NCBI GenBank assembly: GCA_031414535.1 | Contig: JANNVQ010000057.1 | Coordinates: forward strand, 64,001 to 128,000 | Length of the DNA stretch: 64,000 nt | From: Gemmatimonas sp. | GTDB taxonomy: Bacteria; Gemmatimonadota; Gemmatimonadetes; Gemmatimonadales; Gemmatimonadaceae | Direction: 5' to 3' | In this document: positions 1-64,000 of the stretch, one piece after another | How positions within the stretch are numbered: position 1 is the stretch's first letter | How the letters are laid out: each line of letters opens with the position of its first letter | Made by a program: the position numbers and the translations under genes | Notes under the pieces: model-generated | Databases searched by the model: none | The model's input: the letters and a program-made list of their open reading frames with translations, nothing else | Told to the model about the DNA's origin: nothing

Positions 1-777
1 GCAGAGCAACTGGATGCCGTGGTCATCGAGGCTACCATTCTCAATCAGGTCACGGGGCTCGTCACGGACGAAAGTGGCACGCCGCTCGAAGGCGTCGTGA
101 TCGAGCTCCTCGGCCTGAACGTACGGCTGGAGACCAATGCTGCTGGCCGCTACGTGCTCTTGGACTTGAAGCCCGGCAATTACCTGATGCAGTTCCGGGC
201 GCCAGGCTACCGCGTGAGTCAGTATGGCCTGCGCATGGTGGCCCAGATTGAGCGCGATATCACGACCAAGCTTCAGCGCGCACGCACCGGCGATCTCATG
301 ACGGCACAGGTTGCGGCTGCAGTCGCGCTTGAGGCCAACCGTCGGCATTCACTGCGCGGTGGACAGTCGCTCATCATGGGCCGCGACGAGTTGGAGCGCT
401 TCGATGTCGCACCACTGGGCGTGGCGCTGGGCAACTCGCGGGCGACCTTGTTGCTGAGAGAGATCAATAGCAGTTGCATTCTGATCAACGGATACGAACC
501 GCTCTCCTCATCAACGGCGGCGGAGCAGATTGCGTCGCAGTCAACCACTGGCGCTGGCACCAGCATCTTTCGGAACACACCGGCCACGGCACGAGCTACT
601 GGTCCCTCTCAGCCGGGTGGCTGGCTGAACTTCTTCCGCGCCAACGAAGTGGAGATGTTGGAGCTGTACACTCCCGGTAGCGAGAACTCCCGCACACTCT
701 GTGGGCGGTTTCCGGCGAGCAGCGGCTGCTCGTGCCCACCGGAGCCATCGGGCATCGTGATTTGGTTGCGGCGCTGA
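1..777 (+). CDS. Carboxypeptidase-regulatory-like (Ig-like) domain protein, probably 5'-truncated by the window edge
   Basis: Open frame from position 1. VTGLVTDESGTPLEGVVIEL...TNAAGRYVLLDLKPGNY is typical of CarboxypepD_reg domains. Confidence 0.65.
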   Translation, partial: AEQLDAVVIEATILNQVTGLVTDESGTPLEGVVIELLGLNVRLETNAAGRYVLLDLKPGNYLMQFRAPGYRVSQYGLRMVAQIERDITTKLQRARTGDLMTAQVAAAVALEANRRHSLRGGQSLIMGRDELERFDVAPLGVALGNSRATLLLREINSSCILINGYEPLSSSTAAEQIASQSTTGAGTSIFRNTPATARATGPSQPGGWLNFFRANEVEMLELYTPGSENSRTLCGRFPASSGCSCPPEPSGIVIWLRR

Positions 778-790
778 AATCTGCGGCTCC

Positions 791-1627
791 TCAGCGAGGA
801 TGCGGGCGGGCGCAAAGCGCTTCAATTTCCTTCAGAATACCGTCCACAGACGCCTCGACAATTGCGCGCCCCTTCTCGCGCGTCGCCAGCGTAGCATCGC
901 CCCATACGCCGGAGGCCGAGTAGGTACCGCGTCCGTTGGGGTTGCGCGTGAGGCCGCCTTCGCCGCGCGGCGAATCGTCGCGCACGGCTTTGGACATGTC
1001 CACGCGCTCCGGTGCCATGTAGAGAATCGCAGACGTTTCGGTTTCGTCCGCGTGCGTGCCGCGCACTTGCTGGCTGACGCGCTCCTCCACCGGGCCGGCA
1101 ATCGTGCCGATGTTCGTGTACTCAAACAGAATCCCCTCCGCGCGTAGAATCTCGGCCGAGGCCGCGAGCGGACGCAGCGTGGAGATGCCCGTATTGAGCA
1201 CGTAGAACTTGCGCGGCCCATACGCGGCGAGGCTCCGCACGATATCCACGATCAAGTCCCGCGCCGTTTCGAAGCGTAGCGTCGTGGAGCCCGGATACTC
1301 CACGAACGACGGATAGAAGTGGTAGTTCACCGTCGGTGCGATGATCACTGGGGCGGCTGCGAGCACGCGCGCGCGATAGTACTCGGCCAGCGTGCGGTCG
1401 TTGTCGAGTCGCAGGTGCGGACCGTGCTCCTTGGCCTCGGCGCCGAGTGGAATCACGATGACTGCGTCTCGCGTGAGTACGCGCTCGGCTTCGAGCCAAG
1501 TGAGATCGCCAAGCACGAGGGCGCGCTGACCTGCGGCGGGCTGTGGCATCTGGGCAGGCGGCACCTGCGCCTGCGCTACGCTGGCAACCATCAGGAGTGG
1601 TACCGCTACTCGAAGTAGTGCGCGCAT
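791..1627 (-). CDS. Creatininase/creatinine amidohydrolase family protein with signal peptide
   Basis: Motifs PLGAEAKEHGPHLRLDND, HADETETS and SGVWGDATLATREKG. Confidence 0.85.
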   Translation of the reverse strand: MRALLRVAVPLLMVASVAQAQVPPAQMPQPAAGQRALVLGDLTWLEAERVLTRDAVIVIPLGAEAKEHGPHLRLDNDRTLAEYYRARVLAAAPVIIAPTVNYHFYPSFVEYPGSTTLRFETARDLIVDIVRSLAAYGPRKFYVLNTGISTLRPLAASAEILRAEGILFEYTNIGTIAGPVEERVSQQVRGTHADETETSAILYMAPERVDMSKAVRDDSPRGEGGLTRNPNGRGTYSASGVWGDATLATREKGRAIVEASVDGILKEIEALCARPHPR

Positions 1628-1713
1628 TGTTCGTTCCTCGTTTCAGCGTGAGGGCCTACGATGCTGCGCGGTCGCACAATCAACCTTCGAGCATCGCGAC
1701 CTTGCCTGCGCCG

Positions 1714-2208
1714 TCACCTCAGTTGCTTGATGAACATCTGTACGGCGTGGATGCCATCTGCGTACGCGCGCAAGCCAACTGCGCTGTAGCCAAGCGCCTC
1801 GTGAAACGCGATGGACGTTGGATTCGGCGGTCGCACATTCACCTCAAGAGCAACGCAGGGCCAAACGCCGGCCTGGACTCGGTGCAAGTCATCGTACATC
1901 GCGCGCCCGACGCCCGCACGCCGCAATCGTGGTGACACCGCAACCCGATCAAGGTAAAGAAAGCGCGCATAGCGCTCGCCAAACCACTTGTAATTCCCAC
2001 TCCAATACTCCGTCCCCGACGGAATGCACAACACGAAGCCGAGGAGCCCCTGAGGGTCCTCGGCTAACGTGAAATGCTCGTTCAGCAATACAATCCGCGC
2101 AAACTCATCCGCTGTCAGCGCATTCACGTGCGGCACCTGCGAATTGTTGAGCGCCAGCACCGCCGCGTGATCCGCGGCGGTGGCTGGTCTCAGCGTGAAG
2201 CCACTCAC
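1714..2208 (-). CDS. GNAT family N-acetyltransferase
   Basis: YLDRVAVSPRLRRAGVGRAMY acetyl-CoA-binding motif and NPTSIAFHEALGY. Confidence 0.85.
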   Translation of the reverse strand: MSGFTLRPATAADHAAVLALNNSQVPHVNALTADEFARIVLLNEHFTLAEDPQGLLGFVLCIPSGTEYWSGNYKWFGERYARFLYLDRVAVSPRLRRAGVGRAMYDDLHRVQAGVWPCVALEVNVRPPNPTSIAFHEALGYSAVGLRAYADGIHAVQMFIKQLR

Positions 2209-5200
2209 GCGGCTGGCTGCTCCGCGTCCATCATGTCGTCATCATCCGCCACCGGCGTAGGACGCGGCGTCGGCAGATCGGTGCTCGGCACAATCGGCTG
2301 CTGACCCGCCGCACGCACCTGACGGTTGAAGCGCTCAAGGTCTTCGCGCAGCACCTTGTCCAAGCGGTCGGTCTGCACCTTCAGCATCGCCGAGACTTCG
2401 TTGTAGACGGTAATGGTCTGGTCGGTGGGCTTGAATGGGCCAGCGCCGGCGACGCCAGCCAGTGCCGCAATCTTGTTGTTGATGCGAATCGGATAGTTAA
2501 GCGGATCCTGTCCGCTCTGATTGCGCACCTGATAGACCTCTTGTTCAACGGCCGCGAGCTGCGCAAGCAGCGCATCGGCATTGCGGCGCAGGCGCGGCGC
2601 GGCGTTCACGCGCTCTTCGATCTGCGCGCGCACGTTGCGAATGGTGCGGACGGCATTGTTCGCTTCGCTGGTCTTGTCGCGGACCTGGATAAGGAAGTCG
2701 AACTGCGCCTGTAGGTCAGCCGCAGTCGCATCCGAGCGCGGATCGTTGAGCAGGTTGAAGCGCGCGGTCTGCGGCGCTTCGGTGCCAACCGTGACGCGCA
2801 CGGAGTACGCGCCAGCCGGAGCGACTGGGCCTGTGGTGCTGCCCGCCCACATGATCATGCCGGGGAAGGTGACGGCATCCGGGTAGCGGAGATTCCAGTT
2901 GAAGCTGTTGAGCCCGCGAGCATTGCCCGGGCGCGCAGCTGCTCCACCGCCACCGCCGAAACCACCGCCGCCCTGTCCGCCACCCGCTCCGGGCGTGGGC
3001 GCCGGCACTGGCTTGCCATCGTTCTCATACGTCTTGATGACGCTGCCATTCGGCGCGAGGAATTCAATCTTCACCGGCTGGCTATCGCTCGTGATGTGGT
3101 AATAGACCATCACGCCGCTGGCCGGATTCGTGCCCGGACGGCTCGCCGCCGCAGCCTGCGCACCACCACCGCCACCGAATCCACCGCCGCCCCACTGAAT
3201 GCGGTAGGCATCACGCGGCTGGAAGAGGTGCACGGGCTTCCGCGTGATTTCTGGTGTGACTTCACGCAGCGCGGAGAGATCATCGAGAATCCAGAAGGAA
3301 CGCCCGTGCGTGCCCGCGACGAGATCGCCTTCCTTCACGACGAGATCGTGCACCGGCACCGGCGGCAGGTTGCGCTGCAGCGACTGCCAGTTGGCACCGT
3401 CGTTGAAGCTCACCCAGGCGCCGCGCTCCGTGCCGGCGTACAGCAGGCCACGACGTGCTGGATCGTGACGAATCACGCGCACAAACTCTTCGGCCGGAAT
3501 TCCAGCGACGATTTTGGTCCAGGTCGCGCCGTAGTCCGTCGTGCGCCACATCAGCGGTGCAAAGTCATCCTGCTGAAAACGGTTACCCGCCACGTAGGCC
3601 GTGCCTTCATCGAACGACGAAGCATCAATGATGCTCACGCGCGTGAAGTCGCCGATGTCACGCGGCGTGATGTTTGTCCAGTTGTTTCCACCGTTGCGCG
3701 TGATCCAGATATAGCCGTCGTCGGTGCCAGCCCAAAGAACCTGCGCGTTCTTCGGCGACTCGCTCAGCGTGAAAATCGTGCCGTAGGTCTCGACGCCCGT
3801 CTGGTCCTTGGTGATGGGACCTCCTGATGCGCCCATCGTGCGTGGATCGCGACGCGCGAGCTCCGGCGAGATCATCGAGAAGCTCTGCCCTTCGTTGGTG
3901 CTCTTGAAGAGGCGGCTTCCGCCCACGTAGAGCACCTTCGAGTCATGCTGTGACACGACGATTGGGAAGGTCCACTGGAAGCGGTAGAGAATGTCCTCGG
4001 AGCTATGCCCCATCGGATTCAACGGGTACGCATTGATGTTGCGCTCAAGGCCCGTGCGCATGTCCTTGCGCGTCAGGTAGCCTGAGTACGAACCCGCGTA
4101 GATGATGTCCGGATTTGATGGGTTCGCGGTGACGTAACCAGACTCACCACCGCCTGCGTCTTTCCAGTCGGCGATGCTGATATTGCCTTCGCTACGGCTC
4201 GGCCCGCAGAGCGTCGAGTTGTCCTGCTGCGCACCGCAGACCCAGTACGGGAAGTGATTCGTCGTCGAGACGTGATACATCTGTGCCGTAGCAAACTCCT
4301 GATCCGTCCAGGTGCGGCCGCCCGTGTAGCTCACGTTCGCGCCACCGTCGTTGGCCTGCACCATGCGCTGTGGATCGTTCGGCGCAATCCACATATCGTG
4401 GTTATCGCCGTGCGGCACTTGAATCTGCTGGCGGAACGTGCGCCCTCCGTCCGTGCTGCGGAAGAACTGCACGTTCAACCCGTAGATGACATTCGTGTCC
4501 TTGGGGTCCGCGTAAATCTTGCTGTAGTACCAGGCGCGCTGTCGCAGGTTGCGATCTTGATTGATCCATTCCCAACTCTGGCCGGCATCGTCAGAGCGAT
4601 ACACGCCGCCCGAGTCATGCTCGATGATGGCCCAGACGCGCCGCGAGTTCGCCGGCGACACTGCAAGACCCACCTTGCCCCAGATGCCGCGCGGTAGACC
4701 GCGATTGGCGGTGAGTTCGGTCCAGGTTGCACCACCGTCGGTGGTCTTCATGATGCCGCCGCCAGCGCCGCCGGAGTTCAGCATCCAGGGCCGGCGATAC
4801 GCATACCAGAACGAAGCGTAGAGCGTGTTGGGGTCGTTCGGATCCATGATCAGATCGCTGATGCCCGTAGAATCATTGCGGTACAGAATGCGGTTCCACG
4901 TGGTTCCGCCGTCCATGCTCTTGTAGACGCCGCGCTCGGGGTTTGGCCCAAAGGCATGACCCAGTGCGCCTACGTACACGATGTCCGGGTTGGTGGGATG
5001 CACACGCACGCGTGAGATGTGCCGCGTCGCGCGAAGGCCCATGTCCTTCCATGTGCGGCCGCCGTCCGTGGTCTTCCAGAGACCGTCACCGTGAGAGGTG
5101 TTGCCGCGAATGTCCGTCTCACCGCCACCCACATACACGATGTCCGGATTGGACTCCGAGACGGCCACCGCTCCAATCGTGCCGCCGAAGGCGTTATCCG

Positions 5201-5465
5201 AACTCGGCTGCCAGTTCATGCCACCATCGGTCGTCTTCCAGACGCCGTTGCCTGTGGTGCCCATCCAGTACTCCAGGGGCCGCGATGTGCTCCCGGCCAC
5301 CGCAACGGAACGGCCGCCGCGAGCGGGGCCAAGTTCGCGCCATCGCAGCGCGCGGAAGGCGGAGGTGTCCATTCCCTGCGCGGCCAGCGCGTCGGGAAGC
5401 GAGATGAGCAATGCTCCAACGAGCGCGAGCAGGCGGATCAACGACGAGCGAACGGGCACGAGCAC
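2205..5465 (-). CDS. Secreted BNR/Asp-box (VPS10/glycosyl hydrolase-like) beta-propeller protein
   Basis: Signal peptide plus many [S/T]xDGGxTW Asp-box repeats; 1086 aa. Confidence 0.85.
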   Translation of the reverse strand: MLVPVRSSLIRLLALVGALLISLPDALAAQGMDTSAFRALRWRELGPARGGRSVAVAGSTSRPLEYWMGTTGNGVWKTTDGGMNWQPSSDNAFGGTIGAVAVSESNPDIVYVGGGETDIRGNTSHGDGLWKTTDGGRTWKDMGLRATRHISRVRVHPTNPDIVYVGALGHAFGPNPERGVYKSMDGGTTWNRILYRNDSTGISDLIMDPNDPNTLYASFWYAYRRPWMLNSGGAGGGIMKTTDGGATWTELTANRGLPRGIWGKVGLAVSPANSRRVWAIIEHDSGGVYRSDDAGQSWEWINQDRNLRQRAWYYSKIYADPKDTNVIYGLNVQFFRSTDGGRTFRQQIQVPHGDNHDMWIAPNDPQRMVQANDGGANVSYTGGRTWTDQEFATAQMYHVSTTNHFPYWVCGAQQDNSTLCGPSRSEGNISIADWKDAGGGESGYVTANPSNPDIIYAGSYSGYLTRKDMRTGLERNINAYPLNPMGHSSEDILYRFQWTFPIVVSQHDSKVLYVGGSRLFKSTNEGQSFSMISPELARRDPRTMGASGGPITKDQTGVETYGTIFTLSESPKNAQVLWAGTDDGYIWITRNGGNNWTNITPRDIGDFTRVSIIDASSFDEGTAYVAGNRFQQDDFAPLMWRTTDYGATWTKIVAGIPAEEFVRVIRHDPARRGLLYAGTERGAWVSFNDGANWQSLQRNLPPVPVHDLVVKEGDLVAGTHGRSFWILDDLSALREVTPEITRKPVHLFQPRDAYRIQWGGGGFGGGGGAQAAAASRPGTNPASGVMVYYHITSDSQPVKIEFLAPNGSVIKTYENDGKPVPAPTPGAGGGQGGGGFGGGGGAAARPGNARGLNSFNWNLRYPDAVTFPGMIMWAGSTTGPVAPAGAYSVRVTVGTEAPQTARFNLLNDPRSDATAADLQAQFDFLIQVRDKTSEANNAVRTIRNVRAQIEERVNAAPRLRRNADALLAQLAAVEQEVYQVRNQSGQDPLNYPIRINNKIAALAGVAGAGPFKPTDQTITVYNEVSAMLKVQTDRLDKVLREDLERFNRQVRAAGQQPIVPSTDLPTPRPTPVADDDDMMDAEQPAA

Positions 5466-5561
5466 GACCTCCGACGGGGTGGGGACCTCTTTGGCAGCCT
5501 TCGTGGTTCATTGAGGCGAACGTCGTACATTTCTCGCTGAACCTTCACTGGACCACCACTA

Positions 5562-6494
5562 ATGATGCACCTGAATTCCGTTACGCGGGCGGGCCTCGCG
5601 GCGTTTGCCGCCCTGACCCTCGCCGCCTGCGGCGGTGAGAAGGCCGCCGTCGCTGAGTCCGCCGTCCCGGTAGCCGTCGTCAGCGAAGGGCTCGCCACGC
5701 CTGAGTCCGTCCTATGGGATGCCACCCGCAATGTCTGGTACGTGAGCAACATCAACGGCTCCCCGCTCGGCAAGGACGACAACGGCTACATCCTCCGCCT
5801 CTCCGCCGATGGCGCCAAGGTGGACACCGTGCCGTTCATCAACGGCGCGGACGCTGACATCACGCTCAACGCCCCCAAGGGCATGGCCCTCGTCGGCGAC
5901 ACGCTTTGGGTGGCCGACATTGATGCCGTGCGCGCCTTCGATGTGAACACCGGCAACACGGTGACCACGCTTGAGCTCGGCGCTCAGGGTGCCACCTTCT
6001 TGAACGACGTCGCCGCCGCGGGCGATGGCACCATCTACATCACGGATTCCGGCATCTCGTTTGGCGCCGACGGCGCCGTGCAGCATCCGGGCAAGAGCCG
6101 CGTGTTCGCCATCACCGGCCGCAACGCTCGCGAGGCGGTGGTGCTGCCCGCCGAGAGCGCCGCGAACGGCATCGCGTTTGATGCCGCCAACAATCGCTGG
6201 CTCATCGTTGGCTTTAACTCGCCCAACGTCTTCGCCTGGACTGGCGGCGCGGATTCCGTCACCGTGCTCGGCACCGGCCCCGGCGGCGGCGATGGCGTCG
6301 TGATCTTGAACGACGGCCGCGCGCTGTACTCCAGCTGGGCCGATTCGTCGTTGACCGTGTTTGCGAATGGCACGTCCACCAAGCTGCGCGGTGGATTGCC
6401 GTCGCCCGCTGATTTGGGCTATGACGCGCGCCGCAACCTCGTGGCGGTGCCACTCTTCGCGGACAACCGCGTTGAAATCTGGGAAGTGAAGTAA
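5562..6494 (+). CDS. SMP-30/gluconolactonase-like beta-propeller lipoprotein
   Basis: Lipobox LAAC; motifs GLATPESVLWD, LNAPKGM, FLNDV and PADLGYD. Confidence 0.8.
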   Translation: MMHLNSVTRAGLAAFAALTLAACGGEKAAVAESAVPVAVVSEGLATPESVLWDATRNVWYVSNINGSPLGKDDNGYILRLSADGAKVDTVPFINGADADITLNAPKGMALVGDTLWVADIDAVRAFDVNTGNTVTTLELGAQGATFLNDVAAAGDGTIYITDSGISFGADGAVQHPGKSRVFAITGRNAREAVVLPAESAANGIAFDAANNRWLIVGFNSPNVFAWTGGADSVTVLGTGPGGGDGVVILNDGRALYSSWADSSLTVFANGTSTKLRGGLPSPADLGYDARRNLVAVPLFADNRVEIWEVK

Positions 6495-6496
6495 AG

Positions 6497-6919
6497 TTGT
6501 TGCGTCACCGACCGTTCACTGCGGACTGGGCCGAGGCCTTCCGCACCGCTATCGAGGCTGATGCGTCGTATCGTGATGCAGCCGCCAAGTGGACTTGGCC
6601 GGTGGCGCTGGTGATGCACGCCGCGCCGGAGTTCGGATATCCGGACTCCGTCGCGGTGGAGCTCACGCTGGATCGGGGTCGTTGTCACGCCGCCGAGGTT
6701 CGCTCCGCGGACGCCGTGAGCGCGACCATTGCGCTTACCGCACCCTACCATATCTGGAAGTCCGTCGTACAGGGCGAGCTTGATCCACTGGTCGGCGTGA
6801 CGCGCGGCAAGATTGCGGTCAAGGGTTCGCTCGCCACATTAATGATGCACGCCAAGGCCGCTACCGCTTTGGTCGCTTGTGCCCGAGCAGTGCCGACAGA
6901 ATTCCCTGACGAGGGTTAA
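6497..6919 (+). CDS. SCP2 sterol/lipid-binding domain protein
   Basis: PFTADWAEAF...WKSVVQGELDPLVGVTRGKIAVKG pattern. Confidence 0.75.
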   Translation: MLRHRPFTADWAEAFRTAIEADASYRDAAAKWTWPVALVMHAAPEFGYPDSVAVELTLDRGRCHAAEVRSADAVSATIALTAPYHIWKSVVQGELDPLVGVTRGKIAVKGSLATLMMHAKAATALVACARAVPTEFPDEG

Positions 6920-6922
6920 GCC

Positions 6923-7795
6923 ATGCCGATGACCGCGCGCGAATCTGATTCTGCCTACTTCCGCCTGTACTCCAAGGCCAAGCAGCTGCACTGGGATCCA
7001 GCGGACATCGATCTCTCGGCGGACCGCGAGCAATGGCTGCGCATTCAGCGTGATTATCCCGAGGAGCGCTACGCCGAGCAGATTCTGCGGCTCACTTCGC
7101 TGTTTTATGAGGGCGAGGAGTCCGTCACCAAGACGCTGAGTCCGTTTTGCTCCGCGGTTTCGCGCGCTGGACTCGGGATTGATAAGGAGCTGTTCCTCAC
7201 CACGCAGCTGTACGAAGAAGCCAAGCACTTCGATTTTTTTGCTCGCTACTTTGCGGAAGTGTTTGAGATCGACGGTAGCACCACCGCGCAGTATATGACG
7301 GCCGCGCCGCGGGCTGTTCTTGTATCCAATCTCGAGGAAGTCACCGAGCGCCTGCGTCGCGAAGAGGATCCTGCGCGACTCAAGGCGACCTTCGTAGAAG
7401 CGGTGACGCACTACATGGGCGTGGTCGAAGCGATGCTCGCGCGCACGGGCTATGTGGGCGCACACGATGCGATTGCCACTCGCGGGTGGTTGCCTGGCTT
7501 GCAGGAAGGCTTCCGTCTCATCAAGCGCGATGAAGGACGGCACGTGGCGTTCGGCATGCGTTGCATCGCCGAGCTCACGACGGAGCATCCCGAGTACCGC
7601 AGCATCGTGCAGGATGTGTTCGAGCGGCATCTGCCCAATGTGCTCGCTACCGTGCAGGAGTTCGACTATCCGCAGCCGCTAGTGGATCTGGACAAGCTCA
7701 CGGCGTACGCGCTCGCGCAGTATGAACGCTTTGGGGCGGCCGCGGGGCTCGGAGAGGGCGCGGTAGATATCAATGCGCTCGCTGACGAAGGATGA
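6923..7795 (+). CDS. R2-like ligand-binding oxidase (R2lox) / ferritin-like ribonucleotide reductase small-subunit homolog
   Basis: WDPADIDLSADREQW, GEESVT, EEAKH, VEAMLARTGY and DEGRH di-metal ligands. No NrdA nearby. Confidence 0.8.
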   Translation: MPMTARESDSAYFRLYSKAKQLHWDPADIDLSADREQWLRIQRDYPEERYAEQILRLTSLFYEGEESVTKTLSPFCSAVSRAGLGIDKELFLTTQLYEEAKHFDFFARYFAEVFEIDGSTTAQYMTAAPRAVLVSNLEEVTERLRREEDPARLKATFVEAVTHYMGVVEAMLARTGYVGAHDAIATRGWLPGLQEGFRLIKRDEGRHVAFGMRCIAELTTEHPEYRSIVQDVFERHLPNVLATVQEFDYPQPLVDLDKLTAYALAQYERFGAAAGLGEGAVDINALADEG

Positions 7796-7816
7796 ACGTG
7801 GGCCCAGTTCATCCCA

Positions 7817-8263
7817 TCAGGCCTCACCCAGTGACTCCAAATCAGCGAGATCTCGCGTTCGACCACTCGCGCGCTTGTTCCGAATGAACGCGTCGCGTCC
7901 GATGAAGGGAGCCGCTACGTCCCCAAAAAACGCCTCGACGCGAGTGGACCACGCATCTGCAAACGCGACGCCGCTTATTCCCGTCAAGAAATCAATGCGA
8001 TAAGGCGGTAGACCGAACTGCGCGACGATGTCTGGCTGCATTAAGTCCGCAGGCGTGATACCGAGGGCGTCCATAGGTGCGCCGAACGCCACCAAGGCCT
8101 CCCAGACTCGCGCGACGTTCTCCGCCGCGGGATCAATCCACACATCAAGGTCCGCCGTCGCGCGTGGCACGCCGTGGATACTGAGCGCGTGTGCGCCGAT
8201 GATGAGGAACCGGGCGCGCGCGCGCACGAGCTCGGCCACGATGTCTCGAAAGTCAGGATGCAC
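7817..8263 (-). CDS. Minimal nucleotidyltransferase (Pol-beta superfamily), TA-like
   Basis: IIGAHALSIHGVPRATADLD (G..DxD motif) and C-terminal NKRASGRTRDLADLE. Confidence 0.8.
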   Translation of the reverse strand: MHPDFRDIVAELVRARARFLIIGAHALSIHGVPRATADLDVWIDPAAENVARVWEALVAFGAPMDALGITPADLMQPDIVAQFGLPPYRIDFLTGISGVAFADAWSTRVEAFFGDVAAPFIGRDAFIRNKRASGRTRDLADLESLGEA

Positions 8264-8267
8264 CGGG

Positions 8268-8480
8268 CTACGACCGCGGCTCGTGCAGTCGTCGAAGAAC
8301 CACGCGCAGTGTCGCCCGGGAAGCCACTGGCAGGCGGCGTCCCGTCAGCCGCCAGGCGTCGTCGCTCAATGCCTGCAGCACGAGCAAGCGCTCCTCGGCG
8401 GCGGCCGACGGAGGGGCCGAGGCCTCACGGCTCTGCAGCGAGACCACGCGGACCGTCATCGCACCACGATTGGTACGCAT
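8268..8480 (-). CDS. Small hypothetical partner of the nucleotidyltransferase (putative antitoxin)
   Basis: ~70 aa ORF ending 4 nt before the NTase start, containing EERLLVLQALSDDAW. Start codon uncertain. Confidence 0.5.
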   Translation of the reverse strand: MRTNRGAMTVRVVSLQSREASAPPSAAAEERLLVLQALSDDAWRLTGRRLPVASRATLRVVLRRLHEPRS

Positions 8481-8716
8481 GGTGGGAAATCTAATGCTTC
8501 TGGACGCGGCGCAACCTTGATGGCGCACTCCGTCTTCCCGCCAAGTGCCACCTCCGCCTGCGGAAAGAGCACCTTTGGATGATGCCCACGCCAGCAACGG
8601 CACCAGAGGCGCCGAACTTAGGCGACGGTGGCGAACGCCGTGGTTTCACTCCAGCCTCTCAGGAAATGGAGTCTGCGGTAATCCCCGGGCCGATTCAAAG
8701 TTGGGCGTTCGCGGAC

Positions 8717-8959
8717 CTACGTCGCGGACACCAAGTCAATGAGTTCCTCAACTTCGAGCCCCAATCCGTTTGGCTCATCGGTAGGGTCCAATCCCCGCTC
8801 AATGAGTTCAGCGCTCAAGAGATCCAGCAGAAGCTCACGACCCTCAGCTAAGAGTCCTCCGCTCGCAATTGCATCCACATGAACGACTGCGTCAGCGTTG
8901 CGCCGCTGAATGATCTCTGCTAAGCGGCGAAGTTGCTGTGGGGTAGCACGTATACTCAT
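8717..8959 (-). CDS. Putative immunity protein for cassette A
   Basis: ATG overlaps the toxin stop (ATGA at 8956-8959). Small acidic protein ending ELIERGLDPTDEPNGLGLEVEELID. Confidence 0.7.
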   Translation of the reverse strand: MSIRATPQQLRRLAEIIQRRNADAVVHVDAIASGGLLAEGRELLLDLLSAELIERGLDPTDEPNGLGLEVEELIDLVSAT

Positions 8960-9495
8960 GGCACGATTCTCCACGCGCCGCGGCTCAGCGCCATTGTGGT
9001 GACGACTTCGCCGTCTGTGTTCAGCACCACTCGCGCGTTTCGGCCGACATAGAGCACTTTTCCGCCCTCTTGATGAAGAACTCTTAGGGGATTGGCGACC
9101 GCGTCTCGCATCGCCGCCTGCGTGACTCCGACACCTTCGCGTGATATTGCCTGATTCAGTCCGTGCCGGGTGAATCCCGGGATTTTGCCGCCGATTGGGA
9201 CGTTGAAGACGGCCTTGCTGGCACCCGGGAACTGATCTTCATTGAGTGCCTCAAAGAGCGAGGCGAACGCTCCGAGTGTCTTATTGACCGCACTCGAACC
9301 TCTGCCGGATGCGTTGCGATGCGCCCACCACCCGGATGAACCACGCGGGCAGTCGGACACCGCTTCGGTCTTTCCGTCACCGCCCGCAGACTTTGGGCAC
9401 AGCCCAAACGGATCCGAGAAGTTGACCGGGTCCCCGCCCGCGAAGCCATACGCATTCAGCCCACCCGCCAGCCCGATTGGGTCAAGGTGCGTGGA
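8956..9495 (-). CDS. Orphan Rhs C-terminal toxin cassette A (probable BECR-fold RNase-like); no evident start codon of its own at the repeat
   Basis: In frame STHLDPIGLAGGLNAYGFAGGDPVNFSDPFGL|CPK..., followed by FTRHGLNQAISR...YVGRNARVVLNTDGEVVT. Confidence 0.8.
   Translation of the reverse strand, partial: STHLDPIGLAGGLNAYGFAGGDPVNFSDPFGLCPKSAGGDGKTEAVSDCPRGSSGWWAHRNASGRGSSAVNKTLGAFASLFEALNEDQFPGASKAVFNVPIGGKIPGFTRHGLNQAISREGVGVTQAAMRDAVANPLRVLHQEGGKVLYVGRNARVVLNTDGEVVTTMALSRGAWRIVP
9400..9495 (-). repeat. Rhs core-end repeat, copy A
   Basis: Minus strand reads TCCACGCACCTTGACCCAATCGGGCTGGCGGGTGGGCTGAATGCGTATGGC...GATCCGTTTGGGCTG. Confidence 0.95.
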
Positions 9496-9555
9496 CTGTC
9501 CAGTAAATCAATCGTACGTTCAGGTCGCGGTGCACCGCAACCGTGCCTCGGCGCG

Positions 9556-9960
9556 CTACGGCGCGATGACCTTCACCGTCGGGAAGTAGGTCCGATAGCG
9601 CGCCGCATCTCGCGTCAGCAGCGCGTGGCCGCGGATCGCGGCGTGGGCTCCCACAAAGAAGTCCGGAAGTGGCGATCGCCTGGCTCCACCCGATCGCCGA
9701 TATCGCTGGAAGCATTTCCCCGCGAGGAATCCAGCATCCCAGGGGAGCGCGTCGCGTCGGAAGAACGTCGGCGGCAGTGCCGCCTCAAGATCCTCAATCC
9801 GTGCGAAGCCGACCGAGACCTCGGCATAGATGATCGGATTGATGATTAGGGCCTCCGATTCGGCGGCACGCGCGAGGGCGTCGGCCGACCACCGGAGCCA
9901 CGTCGGGTCCTCGGTTAGCACGTCCAGCAGCACGTTGCTGTCCACCAGGACGCCCGGCAT
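9556..9960 (-). CDS. vapC: PIN-domain toxin, VapC family
   Basis: LVDSNVLLD, IIYAEVS, LPDFFVGAHA and LLTRD acidic PIN motifs. Confidence 0.9.
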   Translation of the reverse strand: MPGVLVDSNVLLDVLTEDPTWLRWSADALARAAESEALIINPIIYAEVSVGFARIEDLEAALPPTFFRRDALPWDAGFLAGKCFQRYRRSGGARRSPLPDFFVGAHAAIRGHALLTRDAARYRTYFPTVKVIAP

Positions 9961-9964
9961 GCGC

Positions 9965-10192
9965 CTACTCGCCGCGGGTCAGCGCGAGAATCTCGTCGGT
10001 ACTCATCGGCACCGTGCTGCGTCCCCGAAGGTGCGCGACCAGCTTGGCGCCGCGTCGCCGACTGCGCCGCAGCTTGCGCAGCACGGCCTGACCGTCCTCC
10101 ACGACGAACTCGACTTCAGTATTCGGCAACAAGCCGAGGCGTTCGCGCACTTCGACCGGGATGGTGACCTGGCCCTTCGTCGTGATTTTCAT
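9965..10192 (-). CDS. vapB: AbrB/MazE/SpoVT-family antitoxin
   Basis: MKITTKGQVTIPVEVRERLGL, immediately upstream of the PIN toxin. Confidence 0.9.
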   Translation of the reverse strand: MKITTKGQVTIPVEVRERLGLLPNTEVEFVVEDGQAVLRKLRRSRRRGAKLVAHLRGRSTVPMSTDEILALTRGE

Positions 10193-10205
10193 TCGAATCG
10201 CCCCC

Positions 10206-10235
10206 CATGAGATGTATTACCATAAGATGTAATAC
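10206..10235. promoter_or_regulatory. Probable vapBC operator (inverted repeat GTATTAC-N8-GTAATAC)
   Basis: GTATTAC at 10214-10220 and GTAATAC at 10229-10235, just upstream of the antitoxin start. The same stretch is an imperfect 15-bp tandem repeat. Confidence 0.6.
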
Positions 10236-10310
10236 TAGCCCGGTACATTTTCATTCACAAGGAGCGATAGAAGCGGGATGGATCCTGCAGGCGAGTTCCC
10301 GCGCTCTTGG

Positions 10311-10850
10311 CTAGCCCTCGAAGTTTCGAATGCGCCGAACAACCCAGGAGCTGTGCCGTGTGCGGCTCAAGTCGACGACGAAGAATCCCCCCATCGTCCT
10401 TGGCGCGTCGAAGTACACGATGGCTTCAAGCACGGCTGCGGACGTCATGCTGCTATCTCCGACGAGTGCCAAGGCAACTGAAAGTGTATCCGATGTCTCT
10501 CCACGGACCCGGAAGCCGGATGAGACGAACAGCTTCGCTGGCGATCGACTTGCTAGTCGAAAGCGAGATCCGATCGTGGCGATTGCCGACATCTTGTTTG
10601 CTTGGAACGGTGCCACCACAGGCGCGCGGCCGATGACGGAGTCGACAACGATCACTCTACAACCCATCTCCGCGCAAAGTGAGTCGAGAGGAGCCGCTCG
10701 GAATGCGGTCGCTGCCGCTGCAACTGCAGCGGCCTGGGGTGACAATGAGGTGCGATCGACTGTTGGTCCGATGCGACAGGATGCGGTGAGCAGCAAGGAG
10801 GCCGCGAGGAGTCGCAGCGCTCGGCGGTCAAGGGTTGCGAAGGCAGCCAT
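10311..10850 (-). CDS. Putative lipoprotein immunity protein for cassette B
   Basis: MAAFATLDRRALRLLAASLLLTASC signal peptide with lipobox-like end; overlaps the toxin 3' end. Confidence 0.7.
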   Translation of the reverse strand: MAAFATLDRRALRLLAASLLLTASCRIGPTVDRTSLSPQAAAVAAAATAFRAAPLDSLCAEMGCRVIVVDSVIGRAPVVAPFQANKMSAIATIGSRFRLASRSPAKLFVSSGFRVRGETSDTLSVALALVGDSSMTSAAVLEAIVYFDAPRTMGGFFVVDLSRTRHSSWVVRRIRNFEG

Positions 10851-11334
10851 TCGGCACTCCTTGGAAAGGTTGTTCGCAGTGCGCGTACTTGCTGTTGCGT
10901 TCGACGATCCCACTCAGATGAGTAGCCTCGTGCCACGCAATTCCGCCAATCCCGCTCCGCCTCGTCTCGCGGTGTGATGGTCGGACGTGCGCAACGCCGC
11001 GAGCGCCTCCGAACCGCTTTCCAATCTCTCCCATCAAGCCGACGTCGTCGTCGCGATCGAACGACCAACCGCTTCCGTAGCAGAGCTGGCCGCAGCCCGC
11101 GTCGTCGCTGTCGAACAGCACGAACAGGTCGGGTGATTGCTCCAGCTTGCTAAACGTCGCATCTGCTTCGCTGTTCGACTTGCGTATTCGAGCAACCTCC
11201 TTTTGGAGGCGCTCGCCAACAATCTTTAGGTCAGCGGCGAGCCCGAACGGATCGTCGAAGTTGACCGGGTCCCCACCCGCGAAGCCATACGCATTCAACC
11301 CACCCGCCAGCCCGATCGGGTCAAGCTGCGTGGA
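10828..11334 (-). CDS. Orphan Rhs C-terminal toxin cassette B (HExxH zincin-like metallopeptidase)
   Basis: STQLDPIG...FDDPFGL followed by a domain containing IAWHEATHL. Confidence 0.8.
   Translation of the reverse strand, partial: STQLDPIGLAGGLNAYGFAGGDPVNFDDPFGLAADLKIVGERLQKEVARIRKSNSEADATFSKLEQSPDLFVLFDSDDAGCGQLCYGSGWSFDRDDDVGLMGEIGKRFGGARGVAHVRPSHRETRRSGIGGIAWHEATHLSGIVERNSKYAHCEQPFQGVPNGCLRNP
11239..11334 (-). repeat. Rhs core-end repeat, copy B
   Basis: Minus strand reads TCCACGCAGCTTGACCCGATCGGGCTGGCGGGTGGGTTGAATGCG... Confidence 0.95.
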
Positions 11335-11387
11335 CGGACTCGGACCTCATTTCTCGCGCGCAGTCGAGGGACCGGCTGATCGCACGG

Positions 11388-11816
11388 TCAACCGATTGAA
11401 ATCACCAGCCCCTCGGGAATCGAGAGTCTTGCCGTGGTCCCGTCCCCGGCAACCATTACCCACTCAGGTCCCTCCGCACAACCCGCTGTCTCTAACACCG
11501 AATCGTCATCAAACTTCAACGCTAGCGCACCCACCAAATCGTCGGCCTCGACTTCGACTATCCGACGCCCGGTCAGTTTGGCGACTGCTGCACGTAGCTG
11601 GCCGGCTTTACCACCCAGCATCTCACTGGACGCCAAAATGCTCGCTCCGCGTCGCCATCGCCAGCAATCCTCAAGCACGATACGCCACGATGTATCAGAG
11701 GGAGACGAGGCGGCATCAAACACCACCCGCAGTGCAGACCCGATGGGATTCGAAGCGACTACGCATTGCAAACCTACGGCCTTCTGGAGCATGCGCGTGA
11801 CGGTAATGGACGTCAT
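11388..11816 (-). CDS. Putative immunity protein for cassette C
   Basis: ATG directly abuts the toxin stop; 142 aa, no signal peptide. Confidence 0.65.
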   Translation of the reverse strand: MTSITVTRMLQKAVGLQCVVASNPIGSALRVVFDAASSPSDTSWRIVLEDCWRWRRGASILASSEMLGGKAGQLRAAVAKLTGRRIVEVEADDLVGALALKFDDDSVLETAGCAEGPEWVMVAGDGTTARLSIPEGLVISIG

Positions 11817-12263
11817 CTATTCGTGCTCCCGGTCTGTGTATTTCCGTTGCCTGCACAACTCCGTTGCCTCTTCGACGATGTCGTTGAACGAGACTGCTCC
11901 ATCTGCCCCGGCTCTGGTATCCAGCTCATCCACTCGCTTATAGAGTTCATCGCGCCCAGTGTCATTGAGCCTGCAGCTCATTCGGCGCTCGGCCTGTCGA
12001 ATTGCATCTCGGTATTGCTTGTTCTGCCTTGTGTTAGAGGCGAACTCAAGCACTAACGCACCGGTCACCGCTATGGCACTGGCAACGACGGCCCGAGCGA
12101 CGAGACGCAACAGATGGGCGCACGCGAAGGAGACGGGAGGAACAAGGCAAACCGCGGGAATTGCCAGTGTACCGTAAGGATCCGAGTAGTTGATTGGATC
12201 ACCATCCGCAAACCCATAGGCATTCAGTCCCCCCGCGAGCCCAATCGGGTCAAGCTGCGTGGA
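11817..12263 (-). CDS. Orphan Rhs C-terminal toxin cassette C (hydrophobic segment plus alpha-helical domain, family unassigned)
   Basis: STQLDPIG...YSDPYGT, a hydrophobic helix, then NTRQNKQYRDAIRQAERR. An in-frame TTG lies at 12272. Confidence 0.8.
   Translation of the reverse strand, partial: STQLDPIGLAGGLNAYGFADGDPINYSDPYGTLAIPAVCLVPPVSFACAHLLRLVARAVVASAIAVTGALVLEFASNTRQNKQYRDAIRQAERRMSCRLNDTGRDELYKRVDELDTRAGADGAVSFNDIVEEATELCRQRKYTDREHE
12168..12263 (-). repeat. Rhs core-end repeat, copy C
   Basis: Minus strand reads TCCACGCAGCTTGACCCGATTGGGCTCGCGGGGGGACTGAATGCC... Confidence 0.95.
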
Positions 12264-12395
12264 TGGACCCAACCTTAAACACTTCCATCATGGCTAGCTC
12301 GAATTGCGGCTAATGAAGGGCGACGAGAATAAGTTGGCTCGCTCGGTTAACGGCAAGGTGGCGAAACCACACTCAATCGATGGGCCAATCTCTGA

Positions 12396-12716
12396 CTACA
12401 ACTCACGTCGACGATTCTCTTCATCAAAAAGGTCCGCAATGAGTTGCTCGAGTGGCGGCCGCACACTCTGTGCGTGAGGGCCAATGTGCTCGAACAGCTC
12501 TCCTCCCAGCTCCGCCAAGTACACCCGAAGCGCGTCCGCGCGTTGCGCTTCGCTGACGTGGGCGATGCGCTCTATCGTCTCCGCTGCATGAGTCAAGCCA
12601 GCGTGGAGGTCCGCTAGATGATAGGCGACATCGTCTCCGCGTGGCGATCCCAGTAGTGCGCGAAATCGAAGATGAAGCAGCTCTCGGAGTTGCTTGTTGT
12701 CGGCAGATGAGGGCAT
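12396..12716 (-). CDS. Putative immunity protein for the currently attached Rhs toxin domain
   Basis: ATG 7 nt after the rhs stop, preceded by purine-rich GAGAAGGGA; ~106 aa, helical. Confidence 0.7.
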   Translation of the reverse strand: MPSSADNKQLRELLHLRFRALLGSPRGDDVAYHLADLHAGLTHAAETIERIAHVSEAQRADALRVYLAELGGELFEHIGPHAQSVRPPLEQLIADLFDEENRRREL

Positions 12717-12723
12717 TCCCTTC

Positions 12724-15700
12724 TCAAGCTTCCAGTGGAGGAGTGACAGCATCCAGTCGGCTTTGCCAAGCGTCGACTTGCTCCTTGTAGCGCGCATTCG
12801 TGCGGCCCTTCATGCTTTTCAAGTGGTCTCGAGCTTGGTTAATCCATCCTCGAATCTCTCCACGGTGATGATTCGCATCTCTAGCACCGGGATCCTCTCC
12901 AACGGCGCCGAGATGGCCCTCAATGTTCGCTCGCAATTGTTCGATTTTGCCAATTGCCCAGCCTTGTGCACCACTCGCCAAGACAAGCCCGTCCGCGATT
13001 GCCCCTAGACGTGCACCGAAAGCGGCTCCCGCACTAACGCCGGCTGCCCCTCCCGGAATGGCTCCAAATCCAGCGCCAGCGATGAAGCCGCCACCGCCGC
13101 CCGTCATACCTCCCATCAGCGCTCCCGTAATCGCGCCCACGGAGGTCCAGAATCCTGGGCAGTCGCGGGGATCGTTGTCCCGTGGGGGACACAGTCCAAA
13201 CGGGTCCGAGAAGTTGACCGGATCCCCACCAGCGAAGCCGTACGCATTCAGCCCACCCGCGAGCCCGATCGGGTCAAGCTGCGTGAACTGTCCCGTCGTC
13301 GGATTGTAGTAGCGGTTCCGCAAAAAGGTCAGGCCCGACGCGTCACGCCGACCACGCACCAAACTCCCGAACCAGTTGCTAAACAGAACCGGGTCGGCGC
13401 CTACGTCTCTTCGGTACGCGCTGACTGAAGCAGCTAGCCACTCCGTCGGACAGCGCCCCGGCGTGAACGTCGTGCAATTCGTCCCATCTGCCAGATTGCC
13501 AAAAGCAATGTCTCCACGCCAACCGGCCTGAGGCGTCAACGTCGTCCAGCCGGAGTCGGGCCGGAGCTTCGCAAGATGAGCCGGCGCATCGACACCCAGT
13601 CCGTGCGCGTAAAGCACGACGCCAAAGAGCAGTGGATAGGTCGGGTCCGTCCAGCCACTCGTCGTGCCATCCTGCGCCGCGATGCCCTCGCCCTCTAGAA
13701 CGGCAGCCGTCGCGTTCGCTTGTCCGCTGCTGCGGATCTCCGCTAACACTTGATCGCCATCGTAAACAGTTCGCTCGATGTATGCATCGCAGGGGCTCGA
13801 GCAGGTCGGCTCGATCTTTCTCACGCGCACGAGGACGCGCCGTCCAAGCGCGTCGTAGCGGTACTCACTCGACGTTCCGGCGACGCCATTCACGCCTTCA
13901 GCGTCTTCATGCGACATCAGTCGTTCATCGGCGCCGAAGTAGGAACGTGCGTTCCGCAGTACGGTCGATGCATCCGACAGATTGGTGCCGCGCGTGTCAC
14001 GCTCTGCGGTCGAGGTGACGTTCCCGCTGGCATCGTGCTCCAGCGCCAGCGACCAGATGTACCACGAGGGGTGGCACGAATGCACGAGCGAGGTGGCGCA
14101 GTTGCTTCCAGTATCGGCGAGCACGCCGCCGGTGAGACGGAGACCAGAGAACGTGTGGCGACGGGTACGATTGATTCCCGCTACCATATCTACATCGTGT
14201 GTGTAACGAAGCGTGCCGATGCCGTCTACCAAGAAGGCCTCGCTGCTGAGTCCGCTGGCAAGTCCCGTGACGCTCGCCAACGCACCAAGTCCAGCATATT
14301 CCAGCGACACCGGCGTGTCACCAGAACTGACGCGAATGACTCGCCCACCTGCGTCGTAGCGCAGCGTGTCAGCGGCCGGGTGACCACCGCTTCCGACCCG
14401 GCGCAACACCCTGCCCTCGCGGTCGTATGCAAGGTTGAGAACCACGCTCCCTGGCGCCGTCGTGCTCGTCAGCTGCCCTGTAGCATCGTAGGCGTAGGTG
14501 GTCTGCAGCGTCCCACCGCTAGCGCTCGGATGCGTCAGTGTGGCAAGCTCACCGCGAGACGAGTACGCATACTGCTGCAAGCAGGCACCGCTACAGGGAT
14601 CAAGCTGGGTGGGTAGCGTCAGCGAGATGCGGCGCCCGAGGTGATCGTAACCGTACTGCAGTTGATACGAATGCGCGTTCCAGTCGCTCCCGGTCTCACT
14701 GAACGCGCCGGCGTGCCGATCGCCGCCTCCGCAGGCGTTCGGAGCCTCCGTCGCATACTTCCTGATGATCTGCGTTTCGGAGAGCAACGCACCATTTGGC
14801 GCGTAGCTTCGCCGTATCCGCGCCCAATTATTGTCGGCTACTCTTGTCTGCCCAGACGCATCGTACGCGAACAGCGCCGTATCCACGCCTATGCAGCGCG
14901 TAGACGCATCATCTAAGATGGGAAAGGTGTAGGTGCAGAGAGTTCCGTACCAGTGACACAGCGCGTTGCCTTCGCTCGCGGATGGCGTCACGCGTCGCGT
15001 GAGGCGATTCAGCGCATCGTACTGCATCGCGATGACGAATCCACGGGGCTTAGTGGCCTCAATGACGTTTCCGCTGGCATCGTACGTCGAGTAGTTTGCC
15101 CCACCGCCCGGCTCCGACGCCAACGTCGCGCGGCCGAGCGAATCGTACTGCCATGTTGCGACAAGGGTGTCGCTTGCCCCTGCCGTGGCTCCATTGACCG
15201 AGAAGCGCCGGCGGTGCTGCGTAACTCGTCCCATGGCGTCGTACACTTTGCTCACTCGCACCCAGTCGGCGAGGATGATGCGGCCGTTGGCCAGCGTATC
15301 CACCGGTCCCCGCGTTACCTGCGCGCTATCGCGTCCGAGCGTATCGTACCAAATTGAGTCCACAACTCCGTATTGCACAACTAAACTGGAGTCGGTGCCT
15401 CGGGATCCGGTATCGCGAGGCGTGTACAGCCGGACGGGCCTCCCGACATTGTCATTCACCGACAAGGAGACGAAGCCAAGTGGCGATACCGTCTTGCGGA
15501 GATTGCCGCGCTGGTCGTAAATGAAGGTTGTAACGCCGCTGTCAGGCTGAGTAATCGAGAGCGGCAGACGCGCGCCGGATGCCGTGGTCGTATACGCGAA
15601 GGTCACCCGAGTCGTACTGCTGCCACCGCGTTGTTGCCAAGCGAGACTGGAGTCACTGTTGTAACTAGCGACGGCCAAGGTATCGAACTTGGTGATATCC

Positions 15701-17985
15701 GCCGCAGCGCCGGAGCGTGCCCTTATGCGCTCAATGCGGTTCAGCGTGCTGTGCCATTCGTATTCCGTTAGCGCATTACCGCTCGCACTTCCCGACGCGC
15801 CTCCATAGGGAGCCAAAGTGGCTACCGAGTCGACCAAGCCCCGAGAGTCGTAGCTTGCAACGGTACTTAGCCGCGTCGGACTAATGACGCGTTCGGGGAG
15901 CCCAGCCCAAGCTGTTGAATAAGTTATCTGTGTCTCGCGTCCAAGGGCATCGCGGAGACGAACTACGGAGCCGTGGCGGTTTACCCACATCCTGCTCTTA
16001 TCGGCGACATCGCTCCGAGGACCGTCAACCTGTGTAAATGTCGAATCGAGTGCAGTGGGGGTCCACCCCTTGGACTCGCTCGGTTCGATTGCCAGGACGT
16101 TGCCGAGTGGTCTCGTCGCCGTGATGACGCGCCGCGCAGAATCGAAAGCAAAAGTGGTCCGCGCCCCGGCTCGATCGCTGATGGCGTTGATCTCATTTGC
16201 GTATGGTGAGGACGCATACTCAAACCGCGTGGTATCCCGATCGGGATCGATGATGCGCGTCAGCCGCCCGCCTGGACGAAGTAGGATCGTTACGCGATTG
16301 CCGGGAGCCGTTATCGTCACCGAATCGCTGGCATATGCGAAGGCGTACTTCATCGAATCCACGAGCGATAGTGACGTGTCCGCAAGCGGGAGATGCATCG
16401 CCAACAGAGAGTCAGTGGTACCCGCATACACGAAGCGCGTTACGTGCCGGTCAATTGTGCGTGTGGAATCGTGACGTCCGGCCGAGTCGTAGAAGACGCG
16501 CGCATGCTCCGCTGTGTGCCGAATGTACGTACTTCCCGACTGCGTGATGCTGTCCGGGAGCGCGAAGGCGGTCGGGACCTTCCACACGCTTCCCGACTTC
16601 ACGTATCGGCGCACACTTCCATCGCCACCAATCCACAACAGCTCTGTAGAGGATCGAATCCGGAGCCGCTCAAGCCCGGCAAGCCACCATCCCGCGCCGA
16701 AGCGCGAGGCACTGTGGTTCACGATATACAGACGGCCCGTATCCGCACTCGTGTGCGACTGATTGGAGGATGTGAACTGCACGCGATACCGGTACATTCC
16801 GGTAGCCACGGTACAGCCACTAAACGGCACAACCACGCGCCGAACATTTCCTGCTGCTCCCCAGGCCGTGCCCGCTGTGCTGCGACTTCCACAAGTGGCG
16901 GACGTATCCGTACGCACAATGGAAGTCGTGCCGTCGGTCGGTAGACCAATATCAGAGCGAAGACGAATATCCGCTTGCACCAATGGGATAGGCCGTGCAT
17001 GCGCTGAGTTGTAGAGCAGGACCGGAGCTCTCGTGCGACCCATCGTGCGAACACTCACTAACGCGTGTACGATTCGTAAGTCGCCGCATTCGCTCGCGGC
17101 ATGTGGCGTGAGCGCGATAGTGACGCATGCGTTGCGCAGCAGATAGTCGCCTGCGCCAGGCGCATGACCGAAGAGATAGGCGCCAACAGCGGGAGCGGCC
17201 GTAACCGTGATATCCGTCCACGCGGAATCCCTGATGGCGGTCTCCGCTGAGCGAACCGCAAGCAGTCGCAGCAGTCCTGACGCGCCGTTGCTGTCCGACG
17301 CCGTGTAGCTCACAGTCACCGTCGAGCTCGCGCCGGCGGCAAGTGCGCTAATGGTAGAGCTCGGTGTAATTGTGCAGCTCGCGTAGATCGCGCCGGACGG
17401 ACAACCGATCGCTGTCAGCGCGAAGGTAGCGGTATCGTTGCCTGTATTGGTGACCGTAAAGCGCTCACTGCGTGAGGCTGACGGGAGGGCCTCGACGAAG
17501 CCTTGCTCGGATACGACGGCCACCGACCGTCTCGCAGCTGGCGGAAAGTAGGTCTTGATGCTCTGGTAGAAGTAATCGCGAAGGCTGTAGATGTGAGCGT
17601 TTACAATCACCGGTCCTGTGGTCGGAGTCACGCTGACCGTTCCTACCCACTTCACAAACACTTCGTCTGACTGATTCCCGAAGAAGTTGCACTCCGCTGG
17701 ATCGGCATTCTCCATCGTGAAGTCGCCAGTGACGTCCACGTAGCTGGCGGAGGTGGCGTAATTCCAAGTTCGAATCTGGATGGTGGCGAGGTTGATCATG
17801 TTGTCGCCGGCTTCGTAGGCGCAGGCCAGCACCGTCACCGTTACTGAGCCACTCAGGACCACGGACGACAGCGAGGGAGAGACAGTAAGCGTTGGCTCCG
17901 TCTGTGCGCTCGCCTGCGGTGCGAGACTGGCGACGAGCGCAGCCGATGCGGTAACGCGCATCAAGTGTCGGGCAATAGTTCTCAT
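12724..17985 (-). CDS. rhs: Full-length Rhs/YD-repeat polymorphic toxin with predicted Sec signal peptide
   Basis: 1753 aa with many YD repeats (YDSRG, YDQRG, YDALGRR). Rhs core RNRYYNPTTGQFTQLDPIG...DPFGL is followed by a variable C-terminus (glycine zipper plus helical domain). N-terminus MRTIARHLMRVTASAALVASLAPQASA. Confidence 0.95.
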   Translation of the reverse strand: MRTIARHLMRVTASAALVASLAPQASAQTEPTLTVSPSLSSVVLSGSVTVTVLACAYEAGDNMINLATIQIRTWNYATSASYVDVTGDFTMENADPAECNFFGNQSDEVFVKWVGTVSVTPTTGPVIVNAHIYSLRDYFYQSIKTYFPPAARRSVAVVSEQGFVEALPSASRSERFTVTNTGNDTATFALTAIGCPSGAIYASCTITPSSTISALAAGASSTVTVSYTASDSNGASGLLRLLAVRSAETAIRDSAWTDITVTAAPAVGAYLFGHAPGAGDYLLRNACVTIALTPHAASECGDLRIVHALVSVRTMGRTRAPVLLYNSAHARPIPLVQADIRLRSDIGLPTDGTTSIVRTDTSATCGSRSTAGTAWGAAGNVRRVVVPFSGCTVATGMYRYRVQFTSSNQSHTSADTGRLYIVNHSASRFGAGWWLAGLERLRIRSSTELLWIGGDGSVRRYVKSGSVWKVPTAFALPDSITQSGSTYIRHTAEHARVFYDSAGRHDSTRTIDRHVTRFVYAGTTDSLLAMHLPLADTSLSLVDSMKYAFAYASDSVTITAPGNRVTILLRPGGRLTRIIDPDRDTTRFEYASSPYANEINAISDRAGARTTFAFDSARRVITATRPLGNVLAIEPSESKGWTPTALDSTFTQVDGPRSDVADKSRMWVNRHGSVVRLRDALGRETQITYSTAWAGLPERVISPTRLSTVASYDSRGLVDSVATLAPYGGASGSASGNALTEYEWHSTLNRIERIRARSGAAADITKFDTLAVASYNSDSSLAWQQRGGSSTTRVTFAYTTTASGARLPLSITQPDSGVTTFIYDQRGNLRKTVSPLGFVSLSVNDNVGRPVRLYTPRDTGSRGTDSSLVVQYGVVDSIWYDTLGRDSAQVTRGPVDTLANGRIILADWVRVSKVYDAMGRVTQHRRRFSVNGATAGASDTLVATWQYDSLGRATLASEPGGGANYSTYDASGNVIEATKPRGFVIAMQYDALNRLTRRVTPSASEGNALCHWYGTLCTYTFPILDDASTRCIGVDTALFAYDASGQTRVADNNWARIRRSYAPNGALLSETQIIRKYATEAPNACGGGDRHAGAFSETGSDWNAHSYQLQYGYDHLGRRISLTLPTQLDPCSGACLQQYAYSSRGELATLTHPSASGGTLQTTYAYDATGQLTSTTAPGSVVLNLAYDREGRVLRRVGSGGHPAADTLRYDAGGRVIRVSSGDTPVSLEYAGLGALASVTGLASGLSSEAFLVDGIGTLRYTHDVDMVAGINRTRRHTFSGLRLTGGVLADTGSNCATSLVHSCHPSWYIWSLALEHDASGNVTSTAERDTRGTNLSDASTVLRNARSYFGADERLMSHEDAEGVNGVAGTSSEYRYDALGRRVLVRVRKIEPTCSSPCDAYIERTVYDGDQVLAEIRSSGQANATAAVLEGEGIAAQDGTTSGWTDPTYPLLFGVVLYAHGLGVDAPAHLAKLRPDSGWTTLTPQAGWRGDIAFGNLADGTNCTTFTPGRCPTEWLAASVSAYRRDVGADPVLFSNWFGSLVRGRRDASGLTFLRNRYYNPTTGQFTQLDPIGLAGGLNAYGFAGGDPVNFSDPFGLCPPRDNDPRDCPGFWTSVGAITGALMGGMTGGGGGFIAGAGFGAIPGGAAGVSAGAAFGARLGAIADGLVLASGAQGWAIGKIEQLRANIEGHLGAVGEDPGARDANHHRGEIRGWINQARDHLKSMKGRTNARYKEQVDAWQSRLDAVTPPLEA
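13192..13287 (-). repeat. Rhs core-end repeat, copy inside the full-length rhs gene
   Basis: Minus strand reads TTCACGCAGCTTGACCCGATCGGGCTCGCGGGTGGGCTGAATGCGTACGGC...GACCCGTTTGGACTG. Confidence 0.95.
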
Positions 17986-18231
17986 CTTGCGTTGCTCCGC
18001 ATTCGAGTGAGGTCTATGGTGCGCCGTTCGTTTTCAATGCTCGTGCAGGTACAAGCGTTGTCAAGCGCACGTTCATGGCGATGACCCACTCACGTGAGCT
18101 TGGTCACGGCGACAGAAATGCGACAGCAACGGCAGTGCGCGCCGCTGATGGGACGAGACATGTGGAGACAGCATCGACGATGCTTTCCAACGCGTTCGCG
18201 CGATTGTTACTATGATTCTTGCATGAGCCAC

Positions 18232-18327
18232 TCCACGCAGCTTGACCCGATTGGGCTGGAGGGTGGACTGAATGAGTACGGCTTCGCTGAAGGCGATCCA
18301 ATCAACTTTTCGGATCCGTTTGGGCTG
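18232..18327 (+). repeat. Rhs core-end repeat, copy D (inverted)
   Basis: TCCACGCAGCTTGACCCGATTGGGCTGGAGGGTGGACTGAATGAG... Confidence 0.95.
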
Positions 18328-18717
18328 TGTCCTAAAGCGGCGGGAGGCGACGGGAAGACGGAGGAGTACTCCGACTGTCCTCGTGGAAGTTCCGGATACT
18401 GGGCTCATCAAAGCATGCAGGGAAACGGCGGGTTGCTCACTGAGGTGCGCGGTACCACTGCATCATGCGATGAGAGCACGGCGTGCTTGGCCGTCGCGAT
18501 TGCTGGAGGCGCGTATGTCGGGACGCTCGTTGCCGTCGAAGCCGGGGCATCTAGGCTGGCCGCTACAGCGCTTGCGCTGATGCAGTCGAACAGATACCTC
18601 CGCATCGGCGTCGGACGACATAACGGCAGGCGTGTATTTCGGGCTGCGGGCAAACTCGTGCAGAAGATCAAGAAGGACGGTCACATCGACTTCTGGGACA
18701 TGGGGCCTCTACCATGA
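18232..18717 (+). CDS. Orphan Rhs C-terminal toxin cassette D (basic C-terminal domain, possibly a nuclease), inverted relative to rhs
   Basis: STQLDPIGLEGG...DPFGL|CPKAAGG...SNRYLRIGVGRHNGRRVFR...GHIDFW. An in-frame ATG lies at 18223. Confidence 0.8.
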   Translation, partial: STQLDPIGLEGGLNEYGFAEGDPINFSDPFGLCPKAAGGDGKTEEYSDCPRGSSGYWAHQSMQGNGGLLTEVRGTTASCDESTACLAVAIAGGAYVGTLVAVEAGASRLAATALALMQSNRYLRIGVGRHNGRRVFRAAGKLVQKIKKDGHIDFWDMGPLP

Positions 18718-18989
18718 CAACCGAACTTTCGGACTTTCAACGAGACGCGCTCGCCGATATTCGAGACGTCCTGAAGGATGCCGGTCGCTCATCCGAGTCG
18801 GAATCGGTGTTGGGCAACCAGGAGAAGTACGTAGCGATTGCATTCGGCGGCTACAAGGCCCTACTGTACGCGGACGGGGCTGAGTTACTCGGCAACGGGC
18901 TGGATCGCCGATTCGAGAAGTACGATTTCGACTCCCTGGACGACCTTCGCATTCACTTTATTCTCGAGCTGCGCCAGTTAATGACCTAA
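18714..18989 (+). CDS. Putative immunity protein for cassette D
   Basis: ATGA overlap with the toxin stop; small and acidic. Confidence 0.7.
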   Translation: MTTELSDFQRDALADIRDVLKDAGRSSESESVLGNQEKYVAIAFGGYKALLYADGAELLGNGLDRRFEKYDFDSLDDLRIHFILELRQLMT

Positions 18990-19070
18990 CCCGCCGGGTT
19001 CTGCCTTGGCGCGCCGGCGCCATCGGCATGGGCCCTCGCCGCTCCGCTGTAAGCTCAGCCGTCGCGTCCA

Positions 19071-19166
19071 TCCACGCAGCTTGACCCGATCGGGCTGGCG
19101 GGTGGGTTGAACGCGTATGGCTTTGCGGGTGGGGACCCGATCAACTTCTCGGATCCGTTCGGGCTG
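19071..19166 (+). repeat. Rhs core-end repeat, copy E (inverted)
   Basis: TCCACGCAGCTTGACCCGATCGGGCTGGCGGGTGGGTTGAACGCG...; 19068-19135 is identical to 22293-22360. Confidence 0.95.
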
Positions 19167-19634
19167 TGCCCCCATGACCCAGCTCGGCCATGTCCTGCTT
19201 GGACGGGAGCCAAGGCCGCGGCTGTCGTCTCAAGGTTGGCAGATTGGGCTTCGAACATGGCCGTACTGCCGAGCATCACCGTTACAGCCGGGCCCATACA
19301 GGCTGAGTTCAGCGCGGACGGAGTGGCAGTCACCGGCAGTGCACAGATGGCGCTTGCGCTGACCCTCAACGGGACGGTCGGGCGGGGCGCAGGGGAACTC
19401 GGGACCCTTTCAGTCGGCGGACTGGTCGGGACAGGATTCGTCGGCGGAATGACTGCAAGTTTCGACGCCAAGTCCAAGAATCTTGAAGGAGTGACGTACA
19501 GCATCGGCATTGGCTTTGCCTTGCCTGTCGCGAAATCGATGGAGTTGTCGGATGCCGGCGCGAAGCTTCTTTCCGGCGCCGGTACGGTGGGTGTTGGACT
19601 GGGCGAAGGAAGAATGAAAGCGAAGAAGCAATGA
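19071..19634 (+). CDS. Orphan Rhs C-terminal toxin cassette E (Gly/hydrophobic-rich, possibly membrane-active)
   Basis: STQLDPIG...DPFGL|CPHDPARPC, then Gly/Val/Ala-rich strands with no obvious catalytic motif. Confidence 0.8.
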   Translation, partial: STQLDPIGLAGGLNAYGFAGGDPINFSDPFGLCPHDPARPCPAWTGAKAAAVVSRLADWASNMAVLPSITVTAGPIQAEFSADGVAVTGSAQMALALTLNGTVGRGAGELGTLSVGGLVGTGFVGGMTASFDAKSKNLEGVTYSIGIGFALPVAKSMELSDAGAKLLSGAGTVGVGLGEGRMKAKKQ

Positions 19635-19918
19635 CCAAGAAATTTCCGTTCAACGACGGCACCGACGACGTGCCTCTGCGGCTCATCGCCACGATTCCAA
19701 TCTGGATGCTGCGCGCAGCGGTGGGCGGCGTAGCTGGTGTCCGGATGTTTGTGCTTGTACTGGCCGTCGATGGGCTGCTGATTTTGGGAACTTGGATAGC
19801 AATCGCGCCATCTGTGCGCTCGAATTCCGAGGTGGGCAATCCCGCCTCAGGAGAGCGGTTCGTACTTTTGCCGCTGGTCTTGGCGGGAGTGTTGACCTTG
19901 TTCGACTTGTTTCCGTGA
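19631..19918 (+). CDS. Putative membrane immunity protein for cassette E
   Basis: ATGA overlap with the toxin stop; 2-3 hydrophobic segments. Confidence 0.65.
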   Translation: MTKKFPFNDGTDDVPLRLIATIPIWMLRAAVGGVAGVRMFVLVLAVDGLLILGTWIAIAPSVRSNSEVGNPASGERFVLLPLVLAGVLTLFDLFP

Positions 19919-19988
19919 CTTTGATGTCTGTCGTCGGTGCACACGCACAGTACCCCAGCGGCACGCCTACTGGCACTCATTAGGATAG

Positions 19989-20084
19989 TTCACGCAGCTT
20001 GACCCGATCGGGCTCGCGGGCGGGCTGAATGCGTACGGATTCGCGGGCGGGGATCCGGTCAATTTCTCGGATCCATTCGGGCTG
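19989..20084 (+). repeat. Rhs core-end repeat, copy F (inverted)
   Basis: First 32 bp are identical to the copy in rhs; the 9 remaining differences are all synonymous. Confidence 0.95.
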
Positions 20085-20543
20085 TGTCCACAAGACGTGA
20101 CGGGAAAGCCATGTCAGAATCCGCTGGGCAATCTGGCGCTGAACGTGAGGCCCGGCATAGGAGGATTCGAGCTGAACTCGCAGCGTACGGCGGGCGTTCA
20201 CGGCGGCATCGACTTACTCGCGCCCAAGGGCAGCGATGTGACGGCCGCTTCTGACGGAGTGTTTGAACGACGAAGCGATCCCAACGGGCTTGGTGATTAC
20301 GCCGTCGTGTGGCACGGAGGGAGCGCAACGGTATACGGCCACCTCTCGGGTTTCGCAGACGGGCTCCGAACGGGCGATCGCGTTCGCGCAGGACAAGTCA
20401 TCGGCAAGACGGGTGACAGCGGGAACGCGAAGGGAACGCCTGACCACCTTCACTTCGAGATTTGGACAGACTTCAAGACGGTTGGTCGAGGTGGGACAGC
20501 CGGCCGACGTGACCCAGAACGTGAACTTCGTAAGGCGCCGTGA
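19989..20543 (+). CDS. Orphan Rhs C-terminal toxin cassette F (M23 family peptidoglycan endopeptidase)
   Basis: FTQLDPIG...DPFGL|CPQD..., with M23 motifs HGGID, YGHL, GQVIGKTGDSGN and HLHFE. An in-frame TAG sits immediately before the repeat. Confidence 0.88.
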   Translation, partial: FTQLDPIGLAGGLNAYGFAGGDPVNFSDPFGLCPQDVTGKPCQNPLGNLALNVRPGIGGFELNSQRTAGVHGGIDLLAPKGSDVTAASDGVFERRSDPNGLGDYAVVWHGGSATVYGHLSGFADGLRTGDRVRAGQVIGKTGDSGNAKGTPDHLHFEIWTDFKTVGRGGTAGRRDPERELRKAP

Positions 20544-21109
20544 AGAACAATCTTACGTTGACTAAGCGAGCAGTTGTGCTTCCTCTGCATTTGCTGTTGA
20601 TGAGCGGAGCCGGTTGCGATAGAGCACCTGCGCCTGCGGCGGCACTGCCGCAGAGAACTGAGTTCGCGGTGCAGTTCGATTCTACCGTCGGTGCGGACTC
20701 CACCGGACTTCGATCCGCGCTCATCGCATTTGGTGACTCGCTCCACCTGACTCACTTTCAGGCAAGCATCAGTCAGTTCGGTGGCGCTCCTACGAGATAC
20801 TTCGCGTTTCTAATTGGTCCTCCGGCGTACAAAAGCGGAAACGTTCAGTTCGCGTTGCTCACTGCGCGCGATGGGGCCTTTGCGGTGAAGGACCTTTTCG
20901 ACACGGGCGTCCCGTCCGGTCCAGTAGGTATCGCACTCGAGGCACTCGCTGACTTCGACTCGGACGGTCTTCCCGATGCGCACTACTGCGACTTTAGTTT
21001 GGCCAGTGACTCCACTCCGGTATCGCGTGTGCTGGGATACGGAGGCGCTGGATGGTATGCTGTTCAAACTTCGAAGGCGGTTCGATGTCGAGCGGACACC
21101 AGTCGCTAA
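20540..21109 (+). CDS. Putative lipoprotein immunity protein for the M23 cassette F
   Basis: GTGA overlap with the toxin stop; signal peptide ending LLMSGAGC. Confidence 0.7.
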   Translation: MKNNLTLTKRAVVLPLHLLLMSGAGCDRAPAPAAALPQRTEFAVQFDSTVGADSTGLRSALIAFGDSLHLTHFQASISQFGGAPTRYFAFLIGPPAYKSGNVQFALLTARDGAFAVKDLFDTGVPSGPVGIALEALADFDSDGLPDAHYCDFSLASDSTPVSRVLGYGGAGWYAVQTSKAVRCRADTSR

Positions 21110-21361
21110 TGCGAGCCGCTGCACTGCCTAACCTTAAGTTCTGCTGCAGCGGCGCCGGCGCTGGCAGCAGCGACTCGGGTTCGGCGGGTCGTCTCGGGTT
21201 CGCTCGCCAACGTGTGCCCCCGCGACAACCCCATTGGTCGGGTCGAATCGGCGCGGGGTTTGCCGGACGCTCGATTGCTCAATCGCGCCCCGCCCCCTCC
21301 GACACACACACAGCGCGTACCGACTCGACTCGCGCAGAAGCGGACCGCCCGCGAGCCGTGC

Positions 21362-21946
21362 TCAGCGCGGGGTCAAACAACGCGCGAGCAAGTCGCTGAC
21401 GCCGAGGACGGGGGCCCATCGATTCAAGACCGTGCGGTCGAGTGCGTCCTCCTGCAGCGCGACAATTGCCGCCACGTCGCGCCACTGGCGCTCCGAGACC
21501 TCGCCCCCCCGGCGGTACCATTCCAGCTTGCGCAACAGTGTGTGCTCGGCGGTGTCGAGCCAGAGCGACCCGGTCGCTGGCGGGGGCACGGGCACCGCCA
21601 CCCGCGTGCGCAGGCGCTCGTGATCAAACGCGTCATCTCCCGCCACGAACACATCAACCTTCACCCCGGCCTGCAGGTGCACGAGGTTGAAGGTTGTGCC
21701 GAGGCGCACTGCGTCGCGCGCAGCGTCCGCGTCCACGTAATAGTCTCGCGCGAGCGCGGCGACGACCCGACTCACGGTGCTGACGCGGAGGTCAGCGACG
21801 AGATCCACATCCAGTGTGGCGCGTGGTTCGCCATGGACCGAGCTCGCGAGCGAGCCGCCAATCACATACGGGACGGCGGCGGCCTCAAGCTGCTGCGCCA
21901 CGTCAAGCGCGACCGCGAGGACGTCGAGTTTGGGCGGCGGAATCAC
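21362..21946 (-). CDS. Nucleotidyltransferase-like protein (TA-like)
   Basis: YVIGGSLASSVHGEPRATLDVD and LLRKLEWYRRGGEVSERQWRDV; GTGA overlap with the upstream small ORF. Confidence 0.75.
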   Translation of the reverse strand: MIPPPKLDVLAVALDVAQQLEAAAVPYVIGGSLASSVHGEPRATLDVDLVADLRVSTVSRVVAALARDYYVDADAARDAVRLGTTFNLVHLQAGVKVDVFVAGDDAFDHERLRTRVAVPVPPPATGSLWLDTAEHTLLRKLEWYRRGGEVSERQWRDVAAIVALQEDALDRTVLNRWAPVLGVSDLLARCLTPR

Positions 21947-22194
21947 CGTGGGGAGCGCGCATACGCGCGCGCCGCGAGTGCGGAGCCGAGCCGGCGCTCG
22001 ATGGCCGCGCGCTCGAGCTCCTCCAGGGCGAGCGTCGGCCGGCGGTGGCGTAACCCCTCGAGTTCCAGCCACAGCACCATCGCCGAGACATCGCGTACCA
22101 GCGCCAGCTTATCGGTCGACGACAGCGCGCGCCACGCAGCTCGCTGGCGCGCAGCGGCGTCTGGAGTGGTGTCGAGGAGGTGGCTGGAGCGCAT
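21943..22194 (-). CDS. Small partner of the nucleotidyltransferase (putative antitoxin)
   Basis: DTTPDAAARQRAAWRALSSTDKL; 83 aa; its stop overlaps the NTase start. Confidence 0.6.
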   Translation of the reverse strand: MRSSHLLDTTPDAAARQRAAWRALSSTDKLALVRDVSAMVLWLELEGLRHRRPTLALEELERAAIERRLGSALAARAYARSPR

Positions 22195-22295
22195 GCTGTA
22201 AAGGTCGCGCAGATGCTGGGGGTCGCGCCACTGGTCTGGGCGGCGGGCGCAATTGCCGTCGGTCGACGCGCGGTTATGATTGGGGAGCGGGCCCA

Positions 22296-22391
22296 TCCAC
22301 GCAGCTTGACCCGATCGGGCTGGCGGGTGGGTTGAACGCGTATGGCTTTGCGGGTGGGGATCCGGTCAATTTCTCCGATCCGTTCGGGTTG
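22296..22391 (+). repeat. Rhs core-end repeat, copy G (inverted)
   Basis: TCCACGCAGCTTGACCCGATCGGGCTGGCGGGTGGGTTGAACGCG... Confidence 0.95.
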
Positions 22392-22865
22392 TGTCCGCCT
22401 GAAGAGACAGGGCGGCCCTGCACTGCGGGCGGTGTCGACTACAGGAGTGTTCGGGGAAAATCGACCGCCGTCCCATCAATGGCGACGTATGTCAGTTCGT
22501 TGGCGCGCGATCTCGGCTATCACATCGTAGTGACGAGCGGAGATCGTGACCGCGTCCCAAGTGGCGGAGCGACTACCAGCAACCATTTGATTCCTTCAAT
22601 GAATCCATCTCGAACAGGAGCGGTCGACTTTAAGGCATACACGCCGAATGGGCAGATGGTGCCGATGGGCAAGCTGTTTAGTGAGTCGCTGGACGCCGCA
22701 TCAACCGAATCCAGTCACGCACGCCTGATTTGGCACGACGTTGGCACAGTGACGGGTACGCAGCACCTGCATGCGGACAAGAGCACCGATGGCCACCGCT
22801 ATGAAGCGGGAGAGAAGAACACGAGGGGCAGAGCTGTTTACCGGCCCGTCGGGGGCAAGCCATGA
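22296..22865 (+). CDS. Orphan Rhs C-terminal toxin cassette G (M15/LAS-type Zn peptidase, cell-wall peptidase-like)
   Basis: STQLDPIG...DPFGL|CPPEETGRPC, then VTSGDR...GGATTSNH...AVD...HLHAD. Confidence 0.8.
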   Translation, partial: STQLDPIGLAGGLNAYGFAGGDPVNFSDPFGLCPPEETGRPCTAGGVDYRSVRGKSTAVPSMATYVSSLARDLGYHIVVTSGDRDRVPSGGATTSNHLIPSMNPSRTGAVDFKAYTPNGQMVPMGKLFSESLDAASTESSHARLIWHDVGTVTGTQHLHADKSTDGHRYEAGEKNTRGRAVYRPVGGKP

Positions 22866-23449
22866 TGCGGAACTCGACACTTGGCATGCTTGTTCTCGGA
22901 GTCTTCTCCCTGATTGGGTGCACAACCAAAGAAGAGCCCGCCAACCGCAGCGGTGCCAGCCAAGAATCTGCCGCGGACTGGATACTCGACTCTGGTCAGT
23001 TTAGGAATCGAACGTCACACCGGGTTGAACCTGTTCCAAGCAGTCTTCCGGAAAACATCTCCGCGCTGGAGGATGTGGATGGTCCCGATGGTACAGAGTT
23101 GTACACCTACATCTTGCTTGGCTCTGATACGGTGGGCGTCTACTTGTGGTCCACAGCACGAAGACTCGAACGACTCCGAATCCTAAGCTCCCGAGTGCAC
23201 ACGCCCAGTGGTGGCCACGTCGGCCTGACCGCTACGGCTCTTGCAGAGAAGGTGGGAGAACTCGAAGTGATAACTACTGAGGAGGGCGTGCTCGTTTGGG
23301 GCACGCGAGATCGCGAGTTCAGCTTCGTACTCGGCGCTGGAACGCAGCCGCGCGATAGCAGCGTTTTGAGGTCTCAAGGCTTCGTTGCGAGCGACACCGT
23401 CCAGATGATTCTTTGGTCGCGCAATCGGGTAGCGCGACAACGCAAGTGA
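22862..23449 (+). CDS. Putative lipoprotein immunity protein for cassette G
   Basis: ATGA overlap with the toxin stop; MMRNSTLGMLVLGVFSLIGC lipobox. Confidence 0.72.
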   Translation: MMRNSTLGMLVLGVFSLIGCTTKEEPANRSGASQESAADWILDSGQFRNRTSHRVEPVPSSLPENISALEDVDGPDGTELYTYILLGSDTVGVYLWSTARRLERLRILSSRVHTPSGGHVGLTATALAEKVGELEVITTEEGVLVWGTRDREFSFVLGAGTQPRDSSVLRSQGFVASDTVQMILWSRNRVARQRK

Positions 23450-23567
23450 TGAGGGTCGATACTAGGCGGCTCACGGTATGAGGGCAGGGAGTTGATCCGT
23501 GAACATGGCGTTAGTGTCGTCGCGTTCCGGGGCAGCACTGAATGTTTTTCCGCGAGTGCCCTGTTGC

Positions 23568-24518
23568 TCACCCCGCGGGATGTGTTAGCAGGTGTACCTT
23601 CTGCAATCGCGCGACCGACACGTGCGTGTAGATCTGCGTGGTCGTCAGTCGCGTATGCCCGAGCAGTACCTGCAAATCGCGAATGTCCGCCCCAGCGTCG
23701 TGCATCAAAGTTGCCATCGTATGGCGAAACACGTGGCAACTGCCTCGTCCACGGATGCCTGCCGCATGCAACCGCGCTTGGCATAGCGCGGTGAGCGTCT
23801 TCGGCGTCAGGCGGCCCCCGTGGCGACCGAGGAACAGCGCGGGCTCATCGACCGACTTCGAGCATCGAATACGAGCCGTCGCCACATAATTCATGACTGC
23901 CACGACAGCACGCTTGCCTACCGGAACAACGCGCGACCTCCCGCCCTTCCCGCGCCGTATCCGTACCAGGCCTTCCTCACCCGCAAAGTCGCACACATCC
24001 AAAGCGCACACCTCCGCGCGGCGCAGCCCGGACGAGTACATCAACTCGAGCATCGCGTGATTGCGCACCCCAATCGCTGACCGTCGCGGCACGGCAACGA
24101 GTACTCGATCCACCTCATTCACCGACAACGTCGCAATTGGCGGACGCTCAGGAATGCGAATCGATGGCAGTTCACTCCAAAGGTCTCCGGCAATCAAGCC
24201 ACCCCGCTGAAGCCAACGAAGAAAGGCGCGAAGCGCACCGACATCCTTAGCAACCGTTGAACGGTCCACCCTGCCGCCGCTTCGCGTCGAGCGAGTCTGA
24301 AGTCGGCCCAACAGAGACTCGATCACTCCCAGGTTAAGCTCGCGCGGAGCCACAACTCCGAGCACCGAGAGCTCTCGGGTGATTCCGCGGAGTTGCACCG
24401 CTCGAGTGCGAACTGTGCTCGCTGCGCTGCCCATCGCCACAAGGTGCGCGAGGAAACGCGGCACTGACTCTTGAAGAGTTGGGTCAGTATCTAAATGTGC
24501 CGCCAACGCGCTGCGCAC
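23568..24518 (-). CDS. XerC/XerD-like tyrosine recombinase
   Basis: Complete catalytic set: SSGLRRAE (R), RGKGG (K), HVFRH (HxxR), LLGH (H) and TQIYT (Y), plus an N-terminal SAM-like core-binding region. Confidence 0.93.
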   Translation of the reverse strand: MRSALAAHLDTDPTLQESVPRFLAHLVAMGSAASTVRTRAVQLRGITRELSVLGVVAPRELNLGVIESLLGRLQTRSTRSGGRVDRSTVAKDVGALRAFLRWLQRGGLIAGDLWSELPSIRIPERPPIATLSVNEVDRVLVAVPRRSAIGVRNHAMLELMYSSGLRRAEVCALDVCDFAGEEGLVRIRRGKGGRSRVVPVGKRAVVAVMNYVATARIRCSKSVDEPALFLGRHGGRLTPKTLTALCQARLHAAGIRGRGSCHVFRHTMATLMHDAGADIRDLQVLLGHTRLTTTQIYTHVSVARLQKVHLLTHPAG

Positions 24519-25546
24519 TATTCCTTACACGGCTCAGCCCGCGCCATCAGCCCGCCCACCAGCGTATCCCCGCCCCGGACAACCACGACGTCACCCAACG
24601 TGGTGACAAGCACCAGCGTGTCTCCGTGTTGCCGGCGAATTTCTGGTGTACTCAGCACACCCACAAGTTCCGGTGGCGCCGCAACACGCCAACAGCCATC
24701 CAACCGCAGCAGCGTCATCGCCCGTGAAGGAGCGGCACTCGGCGCATCTGCCGTCCGCGCAATCGCGCCGCGCGGAGCATCCGCTGCCAAACTCGCGCGA
24801 CGTTGCGTCTCGAGGTTCGAAGCGCGACCCCGCGAGTCCTCGGTAGCACGCGTCCGTTGTTCCTCCACCGAGCGCGTGCCCACGCCTGCACTTCCACCAC
24901 TGCTCGCACCAGCACTTGGCAACGGCTGAGGAGCGGGCGGCAAGGCAGTTGGCACCGACGAAACCGGAGCCGCGGGCAACGTCGGCGCAACCTTTCGTGT
25001 GTCTTGCTCCGGCGGAATTACGGGAGCGGGCGCACTCTGCGTCGCGCCGCGCGTGGCCTCGCCCACGGTACGATCTGCAACGCGCGCGGGTCCTATCGCG
25101 GGGACATTGCTCGGCACTCCAACTGGTGGTTGTTCTTGCTCGCGCGTCGTGGGCGGCGACGACGGCGCGGGCGAATCAATAGAAGCCGCCGGCACAAACG
25201 GCTCCGCGGTCCGCTCACGCAGCACGTACGCAGTCCCCGCCACCAGTACAACCGCCGCCGCAATCCGCATCCACGGCTTTGCCGTAAACCGCTGCGGCGC
25301 ACGAGCAGCCTCAGCCTGCGCACTCGGCACACGCGGCGCAGCCACAGATCCCGCCGGCATCGCCCGCGGCACCGCATCCAACGACTGCACAATGCGCGAG
25401 CTCGCGGCAATCAATCCCCGCGCCTCAGCAACAGCGGCCGCCCACTCGGGATCCGTCGCCACCAACTGATCCAGCCGCGCCGATTCCTCCGGCGTGCACT
25501 CGCCATCCAACCACTGATGGATCAGCCCCTCATCAGGACGCGACAT
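24518..25546 (-). CDS. Anti-sigma factor (N-terminal zf-HC2-like region, one TM helix, Pro/Ala-rich linker)
   Basis: MSRPDEGLIHQWLDGEC...; TM WMRIAAAVVLVAGTAYVL; overlaps the ECF sigma stop. Confidence 0.7.
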   Translation of the reverse strand: MSRPDEGLIHQWLDGECTPEESARLDQLVATDPEWAAAVAEARGLIAASSRIVQSLDAVPRAMPAGSVAAPRVPSAQAEAARAPQRFTAKPWMRIAAAVVLVAGTAYVLRERTAEPFVPAASIDSPAPSSPPTTREQEQPPVGVPSNVPAIGPARVADRTVGEATRGATQSAPAPVIPPEQDTRKVAPTLPAAPVSSVPTALPPAPQPLPSAGASSGGSAGVGTRSVEEQRTRATEDSRGRASNLETQRRASLAADAPRGAIARTADAPSAAPSRAMTLLRLDGCWRVAAPPELVGVLSTPEIRRQHGDTLVLVTTLGDVVVVRGGDTLVGGLMARAEPCKE

Positions 25547-26054
25547 GCGCGCCTCCTCGGCCACCGGCCGCCAAGTCTTCATAGCTCTCCGCCAAGCGGC
25601 GACGCGCCCGCGACAGCGTCGTGCCCACGGAGCTCTTTTCGATTTGCAACACGTCCGCAATCTCTTGATAGTCCAAGCCTTCCTCCTTTAGCAGCAGCGC
25701 CTGACGATCACGCTCCGTGAGCATCGCCAAGGCTTCACGAGCAAAGCGCAGTCGCTCGGCGCGTTCCTGCGTCTGATCTTCTTCCTCAGACTCGTCAGCC
25801 TCGCGCTGCTCCGCCGCGAGCAGTTCCAAGTGCCTCCGATTGCGCGCATCCCGCCGCGCCCCGTCGCGCACCAGGTTGTGCGCCACCGCAAACACCCACG
25901 CCCGCTCGTTCACGATGGCCTCCGCCTGCCTGAGGGCCCGGACGAACGTCTCCTGCGCCACTTCCTCCGCCCAATCGCGGTCGCCCAACCGGCGCGTGAG
26001 ATACCGCACCAGGGTGTCGTGGTAAGTGACGAAGAGACGTTCGGCCTGGTCCAC
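25533..26054 (-). CDS. ECF sigma-70 factor
   Basis: Region 2 AEEVAQETFVRA and region 4 GLDYQEIADVL...VGTTLSRARRRL. Confidence 0.9.
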   Translation of the reverse strand: MDQAERLFVTYHDTLVRYLTRRLGDRDWAEEVAQETFVRALRQAEAIVNERAWVFAVAHNLVRDGARRDARNRRHLELLAAEQREADESEEEDQTQERAERLRFAREALAMLTERDRQALLLKEEGLDYQEIADVLQIEKSSVGTTLSRARRRLAESYEDLAAGGRGGAHVAS

Positions 26055-26060
26055 GCCTGA

Positions 26061-28322
26061 TTACCAATCCCGAGTGATGGCGTCCACATCCGCTGCGCTC
26101 AAACGCTCTGCGCCATCAGCGGCGAGCACCACGGTCACCGCACGGCCGCGTGCTTCCACGCGTTCGCCCAGCGCAAACACTTCTCGGAGTTCCGGCGTGC
26201 GATTCATCAGTGCGAAGTATGCATCCGAGAAGGGTCGCACGCGCACCGTGCGAGCCCGAGCTGCCGCGCCTCGCGTGTCCGTCCACACGCTGTCCTTCAT
26301 CACGAACATCCGCGACGCGGTGCGCCGAGTCTGGCGCGCGTCCATATCGCCTTCCGCATCTGCCACCGAGCGCGATGACCGCTGTTCAGCCGCCTTACGC
26401 GCTTGCTCGAACGCGGGCGGCGGTGCCGATGCGGTCGTGGCAGCGCCCTGCGCCATCGGCATCACACCACCACGCCCGCCGCGGGGCCCCGGAGCATTGG
26501 CAACCACCATGCCGGGTTCAAGCACCAAGTACGAGGTGAGTGCGGTGGGAATGCCCCAGCGCTCGCCCAACTGCTTGATCTCGTTATCGAGCTCCGGCGA
26601 CGCACCGCTCTTGCGGCGCTCGGCGCTCAGCCAACCCACGCGCTGCGTGGCCCACAGACGCCCAACGAATGCGTCCTGCGTCCGCTGCGCCGGGAATCGC
26701 GCCTCGGAGGTCCAAGTGACGGGGCCATCTGGATGTTGCCCAGTGATGGTAATCCGCGCCGACTCCGCGCTGCCAGTATACCGCGCAAGAATCGTCAGCT
26801 CTTGGCCAGCAAAGAGATCAATGCGCCCGGCCGGCATCACCTGCTGCAGCGTTACGCCCTGCGCGCGGATGCGAATGTCCGTCGCCACCGGGCTCGTGAG
26901 CCGTTGGGCCACCACGCCAACAATGCGCTCCACGTTTTCTTGGGGGCGTACGAAGTGCGCGGTGCCGGCTCCATCAAGTGCGAGCTGCTCAAGCAGCGTG
27001 GCGTTCACATCCGCACCAATGCCAAACGTGAACACGCGCCGTTGACCGCGCTGCTGCGATGCGCGCGCGGCCAGCTTGGCAGGGTCGCGCTCACCCACCG
27101 TCGGCTCGCCGTCCGTCATGAAGAGTACGAGTCCGAGGCGATTCGCTGGCGTGCTCGCTTCAAGCGCACGCTCGAGCGCGCCACCGATGTTCGTTCCGCC
27201 GGTCGCACTCAATCCGTCCAGCCATTCCTGAGCACGCCGCAAGTTGCCTGGGTTTACCGCGCTCCAACCTTCAGCGAAGTCGTTCACATCGCTCGAGAAC
27301 GCAATCAAGCGAAAGCGATCTGCACCGCTCAGCGAATTCAGCAACTGGCGGCCCGCGGCCTTGGCCTGCACAAGCTTCTCACCGCTCATCGAGCCCGAGA
27401 CGTCAATCACGAAGGTCACATCACGCGCCGTGCGGCTCACGCTGCGCGTGGGCGCACCGATTGTGAGTAGCATGTAGCCCTCGTCCGTGCGCGGGGCGTG
27501 CGTGAGCACGGTCATCGCAGCACTGTTCGAGCGCACCGGCAGCAGCAGCGTCACGGTGCCTGTGGCATCCACCACGCGCAACGAACGCCGCGGCACACCA
27601 CCGGCATCTTCCACGCGATGCGTCGGCGACCAGGCCTCGCCGTAGCCATCACCCTCCGGCCACTGGAAGTTGAGTTGCGTGCCCGTGTTCTCCGTGCCTT
27701 GCCCACGCGGCGCCGGCACATCCACGCGCAAGGCATCACCTTCGCGCTCGGCGATGGCATTAAATCGCACGGTCACCGTGCGCGTCTCACCCGGTTGAAT
27801 GGGGAAGATGCGCGTGCGCAGCACACCGTGGTCCATCCACTCCACCAGCGCGGGGTCGCGCTGCCGTCGTACAATCTCCTCATAGATGCGGCGCGCTTCG
27901 CCGGCACCGCGGATCTCGCCGTTCACCATCTCACCATCAATCATCAGCGAGAGGTTCTCGAATGCGGCACCGCGCGGTAACGGCAGCACGTAGTCCACCT
28001 CGCCAAGCGCGCGCCCGCGGTTGGTCCAGCGCTCAGTGACTTCGTAGCGAAGGACGCGCCCCTCGAGTGCCACGCGCACTTCTCGGCCCGTGCGCACCAC
28101 GCGACCATCCATCCGGCATGGCGGCTGCGGGCAAGGCGCCGACGCGCACATTCGCGTGGGGCAATCGGGAGCGGGGACCGCTTGATCCTGCCCGGCAAGG
28201 GACGGCGGAGCGGCGACGAAAGCGGTCAGTACAAGTGCGTGGAGCGTAGCGGCGAAACGGCGAAACACGGGATCTCCCGGCTTGAGTTGCCAGGGAGACG
28301 CCAGACCCGCCAAAACTTGCAC
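26061..28322 (-). CDS. Secreted VIT + von Willebrand factor A domain protein (true start probably near 28268)
   Basis: VIT region EARRIYEEIVRRQRDPALVE; MIDAS motifs DVSGSMS, GGTN and MTDG. Confidence 0.88.
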   Translation of the reverse strand: MQVLAGLASPWQLKPGDPVFRRFAATLHALVLTAFVAAPPSLAGQDQAVPAPDCPTRMCASAPCPQPPCRMDGRVVRTGREVRVALEGRVLRYEVTERWTNRGRALGEVDYVLPLPRGAAFENLSLMIDGEMVNGEIRGAGEARRIYEEIVRRQRDPALVEWMDHGVLRTRIFPIQPGETRTVTVRFNAIAEREGDALRVDVPAPRGQGTENTGTQLNFQWPEGDGYGEAWSPTHRVEDAGGVPRRSLRVVDATGTVTLLLPVRSNSAAMTVLTHAPRTDEGYMLLTIGAPTRSVSRTARDVTFVIDVSGSMSGEKLVQAKAAGRQLLNSLSGADRFRLIAFSSDVNDFAEGWSAVNPGNLRRAQEWLDGLSATGGTNIGGALERALEASTPANRLGLVLFMTDGEPTVGERDPAKLAARASQQRGQRRVFTFGIGADVNATLLEQLALDGAGTAHFVRPQENVERIVGVVAQRLTSPVATDIRIRAQGVTLQQVMPAGRIDLFAGQELTILARYTGSAESARITITGQHPDGPVTWTSEARFPAQRTQDAFVGRLWATQRVGWLSAERRKSGASPELDNEIKQLGERWGIPTALTSYLVLEPGMVVANAPGPRGGRGGVMPMAQGAATTASAPPPAFEQARKAAEQRSSRSVADAEGDMDARQTRRTASRMFVMKDSVWTDTRGAAARARTVRVRPFSDAYFALMNRTPELREVFALGERVEARGRAVTVVLAADGAERLSAADVDAITRDW

Positions 28323-28335
28323 ATCCTCGGTGGAA

Positions 28336-29220
28336 CTAGGGGATTTGGTCTAAGTCTTCCGCCTTGCTCGTCCGAGCGGGAGTGCGTTCAATTACACGAA
28401 CAGCCAAGAGATTCTGATCGGCCCGATTCATCGTGGACATCAAGCTCTCGCCCGGCTCGCGGACGGCCCAGCCGAGGCTGAATGGCACCGGTGCCGTGCG
28501 GAGGGCGGCCAATCGCATACGCTCGGCGACCATCTGCGCCGAAGCCAGCACCGCGCCGCGGAGCACGATGACGAATTCGTCGCCACCCACCCGCACCACC
28601 GGTTCCTCGGCGCGCACCTGACGCATCAGGAAGCGACTCATGCGGATGAGCGTGTTGTCACCCATCTGGTGGCCGTGCTCGTCGTTGTACGTCTTGAAGT
28701 GGTCAATGTCAATGAACAAGAAGCCCCAGCTCTCGTCCGTTGGGCTCAACATCTCATCGAGGTCGGCGAGGTGCCGGCGATTAAAGCAGCCGGTGAGCGG
28801 ATCACGCACGCTGCGTTGCCGGAGTTCATCTTCCATCTTTTTGCGTTGCGTGATGTCCACAAGGATGCCGTGATATAGCGTTTCGCCGCTACTTGGCTCC
28901 ACCACCGAGTACATGGTATCGAGCACGCAGAGTAATCCGCCATCCGGGCGCAGCAACTGCAGTTCAAAGTCGCGGACGAATCCGTCGCGCTCGAGCAGGT
29001 CCATTTCGGCCAGTCGGCGCGAGGGATCCACGACCATCTCGTTGGCACCGAATGTTTTCAGGTCATCCAGCGAGCGGACGCCCATCAACTGAAAAAATGC
29101 TGGGTTGGCGTCAAGGATGTTCCCACGACGATCACTGATGTAGATGGCCTCGCGCAGGTTGGCCACCAGTGAGCGCAGACTGTCGGGGTCCTGTAGAGAC
29201 CGAAAGCGTTGCGGGCTCAT
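28336..29220 (-). CDS. PAS-GGDEF diguanylate cyclase
   Basis: PAS domain, DPLTGCFNRR, DIDHFKTYND and RVGGDEF. Confidence 0.92.
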   Translation of the reverse strand: MSPQRFRSLQDPDSLRSLVANLREAIYISDRRGNILDANPAFFQLMGVRSLDDLKTFGANEMVVDPSRRLAEMDLLERDGFVRDFELQLLRPDGGLLCVLDTMYSVVEPSSGETLYHGILVDITQRKKMEDELRQRSVRDPLTGCFNRRHLADLDEMLSPTDESWGFLFIDIDHFKTYNDEHGHQMGDNTLIRMSRFLMRQVRAEEPVVRVGGDEFVIVLRGAVLASAQMVAERMRLAALRTAPVPFSLGWAVREPGESLMSTMNRADQNLLAVRVIERTPARTSKAEDLDQIP

Positions 29221-30365
29221 GTGAGCACCGCCTCGCGCGCTTCCCATTGGCGCATCATTCCAATGAAGGCCGTAGCCGCCTCGAGATCGAAGTCTGGCCC
29301 CGCGCCTGACTCAATTTGCTTGAGCACGCGCTCGGCCTCCCACGCCTCACGATATGGCCGATTGGTGCGCAAGGCATCGTACACATCGCAGACGTGCACA
29401 AGCTTGGACGCCGAATGCACCCCGCGGTCGAAGTGGCGTCGCGGGTAGCCTTGGCCATTAATCATGATGTGATGCTCATACGCGACCGCCGCGGCCAAGT
29501 CGAGGTCGCGGTCGCTCTCGTAGATGATCTTCGCGCCATCTATTGGATGTTGGCGCATAATCACCCACTCCTCGTCTGTGAGTTTGCCCGGCTTCGTGAG
29601 CACTTCCTTGGGGATGCGTACTTTGCCGAGGTCATGCAGCAGTCCCGCCACGCCGAATGCGCGCACGTCGCTGGGGCCCATGCCCATCCACTCTGCCAGC
29701 GCCATCGTCAACACCGATACGTTGAGCGAATGCGTGGTTGTGTATTGATCAAACTCTTTCAGCTGCAACAAGGGCATGACGATGTTGCGGTCGCCGTGCA
29801 TCGCTAACGAGAGCGAGCGCACCACCGATTCCGCCTCGAAGAGCGGCAGTTCGCCGGAGGACGCGACCTCATTGTGCATCCACTCTACGGTCTGGGCTTC
29901 TTCGCCCAGCGTATAGGTGAAGTTCGCCGTCGAGGCGGGCATGATGAGTCGCGAGTCGTCGGTACCCTTCACGCCGATTGCACCGAACTTGATAGTCGAG
30001 CGCTTCTCGGGACTGCGCGTAGCCGAATCAATGGCCTGCAGCGTGATACGGGCAAGCACTTCTTCCAAGAACAGCTCGAACTCCTCCCGCGTGGTGCCGC
30101 GCTGAAACTCCACGCGCTGCACGCCGGCGTTGGCGAGCCGCGTGCCCCAATCCCAATCGCCGAGCTCGCGCATGGCAATCTCGCCGTACACCACGTCGGT
30201 GCCCAAGAAGGAGAAGCGGGGTTTGGGATCTGTTTCCTGCAGCAACGCGAGCCGCTCAAACGCGTGGTCAATGCCGCGCTGCCGCGCCGGATGCCCTTCG
30301 GAGTAGAGGGACATGGTCGCGAGCGCTTGGGCAAAGCTGGTGAGGAACTTCACGGGTTCGCTCAT
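29217..30365 (-). CDS. HD-GYP c-di-GMP phosphodiesterase
   Basis: HSLNV, LLHDLGK, HHIMINGQGYP and DVYDAL..RPYR. Confidence 0.92.
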   Translation of the reverse strand: MSEPVKFLTSFAQALATMSLYSEGHPARQRGIDHAFERLALLQETDPKPRFSFLGTDVVYGEIAMRELGDWDWGTRLANAGVQRVEFQRGTTREEFELFLEEVLARITLQAIDSATRSPEKRSTIKFGAIGVKGTDDSRLIMPASTANFTYTLGEEAQTVEWMHNEVASSGELPLFEAESVVRSLSLAMHGDRNIVMPLLQLKEFDQYTTTHSLNVSVLTMALAEWMGMGPSDVRAFGVAGLLHDLGKVRIPKEVLTKPGKLTDEEWVIMRQHPIDGAKIIYESDRDLDLAAAVAYEHHIMINGQGYPRRHFDRGVHSASKLVHVCDVYDALRTNRPYREAWEAERVLKQIESGAGPDFDLEAATAFIGMMRQWEAREAVLT

Positions 30366-32458
30366 TCCACCACCGCCACGCTCGCGCGCGATGTCATCGC
30401 CGCTGCACCAACAATCTCTTGGTCAGCACTGGCCGCAGCGAGTGCGAGGGGCGTTTTTGCCGCCGGATGCTCACGCCAGTGAATCGCCAGGCCCTCGAGG
30501 GCAGCGAGCATCTCCGGGGACTTACTCACCAATGCCTCTCGCTTAATCAGCTTGCCCATCCTCACAACGCGCCCAGCAAGCCAGGCTGGCGTGTCGGGAT
30601 TTTTGTTGGAGCTCAGTGCGCGGATGCCGAGCGCGCGCAAATCTGGAGACAGCAAGGCCTCATCGGCGCGGGTGCGCAGCACGAGCGCCGCATCGCGCGG
30701 GCAGTTGGTCATTGCCGCGCCGAGGCCAAGTCGCACATTGCCTTCATCCGCGTCAGCGAGCGCGCGTACGATGGTCGCATCGCGTGATTCGTTGGACCGC
30801 AGCAACTGCCGTAGCGCCTCGCGGCGGATGGCCGCGTCAGGATGGTCCATCCACTGCACCGCCTGATATCCGCAGTCCCACTCGGGGTGGCGGCCCAGCG
30901 CGGCCAAGAGAGGTCGCACCAAGTTCCAATGCAAACCCGGCAAACGCTCAAGCACCAAGGGCCCGACGGCAGCTCCGATGCGCTCCAGGAGAGCAAGCAT
31001 CGCAGCCTGCTTACGATCGTCCTGTGTTTCCTCAAGTGCGTCAATGATGGCATCCGTTGCCGATACGCCCATGCGCCCCACCATCCGCTCCAGTGTCTGA
31101 ATTGGAAGCGGATCTAACGCGAGTTGCAGGCGCAGGCGTTGTGGCGTGGCCACGTGACGCCAGAGCGTGTCTCGCATCCACAGGGACGGCGCGTTATCCA
31201 CCAAGTTCAACAAGGGCGCCAAGTTTGGATTGAGCGCCATCGTATCGGCGGATCGCCACACCTGGTCACCAAGTGTTTCAATTTCCAGTCCCATCGCCAA
31301 CAATCGCTCTGGCTCAATGGGAAAACTGTGCTCCACAAACCTCGCTGTGGGCTCGGCGGACGACATTTTCTCGAGCGCAAGGCGGTAGCCGTCCGGATTC
31401 GGATCGTCGAGTTGCCAGCCTTCCATCAATTTCTTCACTTGGTCACGCAACGCACCGTCCGCTTGCGAGCGCGTCGTGCTTGGACCAGTCTCCGCATGCG
31501 CAGCGAGCTTGGACAGCATACGCACCATCGAGTGTGACACATTCTGCCCCGACGTCTCCGAAGCTGCCCGCACCAATTCCACCACGGCGTCCAACGCCAT
31601 GCCCTGTGCGGCATCGAGCACAAACTTCTGCTGCTGGCGTCGGTTGCCGCCCATCTTCACCAAGCGCTCGAGCGTGGCCGGCGAAAGCTGCGCAATGAGT
31701 TGCGAGATGCGGCGTTGAAGTGCCGCGGCGTCTCGTCCGGTTTTGTGCTTGAGCTCTTCGGCAATTTGCAGCAGGTAGCCGACCACGACCTGGTCATATG
31801 CAGCATCACGCTTGTGCTCCTCAATCGCCTGCGCAACGACCGAGGGATCAACACCCGCAGGATCATCGGTGTCGAGCTTGTCGATCTGCGATACCAGCGC
31901 CGCGCGGGCGAGACCTACCCACAGCGCGGCCGACCGACTGCCGTTGGCTTTGCTGCCATCATCCTCGCCGTCCGCGTTGGGATCTTCCTCCAACAACTGC
32001 AACTGCGCGAAGGTCAGCGGAAAAAGCCGAATGTGCGGCCACTGCGTGAGCACTTCTGGACCTTCGAGTCCCAGCGGACGCGGTAGACGCCCCGCATCCA
32101 TCGAGACGATGGAGAGCATGTCCGTCAGCTCATCCTCGGTGATGCCGACGCTGAACTTCACCGCACCCAGGTGATGCTTGTGCAAGCGATTCGCTAACTC
32201 GCGGAGGACTGGGTTCTTCTCGTCAGTGGCAACGCCTTCAATGATCAATTGATGTCGCGCCACGCCAAGCGAGAGCGCCGCACGTTCCCGTAGCAGCGCG
32301 GCGAGGCGCGCACTTAGGTCCGCGGTCGTGTTCTCCAGCAGCGGATGGCCAGCCGGATAAATGGCGTTCTTGTGTAGCCCAATCGAAAATTCGATTAGGA
32401 AATCCGACAGCTCCTTGGTGAGCGTCGCAGATTCGCCGGCCGTCGCTAAACGGGACAT
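30362..32458 (-). CDS. HEAT-repeat protein
   Basis: Helical, Leu/Ala-rich C-terminus (HPDAAIRREAL, LADADEGNVR); first gene of the operon with the HD-GYP protein. Confidence 0.7.
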   Translation of the reverse strand: MSRLATAGESATLTKELSDFLIEFSIGLHKNAIYPAGHPLLENTTADLSARLAALLRERAALSLGVARHQLIIEGVATDEKNPVLRELANRLHKHHLGAVKFSVGITEDELTDMLSIVSMDAGRLPRPLGLEGPEVLTQWPHIRLFPLTFAQLQLLEEDPNADGEDDGSKANGSRSAALWVGLARAALVSQIDKLDTDDPAGVDPSVVAQAIEEHKRDAAYDQVVVGYLLQIAEELKHKTGRDAAALQRRISQLIAQLSPATLERLVKMGGNRRQQQKFVLDAAQGMALDAVVELVRAASETSGQNVSHSMVRMLSKLAAHAETGPSTTRSQADGALRDQVKKLMEGWQLDDPNPDGYRLALEKMSSAEPTARFVEHSFPIEPERLLAMGLEIETLGDQVWRSADTMALNPNLAPLLNLVDNAPSLWMRDTLWRHVATPQRLRLQLALDPLPIQTLERMVGRMGVSATDAIIDALEETQDDRKQAAMLALLERIGAAVGPLVLERLPGLHWNLVRPLLAALGRHPEWDCGYQAVQWMDHPDAAIRREALRQLLRSNESRDATIVRALADADEGNVRLGLGAAMTNCPRDAALVLRTRADEALLSPDLRALGIRALSSNKNPDTPAWLAGRVVRMGKLIKREALVSKSPEMLAALEGLAIHWREHPAAKTPLALAAASADQEIVGAAAMTSRASVAVVE

Positions 32459-32554
32459 TGGCGGGAATATGGGCAGTGCCAGCGAAATGAGCCAATCGCT
32501 GCCGGCATTTTGTGATGGCTGGCCCCAGCCCCCCGACACATCTATATATCGGCG

Positions 32555-34606
32555 GTGCGCCCCCCCGCCCCTTTTTCCGCCAAACAGCGTGACACCCTTC
32601 GTGCACTCGCCGAGGCCGTTGTCCCGCACGCCTTTCAGGATCCGGCTCGGGGCAACGCTCTCGTCGAGACACTCCTGGGCCGCATCGCGCGGCTCGCGCC
32701 CCGCAAGCGTCGAGATTTAGGTCTCGCCGTCTCCATCCTCGGGGCTCGGCCTGCGGCCGTCCTCGCCGGCCTGCCCCCCAGTCGCTTCGAGAAACAGTCC
32801 CTGGCCAACCGGACGCGCATCGTGGAAGTCTGGGTCCAGTCCCGGATTCCCATCATGCGCACCATCGTCCAGTCGCTACGCCGATTGGTGCTGTTGATGG
32901 AATACGCGAGCGAGCCGGCCCAACGAGAGGTGGGCTATCGTGGCTCTTACCATGACCGGGGCCCCTCCGTGCCATGGGAAGGCGCGCTCAAGGGTGAGCC
33001 GAATGACGCCGAGCCCGTCGCGAGGGCGCCGATTCCCGACGCCGCCCACCGTCAGCCCGCTTTCGCCACTCCTCTCGCGCCCTTGGTGCTCGATGGCGAG
33101 ACCCTGCGTGCCGACGCCGTCGTCATTGGCACCGGAGCTGGTGGCGCCACCGCTGCGGCGCGCCTCGCCGAAGCCGGACTCGACGTCATCATTGTAGAAA
33201 GCGGCGAGCTCGTACATGGCGCCGGCTTCGACGAGCGCGAAGGCGCCATGTTCGAGCGTCTCTATGCCGATGGTGGCCTTCGCACCACCGACGACCTCGG
33301 CGTCTCGATGGTGCAGGGCGTCACAGTTGGCGGCAGCACCACTGTGAACTGGATGATCATGCTCCGCACGCCGGATTGGGTGCTGGACGAATGGACGCGC
33401 GTGCACGGCGCCCAGGGCATGTCGTCGGCCGAGATGAAAAGTGTGTTTGCCCGTGTGGAGCAGGATCTGCACGCTCGCCTCGTGCCAGACGACGCGCACT
33501 CACCAAACAATCGCATTATCCTCGACGGCGCATCCAAACTCGGATGGTCTGCCAAAAGCGCCGTAATCAATGCACGGAACTGCATCCGCACCGGCTTCTG
33601 CGGCTACGGCTGCCGCTCAGGGGCCAAGCAGGGCACCCTTGAGACCTACCTGCCGCGCGCGCTGAACGCAGGCGCTAGGCTCGTGACTCAGGCCCGCGCC
33701 ATGCGCATCGAGTCCGTGGAGCGCGGAGGTGCCTTTCCAAAGAAGCGCGTCGTCATCCGTCACACGCCCACTTCAGGTCGCTCGCAGGACGTAGCAATCG
33801 AAGCCAAGGTCGTCGTCCTCGCAGCCGGCGCTGTGGAGACGCCTGTGCTGCTACAAAATTCAGGGCTGGGCGGCGGCGCGGTGGGCAAATATCTGCGCCT
33901 CCATCCCACCACTGGCTTGCTGGCGCGTTTTGACCGCGAGATCTACGCCGCTGGCGGCATGCCGCTCACGTCCATGTGCGATGAATTCCACCAGATGGAC
34001 GCCAACGGCTACGGCGTGTGGATTGAGACGCCGCCCATGCACCCGGCGCTCGCGGCCACTGCCTGCCCCGGCATTGGCGCGGCCCACCGAGAGCGCATGC
34101 TCAGTTTCCGTAACACAGGCACGCTGATTGTCCTCACCCGCGATGGAGCGGACCGCGGGCAATCCAACGGGGAGGTCCGGGCGCGCCGCGACGGCTCCGT
34201 CTCCATCAAATACGAAATGGGCCGCACCGACCGCGCCCACGCGCTCGCTGGCCTCGAGGCCGCGGCCCAACTGCACTTCGCGGCTGGCGCAAAAGAAGTC
34301 ATCTCCGGCCACTCCCGCCCCGTCATCCTCCGGAGCCCAAGCGAGATATCGCGCCTGCGTGAGCGTCCTATGGGGCCCAATGACATCCCCTTCTTCTCGG
34401 CGCACGTGAATGGAACCTGTCGCCTCGGCAAGGATGCCCGCACCGCCGGCACCGACCCGCACGGTGAACGATTTGGCGCGCCTGGCGTATTCGTAGCGGA
34501 TGGTTCGCTGCTACCCACGGCGCCGGGCGTGAATCCGCAGGAGACGATCTACGCACTCTCCACGATCATCGCCGAACGCATCGCTTCGCGGGTTCAAGCA
34601 GGGTAA
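32555..34606 (+). CDS. GMC family oxidoreductase (long-chain alcohol oxidase-like)
   Basis: FAD motif VVIGTGAGG, VGGSTTVNW, SAHVNGTCRLG and GVNPQETI. Confidence 0.9.
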   Translation: MRPPAPFSAKQRDTLRALAEAVVPHAFQDPARGNALVETLLGRIARLAPRKRRDLGLAVSILGARPAAVLAGLPPSRFEKQSLANRTRIVEVWVQSRIPIMRTIVQSLRRLVLLMEYASEPAQREVGYRGSYHDRGPSVPWEGALKGEPNDAEPVARAPIPDAAHRQPAFATPLAPLVLDGETLRADAVVIGTGAGGATAAARLAEAGLDVIIVESGELVHGAGFDEREGAMFERLYADGGLRTTDDLGVSMVQGVTVGGSTTVNWMIMLRTPDWVLDEWTRVHGAQGMSSAEMKSVFARVEQDLHARLVPDDAHSPNNRIILDGASKLGWSAKSAVINARNCIRTGFCGYGCRSGAKQGTLETYLPRALNAGARLVTQARAMRIESVERGGAFPKKRVVIRHTPTSGRSQDVAIEAKVVVLAAGAVETPVLLQNSGLGGGAVGKYLRLHPTTGLLARFDREIYAAGGMPLTSMCDEFHQMDANGYGVWIETPPMHPALAATACPGIGAAHRERMLSFRNTGTLIVLTRDGADRGQSNGEVRARRDGSVSIKYEMGRTDRAHALAGLEAAAQLHFAAGAKEVISGHSRPVILRSPSEISRLRERPMGPNDIPFFSAHVNGTCRLGKDARTAGTDPHGERFGAPGVFVADGSLLPTAPGVNPQETIYALSTIIAERIASRVQAG

Positions 34607-34641
34607 TTTCCAAGCTCGCTTAGAGCCCCAACACTTCGATC

Positions 34642-36660
34642 TTGGTCTTGCCCGTGTCTCAGTCCGACGCTTCGCTGCAAACGCTCGCCATCAACACCGT
34701 CCGCACTCTTTCAATGGATGCGGTGCAAGCAGCGGAGAGCGGGCACCCTGGCACACCGATGGCGCTCGCGCCGCTCGCCTACGCGCTCTACACGCGCCAC
34801 GTACGGCACAACCCTGCAGATCCGCACTGGCCTGATCGCGACCGCGTGGTGCTCTCGGCGGGTCACGCATCCATGCTGCTCTACTCCACTCTGTACCTGA
34901 GCGGCTACGATCTCTCGCTCGATGAAATCAGGAATTTCCGGCAGTGGGGTTCTAAGACTCCTGGCCATCCCGAATACGGTCACACCGCTGGCGTAGAGAC
35001 CACCACCGGCCCGCTTGGTCAGGGCGTCGGCAACGCGATTGGGTTTGCGGTCGCAGAGGCACACATGGCCGCGACGTTCAATCGCGATGGCCACGGCGTG
35101 ATCAATCACTACACTTGGTTCATCGCCGGCGACGGCTGCTTACAAGAAGGCATCTCGCACGAGGCCGCGTCATTCGCTGGCCACCAGAAGCTCGGCAAGA
35201 TCATCGGCTTCTGGGACGACAACAGCATCACCATTGACGGCCGCACAGATCTCTCTAGCAGCGACGACGTGGCCAAGCGCTTTGAGAGCTACGGCTGGCA
35301 GGTCTTGCACATCAGCGATGTGAATGACCAGGCGCAGATTGATAGTGTCATCGCCGAGGCCAAGGCCGATTCCACTCGCCCCACGCTCGTCTGCACAAAG
35401 ACCATCATCGGCTTCGGCTCGCCCAACCGCGCGGATACTGCCAAGGCACACGGCGAACCGCTCGGCAAAGAAGAGATCAAGCTCACCAAGGCCGCCTACG
35501 GCTGGCCGAGTGATGAACCGTTTCATGTGCCGACCGCGGCGCTCGAACACTGGCGGCTCGCCAAGGAGCGCGGCATCAACATGCAGGCCGAGTGGATGCG
35601 CCGCTTCGCCGAGTTCTCCAAGGCGTTTCCGAGCGAAGCCAAGGAGTTGGGACGTCGCTGGCACGGTGATTTGCCCGCGCAGTGGGAAAAGGCGCTGCCG
35701 GAGTTCACCGCCGAGAACGGCAGCGTCGCGAGCCGCGCCGCTTCTGGTACGGTAATCAATGCGATTGGTCCTGCTATCCCGGAGTTGATCGGTGGCTCTG
35801 CTGACCTCACTGGCAGCAACCTCACCAACGTGAAGAATGGCGGGGCATTCTCCGCCACACAGCGCAGCGGCCGCAATTTCCACTTCGGCATCCGCGAACA
35901 CGCGATGGGCGCCGTAATGAACGGCATGGCGCTGCACGGCGGCATCATCCCGTATGGCGGCACCTTCCTCGTGTTCGCCGACTACATGCGCCCCGCCATT
36001 CGACTCGCTGCGCTCATGCGTCAGCAAGTGATCTATGTGTTCACGCACGATTCCATTGGACTTGGCGAGGACGGCCCCACGCATCAGCCGGTGGAGCATT
36101 TGAGCTCACTGCGCTGCATTCCCAATCTGCTCGTGCTGCGTCCGGCCGATGCGGCGGAAACCGCTGAAGCTTGGCGCACTGCACTCAAGCATCGTACGGG
36201 TCCGTCCGCGCTGGTGCTCACGCGCCAGAAGCTCCCCTTGATTGATCGCAGCACACACGCGGCGGCGAGCGGTGTAGCGAAGGGCGCGTATGTACTGAAG
36301 GACGCGCCGGAAGGCGCGGCACCAAAGACCGTCATCATCGCCACCGGCTCTGAAGTAGAGATTGCGCTCAAGGCCCAGACGGAACTCACCGCGAAGGGTG
36401 TGGCGACGCGTGTCGTCTCGATGCCTTCGATGGAGCTCTTTGCGCAGCAGACCAAGGAGTACCGCGCTTCCGTGTTGCCTGATGGAGTTCGCCGCGTGGC
36501 GATTGAGGCCGCTCACCCCATGAGCTGGCACCGTTGGGTTGGCGTAGACGGCGAAATCATCGGCATTGATGGCTTCGGTGCATCGGCGCCGGCGCCGAAG
36601 TTGTATCAGGAGTACGGCATCACGGCGCAGGCTGTGGTCGCGGCTGTGACCGCGCGCTGA
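34642..36660 (+). CDS. tkt: Transketolase
   Basis: SGHPGTPM, TTGPLGQG, GDGCLQEG, FGIREHAM and GEDGPTHQPVEH. Confidence 0.97.
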   Translation: MVLPVSQSDASLQTLAINTVRTLSMDAVQAAESGHPGTPMALAPLAYALYTRHVRHNPADPHWPDRDRVVLSAGHASMLLYSTLYLSGYDLSLDEIRNFRQWGSKTPGHPEYGHTAGVETTTGPLGQGVGNAIGFAVAEAHMAATFNRDGHGVINHYTWFIAGDGCLQEGISHEAASFAGHQKLGKIIGFWDDNSITIDGRTDLSSSDDVAKRFESYGWQVLHISDVNDQAQIDSVIAEAKADSTRPTLVCTKTIIGFGSPNRADTAKAHGEPLGKEEIKLTKAAYGWPSDEPFHVPTAALEHWRLAKERGINMQAEWMRRFAEFSKAFPSEAKELGRRWHGDLPAQWEKALPEFTAENGSVASRAASGTVINAIGPAIPELIGGSADLTGSNLTNVKNGGAFSATQRSGRNFHFGIREHAMGAVMNGMALHGGIIPYGGTFLVFADYMRPAIRLAALMRQQVIYVFTHDSIGLGEDGPTHQPVEHLSSLRCIPNLLVLRPADAAETAEAWRTALKHRTGPSALVLTRQKLPLIDRSTHAAASGVAKGAYVLKDAPEGAAPKTVIIATGSEVEIALKAQTELTAKGVATRVVSMPSMELFAQQTKEYRASVLPDGVRRVAIEAAHPMSWHRWVGVDGEIIGIDGFGASAPAPKLYQEYGITAQAVVAAVTAR

Positions 36661-36693
36661 TTTTTCAGCGCGACACTCACTAATGCAACGCTG

Positions 36694-37704
36694 ATGCAGC
36701 GCTGGACTGCGCGAGCGCCGGGACTTACGCTCGTCATCGCAGTCGCGCTCGCAGCGCACTGGCTCGCGGCGCTCGAGGTTCGTAGCTGGGGTCGCACCTT
36801 CGTGGACCCCCTCGTGCTGGCGATTCTCATCGGCATGATTGTACGCGCGGCACTCGGCGCCCGCGCAGCACTTGAGTCGGGCATCAGCTTCGCCGCCAAG
36901 GACGTGCTTGAGGTAGCTGTCGTATTGCTCGGCGCTTCGGTGAACTTCGCGGCCATGCAGGCCGCGGGCCTCCCGCTCGCGCTTGGCCTCGTGATCCTCG
37001 TTGCGCTGAGCGTCGTCATTGGCATCGGCATCGGCCGAGTGCTCGGTCTCTCGCCACAACTCGCCGTCCTCATCGCCTGCGGCAACGCCATCTGCGGCAA
37101 CTCCGCAATTGCGGCGGTGGCGCCCAGCATCAAGGCCTCGCGCGAAGACACCGCGAGTGCCGTCGCCTTCACGGCATTGCTCGGCATGGTCGCCGTGTTT
37201 GTGCTGCCACTACTGATGACTCCGCTCGGGCTCACGCACGAGGGCTTTGGCGTGCTTGCCGGGAGCACGGTGTACGCCGTACCGCAGGTGCTCGCGGCGG
37301 CCTACCCCGTCAGTAACATCGCCGGCGAGATGGCCACGCTCGTGAAACTCACTCGCGTACTCCTCCTCGGCCCAGTGGTTATTACCGTGGCGGCCTGGTG
37401 GCGCCGCTCGGGCCACTCCGGCGCCAGCGCCGACTCGCCGCGGGGACTCTTTGTCCCTTGGTTCATCTTGGGGTTCGCCGTATTGGCCGTGCTTCGCGCC
37501 ACCGGTTTGCTCTCCACGGCCAACGCCGAGCTGGCGTCGGACGCCGCGCACCGCCTCACACTTGCCGCCATGGCCGGGCTCGGCTTGAGTGTTGACCTAC
37601 GATCAGTCCGCCGCGTCGGTCCCAAGGCTGCCATTGCCGCCACGCTGGGACTGCTCCTTATGCTTGGTATGGCACTGCTCTTGGTATGGGCGGTCCTCAG
37701 CTAG
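36694..37704 (+). CDS. YeiH/putative sulfate exporter family membrane protein
   Basis: GNAICGNSAIAAVAP, YAVPQV, VKLTRV and ~10 TM segments. Confidence 0.88.
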   Translation: MQRWTARAPGLTLVIAVALAAHWLAALEVRSWGRTFVDPLVLAILIGMIVRAALGARAALESGISFAAKDVLEVAVVLLGASVNFAAMQAAGLPLALGLVILVALSVVIGIGIGRVLGLSPQLAVLIACGNAICGNSAIAAVAPSIKASREDTASAVAFTALLGMVAVFVLPLLMTPLGLTHEGFGVLAGSTVYAVPQVLAAAYPVSNIAGEMATLVKLTRVLLLGPVVITVAAWWRRSGHSGASADSPRGLFVPWFILGFAVLAVLRATGLLSTANAELASDAAHRLTLAAMAGLGLSVDLRSVRRVGPKAAIAATLGLLLMLGMALLLVWAVLS

Positions 37705-37776
37705 CATTTGCGCTGGTCGCGTCCACGGGCCACATTCACCCGCCGCGCCCGATCCCGCTCTCCGGAGATCCACCGC

Positions 37777-39402
37777 TTGACCTCACGTCGCGAATTCCTT
37801 GCTTCAACAGGCCTTGCCGCGAGTGCCGTTGCGCTCGCCTCACGTCGCCTTGAGGCATCTGAGCTTGGGTCGCCCATCATCACGGCTACCACCGAGCCCG
37901 ATATGCAGGTGCGCGTCCTTCTTATGGAAGGACTCAATGCCGCAAAGCTTGGCGGTGCCTCCTGGGCCGACGTGCGCGTGCAGCGGCAACGCCGTCAGAA
38001 CCTGAGTACGCGCGAGCAGCAGGTCACCAATGTTCTCGACACCGACACCATCGGCGTGGGCGTCCGCGTCCTCGTCGATGGAACCTGGGGATTCGCCGCC
38101 ACACGCGCGCTCACCACCGAAGGCGTCGCTCGCGCCGCACGGCAAGCGGTGGCACTCGCCCGCGCTAATCGCGTCGCCCGCGACCGTGAAGTGCGCCTCG
38201 CAGCCGCTCCCTCGCATCCTGCTGGCACATGGCGGTCGAGCTACACCGTTGATCCCTGGAGCGTCCCAGTTGAGGAGAAAGTCGCGCTCCTGCTACAGGC
38301 CAACGCGGCGGCCCAGAAGGTGCGCAACGTGCGCTTCGTGAACTCGGCCTTGCAGTTCGTGAAGGAGGAGCGCGCCTACGCCAACTCCGAAGGCTCCGTC
38401 ATTAGCCAAGATGTCGTGCGTTCCTGGGTGACCATGTCCGTTACCGCCATCTCGGACGATCGCACGCAAGTCGCCACGCGAGGTCCCGAAGTTGTGCAGC
38501 CTATGGGCCGCGGCTGGGAGTACGTGCTCGAAGCCGACATCGTCAATAACGCAACGGTGTGGGCTGAGCAGGCCAGAGAGAAGCTGAGCGCACGCTCGGT
38601 GGAAGTTGGGCGCTGGGATCTCATCCTGCATCCCTCGCAGCTCTTCCTCACCATTCACGAATCAATTGGCCATCCCACAGAGCTCGACCGTGCGATGGGC
38701 TACGAGGCCAACTACGCCGGCACCTCGTTCATCGCGCCGCCCAACGATGTGCTGGGTAAGCTCAAGCTTGGGCCCGAGCATCTCACCATTCGTGGTGATC
38801 GCTCGCAGACCGGCGCGCTTGCCACCATCGGCTACGATGACGACGGCGTGCAGCCTGATGAGTTCGACATCATCAAGAACGGTATCTTCTGGGACTACCA
38901 GACAACTCGTGAACAAGCCGAGTGGCTGCGGTCCTGGTACGAGAAGAACAACATGTCCGTGCGCTCCCACGGCTGCGCCTACGCACAGAACTGGAGCGAT
39001 GTCTCCTTCCAGCGCATGCCCAACGTGAGCATCGTCCCAGATCAGCGCGTGGACCGCTCCTGGAACGACATCATCGCCAACACCGAACGTGGCATCGCGA
39101 TGATTGGCCGCGCCTCGTATTCCATTGACCAGCAGCGCTACAACGCACAGTTCGGCGCGCAAATCTGCTACGAAGTGCAGAACGGCAAGATTGTTGGCCA
39201 GCTGAAGGATGTTGCGTACGTGATGCGTACGTCGGAGTTCTGGAATTCCATTGACCTCATCGGTGGCAAGTCTTCCTACGAGCTCGGCGGCACCTTCAAC
39301 GACGGCAAGGGTGAGCCCGGCCAGGCCAATGCCGTCAGTCACGGATGTCCGCCCTGCCGTTTTAAGAACATCAACGTGATCAACACGGGGGTCTCGCTAT
39401 GA
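37777..39402 (+). CDS. TldD/PmbA family metalloprotease (TldD-like) with a Tat-like signal
   Basis: TIHESIGHPTELDR (HExxxH), QRMPNVS and GKGEPGQ...SHG; N-terminal SRREFL. Confidence 0.88.
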   Translation: MTSRREFLASTGLAASAVALASRRLEASELGSPIITATTEPDMQVRVLLMEGLNAAKLGGASWADVRVQRQRRQNLSTREQQVTNVLDTDTIGVGVRVLVDGTWGFAATRALTTEGVARAARQAVALARANRVARDREVRLAAAPSHPAGTWRSSYTVDPWSVPVEEKVALLLQANAAAQKVRNVRFVNSALQFVKEERAYANSEGSVISQDVVRSWVTMSVTAISDDRTQVATRGPEVVQPMGRGWEYVLEADIVNNATVWAEQAREKLSARSVEVGRWDLILHPSQLFLTIHESIGHPTELDRAMGYEANYAGTSFIAPPNDVLGKLKLGPEHLTIRGDRSQTGALATIGYDDDGVQPDEFDIIKNGIFWDYQTTREQAEWLRSWYEKNNMSVRSHGCAYAQNWSDVSFQRMPNVSIVPDQRVDRSWNDIIANTERGIAMIGRASYSIDQQRYNAQFGAQICYEVQNGKIVGQLKDVAYVMRTSEFWNSIDLIGGKSSYELGGTFNDGKGEPGQANAVSHGCPPCRFKNINVINTGVSL

Positions 39403-40820
39403 GCGCCCGAATCGTTTCTGGTTCGCCAAGGCGCCTCATCGCGCAGCAAGAAGCCGTCCGCCACGGTGTGCTGGACGAAGCCGTGGTGCTCACACGCACC
39501 GAATGTGAGGACGTGGTACAGCGTGCGCTCAAGGCTTCCAAGGCTGATGCGTGCCGTGTGAGCGTGAACAGCACGTACGACACCAATGTGCGATTTGCCG
39601 ACAACCAGATGTCTACGTCTGGCATTACGGATAATGCGTCGGTGAGTATCACGTCGTTCGTTGGCAAGCGTAGTGCGACTGTGCTCACCAATGATTTATC
39701 GGTGCGCGGACTCGAGCAGGCCGTCGCGCAGTCGGAGGCTTTAGCACGACTGGCGCCTGAAGACCCTGAGTCCCTTCCCGAGCTTGGGCCGCAGACCTAC
39801 GTGGAGATTCCAGCGTGGTTCGATTCCACCGCCCAACTCTCCGCCGACGATCGCGCGCGCGCCGCACTGAGCGCCTTGCAGCTCTCCCGCGCGTCCAATG
39901 ATCTACAGGCGGCTGGCTACATCGAGTGTAACGCCTCGGCGCGCGCCATTGGCAACAGTGCTGGCCTCTTCGCATTCCACAGAAGCACCAACGCTGACTA
40001 CACACTTACTGTCCGCACCAGCGATGGCACTGGCTCCTCGTGGAGCGGGGCCAACGAGAACGACTGGAGCAAGATTGACTTCCGCGCCATGGCCACGCGG
40101 ACAATCGAGCGCGCACGCGCTTCTCGCGAACCACGCGCGGTGGAACCTGGGCGCTACACTGTCATTTTCGAGCCGCAGGCCTCCGCTGACTTTCTGGGTG
40201 CCGTTCGCGGCGTGCTCGGTGCCCGCCAAGCCGACGAAGGTCGCTCGGCGATGTCCAAGCCTGGCGGTGGCAGCAAGTTAGGTGAGCGCATTCTCGATTC
40301 CCGCGTCAGCCTGGTGAGCGACCCCACAGATGCGCAGGTGCTCGGCACGCCTTTCGACGGTGAGGGCCTTCCACTGCGTCGCGAAGTGTGGATCGAGAAC
40401 GGTGTCCTCAAGCAACTCGCCTACGACCGTTTCTGGGCACAACGCCAGAACCAGCGCGCTACCGGTGGCGGTGGTGGCGGCTTTGGAGGCGGAGGCAGCA
40501 CCAAGATGCTCGGTGGCGAGAGCTCCATTGACGCAATGATTCGCGGCACGGAGCGCGGGGTACTCGTCACGCGCCTCTGGTACCTTCGCCCCATCGATCA
40601 GCGCACGCTCATGTACACGGGCCTCACGCGCGACGGCACCTTCCTAATTGAGAACGGCCGCATCAGTCGCTCCATCAAGAATTTCCGGTTCAACGATTCC
40701 CCGCTGATTATGCTCAACAAGGTGGATGCCATTGGTCCGGCCGTTCGCACGGCTGGCGGCGTCTTCCCCGCGGTGAAGGCAGACGACTTCTCGTTCACCA
40801 GCTTGTCGGACGCGGTCTGA
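39399..40820 (+). CDS. TldE/PmbA-like partner
   Basis: VEPGRYTVIFEP and TGLTRDGTFLIENG..NFRFN; ATGA-coupled to the TldD-like gene. Confidence 0.85.
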   Translation: MSARIVSGSPRRLIAQQEAVRHGVLDEAVVLTRTECEDVVQRALKASKADACRVSVNSTYDTNVRFADNQMSTSGITDNASVSITSFVGKRSATVLTNDLSVRGLEQAVAQSEALARLAPEDPESLPELGPQTYVEIPAWFDSTAQLSADDRARAALSALQLSRASNDLQAAGYIECNASARAIGNSAGLFAFHRSTNADYTLTVRTSDGTGSSWSGANENDWSKIDFRAMATRTIERARASREPRAVEPGRYTVIFEPQASADFLGAVRGVLGARQADEGRSAMSKPGGGSKLGERILDSRVSLVSDPTDAQVLGTPFDGEGLPLRREVWIENGVLKQLAYDRFWAQRQNQRATGGGGGGFGGGGSTKMLGGESSIDAMIRGTERGVLVTRLWYLRPIDQRTLMYTGLTRDGTFLIENGRISRSIKNFRFNDSPLIMLNKVDAIGPAVRTAGGVFPAVKADDFSFTSLSDAV

Positions 40821-40866
40821 CCGCATGCGCGTCTCTCAGTTCATTCTTCCTCGAGCACCCTGAGCG

Positions 40867-41892
40867 ATGACACACCGCTTCCCGTGGGCTCGTTGGTCTG
40901 ATGAACGCCTCATGCTCATGCGCCTGCGAGATCTGGGCGTCACCATCGAGGGCACCTGGGTCGGCGATTGCGTGAACGAACTGTACGCGGAGCTCGAGGC
41001 TCGCGAGATTCGCCTCAAGCCGCACATTTGGGTGAGCGACGAGTGGTTCTCTCCCGGCGGTGTCTCGGGCTTCGCGGTTCCCTTCTACCTCTTGCACCCA
41101 CGCTTAGCTCGTCTCGAGCGCAGTCAGCTCATCGAGATAGAGGGTGGTACGCACCACGAGTGTATGAAGATTCTGCGCCACGAGTGCGGCCACGCCATCC
41201 AGCACGGCTACCAACTACATCGCAAGCGCGAGTGGCAGCGCCTCTTTGGCAAGTCGAGCAAGAAGTATCCCGAGGCCTATCGCCCCAACCCGGCGAGCAA
41301 GCGCTATGTGCAACATCTTCGGCGCTGGTATGCGCAAAGTCATCCCGATGAGGATTTTGCAGAGACCTTCGCGGTGTGGCTCAAGCCGCGCGCCGACTGG
41401 CGGCGCCGCTACGCCGGTTGGCCTGCGCTGCAGAAGCTTGAGTACGTCGATCGCCTGATGCAGGATCTTGCCGGCACCGTGCCCCCCGCGCGCAATCGTA
41501 CCGTGGTCGATCCACTGCGTTTGCAAAAGGCTACCCTGTTCGAGCACTACACATACCGGCGTGCGATATATTCGGTCGAGTATCCTAAGACGTACGACGA
41601 CGACTTGCTCCGGCTTTTCTCTGATGACCCTCGGCATCGCCACAAGGCCACGGCCGCGTCGTTCCTGCGCACCCACCGCGCCGACATCCGGCGCATCGTG
41701 TCGCGTTGGACTGGTGAATATGAATTCTCACTCAATCAAGTGCTCACGGATATGATCGGCCGATGCGGCGAGCTGCGGCTCCGCGTGACTGGCTCAGAAC
41801 GCCAACTGCTCACTGACTTTATGGTGCTCCTCACTGCGCGAACGATGAGCTTTCTCGTCGGCCAAGGACGCCGCGACTGGATTGCCGTATGA
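40867..41892 (+). CDS. Putative zinc-binding metallopeptidase
   Basis: LRHECGHA and YAQSHPDEDFAETFAVW. Confidence 0.8.
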   Translation: MTHRFPWARWSDERLMLMRLRDLGVTIEGTWVGDCVNELYAELEAREIRLKPHIWVSDEWFSPGGVSGFAVPFYLLHPRLARLERSQLIEIEGGTHHECMKILRHECGHAIQHGYQLHRKREWQRLFGKSSKKYPEAYRPNPASKRYVQHLRRWYAQSHPDEDFAETFAVWLKPRADWRRRYAGWPALQKLEYVDRLMQDLAGTVPPARNRTVVDPLRLQKATLFEHYTYRRAIYSVEYPKTYDDDLLRLFSDDPRHRHKATAASFLRTHRADIRRIVSRWTGEYEFSLNQVLTDMIGRCGELRLRVTGSERQLLTDFMVLLTARTMSFLVGQGRRDWIAV

Positions 41893-42902
41893 GGAAGCTC
41901 CGCATCCTCGTGCTGACGCACCCGGATCTGGCGCCTCCTGAGATCCTCAGCTCGCTGACCCCCAAAGAAGCGTTCGAGATCAAGACCGAGATTGACGTCA
42001 TCACCACGCTGCGCAGACTCGGGCACGACGTGCACGTCCTTGGTGTGCAGTGGGAGCTACGCCCCATCCGTGAGGCGGTGGACGTGCTCAAGCCCGACAT
42101 CGTCTTCAACTTGCTCGAAGAGTTCCACGGCGAGACGACCTACGACCACAACGTCGTCGGTTTCCTCGAGCTCATGAAGGTGCCCTACAGTGGCTGTAAC
42201 CCGCGTGGGTTGATGCTCTCGCGCGGCAAGGCGCTGTCCAAGAAATTACTGGCCTATCACCGCATTCGTGTGCCAGACTTCGCCGTGTTTCCGATGAACC
42301 GCAAGGTGCGCCGTCCGCGACATCTCGGCTTCCCGCTCATCGTGAAGTCGCTCATCGAACACTCGTCCACGGGAATCTCGCAGGCCTCGGTGGTGGATTC
42401 GGACGAGAAGCTCGCCGAGCGCGTGCGGTTCATCCACGAGCGCGTTGGGACCGATGCCATCGCGGAACAGTTCATCAATGGCCGGGAGATCTATGTGAGC
42501 GTCCTTGGCAATGATCGCCTTCGCGCTTTCACGCCATGGGAGTTATTCGCCGAGAAGGGGAACCCCGACGAGCCGCTCATTGCGACCGCCAATGCTAAGC
42601 ACAATGTTGACTATCAGGAAAAGAAGGGCATCGTCATCCGTGCGGCGCAGGAACTGCACCCGAGCCTCGAGGAGCGTTTGCTGCACGACAGCAAACGGAT
42701 CTACCGGATTCTTGAGCTCACGGGCTATGCACGCATTGATTTCCGTCTCGACGCTGATGACAATCCTTTCTTTCTTGAAGCCAATCCGAACCCCGATATT
42801 TCGGAGCACGAGGAGTTTGCGGCGGCTGCAAATTTTGACGGCGTGAGCTACCCGAAGCTCCTCGAACGCATCATTCGCTTGGGGCTGCGAGACGCCGAGT
42901 AA
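41889..42902 (+). CDS. ATP-grasp ligase (D-Ala-D-Ala ligase-like)
   Basis: VFNLLE, PLIVKS..EHSSTGIS, EQFINGRE, YARIDFR and EANPNP. Confidence 0.85.
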   Translation: MRKLRILVLTHPDLAPPEILSSLTPKEAFEIKTEIDVITTLRRLGHDVHVLGVQWELRPIREAVDVLKPDIVFNLLEEFHGETTYDHNVVGFLELMKVPYSGCNPRGLMLSRGKALSKKLLAYHRIRVPDFAVFPMNRKVRRPRHLGFPLIVKSLIEHSSTGISQASVVDSDEKLAERVRFIHERVGTDAIAEQFINGREIYVSVLGNDRLRAFTPWELFAEKGNPDEPLIATANAKHNVDYQEKKGIVIRAAQELHPSLEERLLHDSKRIYRILELTGYARIDFRLDADDNPFFLEANPNPDISEHEEFAAAANFDGVSYPKLLERIIRLGLRDAE

Positions 42903-42984
42903 CGGTCCGTGCCCGACCGCGAGGGGTCGCTACGCTGCCTGGCAACTCTCAACGATTGCTTTGCAGTACGCGTAGGACGCCTAG

Positions 42985-44283
42985 ATGAAAATCACTCCTC
43001 GCCTTCGTCGCCTAGCGCTCTTTGCGCTGGGCATTCTGTTCTCCGTCTCGCTGTCTGCCCAAGAGGGACAGACTCCTCGAGCCGAGCCCAGCTCCGAACC
43101 GCGGCTCCGGGTCTTCCTCGACTGCCAGAGCGGCTGTGATCGCAACTTCCTGCTGACGGCGCTCCCCTTCGTGCTCTTCACGCAGGACCGCCTGGACGCA
43201 GACATTCACGCGCTCATCACCGGTCTTGGCACCGCTTCCGGTGGCACGGAATACACATTTTTGCTGTTGGGGCGTGGCGTCTTCGTCGGCCGTGCCGACA
43301 CGATGCGAGCCAACATCGCGCCCAATTCCTCCGATGATATGCGGCGACGAGAGCTCGCTCGCGTACTGCAGATCGCGCTCTTCCCTTATGCCATTCGCGT
43401 CACCGGCGCTGGGGCGTTCTCGGTGCACTATGATGCGCCGGCTACAGCCGCAGGTGGAATCGGCCGTGTCATCAACGATCCCTGGAACTTCTGGGTATAT
43501 CGTGTCCGTGCGAACGGCAGCGGGTCGGCCGAGCAGCTCAATTCGTCGTATCAAATCACGGGTGGCGTCAACATCAGCCGTACCACGGAAATCTGGAAAA
43601 TTTCAATCAACTCCAACGAGGAGTACCGCGCCAATACCTTCACCCTCTCCAGTGGCGCGGAGCGTTCGTTCATCCTTCGCAGCTCGGACGTCTCGGCGCG
43701 AATCGTGCGGAGCGTGACGGAGCATTGGTCCGTCGGCGCCCGCGCAACCGGCGGGCGCTCCGACTTCCGCAACCAGAATCTGTCCAGCGGGCTCGAACTC
43801 TCCGGCGAGTACAACGTGTTTCCCTGGAAGGAAGCCACCTCGCGTCAGCTCTTGGCGCTTGTGTCGTTGGGGGCACGGCATTTCGACTACCAGGACACCA
43901 CCATCTTCGGACGTGTCGACGAGACCCGCCCAGTCGCTCGCGCCATCCTCGCCGGTGAGTCGCGGCAACAGTGGGGCACCATTGATGCCTCCATGCGCTA
44001 CACGCACTTCCTTCACAACGCCACGACATACAATCTGAGCTTCAACGGTCGCGCGCAGTTCCGTCTGAGCCGCGGCCTCGCGCTCGAGTTACGCGGCGAT
44101 GCCGCCAAGGTCAACGATCAACTCTTCCTCCGCCGCGGAGGCGCGTCTGATGAAGAGGTTCTACTGCGGCAGCGTGCCCTCGCCACCAACTTCCGCCTCG
44201 GTGGCTCCGTGGGACTCAGCTTCACCTTCGGCTCCATCTACAACACCATCGTCAATCCGCGACTCGACGAGCTTGGTACCTGA
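42985..44283 (+). CDS. Secreted / outer-membrane beta-barrel-like hypothetical protein
   Basis: Signal peptide, alternating beta-strand pattern and C-terminal FTFGSIYNTIVNPR. Confidence 0.6.
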   Translation: MKITPRLRRLALFALGILFSVSLSAQEGQTPRAEPSSEPRLRVFLDCQSGCDRNFLLTALPFVLFTQDRLDADIHALITGLGTASGGTEYTFLLLGRGVFVGRADTMRANIAPNSSDDMRRRELARVLQIALFPYAIRVTGAGAFSVHYDAPATAAGGIGRVINDPWNFWVYRVRANGSGSAEQLNSSYQITGGVNISRTTEIWKISINSNEEYRANTFTLSSGAERSFILRSSDVSARIVRSVTEHWSVGARATGGRSDFRNQNLSSGLELSGEYNVFPWKEATSRQLLALVSLGARHFDYQDTTIFGRVDETRPVARAILAGESRQQWGTIDASMRYTHFLHNATTYNLSFNGRAQFRLSRGLALELRGDAAKVNDQLFLRRGGASDEEVLLRQRALATNFRLGGSVGLSFTFGSIYNTIVNPRLDELGT

Positions 44284-44318
44284 GCAGCGTGCGAACGCGA
44301 TGACGCGCCCGACGGCAG

Positions 44319-44708
44319 TCAGTCGCTGACGGCCATCGCAAAGGTGATGGCATTGCCGCCAGGTTCGCGTACGCCAATCTCTTCCATTCCGTAGAACGTC
44401 TTCCGTCGCGGGAAGACGATCGGTGCGCCCTCCACGGCTTCAATCGTTTGATCGAGGTCCATAACCTCGAGAAACAGATACGTGCCGCCACCCGGCGCAT
44501 CGGCCAGCGCCGGCAAGTCGCTCGCGACGCTCGCGCGGGTTTGATACATGATCTCAAGTCCGCTCTTCTCAAGAATCACGAAGCCAAGCCGGCCTTCGTG
44601 CATCACATCGGCGGTCTTGTCGAATCCCAACGCCTCCCAGAACAGAACGCAGGGCTCAATCTCATCTACGAGGAGCACGGGCGTGATGCGCTTCAGCCAG
44701 TTAGGCAT
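44319..44708 (-). CDS. VOC/glyoxalase family protein
   Basis: ITPVLLVDEIE...FWEALGF and TFYGMEEIGVREPGG. Confidence 0.8.
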   Translation of the reverse strand: MPNWLKRITPVLLVDEIEPCVLFWEALGFDKTADVMHEGRLGFVILEKSGLEIMYQTRASVASDLPALADAPGGGTYLFLEVMDLDQTIEAVEGAPIVFPRRKTFYGMEEIGVREPGGNAITFAMAVSD

Positions 44709-44710
44709 CG

Positions 44711-46162
44711 TCAGTTCCCCGAACGCGCGGCGGCGTGCTTGGCGCGAATGCTGTCGAGACCGGCGCTCAATGCTTCCGCCGATACCCAACGGCCACGCAC
44801 CATGACGCCGGCTCGCTTGTTGAGATTCGCGAGGTCCACAGTAGGGTCAGCGTCGAGCAGCACGAGGTCGGCCCACTTCGCCTCCGCCACCGTTCCAAAG
44901 GCACCATCTCCGCGGAGACTTTCCCGCACATAGCGGCTGACTGCGCGTGTGCCACTCTCAAGAATTTGTTGCGGCGTGAGGCCCGCTGCCTGTGCAACCT
45001 GCAGTTCGCGGTGGAGCGCGAAGCCTGGGACGTTAAACATCTGCGGCGAATCGGTACCCATCAGCAAGGGTGCGCCGGCATCGGCGAGTGCCTTCAGCAT
45101 CTGGCGGCGAAGCTCGAGGTAGCGCGCGCGCCGCGGCGGCGTCATCCGCTGGTTCTCGTCGGCGAGAGACCGCCCACGCTTCTGGTTCATCCACGCCGTC
45201 ACCTGTTGCTGCGACACGTACGCCATCTCCGGCAAGGCCGCCATTTCTTCAGCGGTCCGGTCGTTGTAGAAATTTTCCCAGAGATACATCGTCGGCACAT
45301 TCCACACATTCAGATCACGCGCCATGCGCGCGAGCGCTGGGAACTTGGCCGGATCGATCGCGTCAATCACATCGCCGAGTTGACCACCCGAGGCATACAC
45401 GCTGGAATCGCCCACGGCGGCCTCAAGGTAGCCGTCCACGTGGTCAATCGTCGCGATGCCAGTACGCATCGCGTGTACGATGCCGACGTCCGCCGGTATG
45501 TGTCCCCCAAAGGTGAGGCCCTGTACCCGCATCTCCCGCACGGCGGCATCCCAGGTCGCGCGACTTACACCCGGATGAATCTTCACCAAGTCGTATCCGG
45601 TTTGCTTGGCTTGACGCACCAGCGCTATCGCGGCTTCAGGGGTTGGTGCCGAGGTCCCATTGAGCGAAGGCGCCGCGGAAAAGAACTGAGGACCCAGCAT
45701 TTCTCCTCTGGCCAGCTGCTGCTTGAGCGCAATCTGATACGGCGCGCCGAGCATACCCCGAATTGTCGTAATGCCGTTGGCGACGTACAGGAACATGATG
45801 TCCGCCAATTGCTCCTGCGTCGGATTTCCCGGCGGCACGTGCGCGTGCATCTCGGCCAGGCCCGGCATCAGGAACTTCCCCCGGCCAAGGATTCGCGTGG
45901 CGTTGTCCGGCACAGGCGTCGAATTGCTCGGACCAATCGTCGCAATGCGGCCATTAATGACAATCACCGTTTGGTCGTACAGCCGACGATTTCCTTCCAT
46001 CGTTAGTACGGTGACATTCGTAAACGCCACGGGAAGCGGCTGGCCTGAAGGAAAGGTCTGGGTCGCGAAGGTCTGCGCCCCGGCAGCCCGAGGCAGGCCT
46101 AGGGTCGCGAGGACAGCAAGGAGCGTGTTAGTGGCTCGTCGCAGGCTGCGGAGCTTCGACAT
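44711..46162 (-). CDS. Amidohydrolase family protein (secreted)
   Basis: LMPGLAEMHAH, GITTIRGM, MGTDSP and ADLVLLDADP. Confidence 0.9.
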   Translation of the reverse strand: MSKLRSLRRATNTLLAVLATLGLPRAAGAQTFATQTFPSGQPLPVAFTNVTVLTMEGNRRLYDQTVIVINGRIATIGPSNSTPVPDNATRILGRGKFLMPGLAEMHAHVPPGNPTQEQLADIMFLYVANGITTIRGMLGAPYQIALKQQLARGEMLGPQFFSAAPSLNGTSAPTPEAAIALVRQAKQTGYDLVKIHPGVSRATWDAAVREMRVQGLTFGGHIPADVGIVHAMRTGIATIDHVDGYLEAAVGDSSVYASGGQLGDVIDAIDPAKFPALARMARDLNVWNVPTMYLWENFYNDRTAEEMAALPEMAYVSQQQVTAWMNQKRGRSLADENQRMTPPRRARYLELRRQMLKALADAGAPLLMGTDSPQMFNVPGFALHRELQVAQAAGLTPQQILESGTRAVSRYVRESLRGDGAFGTVAEAKWADLVLLDADPTVDLANLNKRAGVMVRGRWVSAEALSAGLDSIRAKHAAARSGN

Positions 46163-46240
46163 TCGGCTTCTCCGAGAGTGGTTCGGCGCGCGGCGTGAAG
46201 ATGCAGGCGCAGGCAAGAATCGGCGTTAACTTACGCCAAT

Positions 46241-46726
46241 ATGTCCGCCGCCGTTCAGCCTAGCGCATCGCGCACCGGAATACTCGGCCTCAGCTGGCGT
46301 CAGCTCACCGCGCTGATTGCGCTGGGCAATGCCTTCGTCGCCACATACCTGCATCTGTGGAAGATCGGCAAGGCCGGAACGCTTGCCTGTGGTGGCAGCG
46401 GCGGCTGCGCGCTCGTCCAATACAGCCCGTGGAGCTACTTCTTTGGCGTGGACGTCGCGCTCATCGGCGCCATCGGCTATACGCTGTTGTTCTTCGTGGC
46501 CGTCGTAGGCAGTAGCGAGCGCTGGGTCAATGATCGCATCTTCGCCGGTGCTCAGGTGATGCTGGTCTACCCAGCGGTGCTGTTCACGCTGCGGCTGAAG
46601 TGGGCCGAGTTCTATAAACTTCGTACGTTTTGCCCGTGGTGCGCGATTTCGGCAGTTTCCATCACAATCTTGGCCGTCATTGTCACGCTCGAGTGGCGGC
46701 GGCTACGTCGCCTCAGCAAAGCCTAG
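46241..46726 (+). CDS. Vitamin K epoxide reductase (VKOR) family protein
   Basis: Loop CGGSGGC..V..S.WS and active-site CPWC. Confidence 0.9.
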   Translation: MSAAVQPSASRTGILGLSWRQLTALIALGNAFVATYLHLWKIGKAGTLACGGSGGCALVQYSPWSYFFGVDVALIGAIGYTLLFFVAVVGSSERWVNDRIFAGAQVMLVYPAVLFTLRLKWAEFYKLRTFCPWCAISAVSITILAVIVTLEWRRLRRLSKA

Positions 46727-46740
46727 CATTTTGTTTCCAG

Positions 46741-46813
<73 letters not shown>

Positions 46814-46844
46814 GTAAGTCTCGAAACCTAGCCACCTTGAGGCT

Positions 46845-48194
46845 TTGGCTCAAGGAGGCCAAACCCTGAGAACCGGGTGGCTTTGGTCTGCGTTGGACCA
46901 CCTGCCTCCGGTAATCCCACCACCCTCGCCTCTGCGTCCCGTGCCGCCAGCCCTCTCCGCTCCCGACACGCTGTTTGTACTCATCAGCACGGCGCTCGTC
47001 CTGCTGATGACCCCTGCCCTCGCGCTCTTTTATGGCGGCCTCGTGCGCGCCAAGAGCATCCTCAACACGATGATGATGTCCCTGGTCGCGGTCTCCGTCG
47101 TCGGACTGCTCTGGGCCGCGCTCGGCTATTCGCTCGCCTTCAGCGAGGGCATCACTGCCATCGGTGGCCTCGACTTTGTGGGGATGCGTGGCATCGGACT
47201 TGAGCCCCGGGACGCCACCGCCACCATTCCGCACCTGCTGTTCTTTGGATACCAGGGCACTTTCGCAATCATCACCGCGGCGCTGATTTCCGGCGCAATC
47301 GTAGAGCGCATGCGCTTTTCGGCCTACGTTGCCTTCCTCGCCGCGTGGACCCTGCTCGTTTATGCGCCCGTCGCGCACTGGGTGTGGGGTGGCGGATGGA
47401 TGCACAAGCTCGGCATTCTCGACTTCGCCGGCGGCACGGTGGTGCACATCACGGCCGGCGTTGCTGCCTGGATTGCTGCCGTGATGGTCGGCCCTCGTCG
47501 CGATCACGGACGCCGTGCCATGCTCCCGCACAATGTGCCCATGATGCTTACGGGCGCGGCGCTTCTTTGGTTTGGATGGTTTGGCTTCAACGGCGGCTCC
47601 GCGCTCGCGGTAAACGGTACGGCCGTCCAGGCGTCCATCAACACCATGCTCGCGCCGATGTCTGCGCTCGCCGTGTGGGTGTTCCTTGAGTACCGACGCA
47701 ACGGTCGCGCCACCGCGGTTGGTGCGGGCACCGCGCTCGTCGTGGGTTTGGTGGCCATCACGCCTGCCTGCGGCTTTGTGAGCCCGCTGTCGGCACTCGC
47801 TATCGGTGCACTCACGGCGATTCCTTGCCACTTCGTCATCCTCGCACGACCGCGCACCAAGCTGGACGATTCACTTGATGTGCTCGGCGCGCACGGCACC
47901 GGCGGCGCGGTGGGCGCGCTTCTGACGGGCGTTTTCTGCAGCACAGCTTGGGGAGGTCCCGCCGGGCTGCTGGAAGGAGAACCACGCCAACTTGCGCTGC
48001 AGCTGCTCGGCGTTGTGGCCGCCATCGCCTGGACCGCCCTCGCCACCTGGGGCATTCTGTCCGTCATTCGTCTCTTTACGCCGCTGCGCGTGGCCGCCCG
48101 CGATGAAGCCCTCGGCGTAGACGTCAGCGAGCATGGTGAAGAAGGCTACACGGACGGCGAAGGCGCCGTCCTCGTCCTGGAGACCACTCGATGA
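46845..48194 (+). CDS. amtB: Ammonium transporter (true start probably near 46940)
   Basis: LALFYGGLVR, DFAGGTVVH, WFGWFGFNGGS and DDSLDVLGAHG. Confidence 0.95.
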   Translation: MAQGGQTLRTGWLWSALDHLPPVIPPPSPLRPVPPALSAPDTLFVLISTALVLLMTPALALFYGGLVRAKSILNTMMMSLVAVSVVGLLWAALGYSLAFSEGITAIGGLDFVGMRGIGLEPRDATATIPHLLFFGYQGTFAIITAALISGAIVERMRFSAYVAFLAAWTLLVYAPVAHWVWGGGWMHKLGILDFAGGTVVHITAGVAAWIAAVMVGPRRDHGRRAMLPHNVPMMLTGAALLWFGWFGFNGGSALAVNGTAVQASINTMLAPMSALAVWVFLEYRRNGRATAVGAGTALVVGLVAITPACGFVSPLSALAIGALTAIPCHFVILARPRTKLDDSLDVLGAHGTGGAVGALLTGVFCSTAWGGPAGLLEGEPRQLALQLLGVVAAIAWTALATWGILSVIRLFTPLRVAARDEALGVDVSEHGEEGYTDGEGAVLVLETTR

Positions 48195-48556
48195 AACTCA
48201 TCGTCGCCGTCATCCGCCCCGAGAAGCTCTCCGAGGTGCTCGAGTCTCTGTACCGTGCCGATGTACGAGGACTCACCGTAAGTCACGCGCAAGGCCACGG
48301 TGGCGAGACTGAACCCGTAGAGACCTACCGCGGAATTACGGTTAAAATGGAGCTGCAGAAGAAGGTCCGCCTCGAGATTGGCGTCAGCGAAGCCTTCGTG
48401 CAGCGCACGATTGACGCCATCGTCGCGGGCGCCCGCACCGGCGACGTTGGTGACGGCAAGATCTTTGTGCTACCCGTTGAACGTATTGTCCGCATTCGCA
48501 CTGGCGAGGAAGACACGCAAGCAGTGACGCCGGTGCCTCAAGCGGAAGAACCCTAG
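48191..48556 (+). CDS. glnK: P-II nitrogen regulatory protein
   Basis: MKLIVAVIRPEKL, YRG T-loop and ARTGDVGDGKIFVLPV; coupled to amtB. Confidence 0.92.
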   Translation: MKLIVAVIRPEKLSEVLESLYRADVRGLTVSHAQGHGGETEPVETYRGITVKMELQKKVRLEIGVSEAFVQRTIDAIVAGARTGDVGDGKIFVLPVERIVRIRTGEEDTQAVTPVPQAEEP

Positions 48557-48570
48557 TCCTCGAAACTCCA

Positions 48571-50205
48571 TTGCAAAGATTCCTTGCTGCCGCGCTCACA
48601 GGACTAACGCTCCTCGGGTCGTCCGTGACGGCCCAGCAACGCTTGGCCGCGCCAATGACGCCAGCCGCGCTGCGTAGCCGTCTCGAGACATATACCGCGG
48701 ACTCCATGCGCGGTCGCCTCACCGGCAGCGAGGATCATCGCCGCGCCACACGCTACATCGCTGAGGAGTTGCGCCGCGCCGGACTGCGACCTGCGGGCGA
48801 TAACGGAAGCTTCCTGCAACGGGTCCCGCTCTTCGTCACAACCCTCGACACCGCGAACTCCGTACTTAGCGCGGCGGGTAGCACACTTCAGCCCTACCGC
48901 GATTACTTGCCACGCTATCAGGGTCCACGCAGCCGCTCCATGGATGGCGTAGCGCTCGTGTATGCCGGCATCTGGGGGTCAAGCACCCTCCTGCGCGGCA
49001 TTGATGTACGGGGCAAGGTTGTCCTCGTCAGCACACCAACGGAGAACGCATCGGTGGTGAAGGTGCAGGCCCAGAATCGTTTTGCGGAATCTGCAGGCAT
49101 CGTGCTCGCGAACTTTGAGTTGATGGAGCCCGCACTTCGCCAAGGACTCGCGAGCTCTCCGATGCAACTCGATGGCCCAGAGGCCACAGGCCAGGAGCTT
49201 CCAGCCTATGTGCACATCTCTCGGGCCACAGCTGCTCGCCTCTTGGGTCTCGGCAATCTCGACGATGCCCAACCGGGTCGAGAAGGAAGCGCACTCCGTG
49301 GTTCGCCCCGTTTCAAGAAGGTGAGCGTCGAGAGCTATAACGTCGTCGCCATCCTGCCCGGGAGCGATCCCAGGCTCCGTGATGAATACGTGGCCGTCGG
49401 TGCACACAGCGATCACGTTGGGACGAGTGATCCCGTGGATCGCGATTCCTTGCGGGCCTTCCAACTCGAACTGCGTCGCAAACAGCTCACCGCCTCTGGG
49501 AGCGCGCCGAGCATCGAAGCGTCCATTCGCGTGAATATGGATTCCATCCGTCGCGTACATCCGAAGCCGCGGCTCGATTCCATCTACAACGGCGCCGACG
49601 ACGATGGGTCGGGTTCGATGGCCGTCCTTGAACTCGCGCGCGCAATGGCTACAGAGCGCAATCGTCCCAAGCGCTCTATGCTCTTCGTGTGGCATACGGG
49701 CGAAGAACTCGGGCTCTTTGGCTCCGAATACTATACCGATAACCCCACCGTGCCTCGCGAGCAGATTGTCGCCCAAATCAACATCGACATGATTGGGCGC
49801 GGCGGGCGTGGTGAGGAAGTGAACGGCGGGCCCAACTATCTCCAGCTCATTGGTTCGCGCCGCCTCTCCACACAATTGGGCGACGTGGTGGAAGAAGTCA
49901 GCCGCTCCCGCCGCTACAACTGGGCCTTTGACTATCAGTACGACGCCATCGGCCATCCGGAGCAGTTCTACTGCCGCTCGGACCATTATTCGTACGCGCG
50001 CTACGGAATCCCGGTCGTTTTCATGACCACTGGCGGCCACGCTGACTATCATCAAGTGACAGACGAGGTGGAGTTCCTTGATTTCCGGAAGCTTTCTAGG
50101 GTGACCCACTTCGCCCACGACCTCGCCCGCGCCTTGGGCGATCGCCAAGAGCGCCCCCTCGTCGATAAGCCTCGCCCCAACCCCCGCGGCAACTGTGTGC
50201 AGTAA
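48571..50205 (+). CDS. M28 family aminopeptidase
   Basis: GAHSDH, NGADDDGSG, GEELGLFGS, NIDMIG, SDH and DYHQVTD. Confidence 0.92.
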   Translation: MQRFLAAALTGLTLLGSSVTAQQRLAAPMTPAALRSRLETYTADSMRGRLTGSEDHRRATRYIAEELRRAGLRPAGDNGSFLQRVPLFVTTLDTANSVLSAAGSTLQPYRDYLPRYQGPRSRSMDGVALVYAGIWGSSTLLRGIDVRGKVVLVSTPTENASVVKVQAQNRFAESAGIVLANFELMEPALRQGLASSPMQLDGPEATGQELPAYVHISRATAARLLGLGNLDDAQPGREGSALRGSPRFKKVSVESYNVVAILPGSDPRLRDEYVAVGAHSDHVGTSDPVDRDSLRAFQLELRRKQLTASGSAPSIEASIRVNMDSIRRVHPKPRLDSIYNGADDDGSGSMAVLELARAMATERNRPKRSMLFVWHTGEELGLFGSEYYTDNPTVPREQIVAQINIDMIGRGGRGEEVNGGPNYLQLIGSRRLSTQLGDVVEEVSRSRRYNWAFDYQYDAIGHPEQFYCRSDHYSYARYGIPVVFMTTGGHADYHQVTDEVEFLDFRKLSRVTHFAHDLARALGDRQERPLVDKPRPNPRGNCVQ

Positions 50206-50265
50206 GAAGTCGCCGTTCGAAGTTGCCGTTCGCCGTTGGCTTCCGTCATCCGTCTTCCGTCCCCT

Positions 50266-51618
50266 ATGCGTTCTCTTAAAATCGCCCTCGCACTGATCCT
50301 GCTTAACGGTTCAGTTCAAGCACAGAGCTCCCTCCGCGTCCCCGTCACCGTAGACACCCTCCCCAACGGGCTCACCCTCATCATCCACGAGGATCCCAGC
50401 GTGCCGGTTGTGACGACCAACGTCTGGTATCACGTCGGCTCGGGTGACGAGATGGTCGGGCGCACAGGATTCGCGCACCTCTTTGAGCACCTGATGTTCA
50501 TGGGCTCCAAGAACGCGCCCTATCCGCAGTTCGATCGCCTCCTCGAGGCCGCCGGTGCCAACAACAACGGCAGCACCACCACGGATCGTACCAATTACTA
50601 CGAGTCTGGTCCGGCCGCCGCCCTACCCCTCATGCTCTGGCTCGAGGCCGACCGACTCGGCTGGATGCTCGACGGGATGGACGAGCCAAAGGTGGACCTT
50701 CAACGCGACGTGGTGAAGAACGAGCGGAGGCAGAGCTACGAGAATCAGCCCTATGGCCTCTCGTATGAGAATCTCGTCTCCGCCATTTACCCGCGCGGAC
50801 ATCCCTACTCCTGGAGCACCATCGGTTCCATGGCGGATCTCTCCGCCGCCTCGCTCGAGGACGTGAAGAATTTCTTTCGCACCTATTACACACCTAACAA
50901 CGCCACCATCGTCGTCGCGGGTGCGGTGAATGCGGACTCCGTGCGCGCCCTCGCACGCCAGATGTTTGGTGAGATTCCCCGTGGTCCCGCCATCGAGCGC
51001 CCACGCCCCGCTCCCTTCACCCTCCGCGATACCACCATCGTGCTTGAGGACCGCGTGCAGTTGCCGCGCGTCTATCTCGCCTGGCACACCGTGGCCGAGT
51101 TCTCTGCGGACGACGCCGCCCTCGACGTAGCCGCCTACATCCTCGCTGGCGCGCGCAACTCTCGCCTCACACAAGCGCTCGTCTTTGAGCGCGAACTCGC
51201 CACCAACGCCAGCGCGTTCAACTCATCCAAGCGCCTTGATGGCGACTTCCAGATTGTCGCCACAGCGCGCCCAGGACACGGACTCGACACACTCACGCGC
51301 GTGATTGACGCCGAGTTGCGTCGCCTCGCGTCACAGCCACCCACAGCCCGCGAGCTTGAGCAGGCCAAGAACAGCATCGAGGCGTCCTTTCTCAATGGGC
51401 TCGAGTTTGTGAACGCCAAGGCGGATCGCCTCAACGCGTACTACTATGCTACCGGTACGCCCGACTACTTCCAGCAGGATCTCAATCGCTATCGGCGCGT
51501 CACCGCCGCTGATGTGCAGCGCGTCGTGCGTCAATATCTCCTCACGGGTCGCGTCACGCTTTCTGTCGTGCCGCAGGGCCGTACCAACCTCGCCGCCACC
51601 CCGAGGGTCACCCAGTGA
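50266..51618 (+). CDS. M16 family zinc protease (catalytic subunit)
   Basis: GFAHLFEHLMF (HxxEH) and NGSTTTDRTNYYE. Confidence 0.93.
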   Translation: MRSLKIALALILLNGSVQAQSSLRVPVTVDTLPNGLTLIIHEDPSVPVVTTNVWYHVGSGDEMVGRTGFAHLFEHLMFMGSKNAPYPQFDRLLEAAGANNNGSTTTDRTNYYESGPAAALPLMLWLEADRLGWMLDGMDEPKVDLQRDVVKNERRQSYENQPYGLSYENLVSAIYPRGHPYSWSTIGSMADLSAASLEDVKNFFRTYYTPNNATIVVAGAVNADSVRALARQMFGEIPRGPAIERPRPAPFTLRDTTIVLEDRVQLPRVYLAWHTVAEFSADDAALDVAAYILAGARNSRLTQALVFERELATNASAFNSSKRLDGDFQIVATARPGHGLDTLTRVIDAELRRLASQPPTARELEQAKNSIEASFLNGLEFVNAKADRLNAYYYATGTPDYFQQDLNRYRRVTAADVQRVVRQYLLTGRVTLSVVPQGRTNLAATPRVTQ

Positions 51619-53087
51619 TCCGCGCACATCTTGCACTCGCCGCGGTAGCCGTCCTCGCTGCCTCCTCGCTTACCGCGCAAGTCAGCGGGCAAGTCAGCAC
51701 GCAGATGTCGACGATTGATCGCAGCAAGGTTCCGGCGATGGCCGCCTCGCCCGCGCTTGTTGTCCCAGTGGTCCGTGGCGCTCGCCTCGAGAATGGCGCC
51801 GCACTCAAGGTGGTCGAGCATCGCGAACTCCCGCTCGTGCACATCACGCTGCAGTTCGCCGGCGGCGGACGCCTCGACAACGAGACGCCTGGTCTCGCCT
51901 CCTTCGTGGCCACGATGGTGCGCGAGGGCGCCGGCAATCGCAACGCCAGTGCCTTGCAGAGTGAGCTCGCCTTCTTGGGCGCCACCCTCGCTGCCAATGC
52001 CAACTGGGACAACACCACGCTCACGCTCCGTGTAGCCCGCCGCAATCTTGAGCCCGCGCTCGACTTAATGGCCGATGTCGTCTTGCGTCCCACCTTCGCC
52101 AGCGCCGATGTCCGGCGCCAGCGCGATCTGCGCCTCGCGTCCCTGCTGCTGCAGAAGGATCAGCCCCGCACGCTCGGCACGATGGCGTTCAATCAGGCGC
52201 TCTTCCCCGCCGGCCATCCGTATCGTCGCTCGCTCGGCGGTGATTCATCGTCCACCACGCGACTCGACTCCGCCATGGTGCGCGCGTTTCACGGAGGAGC
52301 CTACCGCCCCCTGCGCGCCACTTTCACCGTGGTCGGCGATATCAGCGAGACCGAAGCCCGCGCCATGCTGACGCGTCGCTTTGGGAATTGGCGTGTGAGC
52401 GGTGCGGAGCGGACACCTGCTCCCGTGCTGGTGGCGCCCACGCGAGTGACCGCGCGCCGAGTCCTTCTCGTTGACAAGCCTGGCGCTGCGCAGTCGGTCG
52501 TCATGATTGGCACCGCCGGCGTCGAGCGTACCACGCCGGATTACGCCGCCATCGAAGTGATGAACACCATTCTGGGCGGTTCCTTCTCCTCGCGACTCAA
52601 CAGCAATCTGCGCGAGACCAAGGGTTATACCTACGGCGCCAACTCCGGGTTTGAGTGGCGGCCGCTCCCCGGGCCCTTCGACGCAGGCGCGGACGTGCGC
52701 ACGAATGTCACGGACAGCTCGCTGGTAGAGTTCTTCAAGGAGATCAACGCCATTCGCGATACACCAGTGAGCGAAGCGGAGCTCGCACGCGCCAAGGCGT
52801 ATCTCGCGCTCAGCGTTCCGGGAGATCTTGAGTCCACTGCACAAATCGCCGCACAGATTACGGCGCTCTCGCTGTTTAATCTTCCGCTCAGCTGGTTGCA
52901 GGAATATGTCAGCGCCGTGAATGCCGTCACCGCGGCCGATGTGCAGCGCGTTGCCCGACGGTACTTGCCGGTCGAGGCAGCCACCATTGTTGTCGTCGGG
53001 GATCTCGCCACGATTCGCGCCGGTATCGAAGCGCTCAATCTCGGACCCGTCACCGTGCTTACGGTTGAGGAGCTCAGCAAGCCGTGA
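51615..53087 (+). CDS. M16 family protease, non-catalytic partner
   Basis: Lacks HxxEH; contains ILGGSFSSRLNSNLRETKGYTYG; GTGA-coupled to the catalytic subunit. Confidence 0.9.
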   Translation: MIRAHLALAAVAVLAASSLTAQVSGQVSTQMSTIDRSKVPAMAASPALVVPVVRGARLENGAALKVVEHRELPLVHITLQFAGGGRLDNETPGLASFVATMVREGAGNRNASALQSELAFLGATLAANANWDNTTLTLRVARRNLEPALDLMADVVLRPTFASADVRRQRDLRLASLLLQKDQPRTLGTMAFNQALFPAGHPYRRSLGGDSSSTTRLDSAMVRAFHGGAYRPLRATFTVVGDISETEARAMLTRRFGNWRVSGAERTPAPVLVAPTRVTARRVLLVDKPGAAQSVVMIGTAGVERTTPDYAAIEVMNTILGGSFSSRLNSNLRETKGYTYGANSGFEWRPLPGPFDAGADVRTNVTDSSLVEFFKEINAIRDTPVSEAELARAKAYLALSVPGDLESTAQIAAQITALSLFNLPLSWLQEYVSAVNAVTAADVQRVARRYLPVEAATIVVVGDLATIRAGIEALNLGPVTVLTVEELSKP

Positions 53088-53974
53088 GCGATCGAGCCAG
53101 ACTGCGCATCGCCTTTCAAGGTGAGCTGGGCTCGTTTTCCGACGAGGCCATCCAGCAACTCTACGGGGGCGATGTGCTGCGACTTCCGTACCGCGACTTC
53201 GCCGATGTCACCGCATCGGTAGCAGCCGGCGTTGCTGATCGTGGCGTGTTGCCAATCGAGAACACCATGGCCGGCTCAATTGCGGGTGCGCACGATGCAA
53301 TATCGGCCATGGATAACTTGCACGTCGTCGGCGAGACGGTCGTCGCCGTGCACCACTGCCTGCTCGCCGCGCCCAGCACCACCTTCGAGCAAATCACGAC
53401 CGTACTCTGTCATCCGGTGGCGCTCGCACAGTGCCAGAAGTTCTTCGCCGAGCATCCGCAGCTCGAGGTGCATCCGTCCTACGACACTGCCGGCGCGGCC
53501 ATGGATGTGTCGAAGGTTGCCGATCCCGCCTTTGCGGCCGTTGCGAGCCGGCGCGCGGCCCTGCACTACGATCTGCAGATACTCCGCTCGGACATTGAAG
53601 ATCGCGCGGACAATCAGACGCGCTTCCTCGCGCTCTCGCGCGCCCCGATGCCGCTTCCCGATGGCACGCCCGCCCGCACGATGTTCGTGGTCACCACCGG
53701 TGACGCGCCAGGTTCGCTGCTCAATGTGCTGACGCCACTTGCCACACATGGGGTCAGTATCCGGCGGCTTGAGTCTCGCCCCACCGGCGAGCCCTGGACC
53801 TATCGATTCTTTATTGAGTTCGACCACGGCGTGGGAGACAAACACGCCGACGCGGCTATCCACGAGATTGGGGCGCGCTCCGCCACCGCACGGCTCCTCG
53901 GCACATTCCCGCGCTGGGGCGCGGGCCGCCGCGGGTCTATCGGTTGGAGCTCTGGCGCCGTCTCACCGATTTGA
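53084..53974 (+). CDS. pheA: Prephenate dehydratase
   Basis: IAFQGELGSFS, PIENT, NQTRF and ACT-domain LESRP. Confidence 0.92.
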   Translation: MSDRARLRIAFQGELGSFSDEAIQQLYGGDVLRLPYRDFADVTASVAAGVADRGVLPIENTMAGSIAGAHDAISAMDNLHVVGETVVAVHHCLLAAPSTTFEQITTVLCHPVALAQCQKFFAEHPQLEVHPSYDTAGAAMDVSKVADPAFAAVASRRAALHYDLQILRSDIEDRADNQTRFLALSRAPMPLPDGTPARTMFVVTTGDAPGSLLNVLTPLATHGVSIRRLESRPTGEPWTYRFFIEFDHGVGDKHADAAIHEIGARSATARLLGTFPRWGAGRRGSIGWSSGAVSPI

Positions 53975-54361
53975 TTTCTTGTGCTCGACGCTGATGATGC
54001 TCTTCAGTCCACCGCGCACATTGAAGTCGCCCACCACCTTGATACTCCGTGGCTTCGCCTTCGCCACCAAGTCATCAATGATGCGGTTCACAACGCGCTC
54101 GTAGAAGATGCCATCGTTGCGAAAGCTCCAGAGGTAGAGCTTGAGGCTCTTGAGCTCGAGGCACACATCATCAGGCACGTAGGTGATGTTGATCGTCGCA
54201 AAATCCGGCGCCCCACCCTTGAGCAGCGCGAGCTCCGCCGCATCTGATTCGATGCCGCCTAGCGGGCACAGGGACGTGAATTCCGGCGTCGTCATGAAAA
54301 TTTCATAGTCCCGATCCGCATACGGATTGGGGAAGGTTTCCAACAGTTCAGGTTGTGGCAT
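53963..54361 (-). CDS. queF: NADPH-dependent preQ0 reductase (preQ1 synthase)
   Basis: PEFTSLCP, PDFA, ELKSLKLYL and FNVRGG. Confidence 0.92.
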   Translation of the reverse strand: MPQPELLETFPNPYADRDYEIFMTTPEFTSLCPLGGIESDAAELALLKGGAPDFATINITYVPDDVCLELKSLKLYLWSFRNDGIFYERVVNRIIDDLVAKAKPRSIKVVGDFNVRGGLKSIISVEHKKSNR

Positions 54362-54367
54362 CGGAGG

Positions 54368-55300
54368 TCAGGAGTCGCGCAAGCGGCGCGAGTGGTCGTC
54401 CAACAGGCGGCGTTCATCGGCACTCAGCGCCTCGAGCCCCTGCTGGGAAATCTTGTCGAGTATCGAATCTACGGTCAGCGGTATCTGCGGAGCGGCCGCC
54501 GTCTGCTGCTGCGCCGAAATCGGGCGCACTGGCGCGGCAGGACGACGCGTGGTCTCGGCATTGCTTCGGGCCACGAGATCATCAATCGTCTCACGCTGCG
54601 CACGCGAACGTGGCAAAGTCTTGGGCACCGCACGCGGAGGCTGATCGTCCGGCGGCTCATCGGGCATTGCCGACACACCATCGCGGAAGCGCTCCACGAG
54701 CATCACGCTCGTGGCCCGGGTAAACACCCACGCCGCGCCCAAGCCGCCGAGGTGCGCAAGGAAGGCCGTGCCGCCGCCTAGTGTCTCCTGCAACCCCGCA
54801 AGCAAAATCACAGCGCCGACGAATGCCGCCGCCCAACGTACGCGCACTGTAAAGCCACCGGTGAGAACCTGCTCTTCACTGCCCCAGCGCATGGCGTGCG
54901 CACCAATTACACCCAGCGCCACGCTCGCGGCACCAAGCAAAGGCGCGGTCCCGCCCACAAACAAGTGCACCATCCAGCCGCCGAGCGCTGCCAAGGCAGA
55001 GAATCCCATGAAGCGTCGGGGTCCCCACAGGCGCTCCAAGCGCGGGCCAAACACTAGCAAGGCATAACAAGTCACGAACAGCATCGTCGCGCTGGGCTGC
55101 ACGAGGACGTACGTCGCCACGCTCCACCAGCGCCCGGCATCAAGATCGCCGCGGTGAAACGCAAAGGCCTCAACGAGCACTTCTGGTTGCAGCACGGTCA
55201 AGCGCAGGAAATGCATCGCCGCCAACGCACACACCACGCCCAGCACCACCGATGAAATCAGCGGTGGGCGCGAAGAGCCGATGGCGCGCGACGAAATCAT
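54368..55300 (-). CDS. Rhomboid family intramembrane protease with C-terminal soluble domain
   Basis: FGPRLERLWG, LLGAAS, AFLAHLGG and C-terminal VDSILDKISQQGLEALS. Confidence 0.8.
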   Translation of the reverse strand: MISSRAIGSSRPPLISSVVLGVVCALAAMHFLRLTVLQPEVLVEAFAFHRGDLDAGRWWSVATYVLVQPSATMLFVTCYALLVFGPRLERLWGPRRFMGFSALAALGGWMVHLFVGGTAPLLGAASVALGVIGAHAMRWGSEEQVLTGGFTVRVRWAAAFVGAVILLAGLQETLGGGTAFLAHLGGLGAAWVFTRATSVMLVERFRDGVSAMPDEPPDDQPPRAVPKTLPRSRAQRETIDDLVARSNAETTRRPAAPVRPISAQQQTAAAPQIPLTVDSILDKISQQGLEALSADERRLLDDHSRRLRDS

Positions 55301-55304
55301 GGAG

Positions 55305-55964
55305 TCAGCGCAATCCCGTCGGTGGCGCAATCTTCATCGCCAGCCGCGCGTCAGCGTGCACAATCGTCGCCTGCTCCAGCAGATTGGCCCAGCGGCGGTC
55401 GAGCACATTGGGATTCTCACCGACGGGCGGATGAATCACCACCTGCGCAGCCGCGCTCGCGGTGTGCGCTTCTTGCACGAGGCGCAACAACATCGAGTCA
55501 GACGTGTCTTCGCGCGGGACGAGCACAAGCGCGTGCGGGACCTTGCCCACCGCCGCCGCCTGCAGAGAGGCGATGGCGTGGTCGAGTGCCGCTTCGCCGC
55601 CCGCGAAGTCCACCGTCACCTGCACCAGTGCGAGATGCCCCAGCAGGCTTGGCAACTGTTCCGGACGCATGCCGTCCGTATCGAGCATTACCGGAATCTT
55701 CGGCTGAGCGCCATCCAGTGCCGCCTTCAGAAAGTCCACGCTCCCCAAAGGATCACGACCACCGATGGCGATTGAATGGAATACCGAGCGCTGTGTCTGT
55801 CGCGTAATCTCCCGAATCAGCGCGGGCGTCATGTACATCGTCGCCGTCTCGGCTTCGCCAGCGAAGCGCACAAACAGCTGACGGCGTCCGGCCCACGGGC
55901 CCAATGCCTGCACCCCGGCCGGAACTCCGGATAGTGCGGCGGCCAACGGCATCCCTGCGGTCAT
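55305..55964 (-). CDS. QueE-like protein lacking the radical-SAM cysteine motif
   Basis: GPWAGRRQLFVRFAG, IGGRDPL and MLDTDG resemble QueE; the ORF contains no Cys. Confidence 0.55.
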   Translation of the reverse strand: MTAGMPLAAALSGVPAGVQALGPWAGRRQLFVRFAGEAETATMYMTPALIREITRQTQRSVFHSIAIGGRDPLGSVDFLKAALDGAQPKIPVMLDTDGMRPEQLPSLLGHLALVQVTVDFAGGEAALDHAIASLQAAAVGKVPHALVLVPREDTSDSMLLRLVQEAHTASAAAQVVIHPPVGENPNVLDRRWANLLEQATIVHADARLAMKIAPPTGLR

Positions 55965-55976
55965 GACCTGCCTCCC

Positions 55977-56903
55977 TTACTCGCGCACGGCGTCGAGCGC
56001 GATACGTTCACAAAGTTCCGGAAACCCAATACCCGCTGCTTGTGCCGCTTGTGGCACAAGGCTCGTTCCCGTCATTCCCGGAAGCGTGTTCGCTTCCAGG
56101 CAAAACATTCCACCCGTTGGATCAAGGCGAAAATCAATCCGCGCGCAGCCGCGCAATTTGAGCGCGTCGTACGCCAACATCGCCTGCGCCTGCATCGCGT
56201 CACGCACGCCGTCAGGGATATGCGCCGGAAAAATCTCCTCCGCCATCCCCGCCGTGTACTTACACTCGTAGTCGTAAATGTCGTGCTTGGGGATGATTTC
56301 GCCAACCGGCAGCGCCTGGCCCCCCAGCACCGCCACCGTCAGCTCGCGCCCAGGGACGAAGGACTCCAGCATGACTTCGTCATCATGCCGGAACGCCTCC
56401 TCGATTGCCGGCGCTAACGGCCCGGGCCTATCCACAATCGAGAGACCCACCGTAGACCCCTGCTTCGAGGGCTTCACCACCACCCGCTCCCCCAACGCCC
56501 GATACGTCTCCTCGGAGTATCCCGGCTCCCGCCACGGCGTTCCATCCCCGGCCCGCACCATCCGCCAGTCCGCGGTAGTCACGCCGGCCAGACGAAACAT
56601 CCGTTTGGACAGATCCTTATCCATCGCAAGGGCGCTTCCGAGCACACCACTGCCCGTGTACCGAACCTTGGCGAGGTCCAACATCGCCTGAATCGTCCCG
56701 TCTTCACCGGCGCCGCCGTGCAATGCGAGCCACACCACCTCCGCCGCCCTCGCCGCGCTCAAAATGGCGAACGGATCCGGATGCGGGTCAGCCTCCGTCA
56801 CCTGATGCCCGCGTTCCCGCAAGGCGGCGGCCACACGGCCGCCGCTGGACAGCGACACCTCGCGCTCCGAGGAGCTTCCACCAAGCAGGACAAGAATCCG
56901 CAC
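55977..56903 (-). CDS. ddl: D-alanine--D-alanine ligase
   Basis: GGSSSEREVSLSSG, ALHGGAGEDG, KPSKQGSTVG, YDYECKY and EANTLPGMT. Confidence 0.95.
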   Translation of the reverse strand: MRILVLLGGSSSEREVSLSSGGRVAAALRERGHQVTEADPHPDPFAILSAARAAEVVWLALHGGAGEDGTIQAMLDLAKVRYTGSGVLGSALAMDKDLSKRMFRLAGVTTADWRMVRAGDGTPWREPGYSEETYRALGERVVVKPSKQGSTVGLSIVDRPGPLAPAIEEAFRHDDEVMLESFVPGRELTVAVLGGQALPVGEIIPKHDIYDYECKYTAGMAEEIFPAHIPDGVRDAMQAQAMLAYDALKLRGCARIDFRLDPTGGMFCLEANTLPGMTGTSLVPQAAQAAGIGFPELCERIALDAVRE

Positions 56904-56904
56904 G

Positions 56905-58305
56905 TCAGCGCGCCATCAGGAACTGCAGCAGATCACTGCGCGTGAGGATGCCCTGCACCGTCCCGTGATCGCGCACCAGCACCGCCGGATTGTTGCGGCC
57001 GAGCATCTTCACGGCCGCATCAGCCGCGGTGGCAGCGTCCACCACCGGGAACGGCGCATCCATCACGTCGCTCACGGTGCGCTCGAGCACCTTGGTGTCT
57101 TCGAGGCTCCGCACGCTCAGCGCTAGCTCGCTCACCGAGCCCACGCAGTTCGCGCCATCCATCACCGGGAGCTGCGACACACCGTGCAGGCTCATCAAGC
57201 CCAGCGCCTGACGCACGCTCTGCCCGGGTCCCGCGCTCACCAGCGCGGGCATCTGCGCACCCTTCGCGCCCAGCAACTGGTCCAACGTCACCTTATCGGT
57301 ATCGAGCATCTGGTTCTCACGCATCCATTCGTCGTTAAACACCTTCGAGAGGTAGCGCTCGCCCGTGTCGCAGAGCACGGTCACCACACAGGCCTCGGCG
57401 TCATTTACGCGACGCGCCACGCTCAGGGCCGCATGCGCGATGAGTCCCGCGCTGCCACCGACGAACAATCCTTCCTCGCGCGTCAGTCGCCGCGCCATCG
57501 TGAAGGCGTCGCGATCACTCACCGTGATGAAATCGTCAATCAACGACAGATCGAGCGTGCCAGGAATCTTGTCCTGGCCAATGCCCTCCACCTTGTACGG
57601 CGCGCCTTGCGGATGATTCTTTCCGCCGCTGCGCCACACTTCGGTGAGAATGGAACCAACGGGGTCTGCACCGACAATCTGAATCTTCGGATTCTTCTTC
57701 TTGAGATAGCGCCCGACGCCCGTGAGCGTGCCGCCCGTGCCAGCGCCCGCCACGAAGTGCGTAATTTTGCCCTCGGTCTGTTCCCACAGCTCGGGGCCCG
57801 TGGTCGCTTCGTGCGCCTCTGGATTAGCCTGATTGTAGAACTGGTCCGCCAACACCGCGCCCGGCGTTTCCTTCGCGATGCGCTTCGCCATGGACGTGTA
57901 GCTATCGGGATGGTCCGCCGGCACCGCGGTCGGTGTGATGATCACCTGGGCGCCGAACGCCTTCAGCAAGCGCACCTTTTCCTGCGACATCTTGTCGGGC
58001 ATCGTGAAGATGCACTTGTATCCCTTGAGCGCCGCCGCAATTGCGAGACCCACACCCGTGTTGCCGCTGGTGCCTTCCACAATTGTACCACCCGGCTTCA
58101 GCTTGCCCTCGCGCTCGAAGCGCTCAATCATCGGCTGGCCAATCCGGTCCTTCACGCTGCCGCCGGGATTGAAGAACTCCGCCTTGCCATACACCGGCGT
58201 GCGAATGCCCGCCGTCACGCGATTGAGGCGAATCAGCGGCGTCCACGCGATGGTCTCGAGGACATTCGCGTAGGGCTTGCGATGGCGGGGATGGTCGTCT
58301 GTCAT
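56905..58305 (-). CDS. cbs: Cystathionine beta-synthase (PLP-dependent, C-terminal CBS domains)
   Basis: NPGGSVKDR, TSGNTG, GTGGT and DTGERYLSK, plus a CBS pair. Confidence 0.9.
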   Translation of the reverse strand: MTDDHPRHRKPYANVLETIAWTPLIRLNRVTAGIRTPVYGKAEFFNPGGSVKDRIGQPMIERFEREGKLKPGGTIVEGTSGNTGVGLAIAAALKGYKCIFTMPDKMSQEKVRLLKAFGAQVIITPTAVPADHPDSYTSMAKRIAKETPGAVLADQFYNQANPEAHEATTGPELWEQTEGKITHFVAGAGTGGTLTGVGRYLKKKNPKIQIVGADPVGSILTEVWRSGGKNHPQGAPYKVEGIGQDKIPGTLDLSLIDDFITVSDRDAFTMARRLTREEGLFVGGSAGLIAHAALSVARRVNDAEACVVTVLCDTGERYLSKVFNDEWMRENQMLDTDKVTLDQLLGAKGAQMPALVSAGPGQSVRQALGLMSLHGVSQLPVMDGANCVGSVSELALSVRSLEDTKVLERTVSDVMDAPFPVVDAATAADAAVKMLGRNNPAVLVRDHGTVQGILTRSDLLQFLMAR

Positions 58306-58356
58306 GGGAGGGTGCCTTGGGGGGAGTCGGCGCAACTGCACGCCGATGTATCGAAT

Positions 58357-61011
58357 CTACGAGCGCCCGGAGGGCGGTGCGACTGGCGCCGAACTCTCGC
58401 CGCGCGCCGCGGCCGAAAGCTCAGCCAGCAACTGCAATGCCTGCAACGGGGTCATCTGCTCCACAGCGATCTCACGCAAGCGCTCCACCAGCGGGTCCGG
58501 AACCGCAAACAAGGCCAGTTGGTCACCGATTGGCTCGGTGGCTCGCGCCGTCCGCACCGCTCCTGCCAGAGCGGGTACCAACTGCTCGCCTTCCAACACT
58601 TTCAGCAGGGCCCGCGCCCGCGCAATCACGGGGCCAGGAAGTCCAGCCAAACGGCCGACTTCAATGCCGTATGAGCGATCCGCCCCTCCGGCACGCAAGG
58701 TATGCAAGAACAGGATGCGTTCACCGACTTCTTGAACCGCCACGTTATAGTTGCGAACTGATACGAATTCATCGGCGAGCTGCGTGAGCTCGTGATAATG
58801 CGTCGCGAAGATCGTTTTGCACCGCACCCGCTCATGCAGATGCTCGCTCACCGCCCACGCAATGGAGAGACCATCCCAAGTCGCGGTGCCGCGGCCAATC
58901 TCATCCAGCAGCACGAGACTCCGCGCCGTGGCGCTGTGGAGAATCGCGCTCGTCTCGGACATCTCCACCATAAACGTCGATTGGCCACGCACGAGATTGT
59001 CGCTTGCTCCAACGCGCGTGAACACGCGGTCGGCCACACCTACACGCGCGCGCGACGCCGCCACGTAACTGCCCATCTGCGCCATCAGCACCAGCAGGCC
59101 GACTTGGCGAAGGATCGTACTCTTACCGGCCATGTTCGGGCCGGTGAGGATGATCATCCGCGCATCGGGTGCGAGCGTGACGTCATTGGGAATGAACTGA
59201 TCGCGCGGCATCATCCGCTCCACCACCGGATGCCGGCCGCGCTCAATCTCTAGGACCGCTTCATCGTCCACCTCGGGACGCACGTACCCTTCCCGCGCCG
59301 CCACGTCAGCCAACGAGGCCAGCACATCTAGCGTCGCGACGCGCAAGGCGATGCCCTGCAGCAAGGCAATCTGCGCACCGACCTCGGCGCGCAGTTGCTC
59401 AAACACGCGCCGCTCGATGCTCTCAATCCGTTCCGTGGCGCCGAGCACCTTCTCCTCAAACGCCTTCAACGCCGGCGTGACGTAGCGCTCGGCGCCCGTC
59501 AACGTTTGCCGGCGCTGGTAGTCCGAAGGCACGGCGTCGCGATTCGCGTTGGTGACTTCGATGAAATATCCGAAGACACGATTGTAGCCCACCTTGAGCG
59601 TGTGGATGCCTGTGCGTGCGCGCTCCTCTGCCTGCAGCGCGGCGATCGCATCCTTACCGCCCGTCGCCACCGCGCGCAGGTCGTCGAGCTCAAGATCAAC
59701 GCCGGGCGTGATGGTCTCGCCATCTCCAAACCCGAGTGGGGGACGCTCCACCAGCGTGCCGTGCACGCGCGCCACGATGCTGGCACCATCGTCCCACGCG
59801 GCAACGAGCGGCGCAAGCACACCGCCGCAACCTGTGCGACGCAAAGCCGAGAGCACAGCGGGGAGTCGGGCGAGTGAATCGCCGAGTGCGCGCAGTTCAC
59901 GTGGAGTGGCGCGTTGGGCAGCGGCTTTACCGGCTAAACGCTCCACGTCACGCACGCCGTCCAGCGCGTCACGTAAGGCGGCGCGCGCCGTCCCCTCGTT
60001 CACCAGCGACTCCACGGCATCGAGCCGCGCGCCGATCGCTGCAACGTCCGTGAGCGGCGCCAGAATCCACTGACGCAATTGCCGTGCGCCCATCGGGGTC
60101 TGCGTACGATCGAGCACCGAGAGTAGGGTACCCGCCGTTTCTTCTCCGCCACGCAAGGACTCGACGAGCTCAAGATTGCGTCGCGTCATCTCATCCAGCG
60201 GCATCACGCCGCCAGGTCGCTCCGCCACCGGACGCGCCAAGTGTGGCAATCCCGACGGCTGGACCTCGCGCAGGTATCGCAAGAGCGCGCCCGCCGCACC
60301 CACCGCGGGTGCATCCGGCGCACCGATACCAAAACCCTCCAGCGAGGCCACGGCAAATTGCTGCGCCAGCGCGTCTGCCGCGCGTTCGTGATCAAACTCC
60401 CATGCGGCGCGCGCGTTCACGAGCGCGCCAAGCGGGCGCACCAGCGCGTCCACGCGATCCGCCGCGTCCCCACTCTCCACATTCGGGACCAGCACTTCCC
60501 GCGGGGCCAGGCGCGCAAGCGCCGCGTCGGCATCGCGCAGCAGCGCCGTGATGAGACGAAACTCACCGGTGGACAGATCGGCGGCGGCGATCCCCACCGC
60601 GTCGTCACGAACGACGACCGCGCAGAGAAAATTGTTGCGAGCACTGTCGAGCAAGTCGTCGCTGAACGCCGCGCCGGGTGTGATTGTCTCCACCACTTCG
60701 CGCTTGACGATTCCCCTGGCAAGTTTGGGATCTTCCACTTGCTCGCAGATTGCCACACGGAATCCCTGAGCCACGAAGCGTCGTAGGTATTCGCTTGCGG
60801 CCTTCACCGGAATACCCGCCAGCGGCACCTCGGCCGCTCCGCCATTGTTGCGCGACGTCAGCGTGAGCCCGAGCACGCGCGCGGCCACTTCGGCGTCCTC
60901 GTAGAACATCTCGTAGAAGTCGCCCATCCTGAAGAACAGGATGGCATCCGGATGCCGCGCCTTGATCTCGCGATACTGCGTCATCAGGGGCGTCTCGCCG
61001 CTGCCCTTCAT
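58357..61011 (-). CDS. mutS: DNA mismatch repair protein MutS
   Basis: FRMGDFYEMF, TGPNMAGKST, STFMVEM and DEIGRGT. Confidence 0.98.
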   Translation of the reverse strand: MKGSGETPLMTQYREIKARHPDAILFFRMGDFYEMFYEDAEVAARVLGLTLTSRNNGGAAEVPLAGIPVKAASEYLRRFVAQGFRVAICEQVEDPKLARGIVKREVVETITPGAAFSDDLLDSARNNFLCAVVVRDDAVGIAAADLSTGEFRLITALLRDADAALARLAPREVLVPNVESGDAADRVDALVRPLGALVNARAAWEFDHERAADALAQQFAVASLEGFGIGAPDAPAVGAAGALLRYLREVQPSGLPHLARPVAERPGGVMPLDEMTRRNLELVESLRGGEETAGTLLSVLDRTQTPMGARQLRQWILAPLTDVAAIGARLDAVESLVNEGTARAALRDALDGVRDVERLAGKAAAQRATPRELRALGDSLARLPAVLSALRRTGCGGVLAPLVAAWDDGASIVARVHGTLVERPPLGFGDGETITPGVDLELDDLRAVATGGKDAIAALQAEERARTGIHTLKVGYNRVFGYFIEVTNANRDAVPSDYQRRQTLTGAERYVTPALKAFEEKVLGATERIESIERRVFEQLRAEVGAQIALLQGIALRVATLDVLASLADVAAREGYVRPEVDDEAVLEIERGRHPVVERMMPRDQFIPNDVTLAPDARMIILTGPNMAGKSTILRQVGLLVLMAQMGSYVAASRARVGVADRVFTRVGASDNLVRGQSTFMVEMSETSAILHSATARSLVLLDEIGRGTATWDGLSIAWAVSEHLHERVRCKTIFATHYHELTQLADEFVSVRNYNVAVQEVGERILFLHTLRAGGADRSYGIEVGRLAGLPGPVIARARALLKVLEGEQLVPALAGAVRTARATEPIGDQLALFAVPDPLVERLREIAVEQMTPLQALQLLAELSAAARGESSAPVAPPSGRS

Positions 61012-61844
61012 CAGCGCGGAACCTGCGCGAGGAATGCATCGCCCCGTTCCTTGGTCTTGTATGCTTCCATCGCCGCAACGGCCGCACCGCGCGTGGCGTA
61101 GCGACCAAAACGCACGCGGTACGGCGCCGCGCTCCCGTCCACACGCGTCTCATAACCGCGTGCGCGGATCTCGGCGGCAAAACTTGCAGCCTCGCCCGCG
61201 GTGGGGAACGCAGCAATCTGCACGGACCACAGCATCGTGCCTGCGGGCGATGACGCTCCGCTTGGCGCGGATGCTGGAGCTGACGTCTGGGGTACTGAGG
61301 GCCGCGGAGCAGGTGTAGTCGGCGTGGGGGGGGGTGTTGTCCCCTCGGCAGCCGTGCCTGCCACCGCCGAAAGCCGGGCCCGCAGCGCCAACGCCTCGCT
61401 CCGCTCGGCCGCGTTGGGTGCCTCCACCATCAGGCGATCCACATACCGCAGGGCGGCGTCTCGGTCGCCGCGCATGGCTTCACCCTGCGCCAAGCGCAGC
61501 ATGGACGCCGACGCAAAGCGCGAGCGTTCGTGTTCAAGCATCACGCGCAGATAGTCGCGCTGCGCCTGGTCCCAGCTCTCCGCCAGCGTCGCGCGCCAAA
61601 ACAGCACCTCCGCCTCGTCCGCGGAGCGCGGTTCGGTCGTGTTCAGTAACGAGTCCACCAAGGCGCGGCCTTCAGTACCGCTGCCGTCATTCACCAAGCG
61701 TTGAGCACGTAGGAATACTTGCGCGCGCGCGGCCGCCGCACCCATTGCGGCCGCGCTATCCTGTGCACGCATCGGCTGCGCCGTCAGAAAGCTTGCAAGC
61801 GCCGCCACGAACGCCATGACCTTCAACCCCAAGCGACGCGCCAT
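61011..61844 (-). CDS. SPOR domain protein with N-terminal TPR-like region
   Basis: Signal peptide, Pro-rich linker and WSVQIAAF...YRVRFGRY. Confidence 0.8.
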   Translation of the reverse strand: MARRLGLKVMAFVAALASFLTAQPMRAQDSAAAMGAAAARAQVFLRAQRLVNDGSGTEGRALVDSLLNTTEPRSADEAEVLFWRATLAESWDQAQRDYLRVMLEHERSRFASASMLRLAQGEAMRGDRDAALRYVDRLMVEAPNAAERSEALALRARLSAVAGTAAEGTTPPPTPTTPAPRPSVPQTSAPASAPSGASSPAGTMLWSVQIAAFPTAGEAASFAAEIRARGYETRVDGSAAPYRVRFGRYATRGAAVAAMEAYKTKERGDAFLAQVPR

Positions 61845-62902
61845 CACGCGGCTCGGCGCCGCCCCGCCACTGGGGTGATGGCCAAGAGCAGGGAGGTCAC
61901 GATCTGCGCTTCGCTCGACACCTTGGTGTCCTTGAGTGCGGCATCCGCCGCGTGCAGGTGCGGTAGCGCGCGAGCCACGTCCTCCACGCTCCACTTGGGA
62001 ACCGCCTTCGCCCAACACTTCACCGCGTCACCCCAAGAGCGACCCGTGTACACAGAGCCGCCCTCCTTTAGGAGATTGAAGAACTCGCTCTCGAGCCGAC
62101 TTTGCGCGAGACCGCGATTGCGCGCGGCCACACCCCAGCCAATCGCCAACATCTGCGCGGTGAGCGCCATCACCGTCGTCACGCCGGATTGCTTTGGCTG
62201 CGAGAGCACCTCAGGCACCATCGCAATCGCGCCCATGGTATCGCGGTGTGACGCACGGTCCAGCAAGTCCGCGAGCGTGACCCCCGGGCGAACCCCAGTC
62301 ATCGCTTCTACCGCGGCTTCGGTGATGGTGGCCCCGTTCACGTAGGCGGCAAGTTTACGCAACTCGCCGGCAATCATCGGCAAATCACTGCCGGCATAGG
62401 TCGCCAGTCGCTTCGTCGCGCCCTCGTTGATCTCAACGCCGCAGTTGGTCTTCGCTTCCTTCACAATCCAGCGCAGCAAGTCCTCACCGTCCAGTAGCTC
62501 GAACTCAAACGCGCTGCCAGCTTTTGCAAGCCAAGGATCCAGCTTCGCACCGCTCGGCACCACAAGGAGAAGAATGGTCTCGTTGGCCGGTTTGGCGAGG
62601 TACTTCTCGAGGCGTTCCCGCTGCGGCTTCTTCATCGATCCCGGATCGCGGAGAATCACGAGACGGCGGTCGGCAAGCATGGGCAGGGCCTCGAGGGACG
62701 ACGAAAGGCCTGCGACTTCCACTTCGGTACCGCGCAGCACGTCCACGTTGAAGTCGCGAGTAGACGCATCCGTCGCGCGCGCGGAAACCTGGCGTACCCA
62801 CTCTTCCTTCAGGTGGTCATCCGCACCGTGGAAGACGTAGACCGGGTCGAAGCCCCCGGTTTCGAGGGCCGTCTTGAGCGGTTTGAAGCTGACGGCGGCC
62901 AT
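61844..62902 (-). CDS. holA: DNA polymerase III subunit delta
   Basis: PVYVFHGADDHL, DFNVDVL, LPMLADRRLVIL and ELRKL. Confidence 0.9.
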   Translation of the reverse strand: MAAVSFKPLKTALETGGFDPVYVFHGADDHLKEEWVRQVSARATDASTRDFNVDVLRGTEVEVAGLSSSLEALPMLADRRLVILRDPGSMKKPQRERLEKYLAKPANETILLLVVPSGAKLDPWLAKAGSAFEFELLDGEDLLRWIVKEAKTNCGVEINEGATKRLATYAGSDLPMIAGELRKLAAYVNGATITEAAVEAMTGVRPGVTLADLLDRASHRDTMGAIAMVPEVLSQPKQSGVTTVMALTAQMLAIGWGVAARNRGLAQSRLESEFFNLLKEGGSVYTGRSWGDAVKCWAKAVPKWSVEDVARALPHLHAADAALKDTKVSSEAQIVTSLLLAITPVAGRRRAA

Positions 62903-63173
62903 AGGAAGGCAATATAGCCGCCCCATCCCGAGCCGACTCCTCGAGCAGCGGCTCGTCTCGAATTCGCTCGGCGAGCACGGCGCGAAAGCCTCGGGATACG
63001 GTCAAAGGGCCGCGGTGCCGCGCGAGCAACAAACCCCGACGAAGCTTCGCATCATAGCGCTGACAGTCCCCGCATCCGTCGGCGTGCGAACGCATTGCCA
63101 GTGCCAGGCCGCCGGGCAGTGAGCCGTCCAACCAGGCAAGATGTTGGCTGCGAAAGAGCGAGCAATTGGGCAT
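62817..63173 (-). CDS. zf-HC2 anti-sigma factor
   Basis: C...WLDG...HADGCGDC (HxxxCxxC), downstream of the ECF sigma. The 3' end overlaps the holA start. Confidence 0.7.
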   Translation of the reverse strand: MPNCSLFRSQHLAWLDGSLPGGLALAMRSHADGCGDCQRYDAKLRRGLLLARHRGPLTVSRGFRAVLAERIRDEPLLEESARDGAAILPSYGRRQLQTAQDGPRNRGLRPGLRLPRCG

Positions 63174-63285
63174 TGGCGGGGGCCGAAGGCAGAAGCGGAA
63201 ATGACGAAGCGCCCTCCGATACCCTGGAGGACGCCCCGCGTTCCGACACTCGTTGGCCTTCGGAGGTCCCACCCCCCTTCCGTGC

Positions 63286-63924
63286 CTACTGCAGTGCCGG
63301 GCCGATGATTTCGGCGAAGCTGGCCCGCGCCCGGTTCAAGCGCGACTTCACGGTGCCGAGGTTGCAACGCGTGATTTCCGCAATCTCCTCGTACGACCGT
63401 CCCTCAAGTTCGCGCAGGACAAAGACTTCCCTGTGGTGCTCGGGCAGCTTCGCGACGGTCGCCTCGACGAGTTCCTGCACGTGACGCTTCTTGAAGAGCT
63501 CGTCCGGCTGCATCGAGGTGTCCTCAAACTCGAGCGGACGCTCGTCGTCGTCCCAGCCCTGTGTCATCGTCTGGAAGAGCACGAGCGGGTTGCGCGAGCG
63601 GTTTCGGAGCTCGTTCTTGGCCAGATTCGACGCGATGGTATAAATCCAGGTCGAAAACTTCTTGGCGCCGTCAAAGCGGGCCATATGACGATGGACTCGG
63701 ATGAACGCTTCCTGAACGAGATCTTCCGACCGCTCGCGGTCACCGACCGTACGGTAGATGAAGTTCAGGAGTCGGTTCTGGTAGCGATCCACCAGTACAT
63801 CGAAGGCGCGGCTCTGACCATGCAAGTAAGCAGACACCAATGCGCCATCATCGAGCTTTTTGAGCTCAACTAGCGATGTATAGCCAATTGGCAGTGTGTT
63901 CAGCTTCAGCGCTACGCTTCCCAT
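63286..63924 (-). CDS. ECF sigma-70 factor (RpoE-like)
   Basis: EDLVQEAFI, FSTWIYTIA and SYEEIAE...GTVKSRLNRAR. Confidence 0.93.
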   Translation of the reverse strand: MGSVALKLNTLPIGYTSLVELKKLDDGALVSAYLHGQSRAFDVLVDRYQNRLLNFIYRTVGDRERSEDLVQEAFIRVHRHMARFDGAKKFSTWIYTIASNLAKNELRNRSRNPLVLFQTMTQGWDDDERPLEFEDTSMQPDELFKKRHVQELVEATVAKLPEHHREVFVLRELEGRSYEEIAEITRCNLGTVKSRLNRARASFAEIIGPALQ

Positions 63925-64000
63925 ATAGTCCTCTCGAAGAGAGTTCGGTGGGTGATTCCCCGCCGATAGGGAGTGCAGGGGTCGTGCCAGACCCCAGCTG

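What the first reader, a model, noticed from the sequence alone, without database searches (positions are those of the whole stretch)
8717..24518. Candidate Rhs toxin shufflon: invertible core flanked on both sides by outward-pointing toxin/immunity cassettes, with a tyrosine recombinase
Seen: one full rhs gene (minus strand) and seven orphan toxin+immunity cassettes, each opening with the same ~96 bp core-end repeat. Cassettes A, B and C (repeat starts 9495, 11334, 12263) lie downstream in direct orientation. D, E, F and G (18232, 19071, 19989, 22296) lie upstream in inverted orientation. An intact tyrosine recombinase ends the array. Established: orphan rhs modules are usually tandem downstream arrays activated by deletion or duplication through homologous recombination, whereas shufflons (R64 pilV/Rci) swap C-termini by tyrosine-recombinase inversion. 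Inference: crossover between the repeat in rhs (13192-13287) and any inverted copy would flip the promoter and core and fuse them in frame to a new warhead. The old warhead would be parked intact, so all eight toxins could be reached reversibly with no DNA loss. Repeated inversions would themselves produce the divergent layout.
Basis: partly seen in the sequence, partly recalled or inferred. Interest (0 to 1): 0.95.

Follow-up and report, generated by a model that had tools for sequence, protein, structure and literature searches.

The report
Recombinase-linked two-armed Rhs toxin array
A Gemmatimonas genome has one Rhs toxin gene with seven spare toxin/immunity cassettes on both sides and a recombinase whose relatives sit in such arrays in many bacteria, which points to enzyme-driven toxin swapping that has not been seen directly.

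Summary
One full rhs gene (12724-17985, minus) and seven orphan cassettes each open with the same ~100-nt core-end repeat, three direct and four inverted. These are the only eight copies in the genome. An intact Xer-like tyrosine recombinase (23568-24518) ends the array.

- **Recombinase.** It is not housekeeping XerC/D. It belongs to a separate clade. In this genus, 17 of 20 members lie on the same stretch as Rhs core-end repeats. Across phyla, 57 of 79 recombinase-selected loci hold such a motif.
- **Ancestry.** Most wider relatives pair with a DnaG-type primase in a unit flanked by direct core-end repeats. One such contig has identical ends. This looks like a small integrative element that uses the Rhs core-end as its attachment site and brings a new toxin end.
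- **Candidate site.** A 22-nt stretch at the 5' edge of the repeat is conserved at synonymous positions. It carries an array-specific codon and marks homology breakpoints.
- **Layout.** Two-armed and mixed-orientation arrays recur in relatives.
- **Missing.** No alternative junction could be observed, because the only available run data are k=31 contigs that break at every repeat.

Inversion is geometrically sound but unproven.

The parts
8717..8974 (-). Small ORF (85 aa) after cassette A; candidate immunity gene
   Evidence: ORF list. No Pfam match. The role is inferred from position only.
8956..9507 (-). Orphan cassette A: core-end repeat (9395-9504) plus a C-terminal toxin region
   Evidence: Rhs_assc_core 29.9 bits. 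Its 22-nt site (9472-9493) has 2 mismatches.
9556..10192 (-). VapC-like PIN (9556-9960) and MazE/AbrB-like antitoxin (9965-10192) lodged between cassettes A and B
   Evidence: Pfam PIN E 6.3e-08 and MazE_antitoxin E 1.7e-11.
10311..10913 (-). ORF after cassette B; candidate immunity gene (start codon uncertain, overlaps the end of B)
   Evidence: No Pfam match.
10828..11346 (-). Orphan cassette B: repeat 11234-11343 plus toxin region
   Evidence: Site 11311-11332 is an exact match.
11388..11816 (-). ORF after cassette C; candidate immunity gene
   Evidence: Weak DUF6188 hit, E 0.0047, below the cut-off.
11817..12287 (-). Orphan cassette C: repeat 12163-12272 plus toxin region
   Evidence: Site 12240-12261.
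12396..12797 (-). ORF after the rhs toxin end; candidate cognate immunity gene
   Evidence: No Pfam match.
12724..17985 (-). Full-length rhs gene (1753 aa) with a glycine-rich C-terminal region after the core end
   Evidence: RHS_repeat E 3.7e-34. YD repeat and Rhs_assc_core. Translation.
13264..13285 (-). Candidate recombination site at the 5' edge of the core-end repeat inside rhs
   Evidence: Exact 22-mer shared with B, E, F and G. The longest exact identities to the other copies, except A, start here. Synonymous-site conservation.
18085..18717 (+). Orphan cassette D: repeat 18224-18338 plus toxin region, whose first ~35 aa resemble cassette A
   Evidence: (pair I1). Rhs_assc_core 35.4 bits.
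18714..18989 (+). Candidate immunity gene of D (91 aa, 4-nt overlap with the toxin stop)
19053..19634 (+). Orphan cassette E: repeat 19063-19177 plus a glycine-rich toxin region
19631..19918 (+). Candidate immunity gene of E (95 aa)
19989..20543 (+). Orphan cassette F: repeat 19981-20095 plus an M23 peptidase toxin. An in-frame stop codon lies just before the repeat.
   Evidence: Peptidase_M23 E 3.6e-20.. 34-nt exact identity to the rhs copy.
20540..21109 (+). Candidate immunity gene of F (189 aa)
21362..22296 (-). Two overlapping minus-strand ORFs (236 and 117 aa) of unknown function between F and G
   Evidence: No match in Pfam, NCBIfam or PADLOC.
22287..22865 (+). Orphan cassette G: repeat 22288-22402 plus toxin region
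   Evidence: Kept next to the recombinase in the X3 relative.
22862..23449 (+). Candidate immunity gene of G (195 aa)
23568..24518 (-). Array-associated Xer-like tyrosine recombinase (316 aa, short form), convergent with cassette G
   Evidence: Phage_integrase E 4.8e-35. Below the XerC/XerD cut-offs. Clade separate from housekeeping Xer. Catalytic residues invariant.

Best explanation
The locus is a recombinase-associated Rhs toxin/immunity cassette array.

**Recombinase ancestry.** The recombinase comes from a lineage of Xer-like tyrosine recombinases. The ancestral setting of that lineage appears to be a ~7-8 kb element made of a DnaG-type primase and an integrase. The element uses the conserved DNA at the 5' edge of the Rhs core-end coding sequence as its attachment site. 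It carries its own core-end, toxin end and immunity gene. Integration therefore replaces the expressed toxin and leaves the old one as an orphan.

**State in this genome.** Only the recombinase remains, in a short form without a primase. It sits at the end of an array whose eight sites lie in both orientations.

**Proposed action (inferred).**
- Recombination between the site in rhs (13264-13285) and an inverted site (D, E, F or G) flips the promoter and core and fuses them in frame to that toxin.
- Recombination with a direct site (A, B or C) excises or deletes the DNA in between.

**Shown:** the anatomy, the family-level link between recombinase and arrays, the element architecture in relatives, the conserved site, and concerted evolution across both arms.

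**Inferred:** that this particular recombinase is active, that it cuts at that site, and that inversions actually occur.
For: **1. The recombinase is not a housekeeping enzyme.**
- It scores 244 bits against a XerC subfamily cut-off of 371, and 196 and 194 bits against the XerC and XerD equivalog cut-offs of 335 and 330.
- The own genome has 5 Phage_integrase genes.
- In 55 genus genomes the hits fall into two groups. There are 20 places in 15 genomes at E<=1e-50 (37-55% identity). Then come the ordinary Xer genes, at E 1e-41 or weaker in most genomes.
- A quick tree separates the two groups with support 99.

**2. Linkage to arrays.**
- 17 of the 20 places have a core-end motif on the same fetched stretch. 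The 3 without are contigs of 4.5 kb or less.
- All 15 genomes with the clade have the repeat. None of the 29 genomes without the repeat has the clade.
- Control: 40 loci chosen by Rhs core similarity hold at most one motif each. None has a clade member; two have a 29%-identical recombinase.

**3. The link holds across phyla.** Of 79 loci chosen by the recombinase, 41 hold the motif on a first pass and 57 after two HMM iterations. All 20 motif hits in the 16 loci added by iteration are co-oriented with the recombinase, one lying just downstream of it in most of those loci and a second about 4.4-5.3 kb upstream in some.

**4. Element architecture in relatives.**
- A primase of 927-1082 aa (CHC2 zinc ribbon, DNAG_N, Toprim) lies directly upstream of the recombinase.
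- Direct repeats flank the unit; in L067 they are 97 nt at 100% identity. Tandem units occur in L113, L132 and L133.
- Contig L109 (7865 nt) has identical 127-nt ends. It carries the primase, the recombinase and an ORF that holds the motif.

**5. Candidate site.**
- All 7 orphans begin their homology within ~10 nt of one point.
- In 146 copies the top-codon share is ACG 143/143, GAC 141/145, CCG 136/146 and GGG 135/146. Genome-wide shares of these codons are 0.50, 0.59, 0.47 and 0.14. The share falls to 0.37-0.6 towards the 3' end of the repeat.
- The 9.8-kb inverted duplication in G042:C8 begins exactly at CACGCAG, next to the recombinase.
- The two inverted copies that flank the recombinase in L071 share a perfect 42-nt block at this edge.

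**6. Array-specific codon inside the site.**
- The window has CTT in 8 of 8 copies and none of the 138 other copies does.
- G044a has CCG in 6/6 while G044b, in the same genome, has CGC in 12/12.
- G012a has CCG in 5/5 while G012b has GAA in 9/9.
- Inverted pairs in the window are 81.9% identical, against 72.5% to other genomes.

**7. Orientation.**
- 9 of 15 arrays with a recombinase on the stretch hold both orientations, against 2 of 10 without.
- The window's recombinase groups (support 93) with those of G044a, G042:C5 and G041, which sit at orientation switch points.
- By my own working from the maps, the G042:C5 and G044a layouts differ as the two states of one inversion would.

**8. Little substrate for RecA.** Exact identity between the rhs copy and the other copies is only 18-34 nt.
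Against: - No alternative junction was observed. The MAG contig runs through all eight repeats in one arrangement. The only run data (Logan contigs, k=31) end at the repeats and cannot show junctions.
- The window's recombinase has no primase partner and is only 40-46% identical to any relative found. It is convergent with the last cassette instead of lying just upstream of a site, so it may be a relic.
- The conserved 22-nt stretch is also present in lone rhs genes of genomes in which no clade member was found (G017, G023). Its conservation therefore does not depend on a resident recombinase.
- No Xer/Cre-type pair of 7-nt or longer inverted binding arms was found around the site. There is only a 10-nt palindrome, CCCGATCGGG.
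- Private variants at +4, +5 and +37 are shared by the window's copies. Gene conversion through homologous recombination would produce the same pattern.
- Identical contig ends in L109 can arise from tandem copies as well as from a circle.
- Kin genomes are not independent, and arrays with a recombinase lie on longer contigs. The counts overstate the statistics.
Confidence: 0.5

Rival explanations
1. The locus is a dedicated shufflon. The recombinase works as a programmed invertase that flips the rhs core often and reversibly between the two arms. A population would then express a mixture of the eight toxins without losing DNA.
For: - The geometry fits.
- Two-armed arrays recur in G044b, G042:C8 and G049, and the R64-like layout (rhs, recombinase, then inverted cassettes) occurs in G044a and G011.
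- Mixed orientation is commoner where a recombinase is present, 9 of 15 against 2 of 10.
- The window's recombinase groups with those at orientation switch points.
- The site codon is the same on both arms.
Against: - No mixed junctions were seen, and one arrangement assembled through all the repeats (one search is not informative either way).
- The three direct cassettes A, B and C would be lost by deletion unless the enzyme is restricted to inversion. Nothing here shows such a restriction.
- The best family hits are Xer-type. The invertase models score 53-59 bits against cut-offs of 221-222.
- Most relatives sit between direct repeats together with a primase, as integrases do.
- In G042:C8 the two arms carry the same cassettes, so an inversion there would change nothing.
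Confidence: 0.2
2. The array is a passive record. The cassettes accumulated by horizontal transfer and RecA-dependent homologous recombination or gene conversion through the ~100-nt repeat, as described for enterobacterial orphan rhs modules. The inverted arm came from one or a few rare inversions. The recombinase is a leftover integrase of a decayed element and plays no part today.
For: - The repeat copies share 18-34 nt exact stretches and 70-91% identity overall.
- Private variants spread along the repeat look like gene conversion.
- The window's recombinase lacks the primase partner and the site-adjacent position seen in apparently intact elements.
- The 5' stretch is conserved even in lone rhs genes without the recombinase.
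- Arrays occur on stretches without a recombinase: G056, G010c, G060b and G050b.
Against: - Exact identity is at or below the length usually needed for efficient RecA exchange. That threshold is recalled from the literature and was not tested here.
- Homology boundaries are sharp and uniform in the copies aligned, unlike the variable core fragments I recall for enterobacterial orphans.
- Synonymous conservation is strongest at the 5' edge, where selection on the protein of a future fusion should be weakest.
- Two arrays in one genome keep different site codons. That is hard to square with general gene conversion.
- The recombinase ORF keeps all catalytic residues. In the X3 relative a 1-nt deletion is followed 3 nt later by a 1-nt insertion, which keeps the frame.
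Confidence: 0.22
3. The inverted arm, or the order of the cassettes, is a metagenome-assembly artefact caused by the shared repeat.
For: The genome is a 58-contig MAG. At k=31 every repeat except C and D breaks the graph, so the order of segments E, F and G rests on the original assembler.
Against: - A single Logan contig of X1 covers 13260-19097, which is the core, the rhs 5' end and inverted cassette D. Contigs of X2 agree.
- A 94% relative in another study shows the same rhs 5' end followed by a repeat, and cassette G joined to the recombinase.
- Two-armed arrays occur in four other genomes, including 7- and 20-contig assemblies.
- The repeat copies differ by 8-30%, so ordinary reads can tell them apart.
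Confidence: 0.03

Closest known systems
R64 pilV shufflon with the Rci tyrosine recombinase (recalled, not read here)
   Same: One expressed gene has a constant part and alternative C-termini. Short repeats lie in inverted orientation. A tyrosine recombinase gene sits at the edge of the array. In G044a and G011 the layout of constant gene, then recombinase, then inverted cassettes is the same.
   Different: - The recombinase is Xer-like, and no Rci or invertase model reached its cut-off.
- The repeats lie inside a conserved coding motif of ~100 nt, not at 19-bp sfx sites.
- The window also has direct copies.
- In the window the 5-kb constant part itself would flip.
- No inversion has been observed.
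[quoted passage not shown] 2019 recalled as its reference 16)
   Same: A predicted tyrosine recombinase is joined to an array of short cassettes with conserved sequence motifs between them. The cassettes are tied to interbacterial toxins. The way the array is built is unknown. Several Gemmatimonas arrays (G012:C376, G045:C96) have the same layout of recombinase followed by co-oriented cassettes.
   Different: - rAID arrays are described as orphan immunity genes, co-oriented, with low G+C, in Bacteroidales.
- Here every cassette holds a complete toxin end with the Rhs core-end as well as an immunity gene.
- A full rhs gene is part of the locus, and the cassettes lie in both orientations.
- Homology between the two recombinases was not tested.
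Orphan rhs-CT/immunity modules activated by homologous recombination (Salmonella, E. coli; recalled)
   Same: A full rhs gene is followed by promoterless toxin/immunity modules that keep a piece of the core end.
   Different: - There the modules lie downstream in direct orientation and switch by RecA-dependent deletion or duplication.
- Here four lie upstream and inverted.
- The boundaries are uniform.
- A dedicated recombinase clade travels with the arrays.
Rhs-associated integrase-like genes in bee-gut Snodgrassella and Gilliamella (one passage of PMC5727410 read)
   Same: Integrase-like genes were seen repeatedly beside Rhs loci. The authors suggested they might help transfer and capture Rhs sequences.
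   Different: That paper left the role open and described no site, primase partner or inverted cassettes. Relatedness to this clade was not tested.
Integrative islands that insert into the 3' end of a conserved gene and restore it, such as tRNA-targeting islands, and small integrase-plus-primase islands such as P4-like satellites and PICIs (recalled)
   Same: In relatives the unit consists of an integrase next to one repeat, a primase, and cargo. It is flanked by direct repeats of the target's 3' segment, and it supplies a new 3' end to the target gene.
   Different: The target is a protein-coding toxin gene, and the restored end is deliberately different (a new toxin), not a copy of the old one. 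Excision and integration were not shown. The window itself has only the recombinase.
Integrons (recalled)
   Same: A tyrosine recombinase is joined to an array of promoterless cassettes, of which the one at the expression site is used.
   Different: The integron integrase model scores 86.6 bits against a cut-off of 265. The repeats are coding sequence, not attC hairpins. I did not test whether the repeats can fold as hairpins.

Membership tests
Rhs / YD-repeat polymorphic toxin | RHS/YD repeats forming the shell | tested here: met
   PF05593 E 3.7e-34. TIGR01643 E 1.4e-20.
Rhs / YD-repeat polymorphic toxin | Rhs-associated core domain ending in a DPxGL-type motif before a variable C-terminus | tested here: met
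   TIGR03696 scores 57.4 bits against a cut-off of 32.5, at residues 1547-1598. The sequence is ...QLDPIGL...DPFGL followed by unrelated tails.
Rhs / YD-repeat polymorphic toxin | Toxin activity of the C-terminus and protection by the downstream gene | not testable with these tools
   Only cassette F has a recognisable domain, Peptidase_M23 at E 3.6e-20. The immunity roles are inferred from position.
Orphan rhs-CT/immunity module | A short piece of core end, then a toxin end, then a small ORF, with no own N-terminal shell | tested here: met
   Seven modules. The orphans match only the last ~30 positions of TIGR03696.
Shufflon (R64 type) | Repeats in inverted orientation that bound segments encoding alternative C-termini of one gene | tested here: met
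   Four inverted copies relative to the rhs copy, 78-91% complementary. All are in the same reading frame.
Shufflon (R64 type) | A site-specific recombinase gene beside the array | tested here: met
   Recombinase at 23568-24518. Clade-level linkage to arrays.
Shufflon (R64 type) | Recombinase of the Rci or DNA-invertase type | tested here: not met
   The best hits are Xer models. The tyrosine-type invertase models score 58.8 and 53.2 bits against cut-offs of 222 and 221. No Rci model appeared among the hits.
Shufflon (R64 type) | Coexisting alternative arrangements in one population | tested here: inconclusive
   The Logan contigs of X1 and X2 end at the repeats. No near-identical strain was found in metagenome contigs.
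Housekeeping XerC/XerD | Scores above the equivalog cut-offs, with one XerC and one XerD per genome across the genus | tested here: not met
   196 and 194 bits against cut-offs of 335 and 330. The clade occurs in 15 of 55 genomes, while most genomes have two other Xer-like hits. The tree splits the groups with support 99.
Integron | Integron-type integrase | tested here: not met
   TIGR02249 scores 86.6 bits against a cut-off of 265. NF011946 scores 45.3 against 435.
rAID-like recombinase-associated cassette array | A tyrosine recombinase with an array of short cassettes separated by a conserved motif | tested here: met
   The definition is taken from passages of PMC12247911.
rAID-like recombinase-associated cassette array | Cassettes are co-oriented orphan immunity genes; recombinase homologous to the Bacteroides rAID enzyme | tested here: not met
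   The cassettes carry full toxin ends and lie in both orientations. Homology to the Bacteroides recombinase was not tested because no sequence was to hand.
Integrative element with integrase and primase that targets a gene's 3' end | Integrase next to one of two direct repeats of the target, with a replication gene inside | tested here: not met
   This is met in relatives (L067, L068, L073, L083, L113, L117, L121). It is not met in the window, which has no primase, and where the recombinase is convergent with cassette G and no site follows it.
Integrative element with integrase and primase that targets a gene's 3' end | A free circular or excised form | tested here: inconclusive
   L109 has identical 127-nt ends on a 7865-nt contig. 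Tandem copies would give the same result.

The most novel reading that the evidence does not exclude
A family of ~7-8 kb elements with a primase and a tyrosine integrase occurs in several phyla: Gemmatimonadota, Planctomycetota, Verrucomicrobiota, Acidobacteriota, Myxococcota and Photorhabdus. These elements use the conserved coding DNA at the end of the Rhs core as their attachment site. Each brings a replacement toxin end and immunity gene. This would be a dedicated vehicle for the long-postulated 'C-terminal displacement' of polymorphic toxins. In Gemmatimonas, derivatives that have lost or fused the primase have been kept by the host as array recombinases. They reshuffle stored cassettes, and this includes inverting the rhs core between two arms as a toxin shufflon.
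Probability: 0.4. Interest if true: 0.9.

Novelty: new variant of a known kind. Interest (0 to 1): 0.8.

Why it matters
It is widely observed that polymorphic toxins such as Rhs, CdiA and MafB exchange their C-terminal warheads and build orphan arrays. Mechanistically this has been explained only by homologous recombination.

A recombinase lineage that travels with Rhs cassette arrays, recognises a site inside the conserved core-end codons, and in its intact form rides on a small replicating element would supply an enzymatic route for three things:
- acquiring toxins;
- displacing the resident toxin;
- switching among stored toxins, where sites are inverted.

It would also extend the recombinase-associated array idea (rAID), whose biogenesis is still open, from immunity-only arrays in gut Bacteroidales to full toxin cassettes in environmental phyla.

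The proposal can be tested directly with a 22-nt site, one 316-aa enzyme and a laboratory host. I found no paper describing an Rhs shufflon or a primase-integrase element that targets rhs. That library lacks most subscription journals.

Tried and rejected
**Reads.** All four runs are kept as Logan contigs (k=31).
- In X1 the contigs end at repeats A, B, main, E, F and G, so no junction, reference or alternative, can be read.
- The joints listed (9798>23933, 20083>23608 and others) have short sides of 27-37 nt on conserved motifs. I read them as other organisms.
- X2 shows almost no cover at 12287-12827. The tool warns that holes prove nothing, so I draw nothing from it.

**Metagenome scan.** I searched metagenome contigs with the last 400 aa of the rhs core. 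Only distant Rhs proteins came back and no strain variant. I used those loci as a control set instead.

**Viral contigs.** A scan with the recombinase alignment gave one weak hit, so the element is not phage-like in that collection.

**Earlier findings.** Nothing was on record.

**A false lead on synteny.** A 753-aa ORF lies beyond the recombinase both in the window and in G044b, which suggested shared synteny. The two proteins are unrelated.

**Unknown ORFs.** PADLOC, Pfam and NCBIfam gave no match for the two ORFs at 21362-22296.

**Binding arms.** A search for Xer/Cre-type inverted binding arms around the site found only one weak 7-nt pair with 2 mismatches, besides the 10-nt palindrome.

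**Island signature.** Base composition shows no clear island signature.

**Tree.** The careful tree search did not finish. The tree I cite is the quick one, with SH-aLRT support only. Of 95 hits, 78 distinct rows were used. Hits with fewer than 270 aligned residues were dropped before that count.

**Rows dropped from copy counts.** leave out motif hits that start after model position 15 or lie too close to a contig end.

Full report
**1. The observation**

The window comes from a 3.7-Mb, 58-contig genome. Record titles of its relatives name these as Gemmatimonas or Gemmatimonadaceae.

The repeat finder returns two families of four ~110-nt copies.
- Minus sense: 9395-9504 (A), 11234-11343 (B), 12163-12272 (C) and 13187-13296.
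- Plus sense: 18224-18338 (D), 19063-19177 (E), 19981-20095 (F) and 22288-22402 (G).
- Sixteen inverted pairs among them are 78-92% complementary.

These eight are the only copies in the genome.

The copy at 13187-13296 lies inside a 1753-aa ORF (12724-17985, minus). That ORF matches RHS repeats at E 3.7e-34 and the Rhs-associated core domain at 57.4 bits against a cut-off of 32.5.

Each other copy runs in frame into an unrelated tail and is followed by a small ORF. Only the tail of F has a known domain, Peptidase_M23 at E 3.6e-20.

Three features interrupt or end the array:
- a VapBC-like pair at 9556-10192;
- two unknown minus-strand ORFs at 21362-22296;
- a 316-aa tyrosine recombinase at 23568-24518, minus strand, which closes the array and has all catalytic residues in invariant alignment columns.

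The flanks hold ordinary chromosomal genes.

**2. Is the inverted arm real?**

A Logan contig of run X1 covers 13260-19097 in one piece. That is the core, the rhs 5' end and inverted cassette D. X2 agrees.

A ~94% relative in a different study (X3) has contigs for four parts:
- the core;
- the rhs 5' end running into a repeat at the D position;
- cassette G;
- the recombinase, which lies with G on one 13.6-kb contig.

X3 has no cover over the bodies of most other cassettes.

Two-armed arrays also occur in G044 (7 contigs), G042 (20 contigs) and G049. I put an assembly artefact at about 3%.

**3. The recombinase is not a chance neighbour**

It falls below the XerC and XerD cut-offs and is one of five integrase-family genes in the genome.

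A search of 55 genus genomes gives a clearly two-part result:
- 20 places in 15 genomes at E<=1e-50;
- then the ordinary Xer genes, at E 1e-41 or weaker in most genomes.

A quick tree separates the groups with support 99. The careful search did not finish.

Evidence for linkage to arrays:
- Of the 20 places, 17 have a core-end motif on the same fetched stretch. The other three are contigs of 4.5 kb or less.
- All 15 genomes with the clade have the repeat. None of the 29 genomes without the repeat has the clade.
- Eleven genomes have the repeat and no clade member. Several of these are incomplete.
- As a control, 40 loci chosen by Rhs core similarity from metagenomes hold at most one motif each and no clade member. 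Two hold a 29%-identical recombinase.

**4. What the wider clade looks like**

A scan of one genome per species with an alignment of the clade returned 79 loci from Gemmatimonadota, Verrucomicrobiota, Planctomycetota, Acidobacteriota, Myxococcota, Photorhabdus and others.

A core-end motif HMM built from the genus copies hits 41 of the 79. After two iterations it hits 57. Most of the loci without a hit are short contigs.

The usual picture has three features:
- a motif co-oriented with the recombinase 0.03-1.7 kb after its stop;
- a second motif about 4.4-5.8 kb before its start;
- a 927-1082-aa DnaG-type primase directly upstream (CHC2 zinc ribbon, DNAG_N, Toprim).

The two motifs are direct repeats; in L067 they are 97 nt at 100% identity. 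Tandem units occur in L113, L132 and L133.

Contig L109 (7865 nt, assembled at k=127) has identical 127-nt ends. It carries the primase, the recombinase and a 266-aa ORF that contains the motif. This means either a circle or tandem copies.

I read this as a small integrative, possibly replicating, element. Its attachment site would be the Rhs core-end, and it would bring its own toxin end and immunity gene. Integration would fuse the new end to the resident core and push the old end downstream as an orphan. This step is inferred.

**5. The Gemmatimonas forms**

Within the genus there are two forms:
- short recombinases of 310-340 aa, including the window's;
- long forms of about 600 aa, in one of which the N-terminus still gives a weak Toprim hit (L013, E 2.7e-06).

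The window's enzyme groups, with support 93, with long forms from G044a, G042:C5, G041 and G067. The three with enough flank sit at points where cassette orientation switches:
- G044a: rhs, toxin and immunity gene, recombinase, then five inverted cassettes. This is the classical shufflon layout.
- G042:C5: rhs, five direct cassettes, the recombinase reversed, then two inverted cassettes.
- G041: a mixed arrangement.

By my own working from the maps, one inversion between the rhs site and the first inverted cassette converts the G042:C5 layout into the G044a layout.

Among arrays with at least two copies, 9 of 15 with a recombinase on the stretch hold both orientations, against 2 of 10 without. 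These counts come from related genomes and unequal contig lengths, so they are indicative only.

**6. A candidate site**

Boundary. All seven orphans begin to resemble the core within about 10 nt of the same point. Weaker, decaying similarity reaches about 36 nt further upstream in many copies.

Synonymous conservation. Across 146 copies from 33 array stretches, conservation at synonymous positions peaks at the 5' edge and falls towards the 3' end:

| Codon | Share among copies | Genome-wide share |
|---|---|---|
| ACG | 143/143 | 0.50 |
| GAC | 141/145 | 0.59 |
| CCG | 136/146 | 0.47 |
| GGG | 135/146 | 0.14 |

Towards the 3' end of the repeat the top-codon share falls to 0.37-0.6.

Exact matches. 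The 22-mer is identical in five of the window's eight copies. Except for A, the longest exact matches between the rhs copy and the others (18-34 nt) start there.

Breakpoints. In G042:C8 a 9.8-kb inverted duplication at 95.7% identity begins exactly at CACGCAG, next to the recombinase. In L071 the two inverted copies that flank the recombinase share a perfect 42-nt block at this edge.

Array-specific codon. The one variable codon inside the stretch is specific to each array:
- The window has CTT in 8 of 8 copies, on both arms. None of the 138 other copies has it.
- G044a has CCG in 6/6 and G044b has CGC in 12/12, within one genome.
- G012a has CCG in 5/5 and G012b has GAA in 9/9.
- G042:C5 and G042:C6 have 93%-identical recombinase regions and share a CAG/ATG mixture.

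From general knowledge of tyrosine recombinases, partner sites need matching strand-exchange regions. Such a pattern is expected if the codon lies in that region. Gene conversion within an array could also produce it.

**7. Points against**

- The same 5' stretch is present in lone rhs genes of genomes where no clade member was found (G017, G023).
- No pair of long inverted binding arms was found.
- A second private variant at +37 shows that the whole repeat, not only the site, evolves in concert.
- The window's recombinase has no primase and no site after its stop codon.
- It is at most 46% identical to any relative found.
- No alternative junction could be examined. Logan contigs stop at the repeats, and no near-identical strain exists in the metagenome contig collection.

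**8. Reading**

The most likely account (about 0.5) is a recombinase-associated Rhs cassette array. It would be built and reshuffled by a recombinase lineage that descends from core-end-targeting primase-integrase elements. In this window the enzyme could switch the toxin by inversion (D, E, F, G) or by excision (A, B, C).

The alternatives are:
- a passive array shaped by homologous recombination, with a relic integrase: about 0.22;
- an assembly artefact: about 0.03.

**9. Comparison with the literature**

The closest described systems are:
- the R64 shufflon (recalled);
- rAID arrays of Bacteroidales, for which I read passages of PMC12247911;
- enterobacterial orphan rhs modules (recalled);
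- Rhs-associated integrase-like genes in bee-gut bacteria, whose role was left open; I read one passage of PMC5727410.

Eight full-text searches found no paper on an Rhs shufflon or on a primase-integrase element that targets rhs. The library lacks most subscription journals, and I opened no supplements, so prior description cannot be excluded.

Noticed in passing
L051:11438-19977 with L052 (G042:C8); L047:839-2287 (G044b): In relatives a type II secretion operon lies between the rhs gene and the divergent cassette arm. It has a secretin, GspE, GspF, GspK-like and GspM-like genes. The window's Rhs has what looks, by eye, like an N-terminal signal peptide, and Pfam gave no PAAR match. This may be an Rhs toxin delivered through a T2SS. 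The window itself has no T2SS genes.
   Followed up: partly
L051:514-10329 against L052:6589-16326 (G042:C8): A 9.8-kb inverted duplication at 95.7% identity. The whole region downstream of rhs (toxin end, four cassettes and more) is repeated in reverse downstream of the recombinase. The boundary lies exactly at the 5' edge of the site.
   Followed up: partly
L109:1-7865: An Acidobacteriaceae contig with identical 127-nt ends. It carries a 1082-aa primase, a 363-aa recombinase and a 266-aa ORF containing the core-end motif. It is either a circular element or tandem copies.
   Followed up: partly
L132:91-11023; also L133 and L134 (Photorhabdus asymbiotica): Tandem primase-recombinase units with a weak core-end motif between them, present at three places in one genome.
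   Followed up: partly
window 9556-10192: A VapBC-type toxin-antitoxin pair (PIN and MazE-like) sits between orphan cassettes A and B.
   Followed up: partly
window 21362-22296: Two overlapping minus-strand ORFs (236 and 117 aa) lie between cassettes F and G, in the highest-G+C kilobase of the region (0.686). They have no family match in Pfam, NCBIfam or PADLOC.
   Followed up: partly
window 9318-9498 and 18229-18409: Cassettes A and D share similarity (78% over 181 nt) that runs about 35 codons beyond the repeat into the toxin region (CPK.AGGDGKTE..SDCPRGSSG.WAH). After that they diverge. This suggests a shared linker or recombination within the toxin ends.
   Followed up: no
L013, L014, L015, L016, L019, L044, L049, L055, L061: These are long recombinase forms of about 600 aa. 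Their conserved N-terminal ~300 aa look like a degenerate primase or Toprim region fused to the recombinase. Only L013 gives a Toprim_2 hit, at E 2.7e-06.
   Followed up: partly
window 19986-19994: Cassette F keeps about 12 nt of core-like sequence upstream of the site, but with TAG where the core has CAG. Cassette A keeps the same stretch. Both look like former occupants of the expressed position.
   Followed up: no

Follow-up and report, generated by a model that had tools for sequence, protein, structure and literature searches.

A 28-bp candidate recombination site in the coding end of an Rhs gene, linked to one clade of tyrosine recombinases in Gemmatimonadota

Sequence comparison of a 64,000-nt stretch of DNA (the window, in whose positions all coordinates are given) with related loci suggests that a tyrosine recombinase of a particular clade uses a 28-bp site in the coding end of rhs to swap toxin tips by site-specific exchange, a reading to which we assign a probability of about 0.8. 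The 26-bp motif that had drawn attention in the first-pass annotation probably corresponds to the hexamer and right arm of this site, which would have the form of a tyrosine recombinase core site (11-bp arm, 6-bp overlap, and 11-bp arm). How orphan Rhs tips come to be joined to the delivered protein has long been asked, and the answer so far has been slow homologous recombination, which either requires an earlier duplication or costs the cell its old immunity gene. No description of such recombinase-switched Rhs tips was found in the article texts searched, although such loci may be among those in Additional File 1 of PMC3482391. With a named enzyme and a 28-bp site, the question becomes directly testable by one plasmid assay. 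If active, the system would let members of a little-studied phylum phase-vary an antibacterial weapon reversibly and without loss, and would also offer single-subunit recombinases with sites that keep the reading frame open, in two natural site subtypes.

Layout of the rhs locus

The window, which comes from a bacterium that probably belongs to the Gemmatimonadaceae, carries the single full-length Rhs/YD-repeat gene of the genome (12724..17985, minus strand; 1,753 amino acids), which matches PF05593, TIGR01643, and TIGR03696 above cut-off and has a signal-peptide-like N-terminus by eye. Its current tip (12724-13287) is followed by a 133-amino-acid gene without family match (12396..12797, minus), which overlaps the rhs end and is presumed from this position to encode immunity. 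Orphan cassettes on the minus strand comprise a tip with its presumed immunity gene at 8717..9495 (tip 8956-9495, immunity 8717-8974), the body of which lies beyond the outermost site; a tip at 10311..11334 (10828-11334, with HExxH by eye) and its downstream gene (10311-10913, lipoprotein-like N-terminus by eye; without family match); and a tip at 11388..12263 (11817-12263) with a gene (11388-11816) that weakly matches DUF6188 below cut-off. On the plus strand are a tip and downstream gene at 18232..18989 (18232-18717 and 18714-18989); a glycine-rich hydrophobic tip and small hydrophobic gene at 19071..19918 (19071-19634 and 19631-19918), with no family match above cut-off; a Peptidase_M23 tip at 19989..21109 (19989-20543, PF01551, E-value 3.6e-20) followed by a gene with a lipoprotein-like N-terminus (20540-21109); and, with its body again beyond the outermost site, a tip at 22296..23449 (22296-22865, weak Peptidase M15 match below cut-off, E-value 0.059) followed by another gene with a lipoprotein-like N-terminus (22862-23449). 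Each tip thus has a small abutting or overlapping gene directly downstream, and the tips are presumed to be toxins with cognate immunity genes. Searches of Pfam, NCBIfam, and PDB for tip functions were mostly blank, with one of the eight tips clearly recognizable by family (M23) and one weakly so (M15).

Also located between sites are a PIN/VapC-like toxin gene (9556-9960) with a small gene that reads by eye as an AbrB-like antitoxin (9965-10192; pair at 9556..10192, minus) and a two-gene insert without family match (21362..22296, minus), the 236-amino-acid gene of which has homologues of about 60% identity adjoining the arrays of two related loci (G012a and G072b). The tyrosine recombinase gene (23568..24518, minus) encodes a 316-amino-acid protein in which the catalytic residues R166, H262, R265, H288, and Y297 are present. 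A promoter/terminator scan returned 5 promoter-like matches versus 3.9 expected.

Anatomy of the 28-bp site

The 26-bp motif was detected at exactly eight positions in the window (0 expected in 100 shuffles), on the minus strand at 9470-9495, 11309-11334, 12238-12263, and 13262-13287 and on the plus strand starting at 18232, 19071, 19989, and 22296, and no further copy was found in the rest of the 3.7-Mb genome with up to five mismatches allowed. All eight copies keep the reading frame of the Rhs core end, which stays open for 144-185 codons downstream of every one. The initial description, of orphan cassettes that all start at the same codon, holds for seven orphans, as one of the eight copies lies inside the full-length rhs. 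Numbering from the first base of the Asp codon in the first Asp-Pro-Ile-Gly motif as 0, the fixation of third positions near the motif was also recovered, with synonymous differences in 3 of 55 codons at -9..+9 versus 44 of 174 at +12..+78 (Fisher P = 0.0009, an indicative value since the eight copies are related). Codon bias alone was rejected as an explanation, though on a crude null (long frames on both strands counted, related copies): two of the fixed codons are the choice of a minority, at approximate frequencies of 0.12 and 0.14 in the genome. The homology to the core did not prove to begin abruptly: the 11 bp upstream share 57% identity with those of the core, all eight copies agree at positions -17 and -32, and in the orphans at 9495 and 19989 the match to the core extends 8 bp further upstream. 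Nor is the whole 26 bp conserved, as in relatives conservation runs out near +7, halfway through the palindrome that the motif contains.

Across 14 recombinase-linked loci, the hexamer at -10..-5 was found to be identical in 95 of 99 copies, with three further copies sharing one common variant that is fixed within their locus. Differences within loci numbered 0-1 of 94 at -10..-5, compared with 20 at position -11 and 10 at position -4. The hexamer is flanked by imperfect 11-bp inverted repeats, the left of which lies upstream of the presumed abrupt start, such that half of the real site had fallen outside the 26-bp motif. Arm complementarity in the orphans peaked at a centre of -7.5 (0.56; next best centre 0.45; controls 0.36), in an analysis where a few intact cores remained among the 92 'orphans', diluting the signal. 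This centre was the best in 11 of the 14 loci, and no peak was seen there in G028b, G011, and G018. Because the dyad centre is a half-integer, the overlap should be of even length, which invariance puts at 6 bp. The controls for within-locus variation and arm complementarity included locus G332c, which was excluded from the upstream-homology analysis described below as it carries a clade recombinase.

In the window, the site in the full-length rhs (13269..13296, minus) consists of a left arm at 13296-13286, the hexamer at 13285-13280, and a right arm at 13279-13269, with the arms complementary at 6 of 11 positions. The other minus-strand sites are those of the leftmost orphan (9477..9504; hexamer 9493-9488; 4/11, with two right-arm substitutions) and the orphans at 11316..11343 (hexamer 11332-11327; 6/11) and 12245..12272 (hexamer 12261-12256; 8/11). 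The plus-strand orphan sites lie at 18223..18250 (hexamer 18234-18239; 5/11), 19062..19089 (hexamer 19073-19078; 8/11), 19980..20007 (hexamer 19991-19996; 4/11), and, for the rightmost orphan, 22287..22314 (hexamer 22298-22303; 7/11). The window orphan consensus is symmetric at 9 of 11 positions and the core site at 6. Among the 30 locus-level changes that set the left arms of orphans apart from the core, 25 bring the arm closer to the complement of the right arm, versus 21 of 53 just outside the arm. In a sister subtype (G332d), complementarity reached 0.80 at -6.5, with the dyad and the edge of invariance both shifted by 1 bp. Five held-out metagenome loci gave a pooled best centre of -6.5, and 23 of their 41 changes favored the complement; the two held-out loci with a single orphan had no peak at -6.5. 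The loci compared are related, hence these counts are not independent.

The first-pass annotation had placed the centre of the crossover site at the 10-bp palindrome at +2..+11. Its description of the decamer is accurate: five of the eight window copies have a perfect palindrome, and the two variants of the decamer are reverse complements of one another. The palindrome is likewise perfect in 41 of 99 recombinase-linked copies. However, the real axis of symmetry at -7.5 is 14 bp upstream of the palindrome centre, leaving the palindrome as the outer end of the right arm only; positions +8 and +11 differ in 21 and 16 of 94 copies in relatives, like background third positions; and the palindrome is missing from G127a, G032, G012a, G012b, and G332d (0 of 6 copies), while present in 10 of 41 control copies. 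In addition, between loci that share their left flank, differences set in as early as -4 (left of the palindrome) or +5 (within it). These switch points largely refute the palindrome as crossover centre, a role we regard as hardly credible, and the decamer may instead be an accessory binding element.

Linkage of the site to one recombinase clade

The recombinase encoded at 23568-24518 is intact and XerC-like, with its best NCBIfam match (PRK01287) below cut-off. It scored 196 and 194 bits against the XerC and XerD equivalog models (cut-offs 335 and 330) and 86.6 bits against the integron-integrase model TIGR02249 (cut-off 265), and ESM Atlas returned generic XerC-family clusters only. Matches at E ≤ 1e-20 were found in 96 of 72,556 plasmid records, with no shufflon-recombinase annotation among the 25 plasmid matches listed. 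In a quick tree, the enzyme branched apart from the two other aligned Xer-type recombinases of its host, and 19 of the 20 recombinases adjoining sharp-start arrays fell into one clade (SH-aLRT 99). At the recombinase loci, upstream DNA homology of the orphans to the core had a median of 2 bp (≤25 bp in 63 of 68 orphans), compared with 115 bp in controls (≥60 bp in 16 of 25), such that Rhs loci without a clade recombinase retain long core stretches. Some loci depart from this pattern: G340 and G196 (genomes 93% and 97% complete) have sharp-start orphans with recombinase matches only at the housekeeping level; in G332c, a clade recombinase at the end of a contig adjoins orphans with intact core; and L069 (Vitreimonas) is apparently sharp-start, yet its enzyme is outside the clade.

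The 11-6-11 geometry resembles that of dif, on which XerC and XerD act. By analogy, the host XerC/XerD could act on the present site as a pseudo-dif, with the adjacent recombinase incidental, and the sharp orphans of G340 and G196 would fit such a scheme. We consider it very improbable, as eight control genomes with only Xer-level matches keep a long or intact core in most orphans and the clade tracks the arrays; moreover, the arms are inverted copies of each other, from which one enzyme would be expected rather than a XerC/XerD pair.

Traces of exchange and proposed mechanism

Evidence for past exchange at the site in relatives was obtained from 10 swap pairs, 9 of which derive from one genome. 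Loci L147 and L149, from two assemblies, have no mismatch over 12,009 bp and then carry different cassettes from site position +5. In all five pairs with the same flank, mismatches beyond the left arm begin between -4 and +11; two pairs with the same cassette have their last mismatch on the left at -13. Together these bracket the crossovers to -12..-5. Two more of the five same-cassette pairs (G127a) differ up to +77 or +89 and thus switched downstream of the site, and one was uninformative. Along with the link to the recombinase, the controls, and the dyad, the mapped switch points support the preference of the first-pass annotation for site-specific crossover over random homologous displacement, with the palindrome no longer the site core.

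Homologous recombination alone on the 96-bp repeat, with conservation due to protein constraint, codon choice, and gene conversion and with the recombinase brought by a co-located mobile element, would agree with the rhs model as set out in PMC2935791 and PMC3967940, with the two of 10 swap pairs that switch at the 3′ end of the repeat, and with the related PRK01287-like enzymes outside the clade that lie near Rhs fragments with intact core at 34 of 64 metagenome loci. We find it improbable, as it leaves unexplained (i) the gain of complementarity in non-coding left arms (25/30); (ii) the joint 1-bp shift of dyad and invariance edge; (iii) the fixed core length seen only with the clade enzyme present; and (iv) the switch by +5 in L147/L149.

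In the mechanism favored here, codons at the conserved end of the Rhs core double as the 28-bp site, and we infer that the recombinase binds both arms and exchanges strands across the hexamer, with cleavage predicted at the hexamer edges and a hexamer match required between partner sites. Since every site is at the same codon, a crossover would join the 1,566-codon core in frame to another tip and immunity gene. The window has four minus and four plus sites, and the core site (minus) is inverted with respect to the four plus sites, so that one inversion could reach any of four tips; two inversions would reach the remaining three without DNA loss. From this layout, the core site and the site at 18223..18250 are predicted to bracket the rhs core as a 4.9-kb invertible segment. 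Loci with all sites in one direction would use excision and re-insertion of circles instead. Both orientations were found in 10 of 19 recombinase loci and a single orientation in 9, within the DNA fetched.

A different emphasis is that the site is real and serves mainly for insertion and excision of cassettes (integron- or tvr-like acquisition), with inversion here rare or frozen, making the array an archive rather than a fast switch. This finds support in the 9 of 19 one-orientation loci, among them G127a with its 22 direct sites, duplicated multi-cassette blocks, and three recombinase copies, and in a 92-94% identical relative that has the core, last cassette, and recombinase in common and diverges into different sequence after the repeat. 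It is also in line with assembled-contig data, as no strand-switching joints were found in four of four sequencing runs (Logan assembled contigs), although contigs drop rare variants. In the probable source run, three sites are spanned by single contigs, so no abundant alternative exists at these, and the other five fall at uninformative contig breaks. Counter to this emphasis, many or all orphans of the window, G072a, and G072b lie in the opposite orientation to the core and could be used by inversion only. An archive is possible but on balance unlikely, and it overlaps, rather than competes with, the switching mechanism. No same-species genome with another arrangement was found, and the best match in a metagenome scan had 57% identity to the recombinase. 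Run X3 had uncovered cassette bins and run X4 sparse cover, observations that prove nothing on inversion.

More tentatively, the clade may have spread through Gemmatimonadota as a two-way toxin switchboard, in which inversion changes the deployed Rhs warhead in a clonal population without loss of immunity genes, and circles of tip/immunity cassettes are excised and captured through the same coding 28-bp site. The ancestry of the clade may lie in a broader PRK01287-like family whose members insert into rhs genes at one fixed position farther upstream.

The system would work like a shufflon, yet it is not Rci/sfx. As in the account of the R64 shufflon (Rci, sfx, pilV) in PMC11852207 and PMC3414803, a tyrosine recombinase lies beside in-frame C-terminal cassettes in both orientations, and the sites have a conserved core and right arm with a variable left arm; a constant 5′ gene part is likewise followed by alternative in-frame 3′ parts behind repeated sites (eight in the window). 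In contrast to R64, the cassettes here encode Rhs toxin tips and their presumed immunity proteins and lie on a chromosome-type contig, the site has an 11-6-11 layout in place of 12-7-12, the left arms show partial symmetry (stronger in the orphans) whereas that of sfx is non-specific, the constant 5′ part is itself within invertible DNA, and many loci have direct sites. The enzyme was set apart from Rci by its plasmid-match annotations and its C-terminal end, as the protein ends 19 residues after Y297 and hence has no Rci-type C-terminal domain. Classical rhs loci share the full-length Rhs followed by orphan tip/immunity modules with a common core end, and differ from the present loci, which have fixed length, mixed orientations, and a linked dedicated recombinase; for rhs, Koskiniemi 2014 presents a proposal of recombination over 522 bp. 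The pneumococcal tvr locus, as described in PMC6265443, resembles these arrays in its recombinase-mediated (TvrR) shuffling of gene parts via circles at direct repeats and in the toxin-antitoxin homologues that it contains, and differs in shuffling hsdS specificity domains. Bacteroidales rAID/polyimmunity loci and integrons are described as pairing a tyrosine recombinase with adjacent arrayed conflict genes, between which conserved motifs lie. The rAID/polyimmunity loci are characterized as co-oriented immunity genes only, with intergenic motifs, whereas here the site is in coding sequence and the toxin protein is altered. Unlike in integrons, the recombinase is far below the IntI cut-off, and the sites are 28-bp dyads inside the reading frame.

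Anatomy of the site heading the Rhs cassettes

The window was found to hold eight copies of the motif, four per strand, where none would be expected by chance, and a search of the whole genome gave no copies beyond these eight. The first-pass annotation had described all eight as orphans, that is, spare tip/immunity cassettes headed by the motif; seven copies do each begin an orphan tip, with a small gene downstream of every tip, but the eighth lies inside a full-length Rhs gene (12724-17985, minus strand; 1,753 aa). The array is accompanied by a tyrosine recombinase of 316 aa with a complete set of catalytic residues (23568-24518). Its predicted start overlaps the stop of an anti-sigma-like gene by 1 nt, within an ECF sigma operon (24518-26054), so the recombinase may be co-transcribed with this operon and stress-regulated. 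For the adjoining sigma factor, Gemmatimonadaceae include named matches at 83-85% identity, which places the host probably in that family; homologues of the sigma or anti-sigma gene were not found in the other fetched loci. Toxin-antitoxin-like modules (9556-10192, 21362-22296, and 7817-8500) lie among or flank the sites and may protect segments from deletion; homologues about 60% identical to the gene at 21362-22072 adjoin the arrays of G012a and G072b, two Rhs loci in related genomes. Two of the cassettes (9318-9498 and 18229-18409) are 78% identical across 181 bp, far past the common repeat, and this stretch would be a linker common to both that precedes different tips, as likewise in loci G012a and G167.

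Positions were numbered from the first base of the Asp codon in the first Asp-Pro-Ile-Gly motif (position 0). Among the eight copies, synonymous differences were detected at 3 of 55 at codons -9 to +9 and 44 of 174 downstream, bearing out the earlier report of a conserved start followed by variable sequence. Third-position departures from the locus majority, counted in the 11 recombinase loci having at least three copies (n = 94), numbered 1 (-10), 0 (-7), 10 (-4), 2 (-1), 1 (+2), and 3 (+5), then rose to 21/94 at +8, 16/94 at +11, and 14-34 beyond. This rise reveals that the conserved zone ends midway through the palindrome (+2 to +11) of the motif first proposed as a candidate recombination site; the site is now relocated to a hexamer upstream of the palindrome. 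Of 99 copies drawn from 14 loci, 95 have the same hexamer (-10 to -5); three of the exceptions share one variant fixed in their locus and one is degenerate; position -11 is variable (20/94). Complementarity of the arms is maximal at the middle of the hexamer, -7.5 (0.56; runner-up 0.45), which was the best dyad centre in 11 of 14 loci. The site as read from these alignments is a 28-bp element laid out as 11-6-11, which is typical of Xer-type core sites; its left arm sits upstream of the boundary first proposed. In fetched loci L001 and L006 (G028a and G028c), the orphans carry an extra conserved stretch at about -48 to -28, upstream of the left arm, which is a possible accessory site; two forms of the codon at -3 to -1 occur inside a single locus. 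One window orphan has an in-frame ATG at -21 (18223-18225) and might be capable of its own translation.

The orphan left arms are mainly non-coding, with stops within 15 codons in many, and were they merely decaying core, undirected changes would be expected. In the nine loci with known core, 25 of 30 locus-level changes in the arm brought it closer to complementing the right arm; over the 12 bp beyond the arm, the count was 21 of 53 changes. This contrast argues against simple decay; the core base was retained in 262 of 348 cases if complementary vs 141 of 345 if not. In the window, 9 of the 11 positions are symmetric in the orphan consensus and 6 in the core.

Association with a recombinase clade

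Among 60 related genomes searched, the closer recombinase homologues form a set at 36-55% identity. Fifteen places around these homologues were fetched (three similar matches were left out), and 10 adjoin Rhs orphan sites; the other five comprise two outside the clade described below and three whose contigs measure 3.5-20 kb. Starting instead from Rhs, a search matching 52 of 301 genomes yielded four further recombinase-linked arrays (G072a, G072b, G127a, and G332d) and 17 loci that served as controls, one dropped later. In recombinase loci, the DNA homology of orphan to core extended upstream by a median of 2 bp (at most 25 bp in 63 of 68) vs 115 bp in controls (at least 60 bp in 16 of 25; at most 25 bp in 6 of 25, by eye mostly divergent-paralogue comparisons). 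In the window, the start noted at first pass is less than wholly abrupt: the 11 bp upstream remain 57% identical to those of the core. Only housekeeping-level recombinase matches were detected in the eight control genomes searched.

A quick tree of 113 recombinases places 19 of the 20 enzymes adjoining sharp-start arrays in one clade (SH-aLRT 99), which is nested in a wider XerC-like group and separate from the two host homologues included. Counter to this pattern, (i) in G332c a clade enzyme adjoins orphans with intact core; (ii) fetched locus L069 appears sharp-start with an out-of-clade enzyme; and (iii) G340 and G196 have sharp orphans, yet a recombinase search of both genomes found no clade enzyme. 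In the L069 region (12000-13200; Vitreimonas, Alphaproteobacteria), two Rhs orphans whose upstream codons are altered adjoin the recombinase, and judged by eye their inner arms show complementarity about the same -7.5 centre; this arrangement is possibly of independent origin.

A subtype shifted by 1 bp was also observed. G332d, of another family, has its dyad at -6.5 (score 0.80). For 14 of 78 metagenome loci the nearest enzyme was in the clade, and 7 of the 14 had sites; removal of two near-duplicates left a held-out set of five, whose pooled best centre was -6.5 and in which 23 of 41 changes favoured the complement. The invariance edge is likewise displaced by 1 bp in the held-out loci and G332d. 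The two single-orphan held-out loci gave no peak at -6.5.

Traces of exchange and a proposed mechanism

Fetched loci L147 and L149 are identical across 12,009 bp and carry different cassettes thereafter, with the first mismatch at +5; an ordinary assembly misjoin is unlikely, as the stretch common to different sites seems too short. Among 135 sites, five pairs share a left flank with different cassettes (first mismatch right of the arm at -4, -4, +5, +6, and +11) and five share a cassette with different flanks; 9 of these 10 pairs stem from G127. In the same-cassette pairs, the last left mismatch is at -13 in two, one is uninformative, and differences reach +77 or +89 in two, indicating that homologous exchange or conversion occurs too. 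From the informative pairs, crossovers are bracketed between -12 and -5. With its fixed hexamer, arm dyad, link to the clade, and switch points in relatives, the candidate recombination site is, on this comparative evidence, real and, as far as searched, previously undescribed. A full-text literature search that covered few subscription papers did not find site-specific Rhs tip exchange. The portions of the rhs literature consulted ascribe exchange to homologous recombination, with no integrase known to co-occur (PMC2935791, PMC3967940), and the passages of PMC8138268 available do not mention rhs. The R64 shufflon works alike according to excerpts of PMC11852207 and PMC3414803, but the window system proved negative in both the Rci and the sfx test. 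Resemblances extend to the tvr locus and to rAID or polyimmunity loci.

Most likely, the adjacent enzyme recombines sites at the hexamer, so that a new tip becomes fused in frame to the core; we infer binding, cleavage, rate, and toxicity. In the window, four tips would be within reach of one inversion and the other three of two, and the bodies of the outermost cassettes would remain in place. In keeping with such fixed outer bodies, the last cassette of a relative at 92-94% identity is contiguous with the recombinase, as in the window. Of the 19 recombinase loci, 10 have sites in both orientations; the others, among them G127a, which has 22 direct sites and duplicated blocks, point to excision followed by re-insertion. 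The assembled contigs of four runs showed no inversion joint. In the probable source run, contigs bridge three sites intact and five sites are contig breaks, the core site among them, so the current core-tip pairing is without independent confirmation.

Out-of-clade recombinases near rhs genes

An Rhs core end was found nearby in 34 of 64 out-of-clade recombinase loci. In 17 of the 30 loci with a same-strand downstream match, several of the 17 being near-duplicates, the end of a PRK01287-like recombinase lies 151-184 bp upstream of the Rhs core-end motif (L143, L146, L165, L177, L178, L180, L184, L196, L197, L199-L201, L203, L212, and L216-L218). This spacing suggests a broader family of elements that may insert into rhs genes at a constant position farther upstream. 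A long tandem array of ~381-bp units was also observed adjoining the Rhs array of G028c (L005:1-6650).
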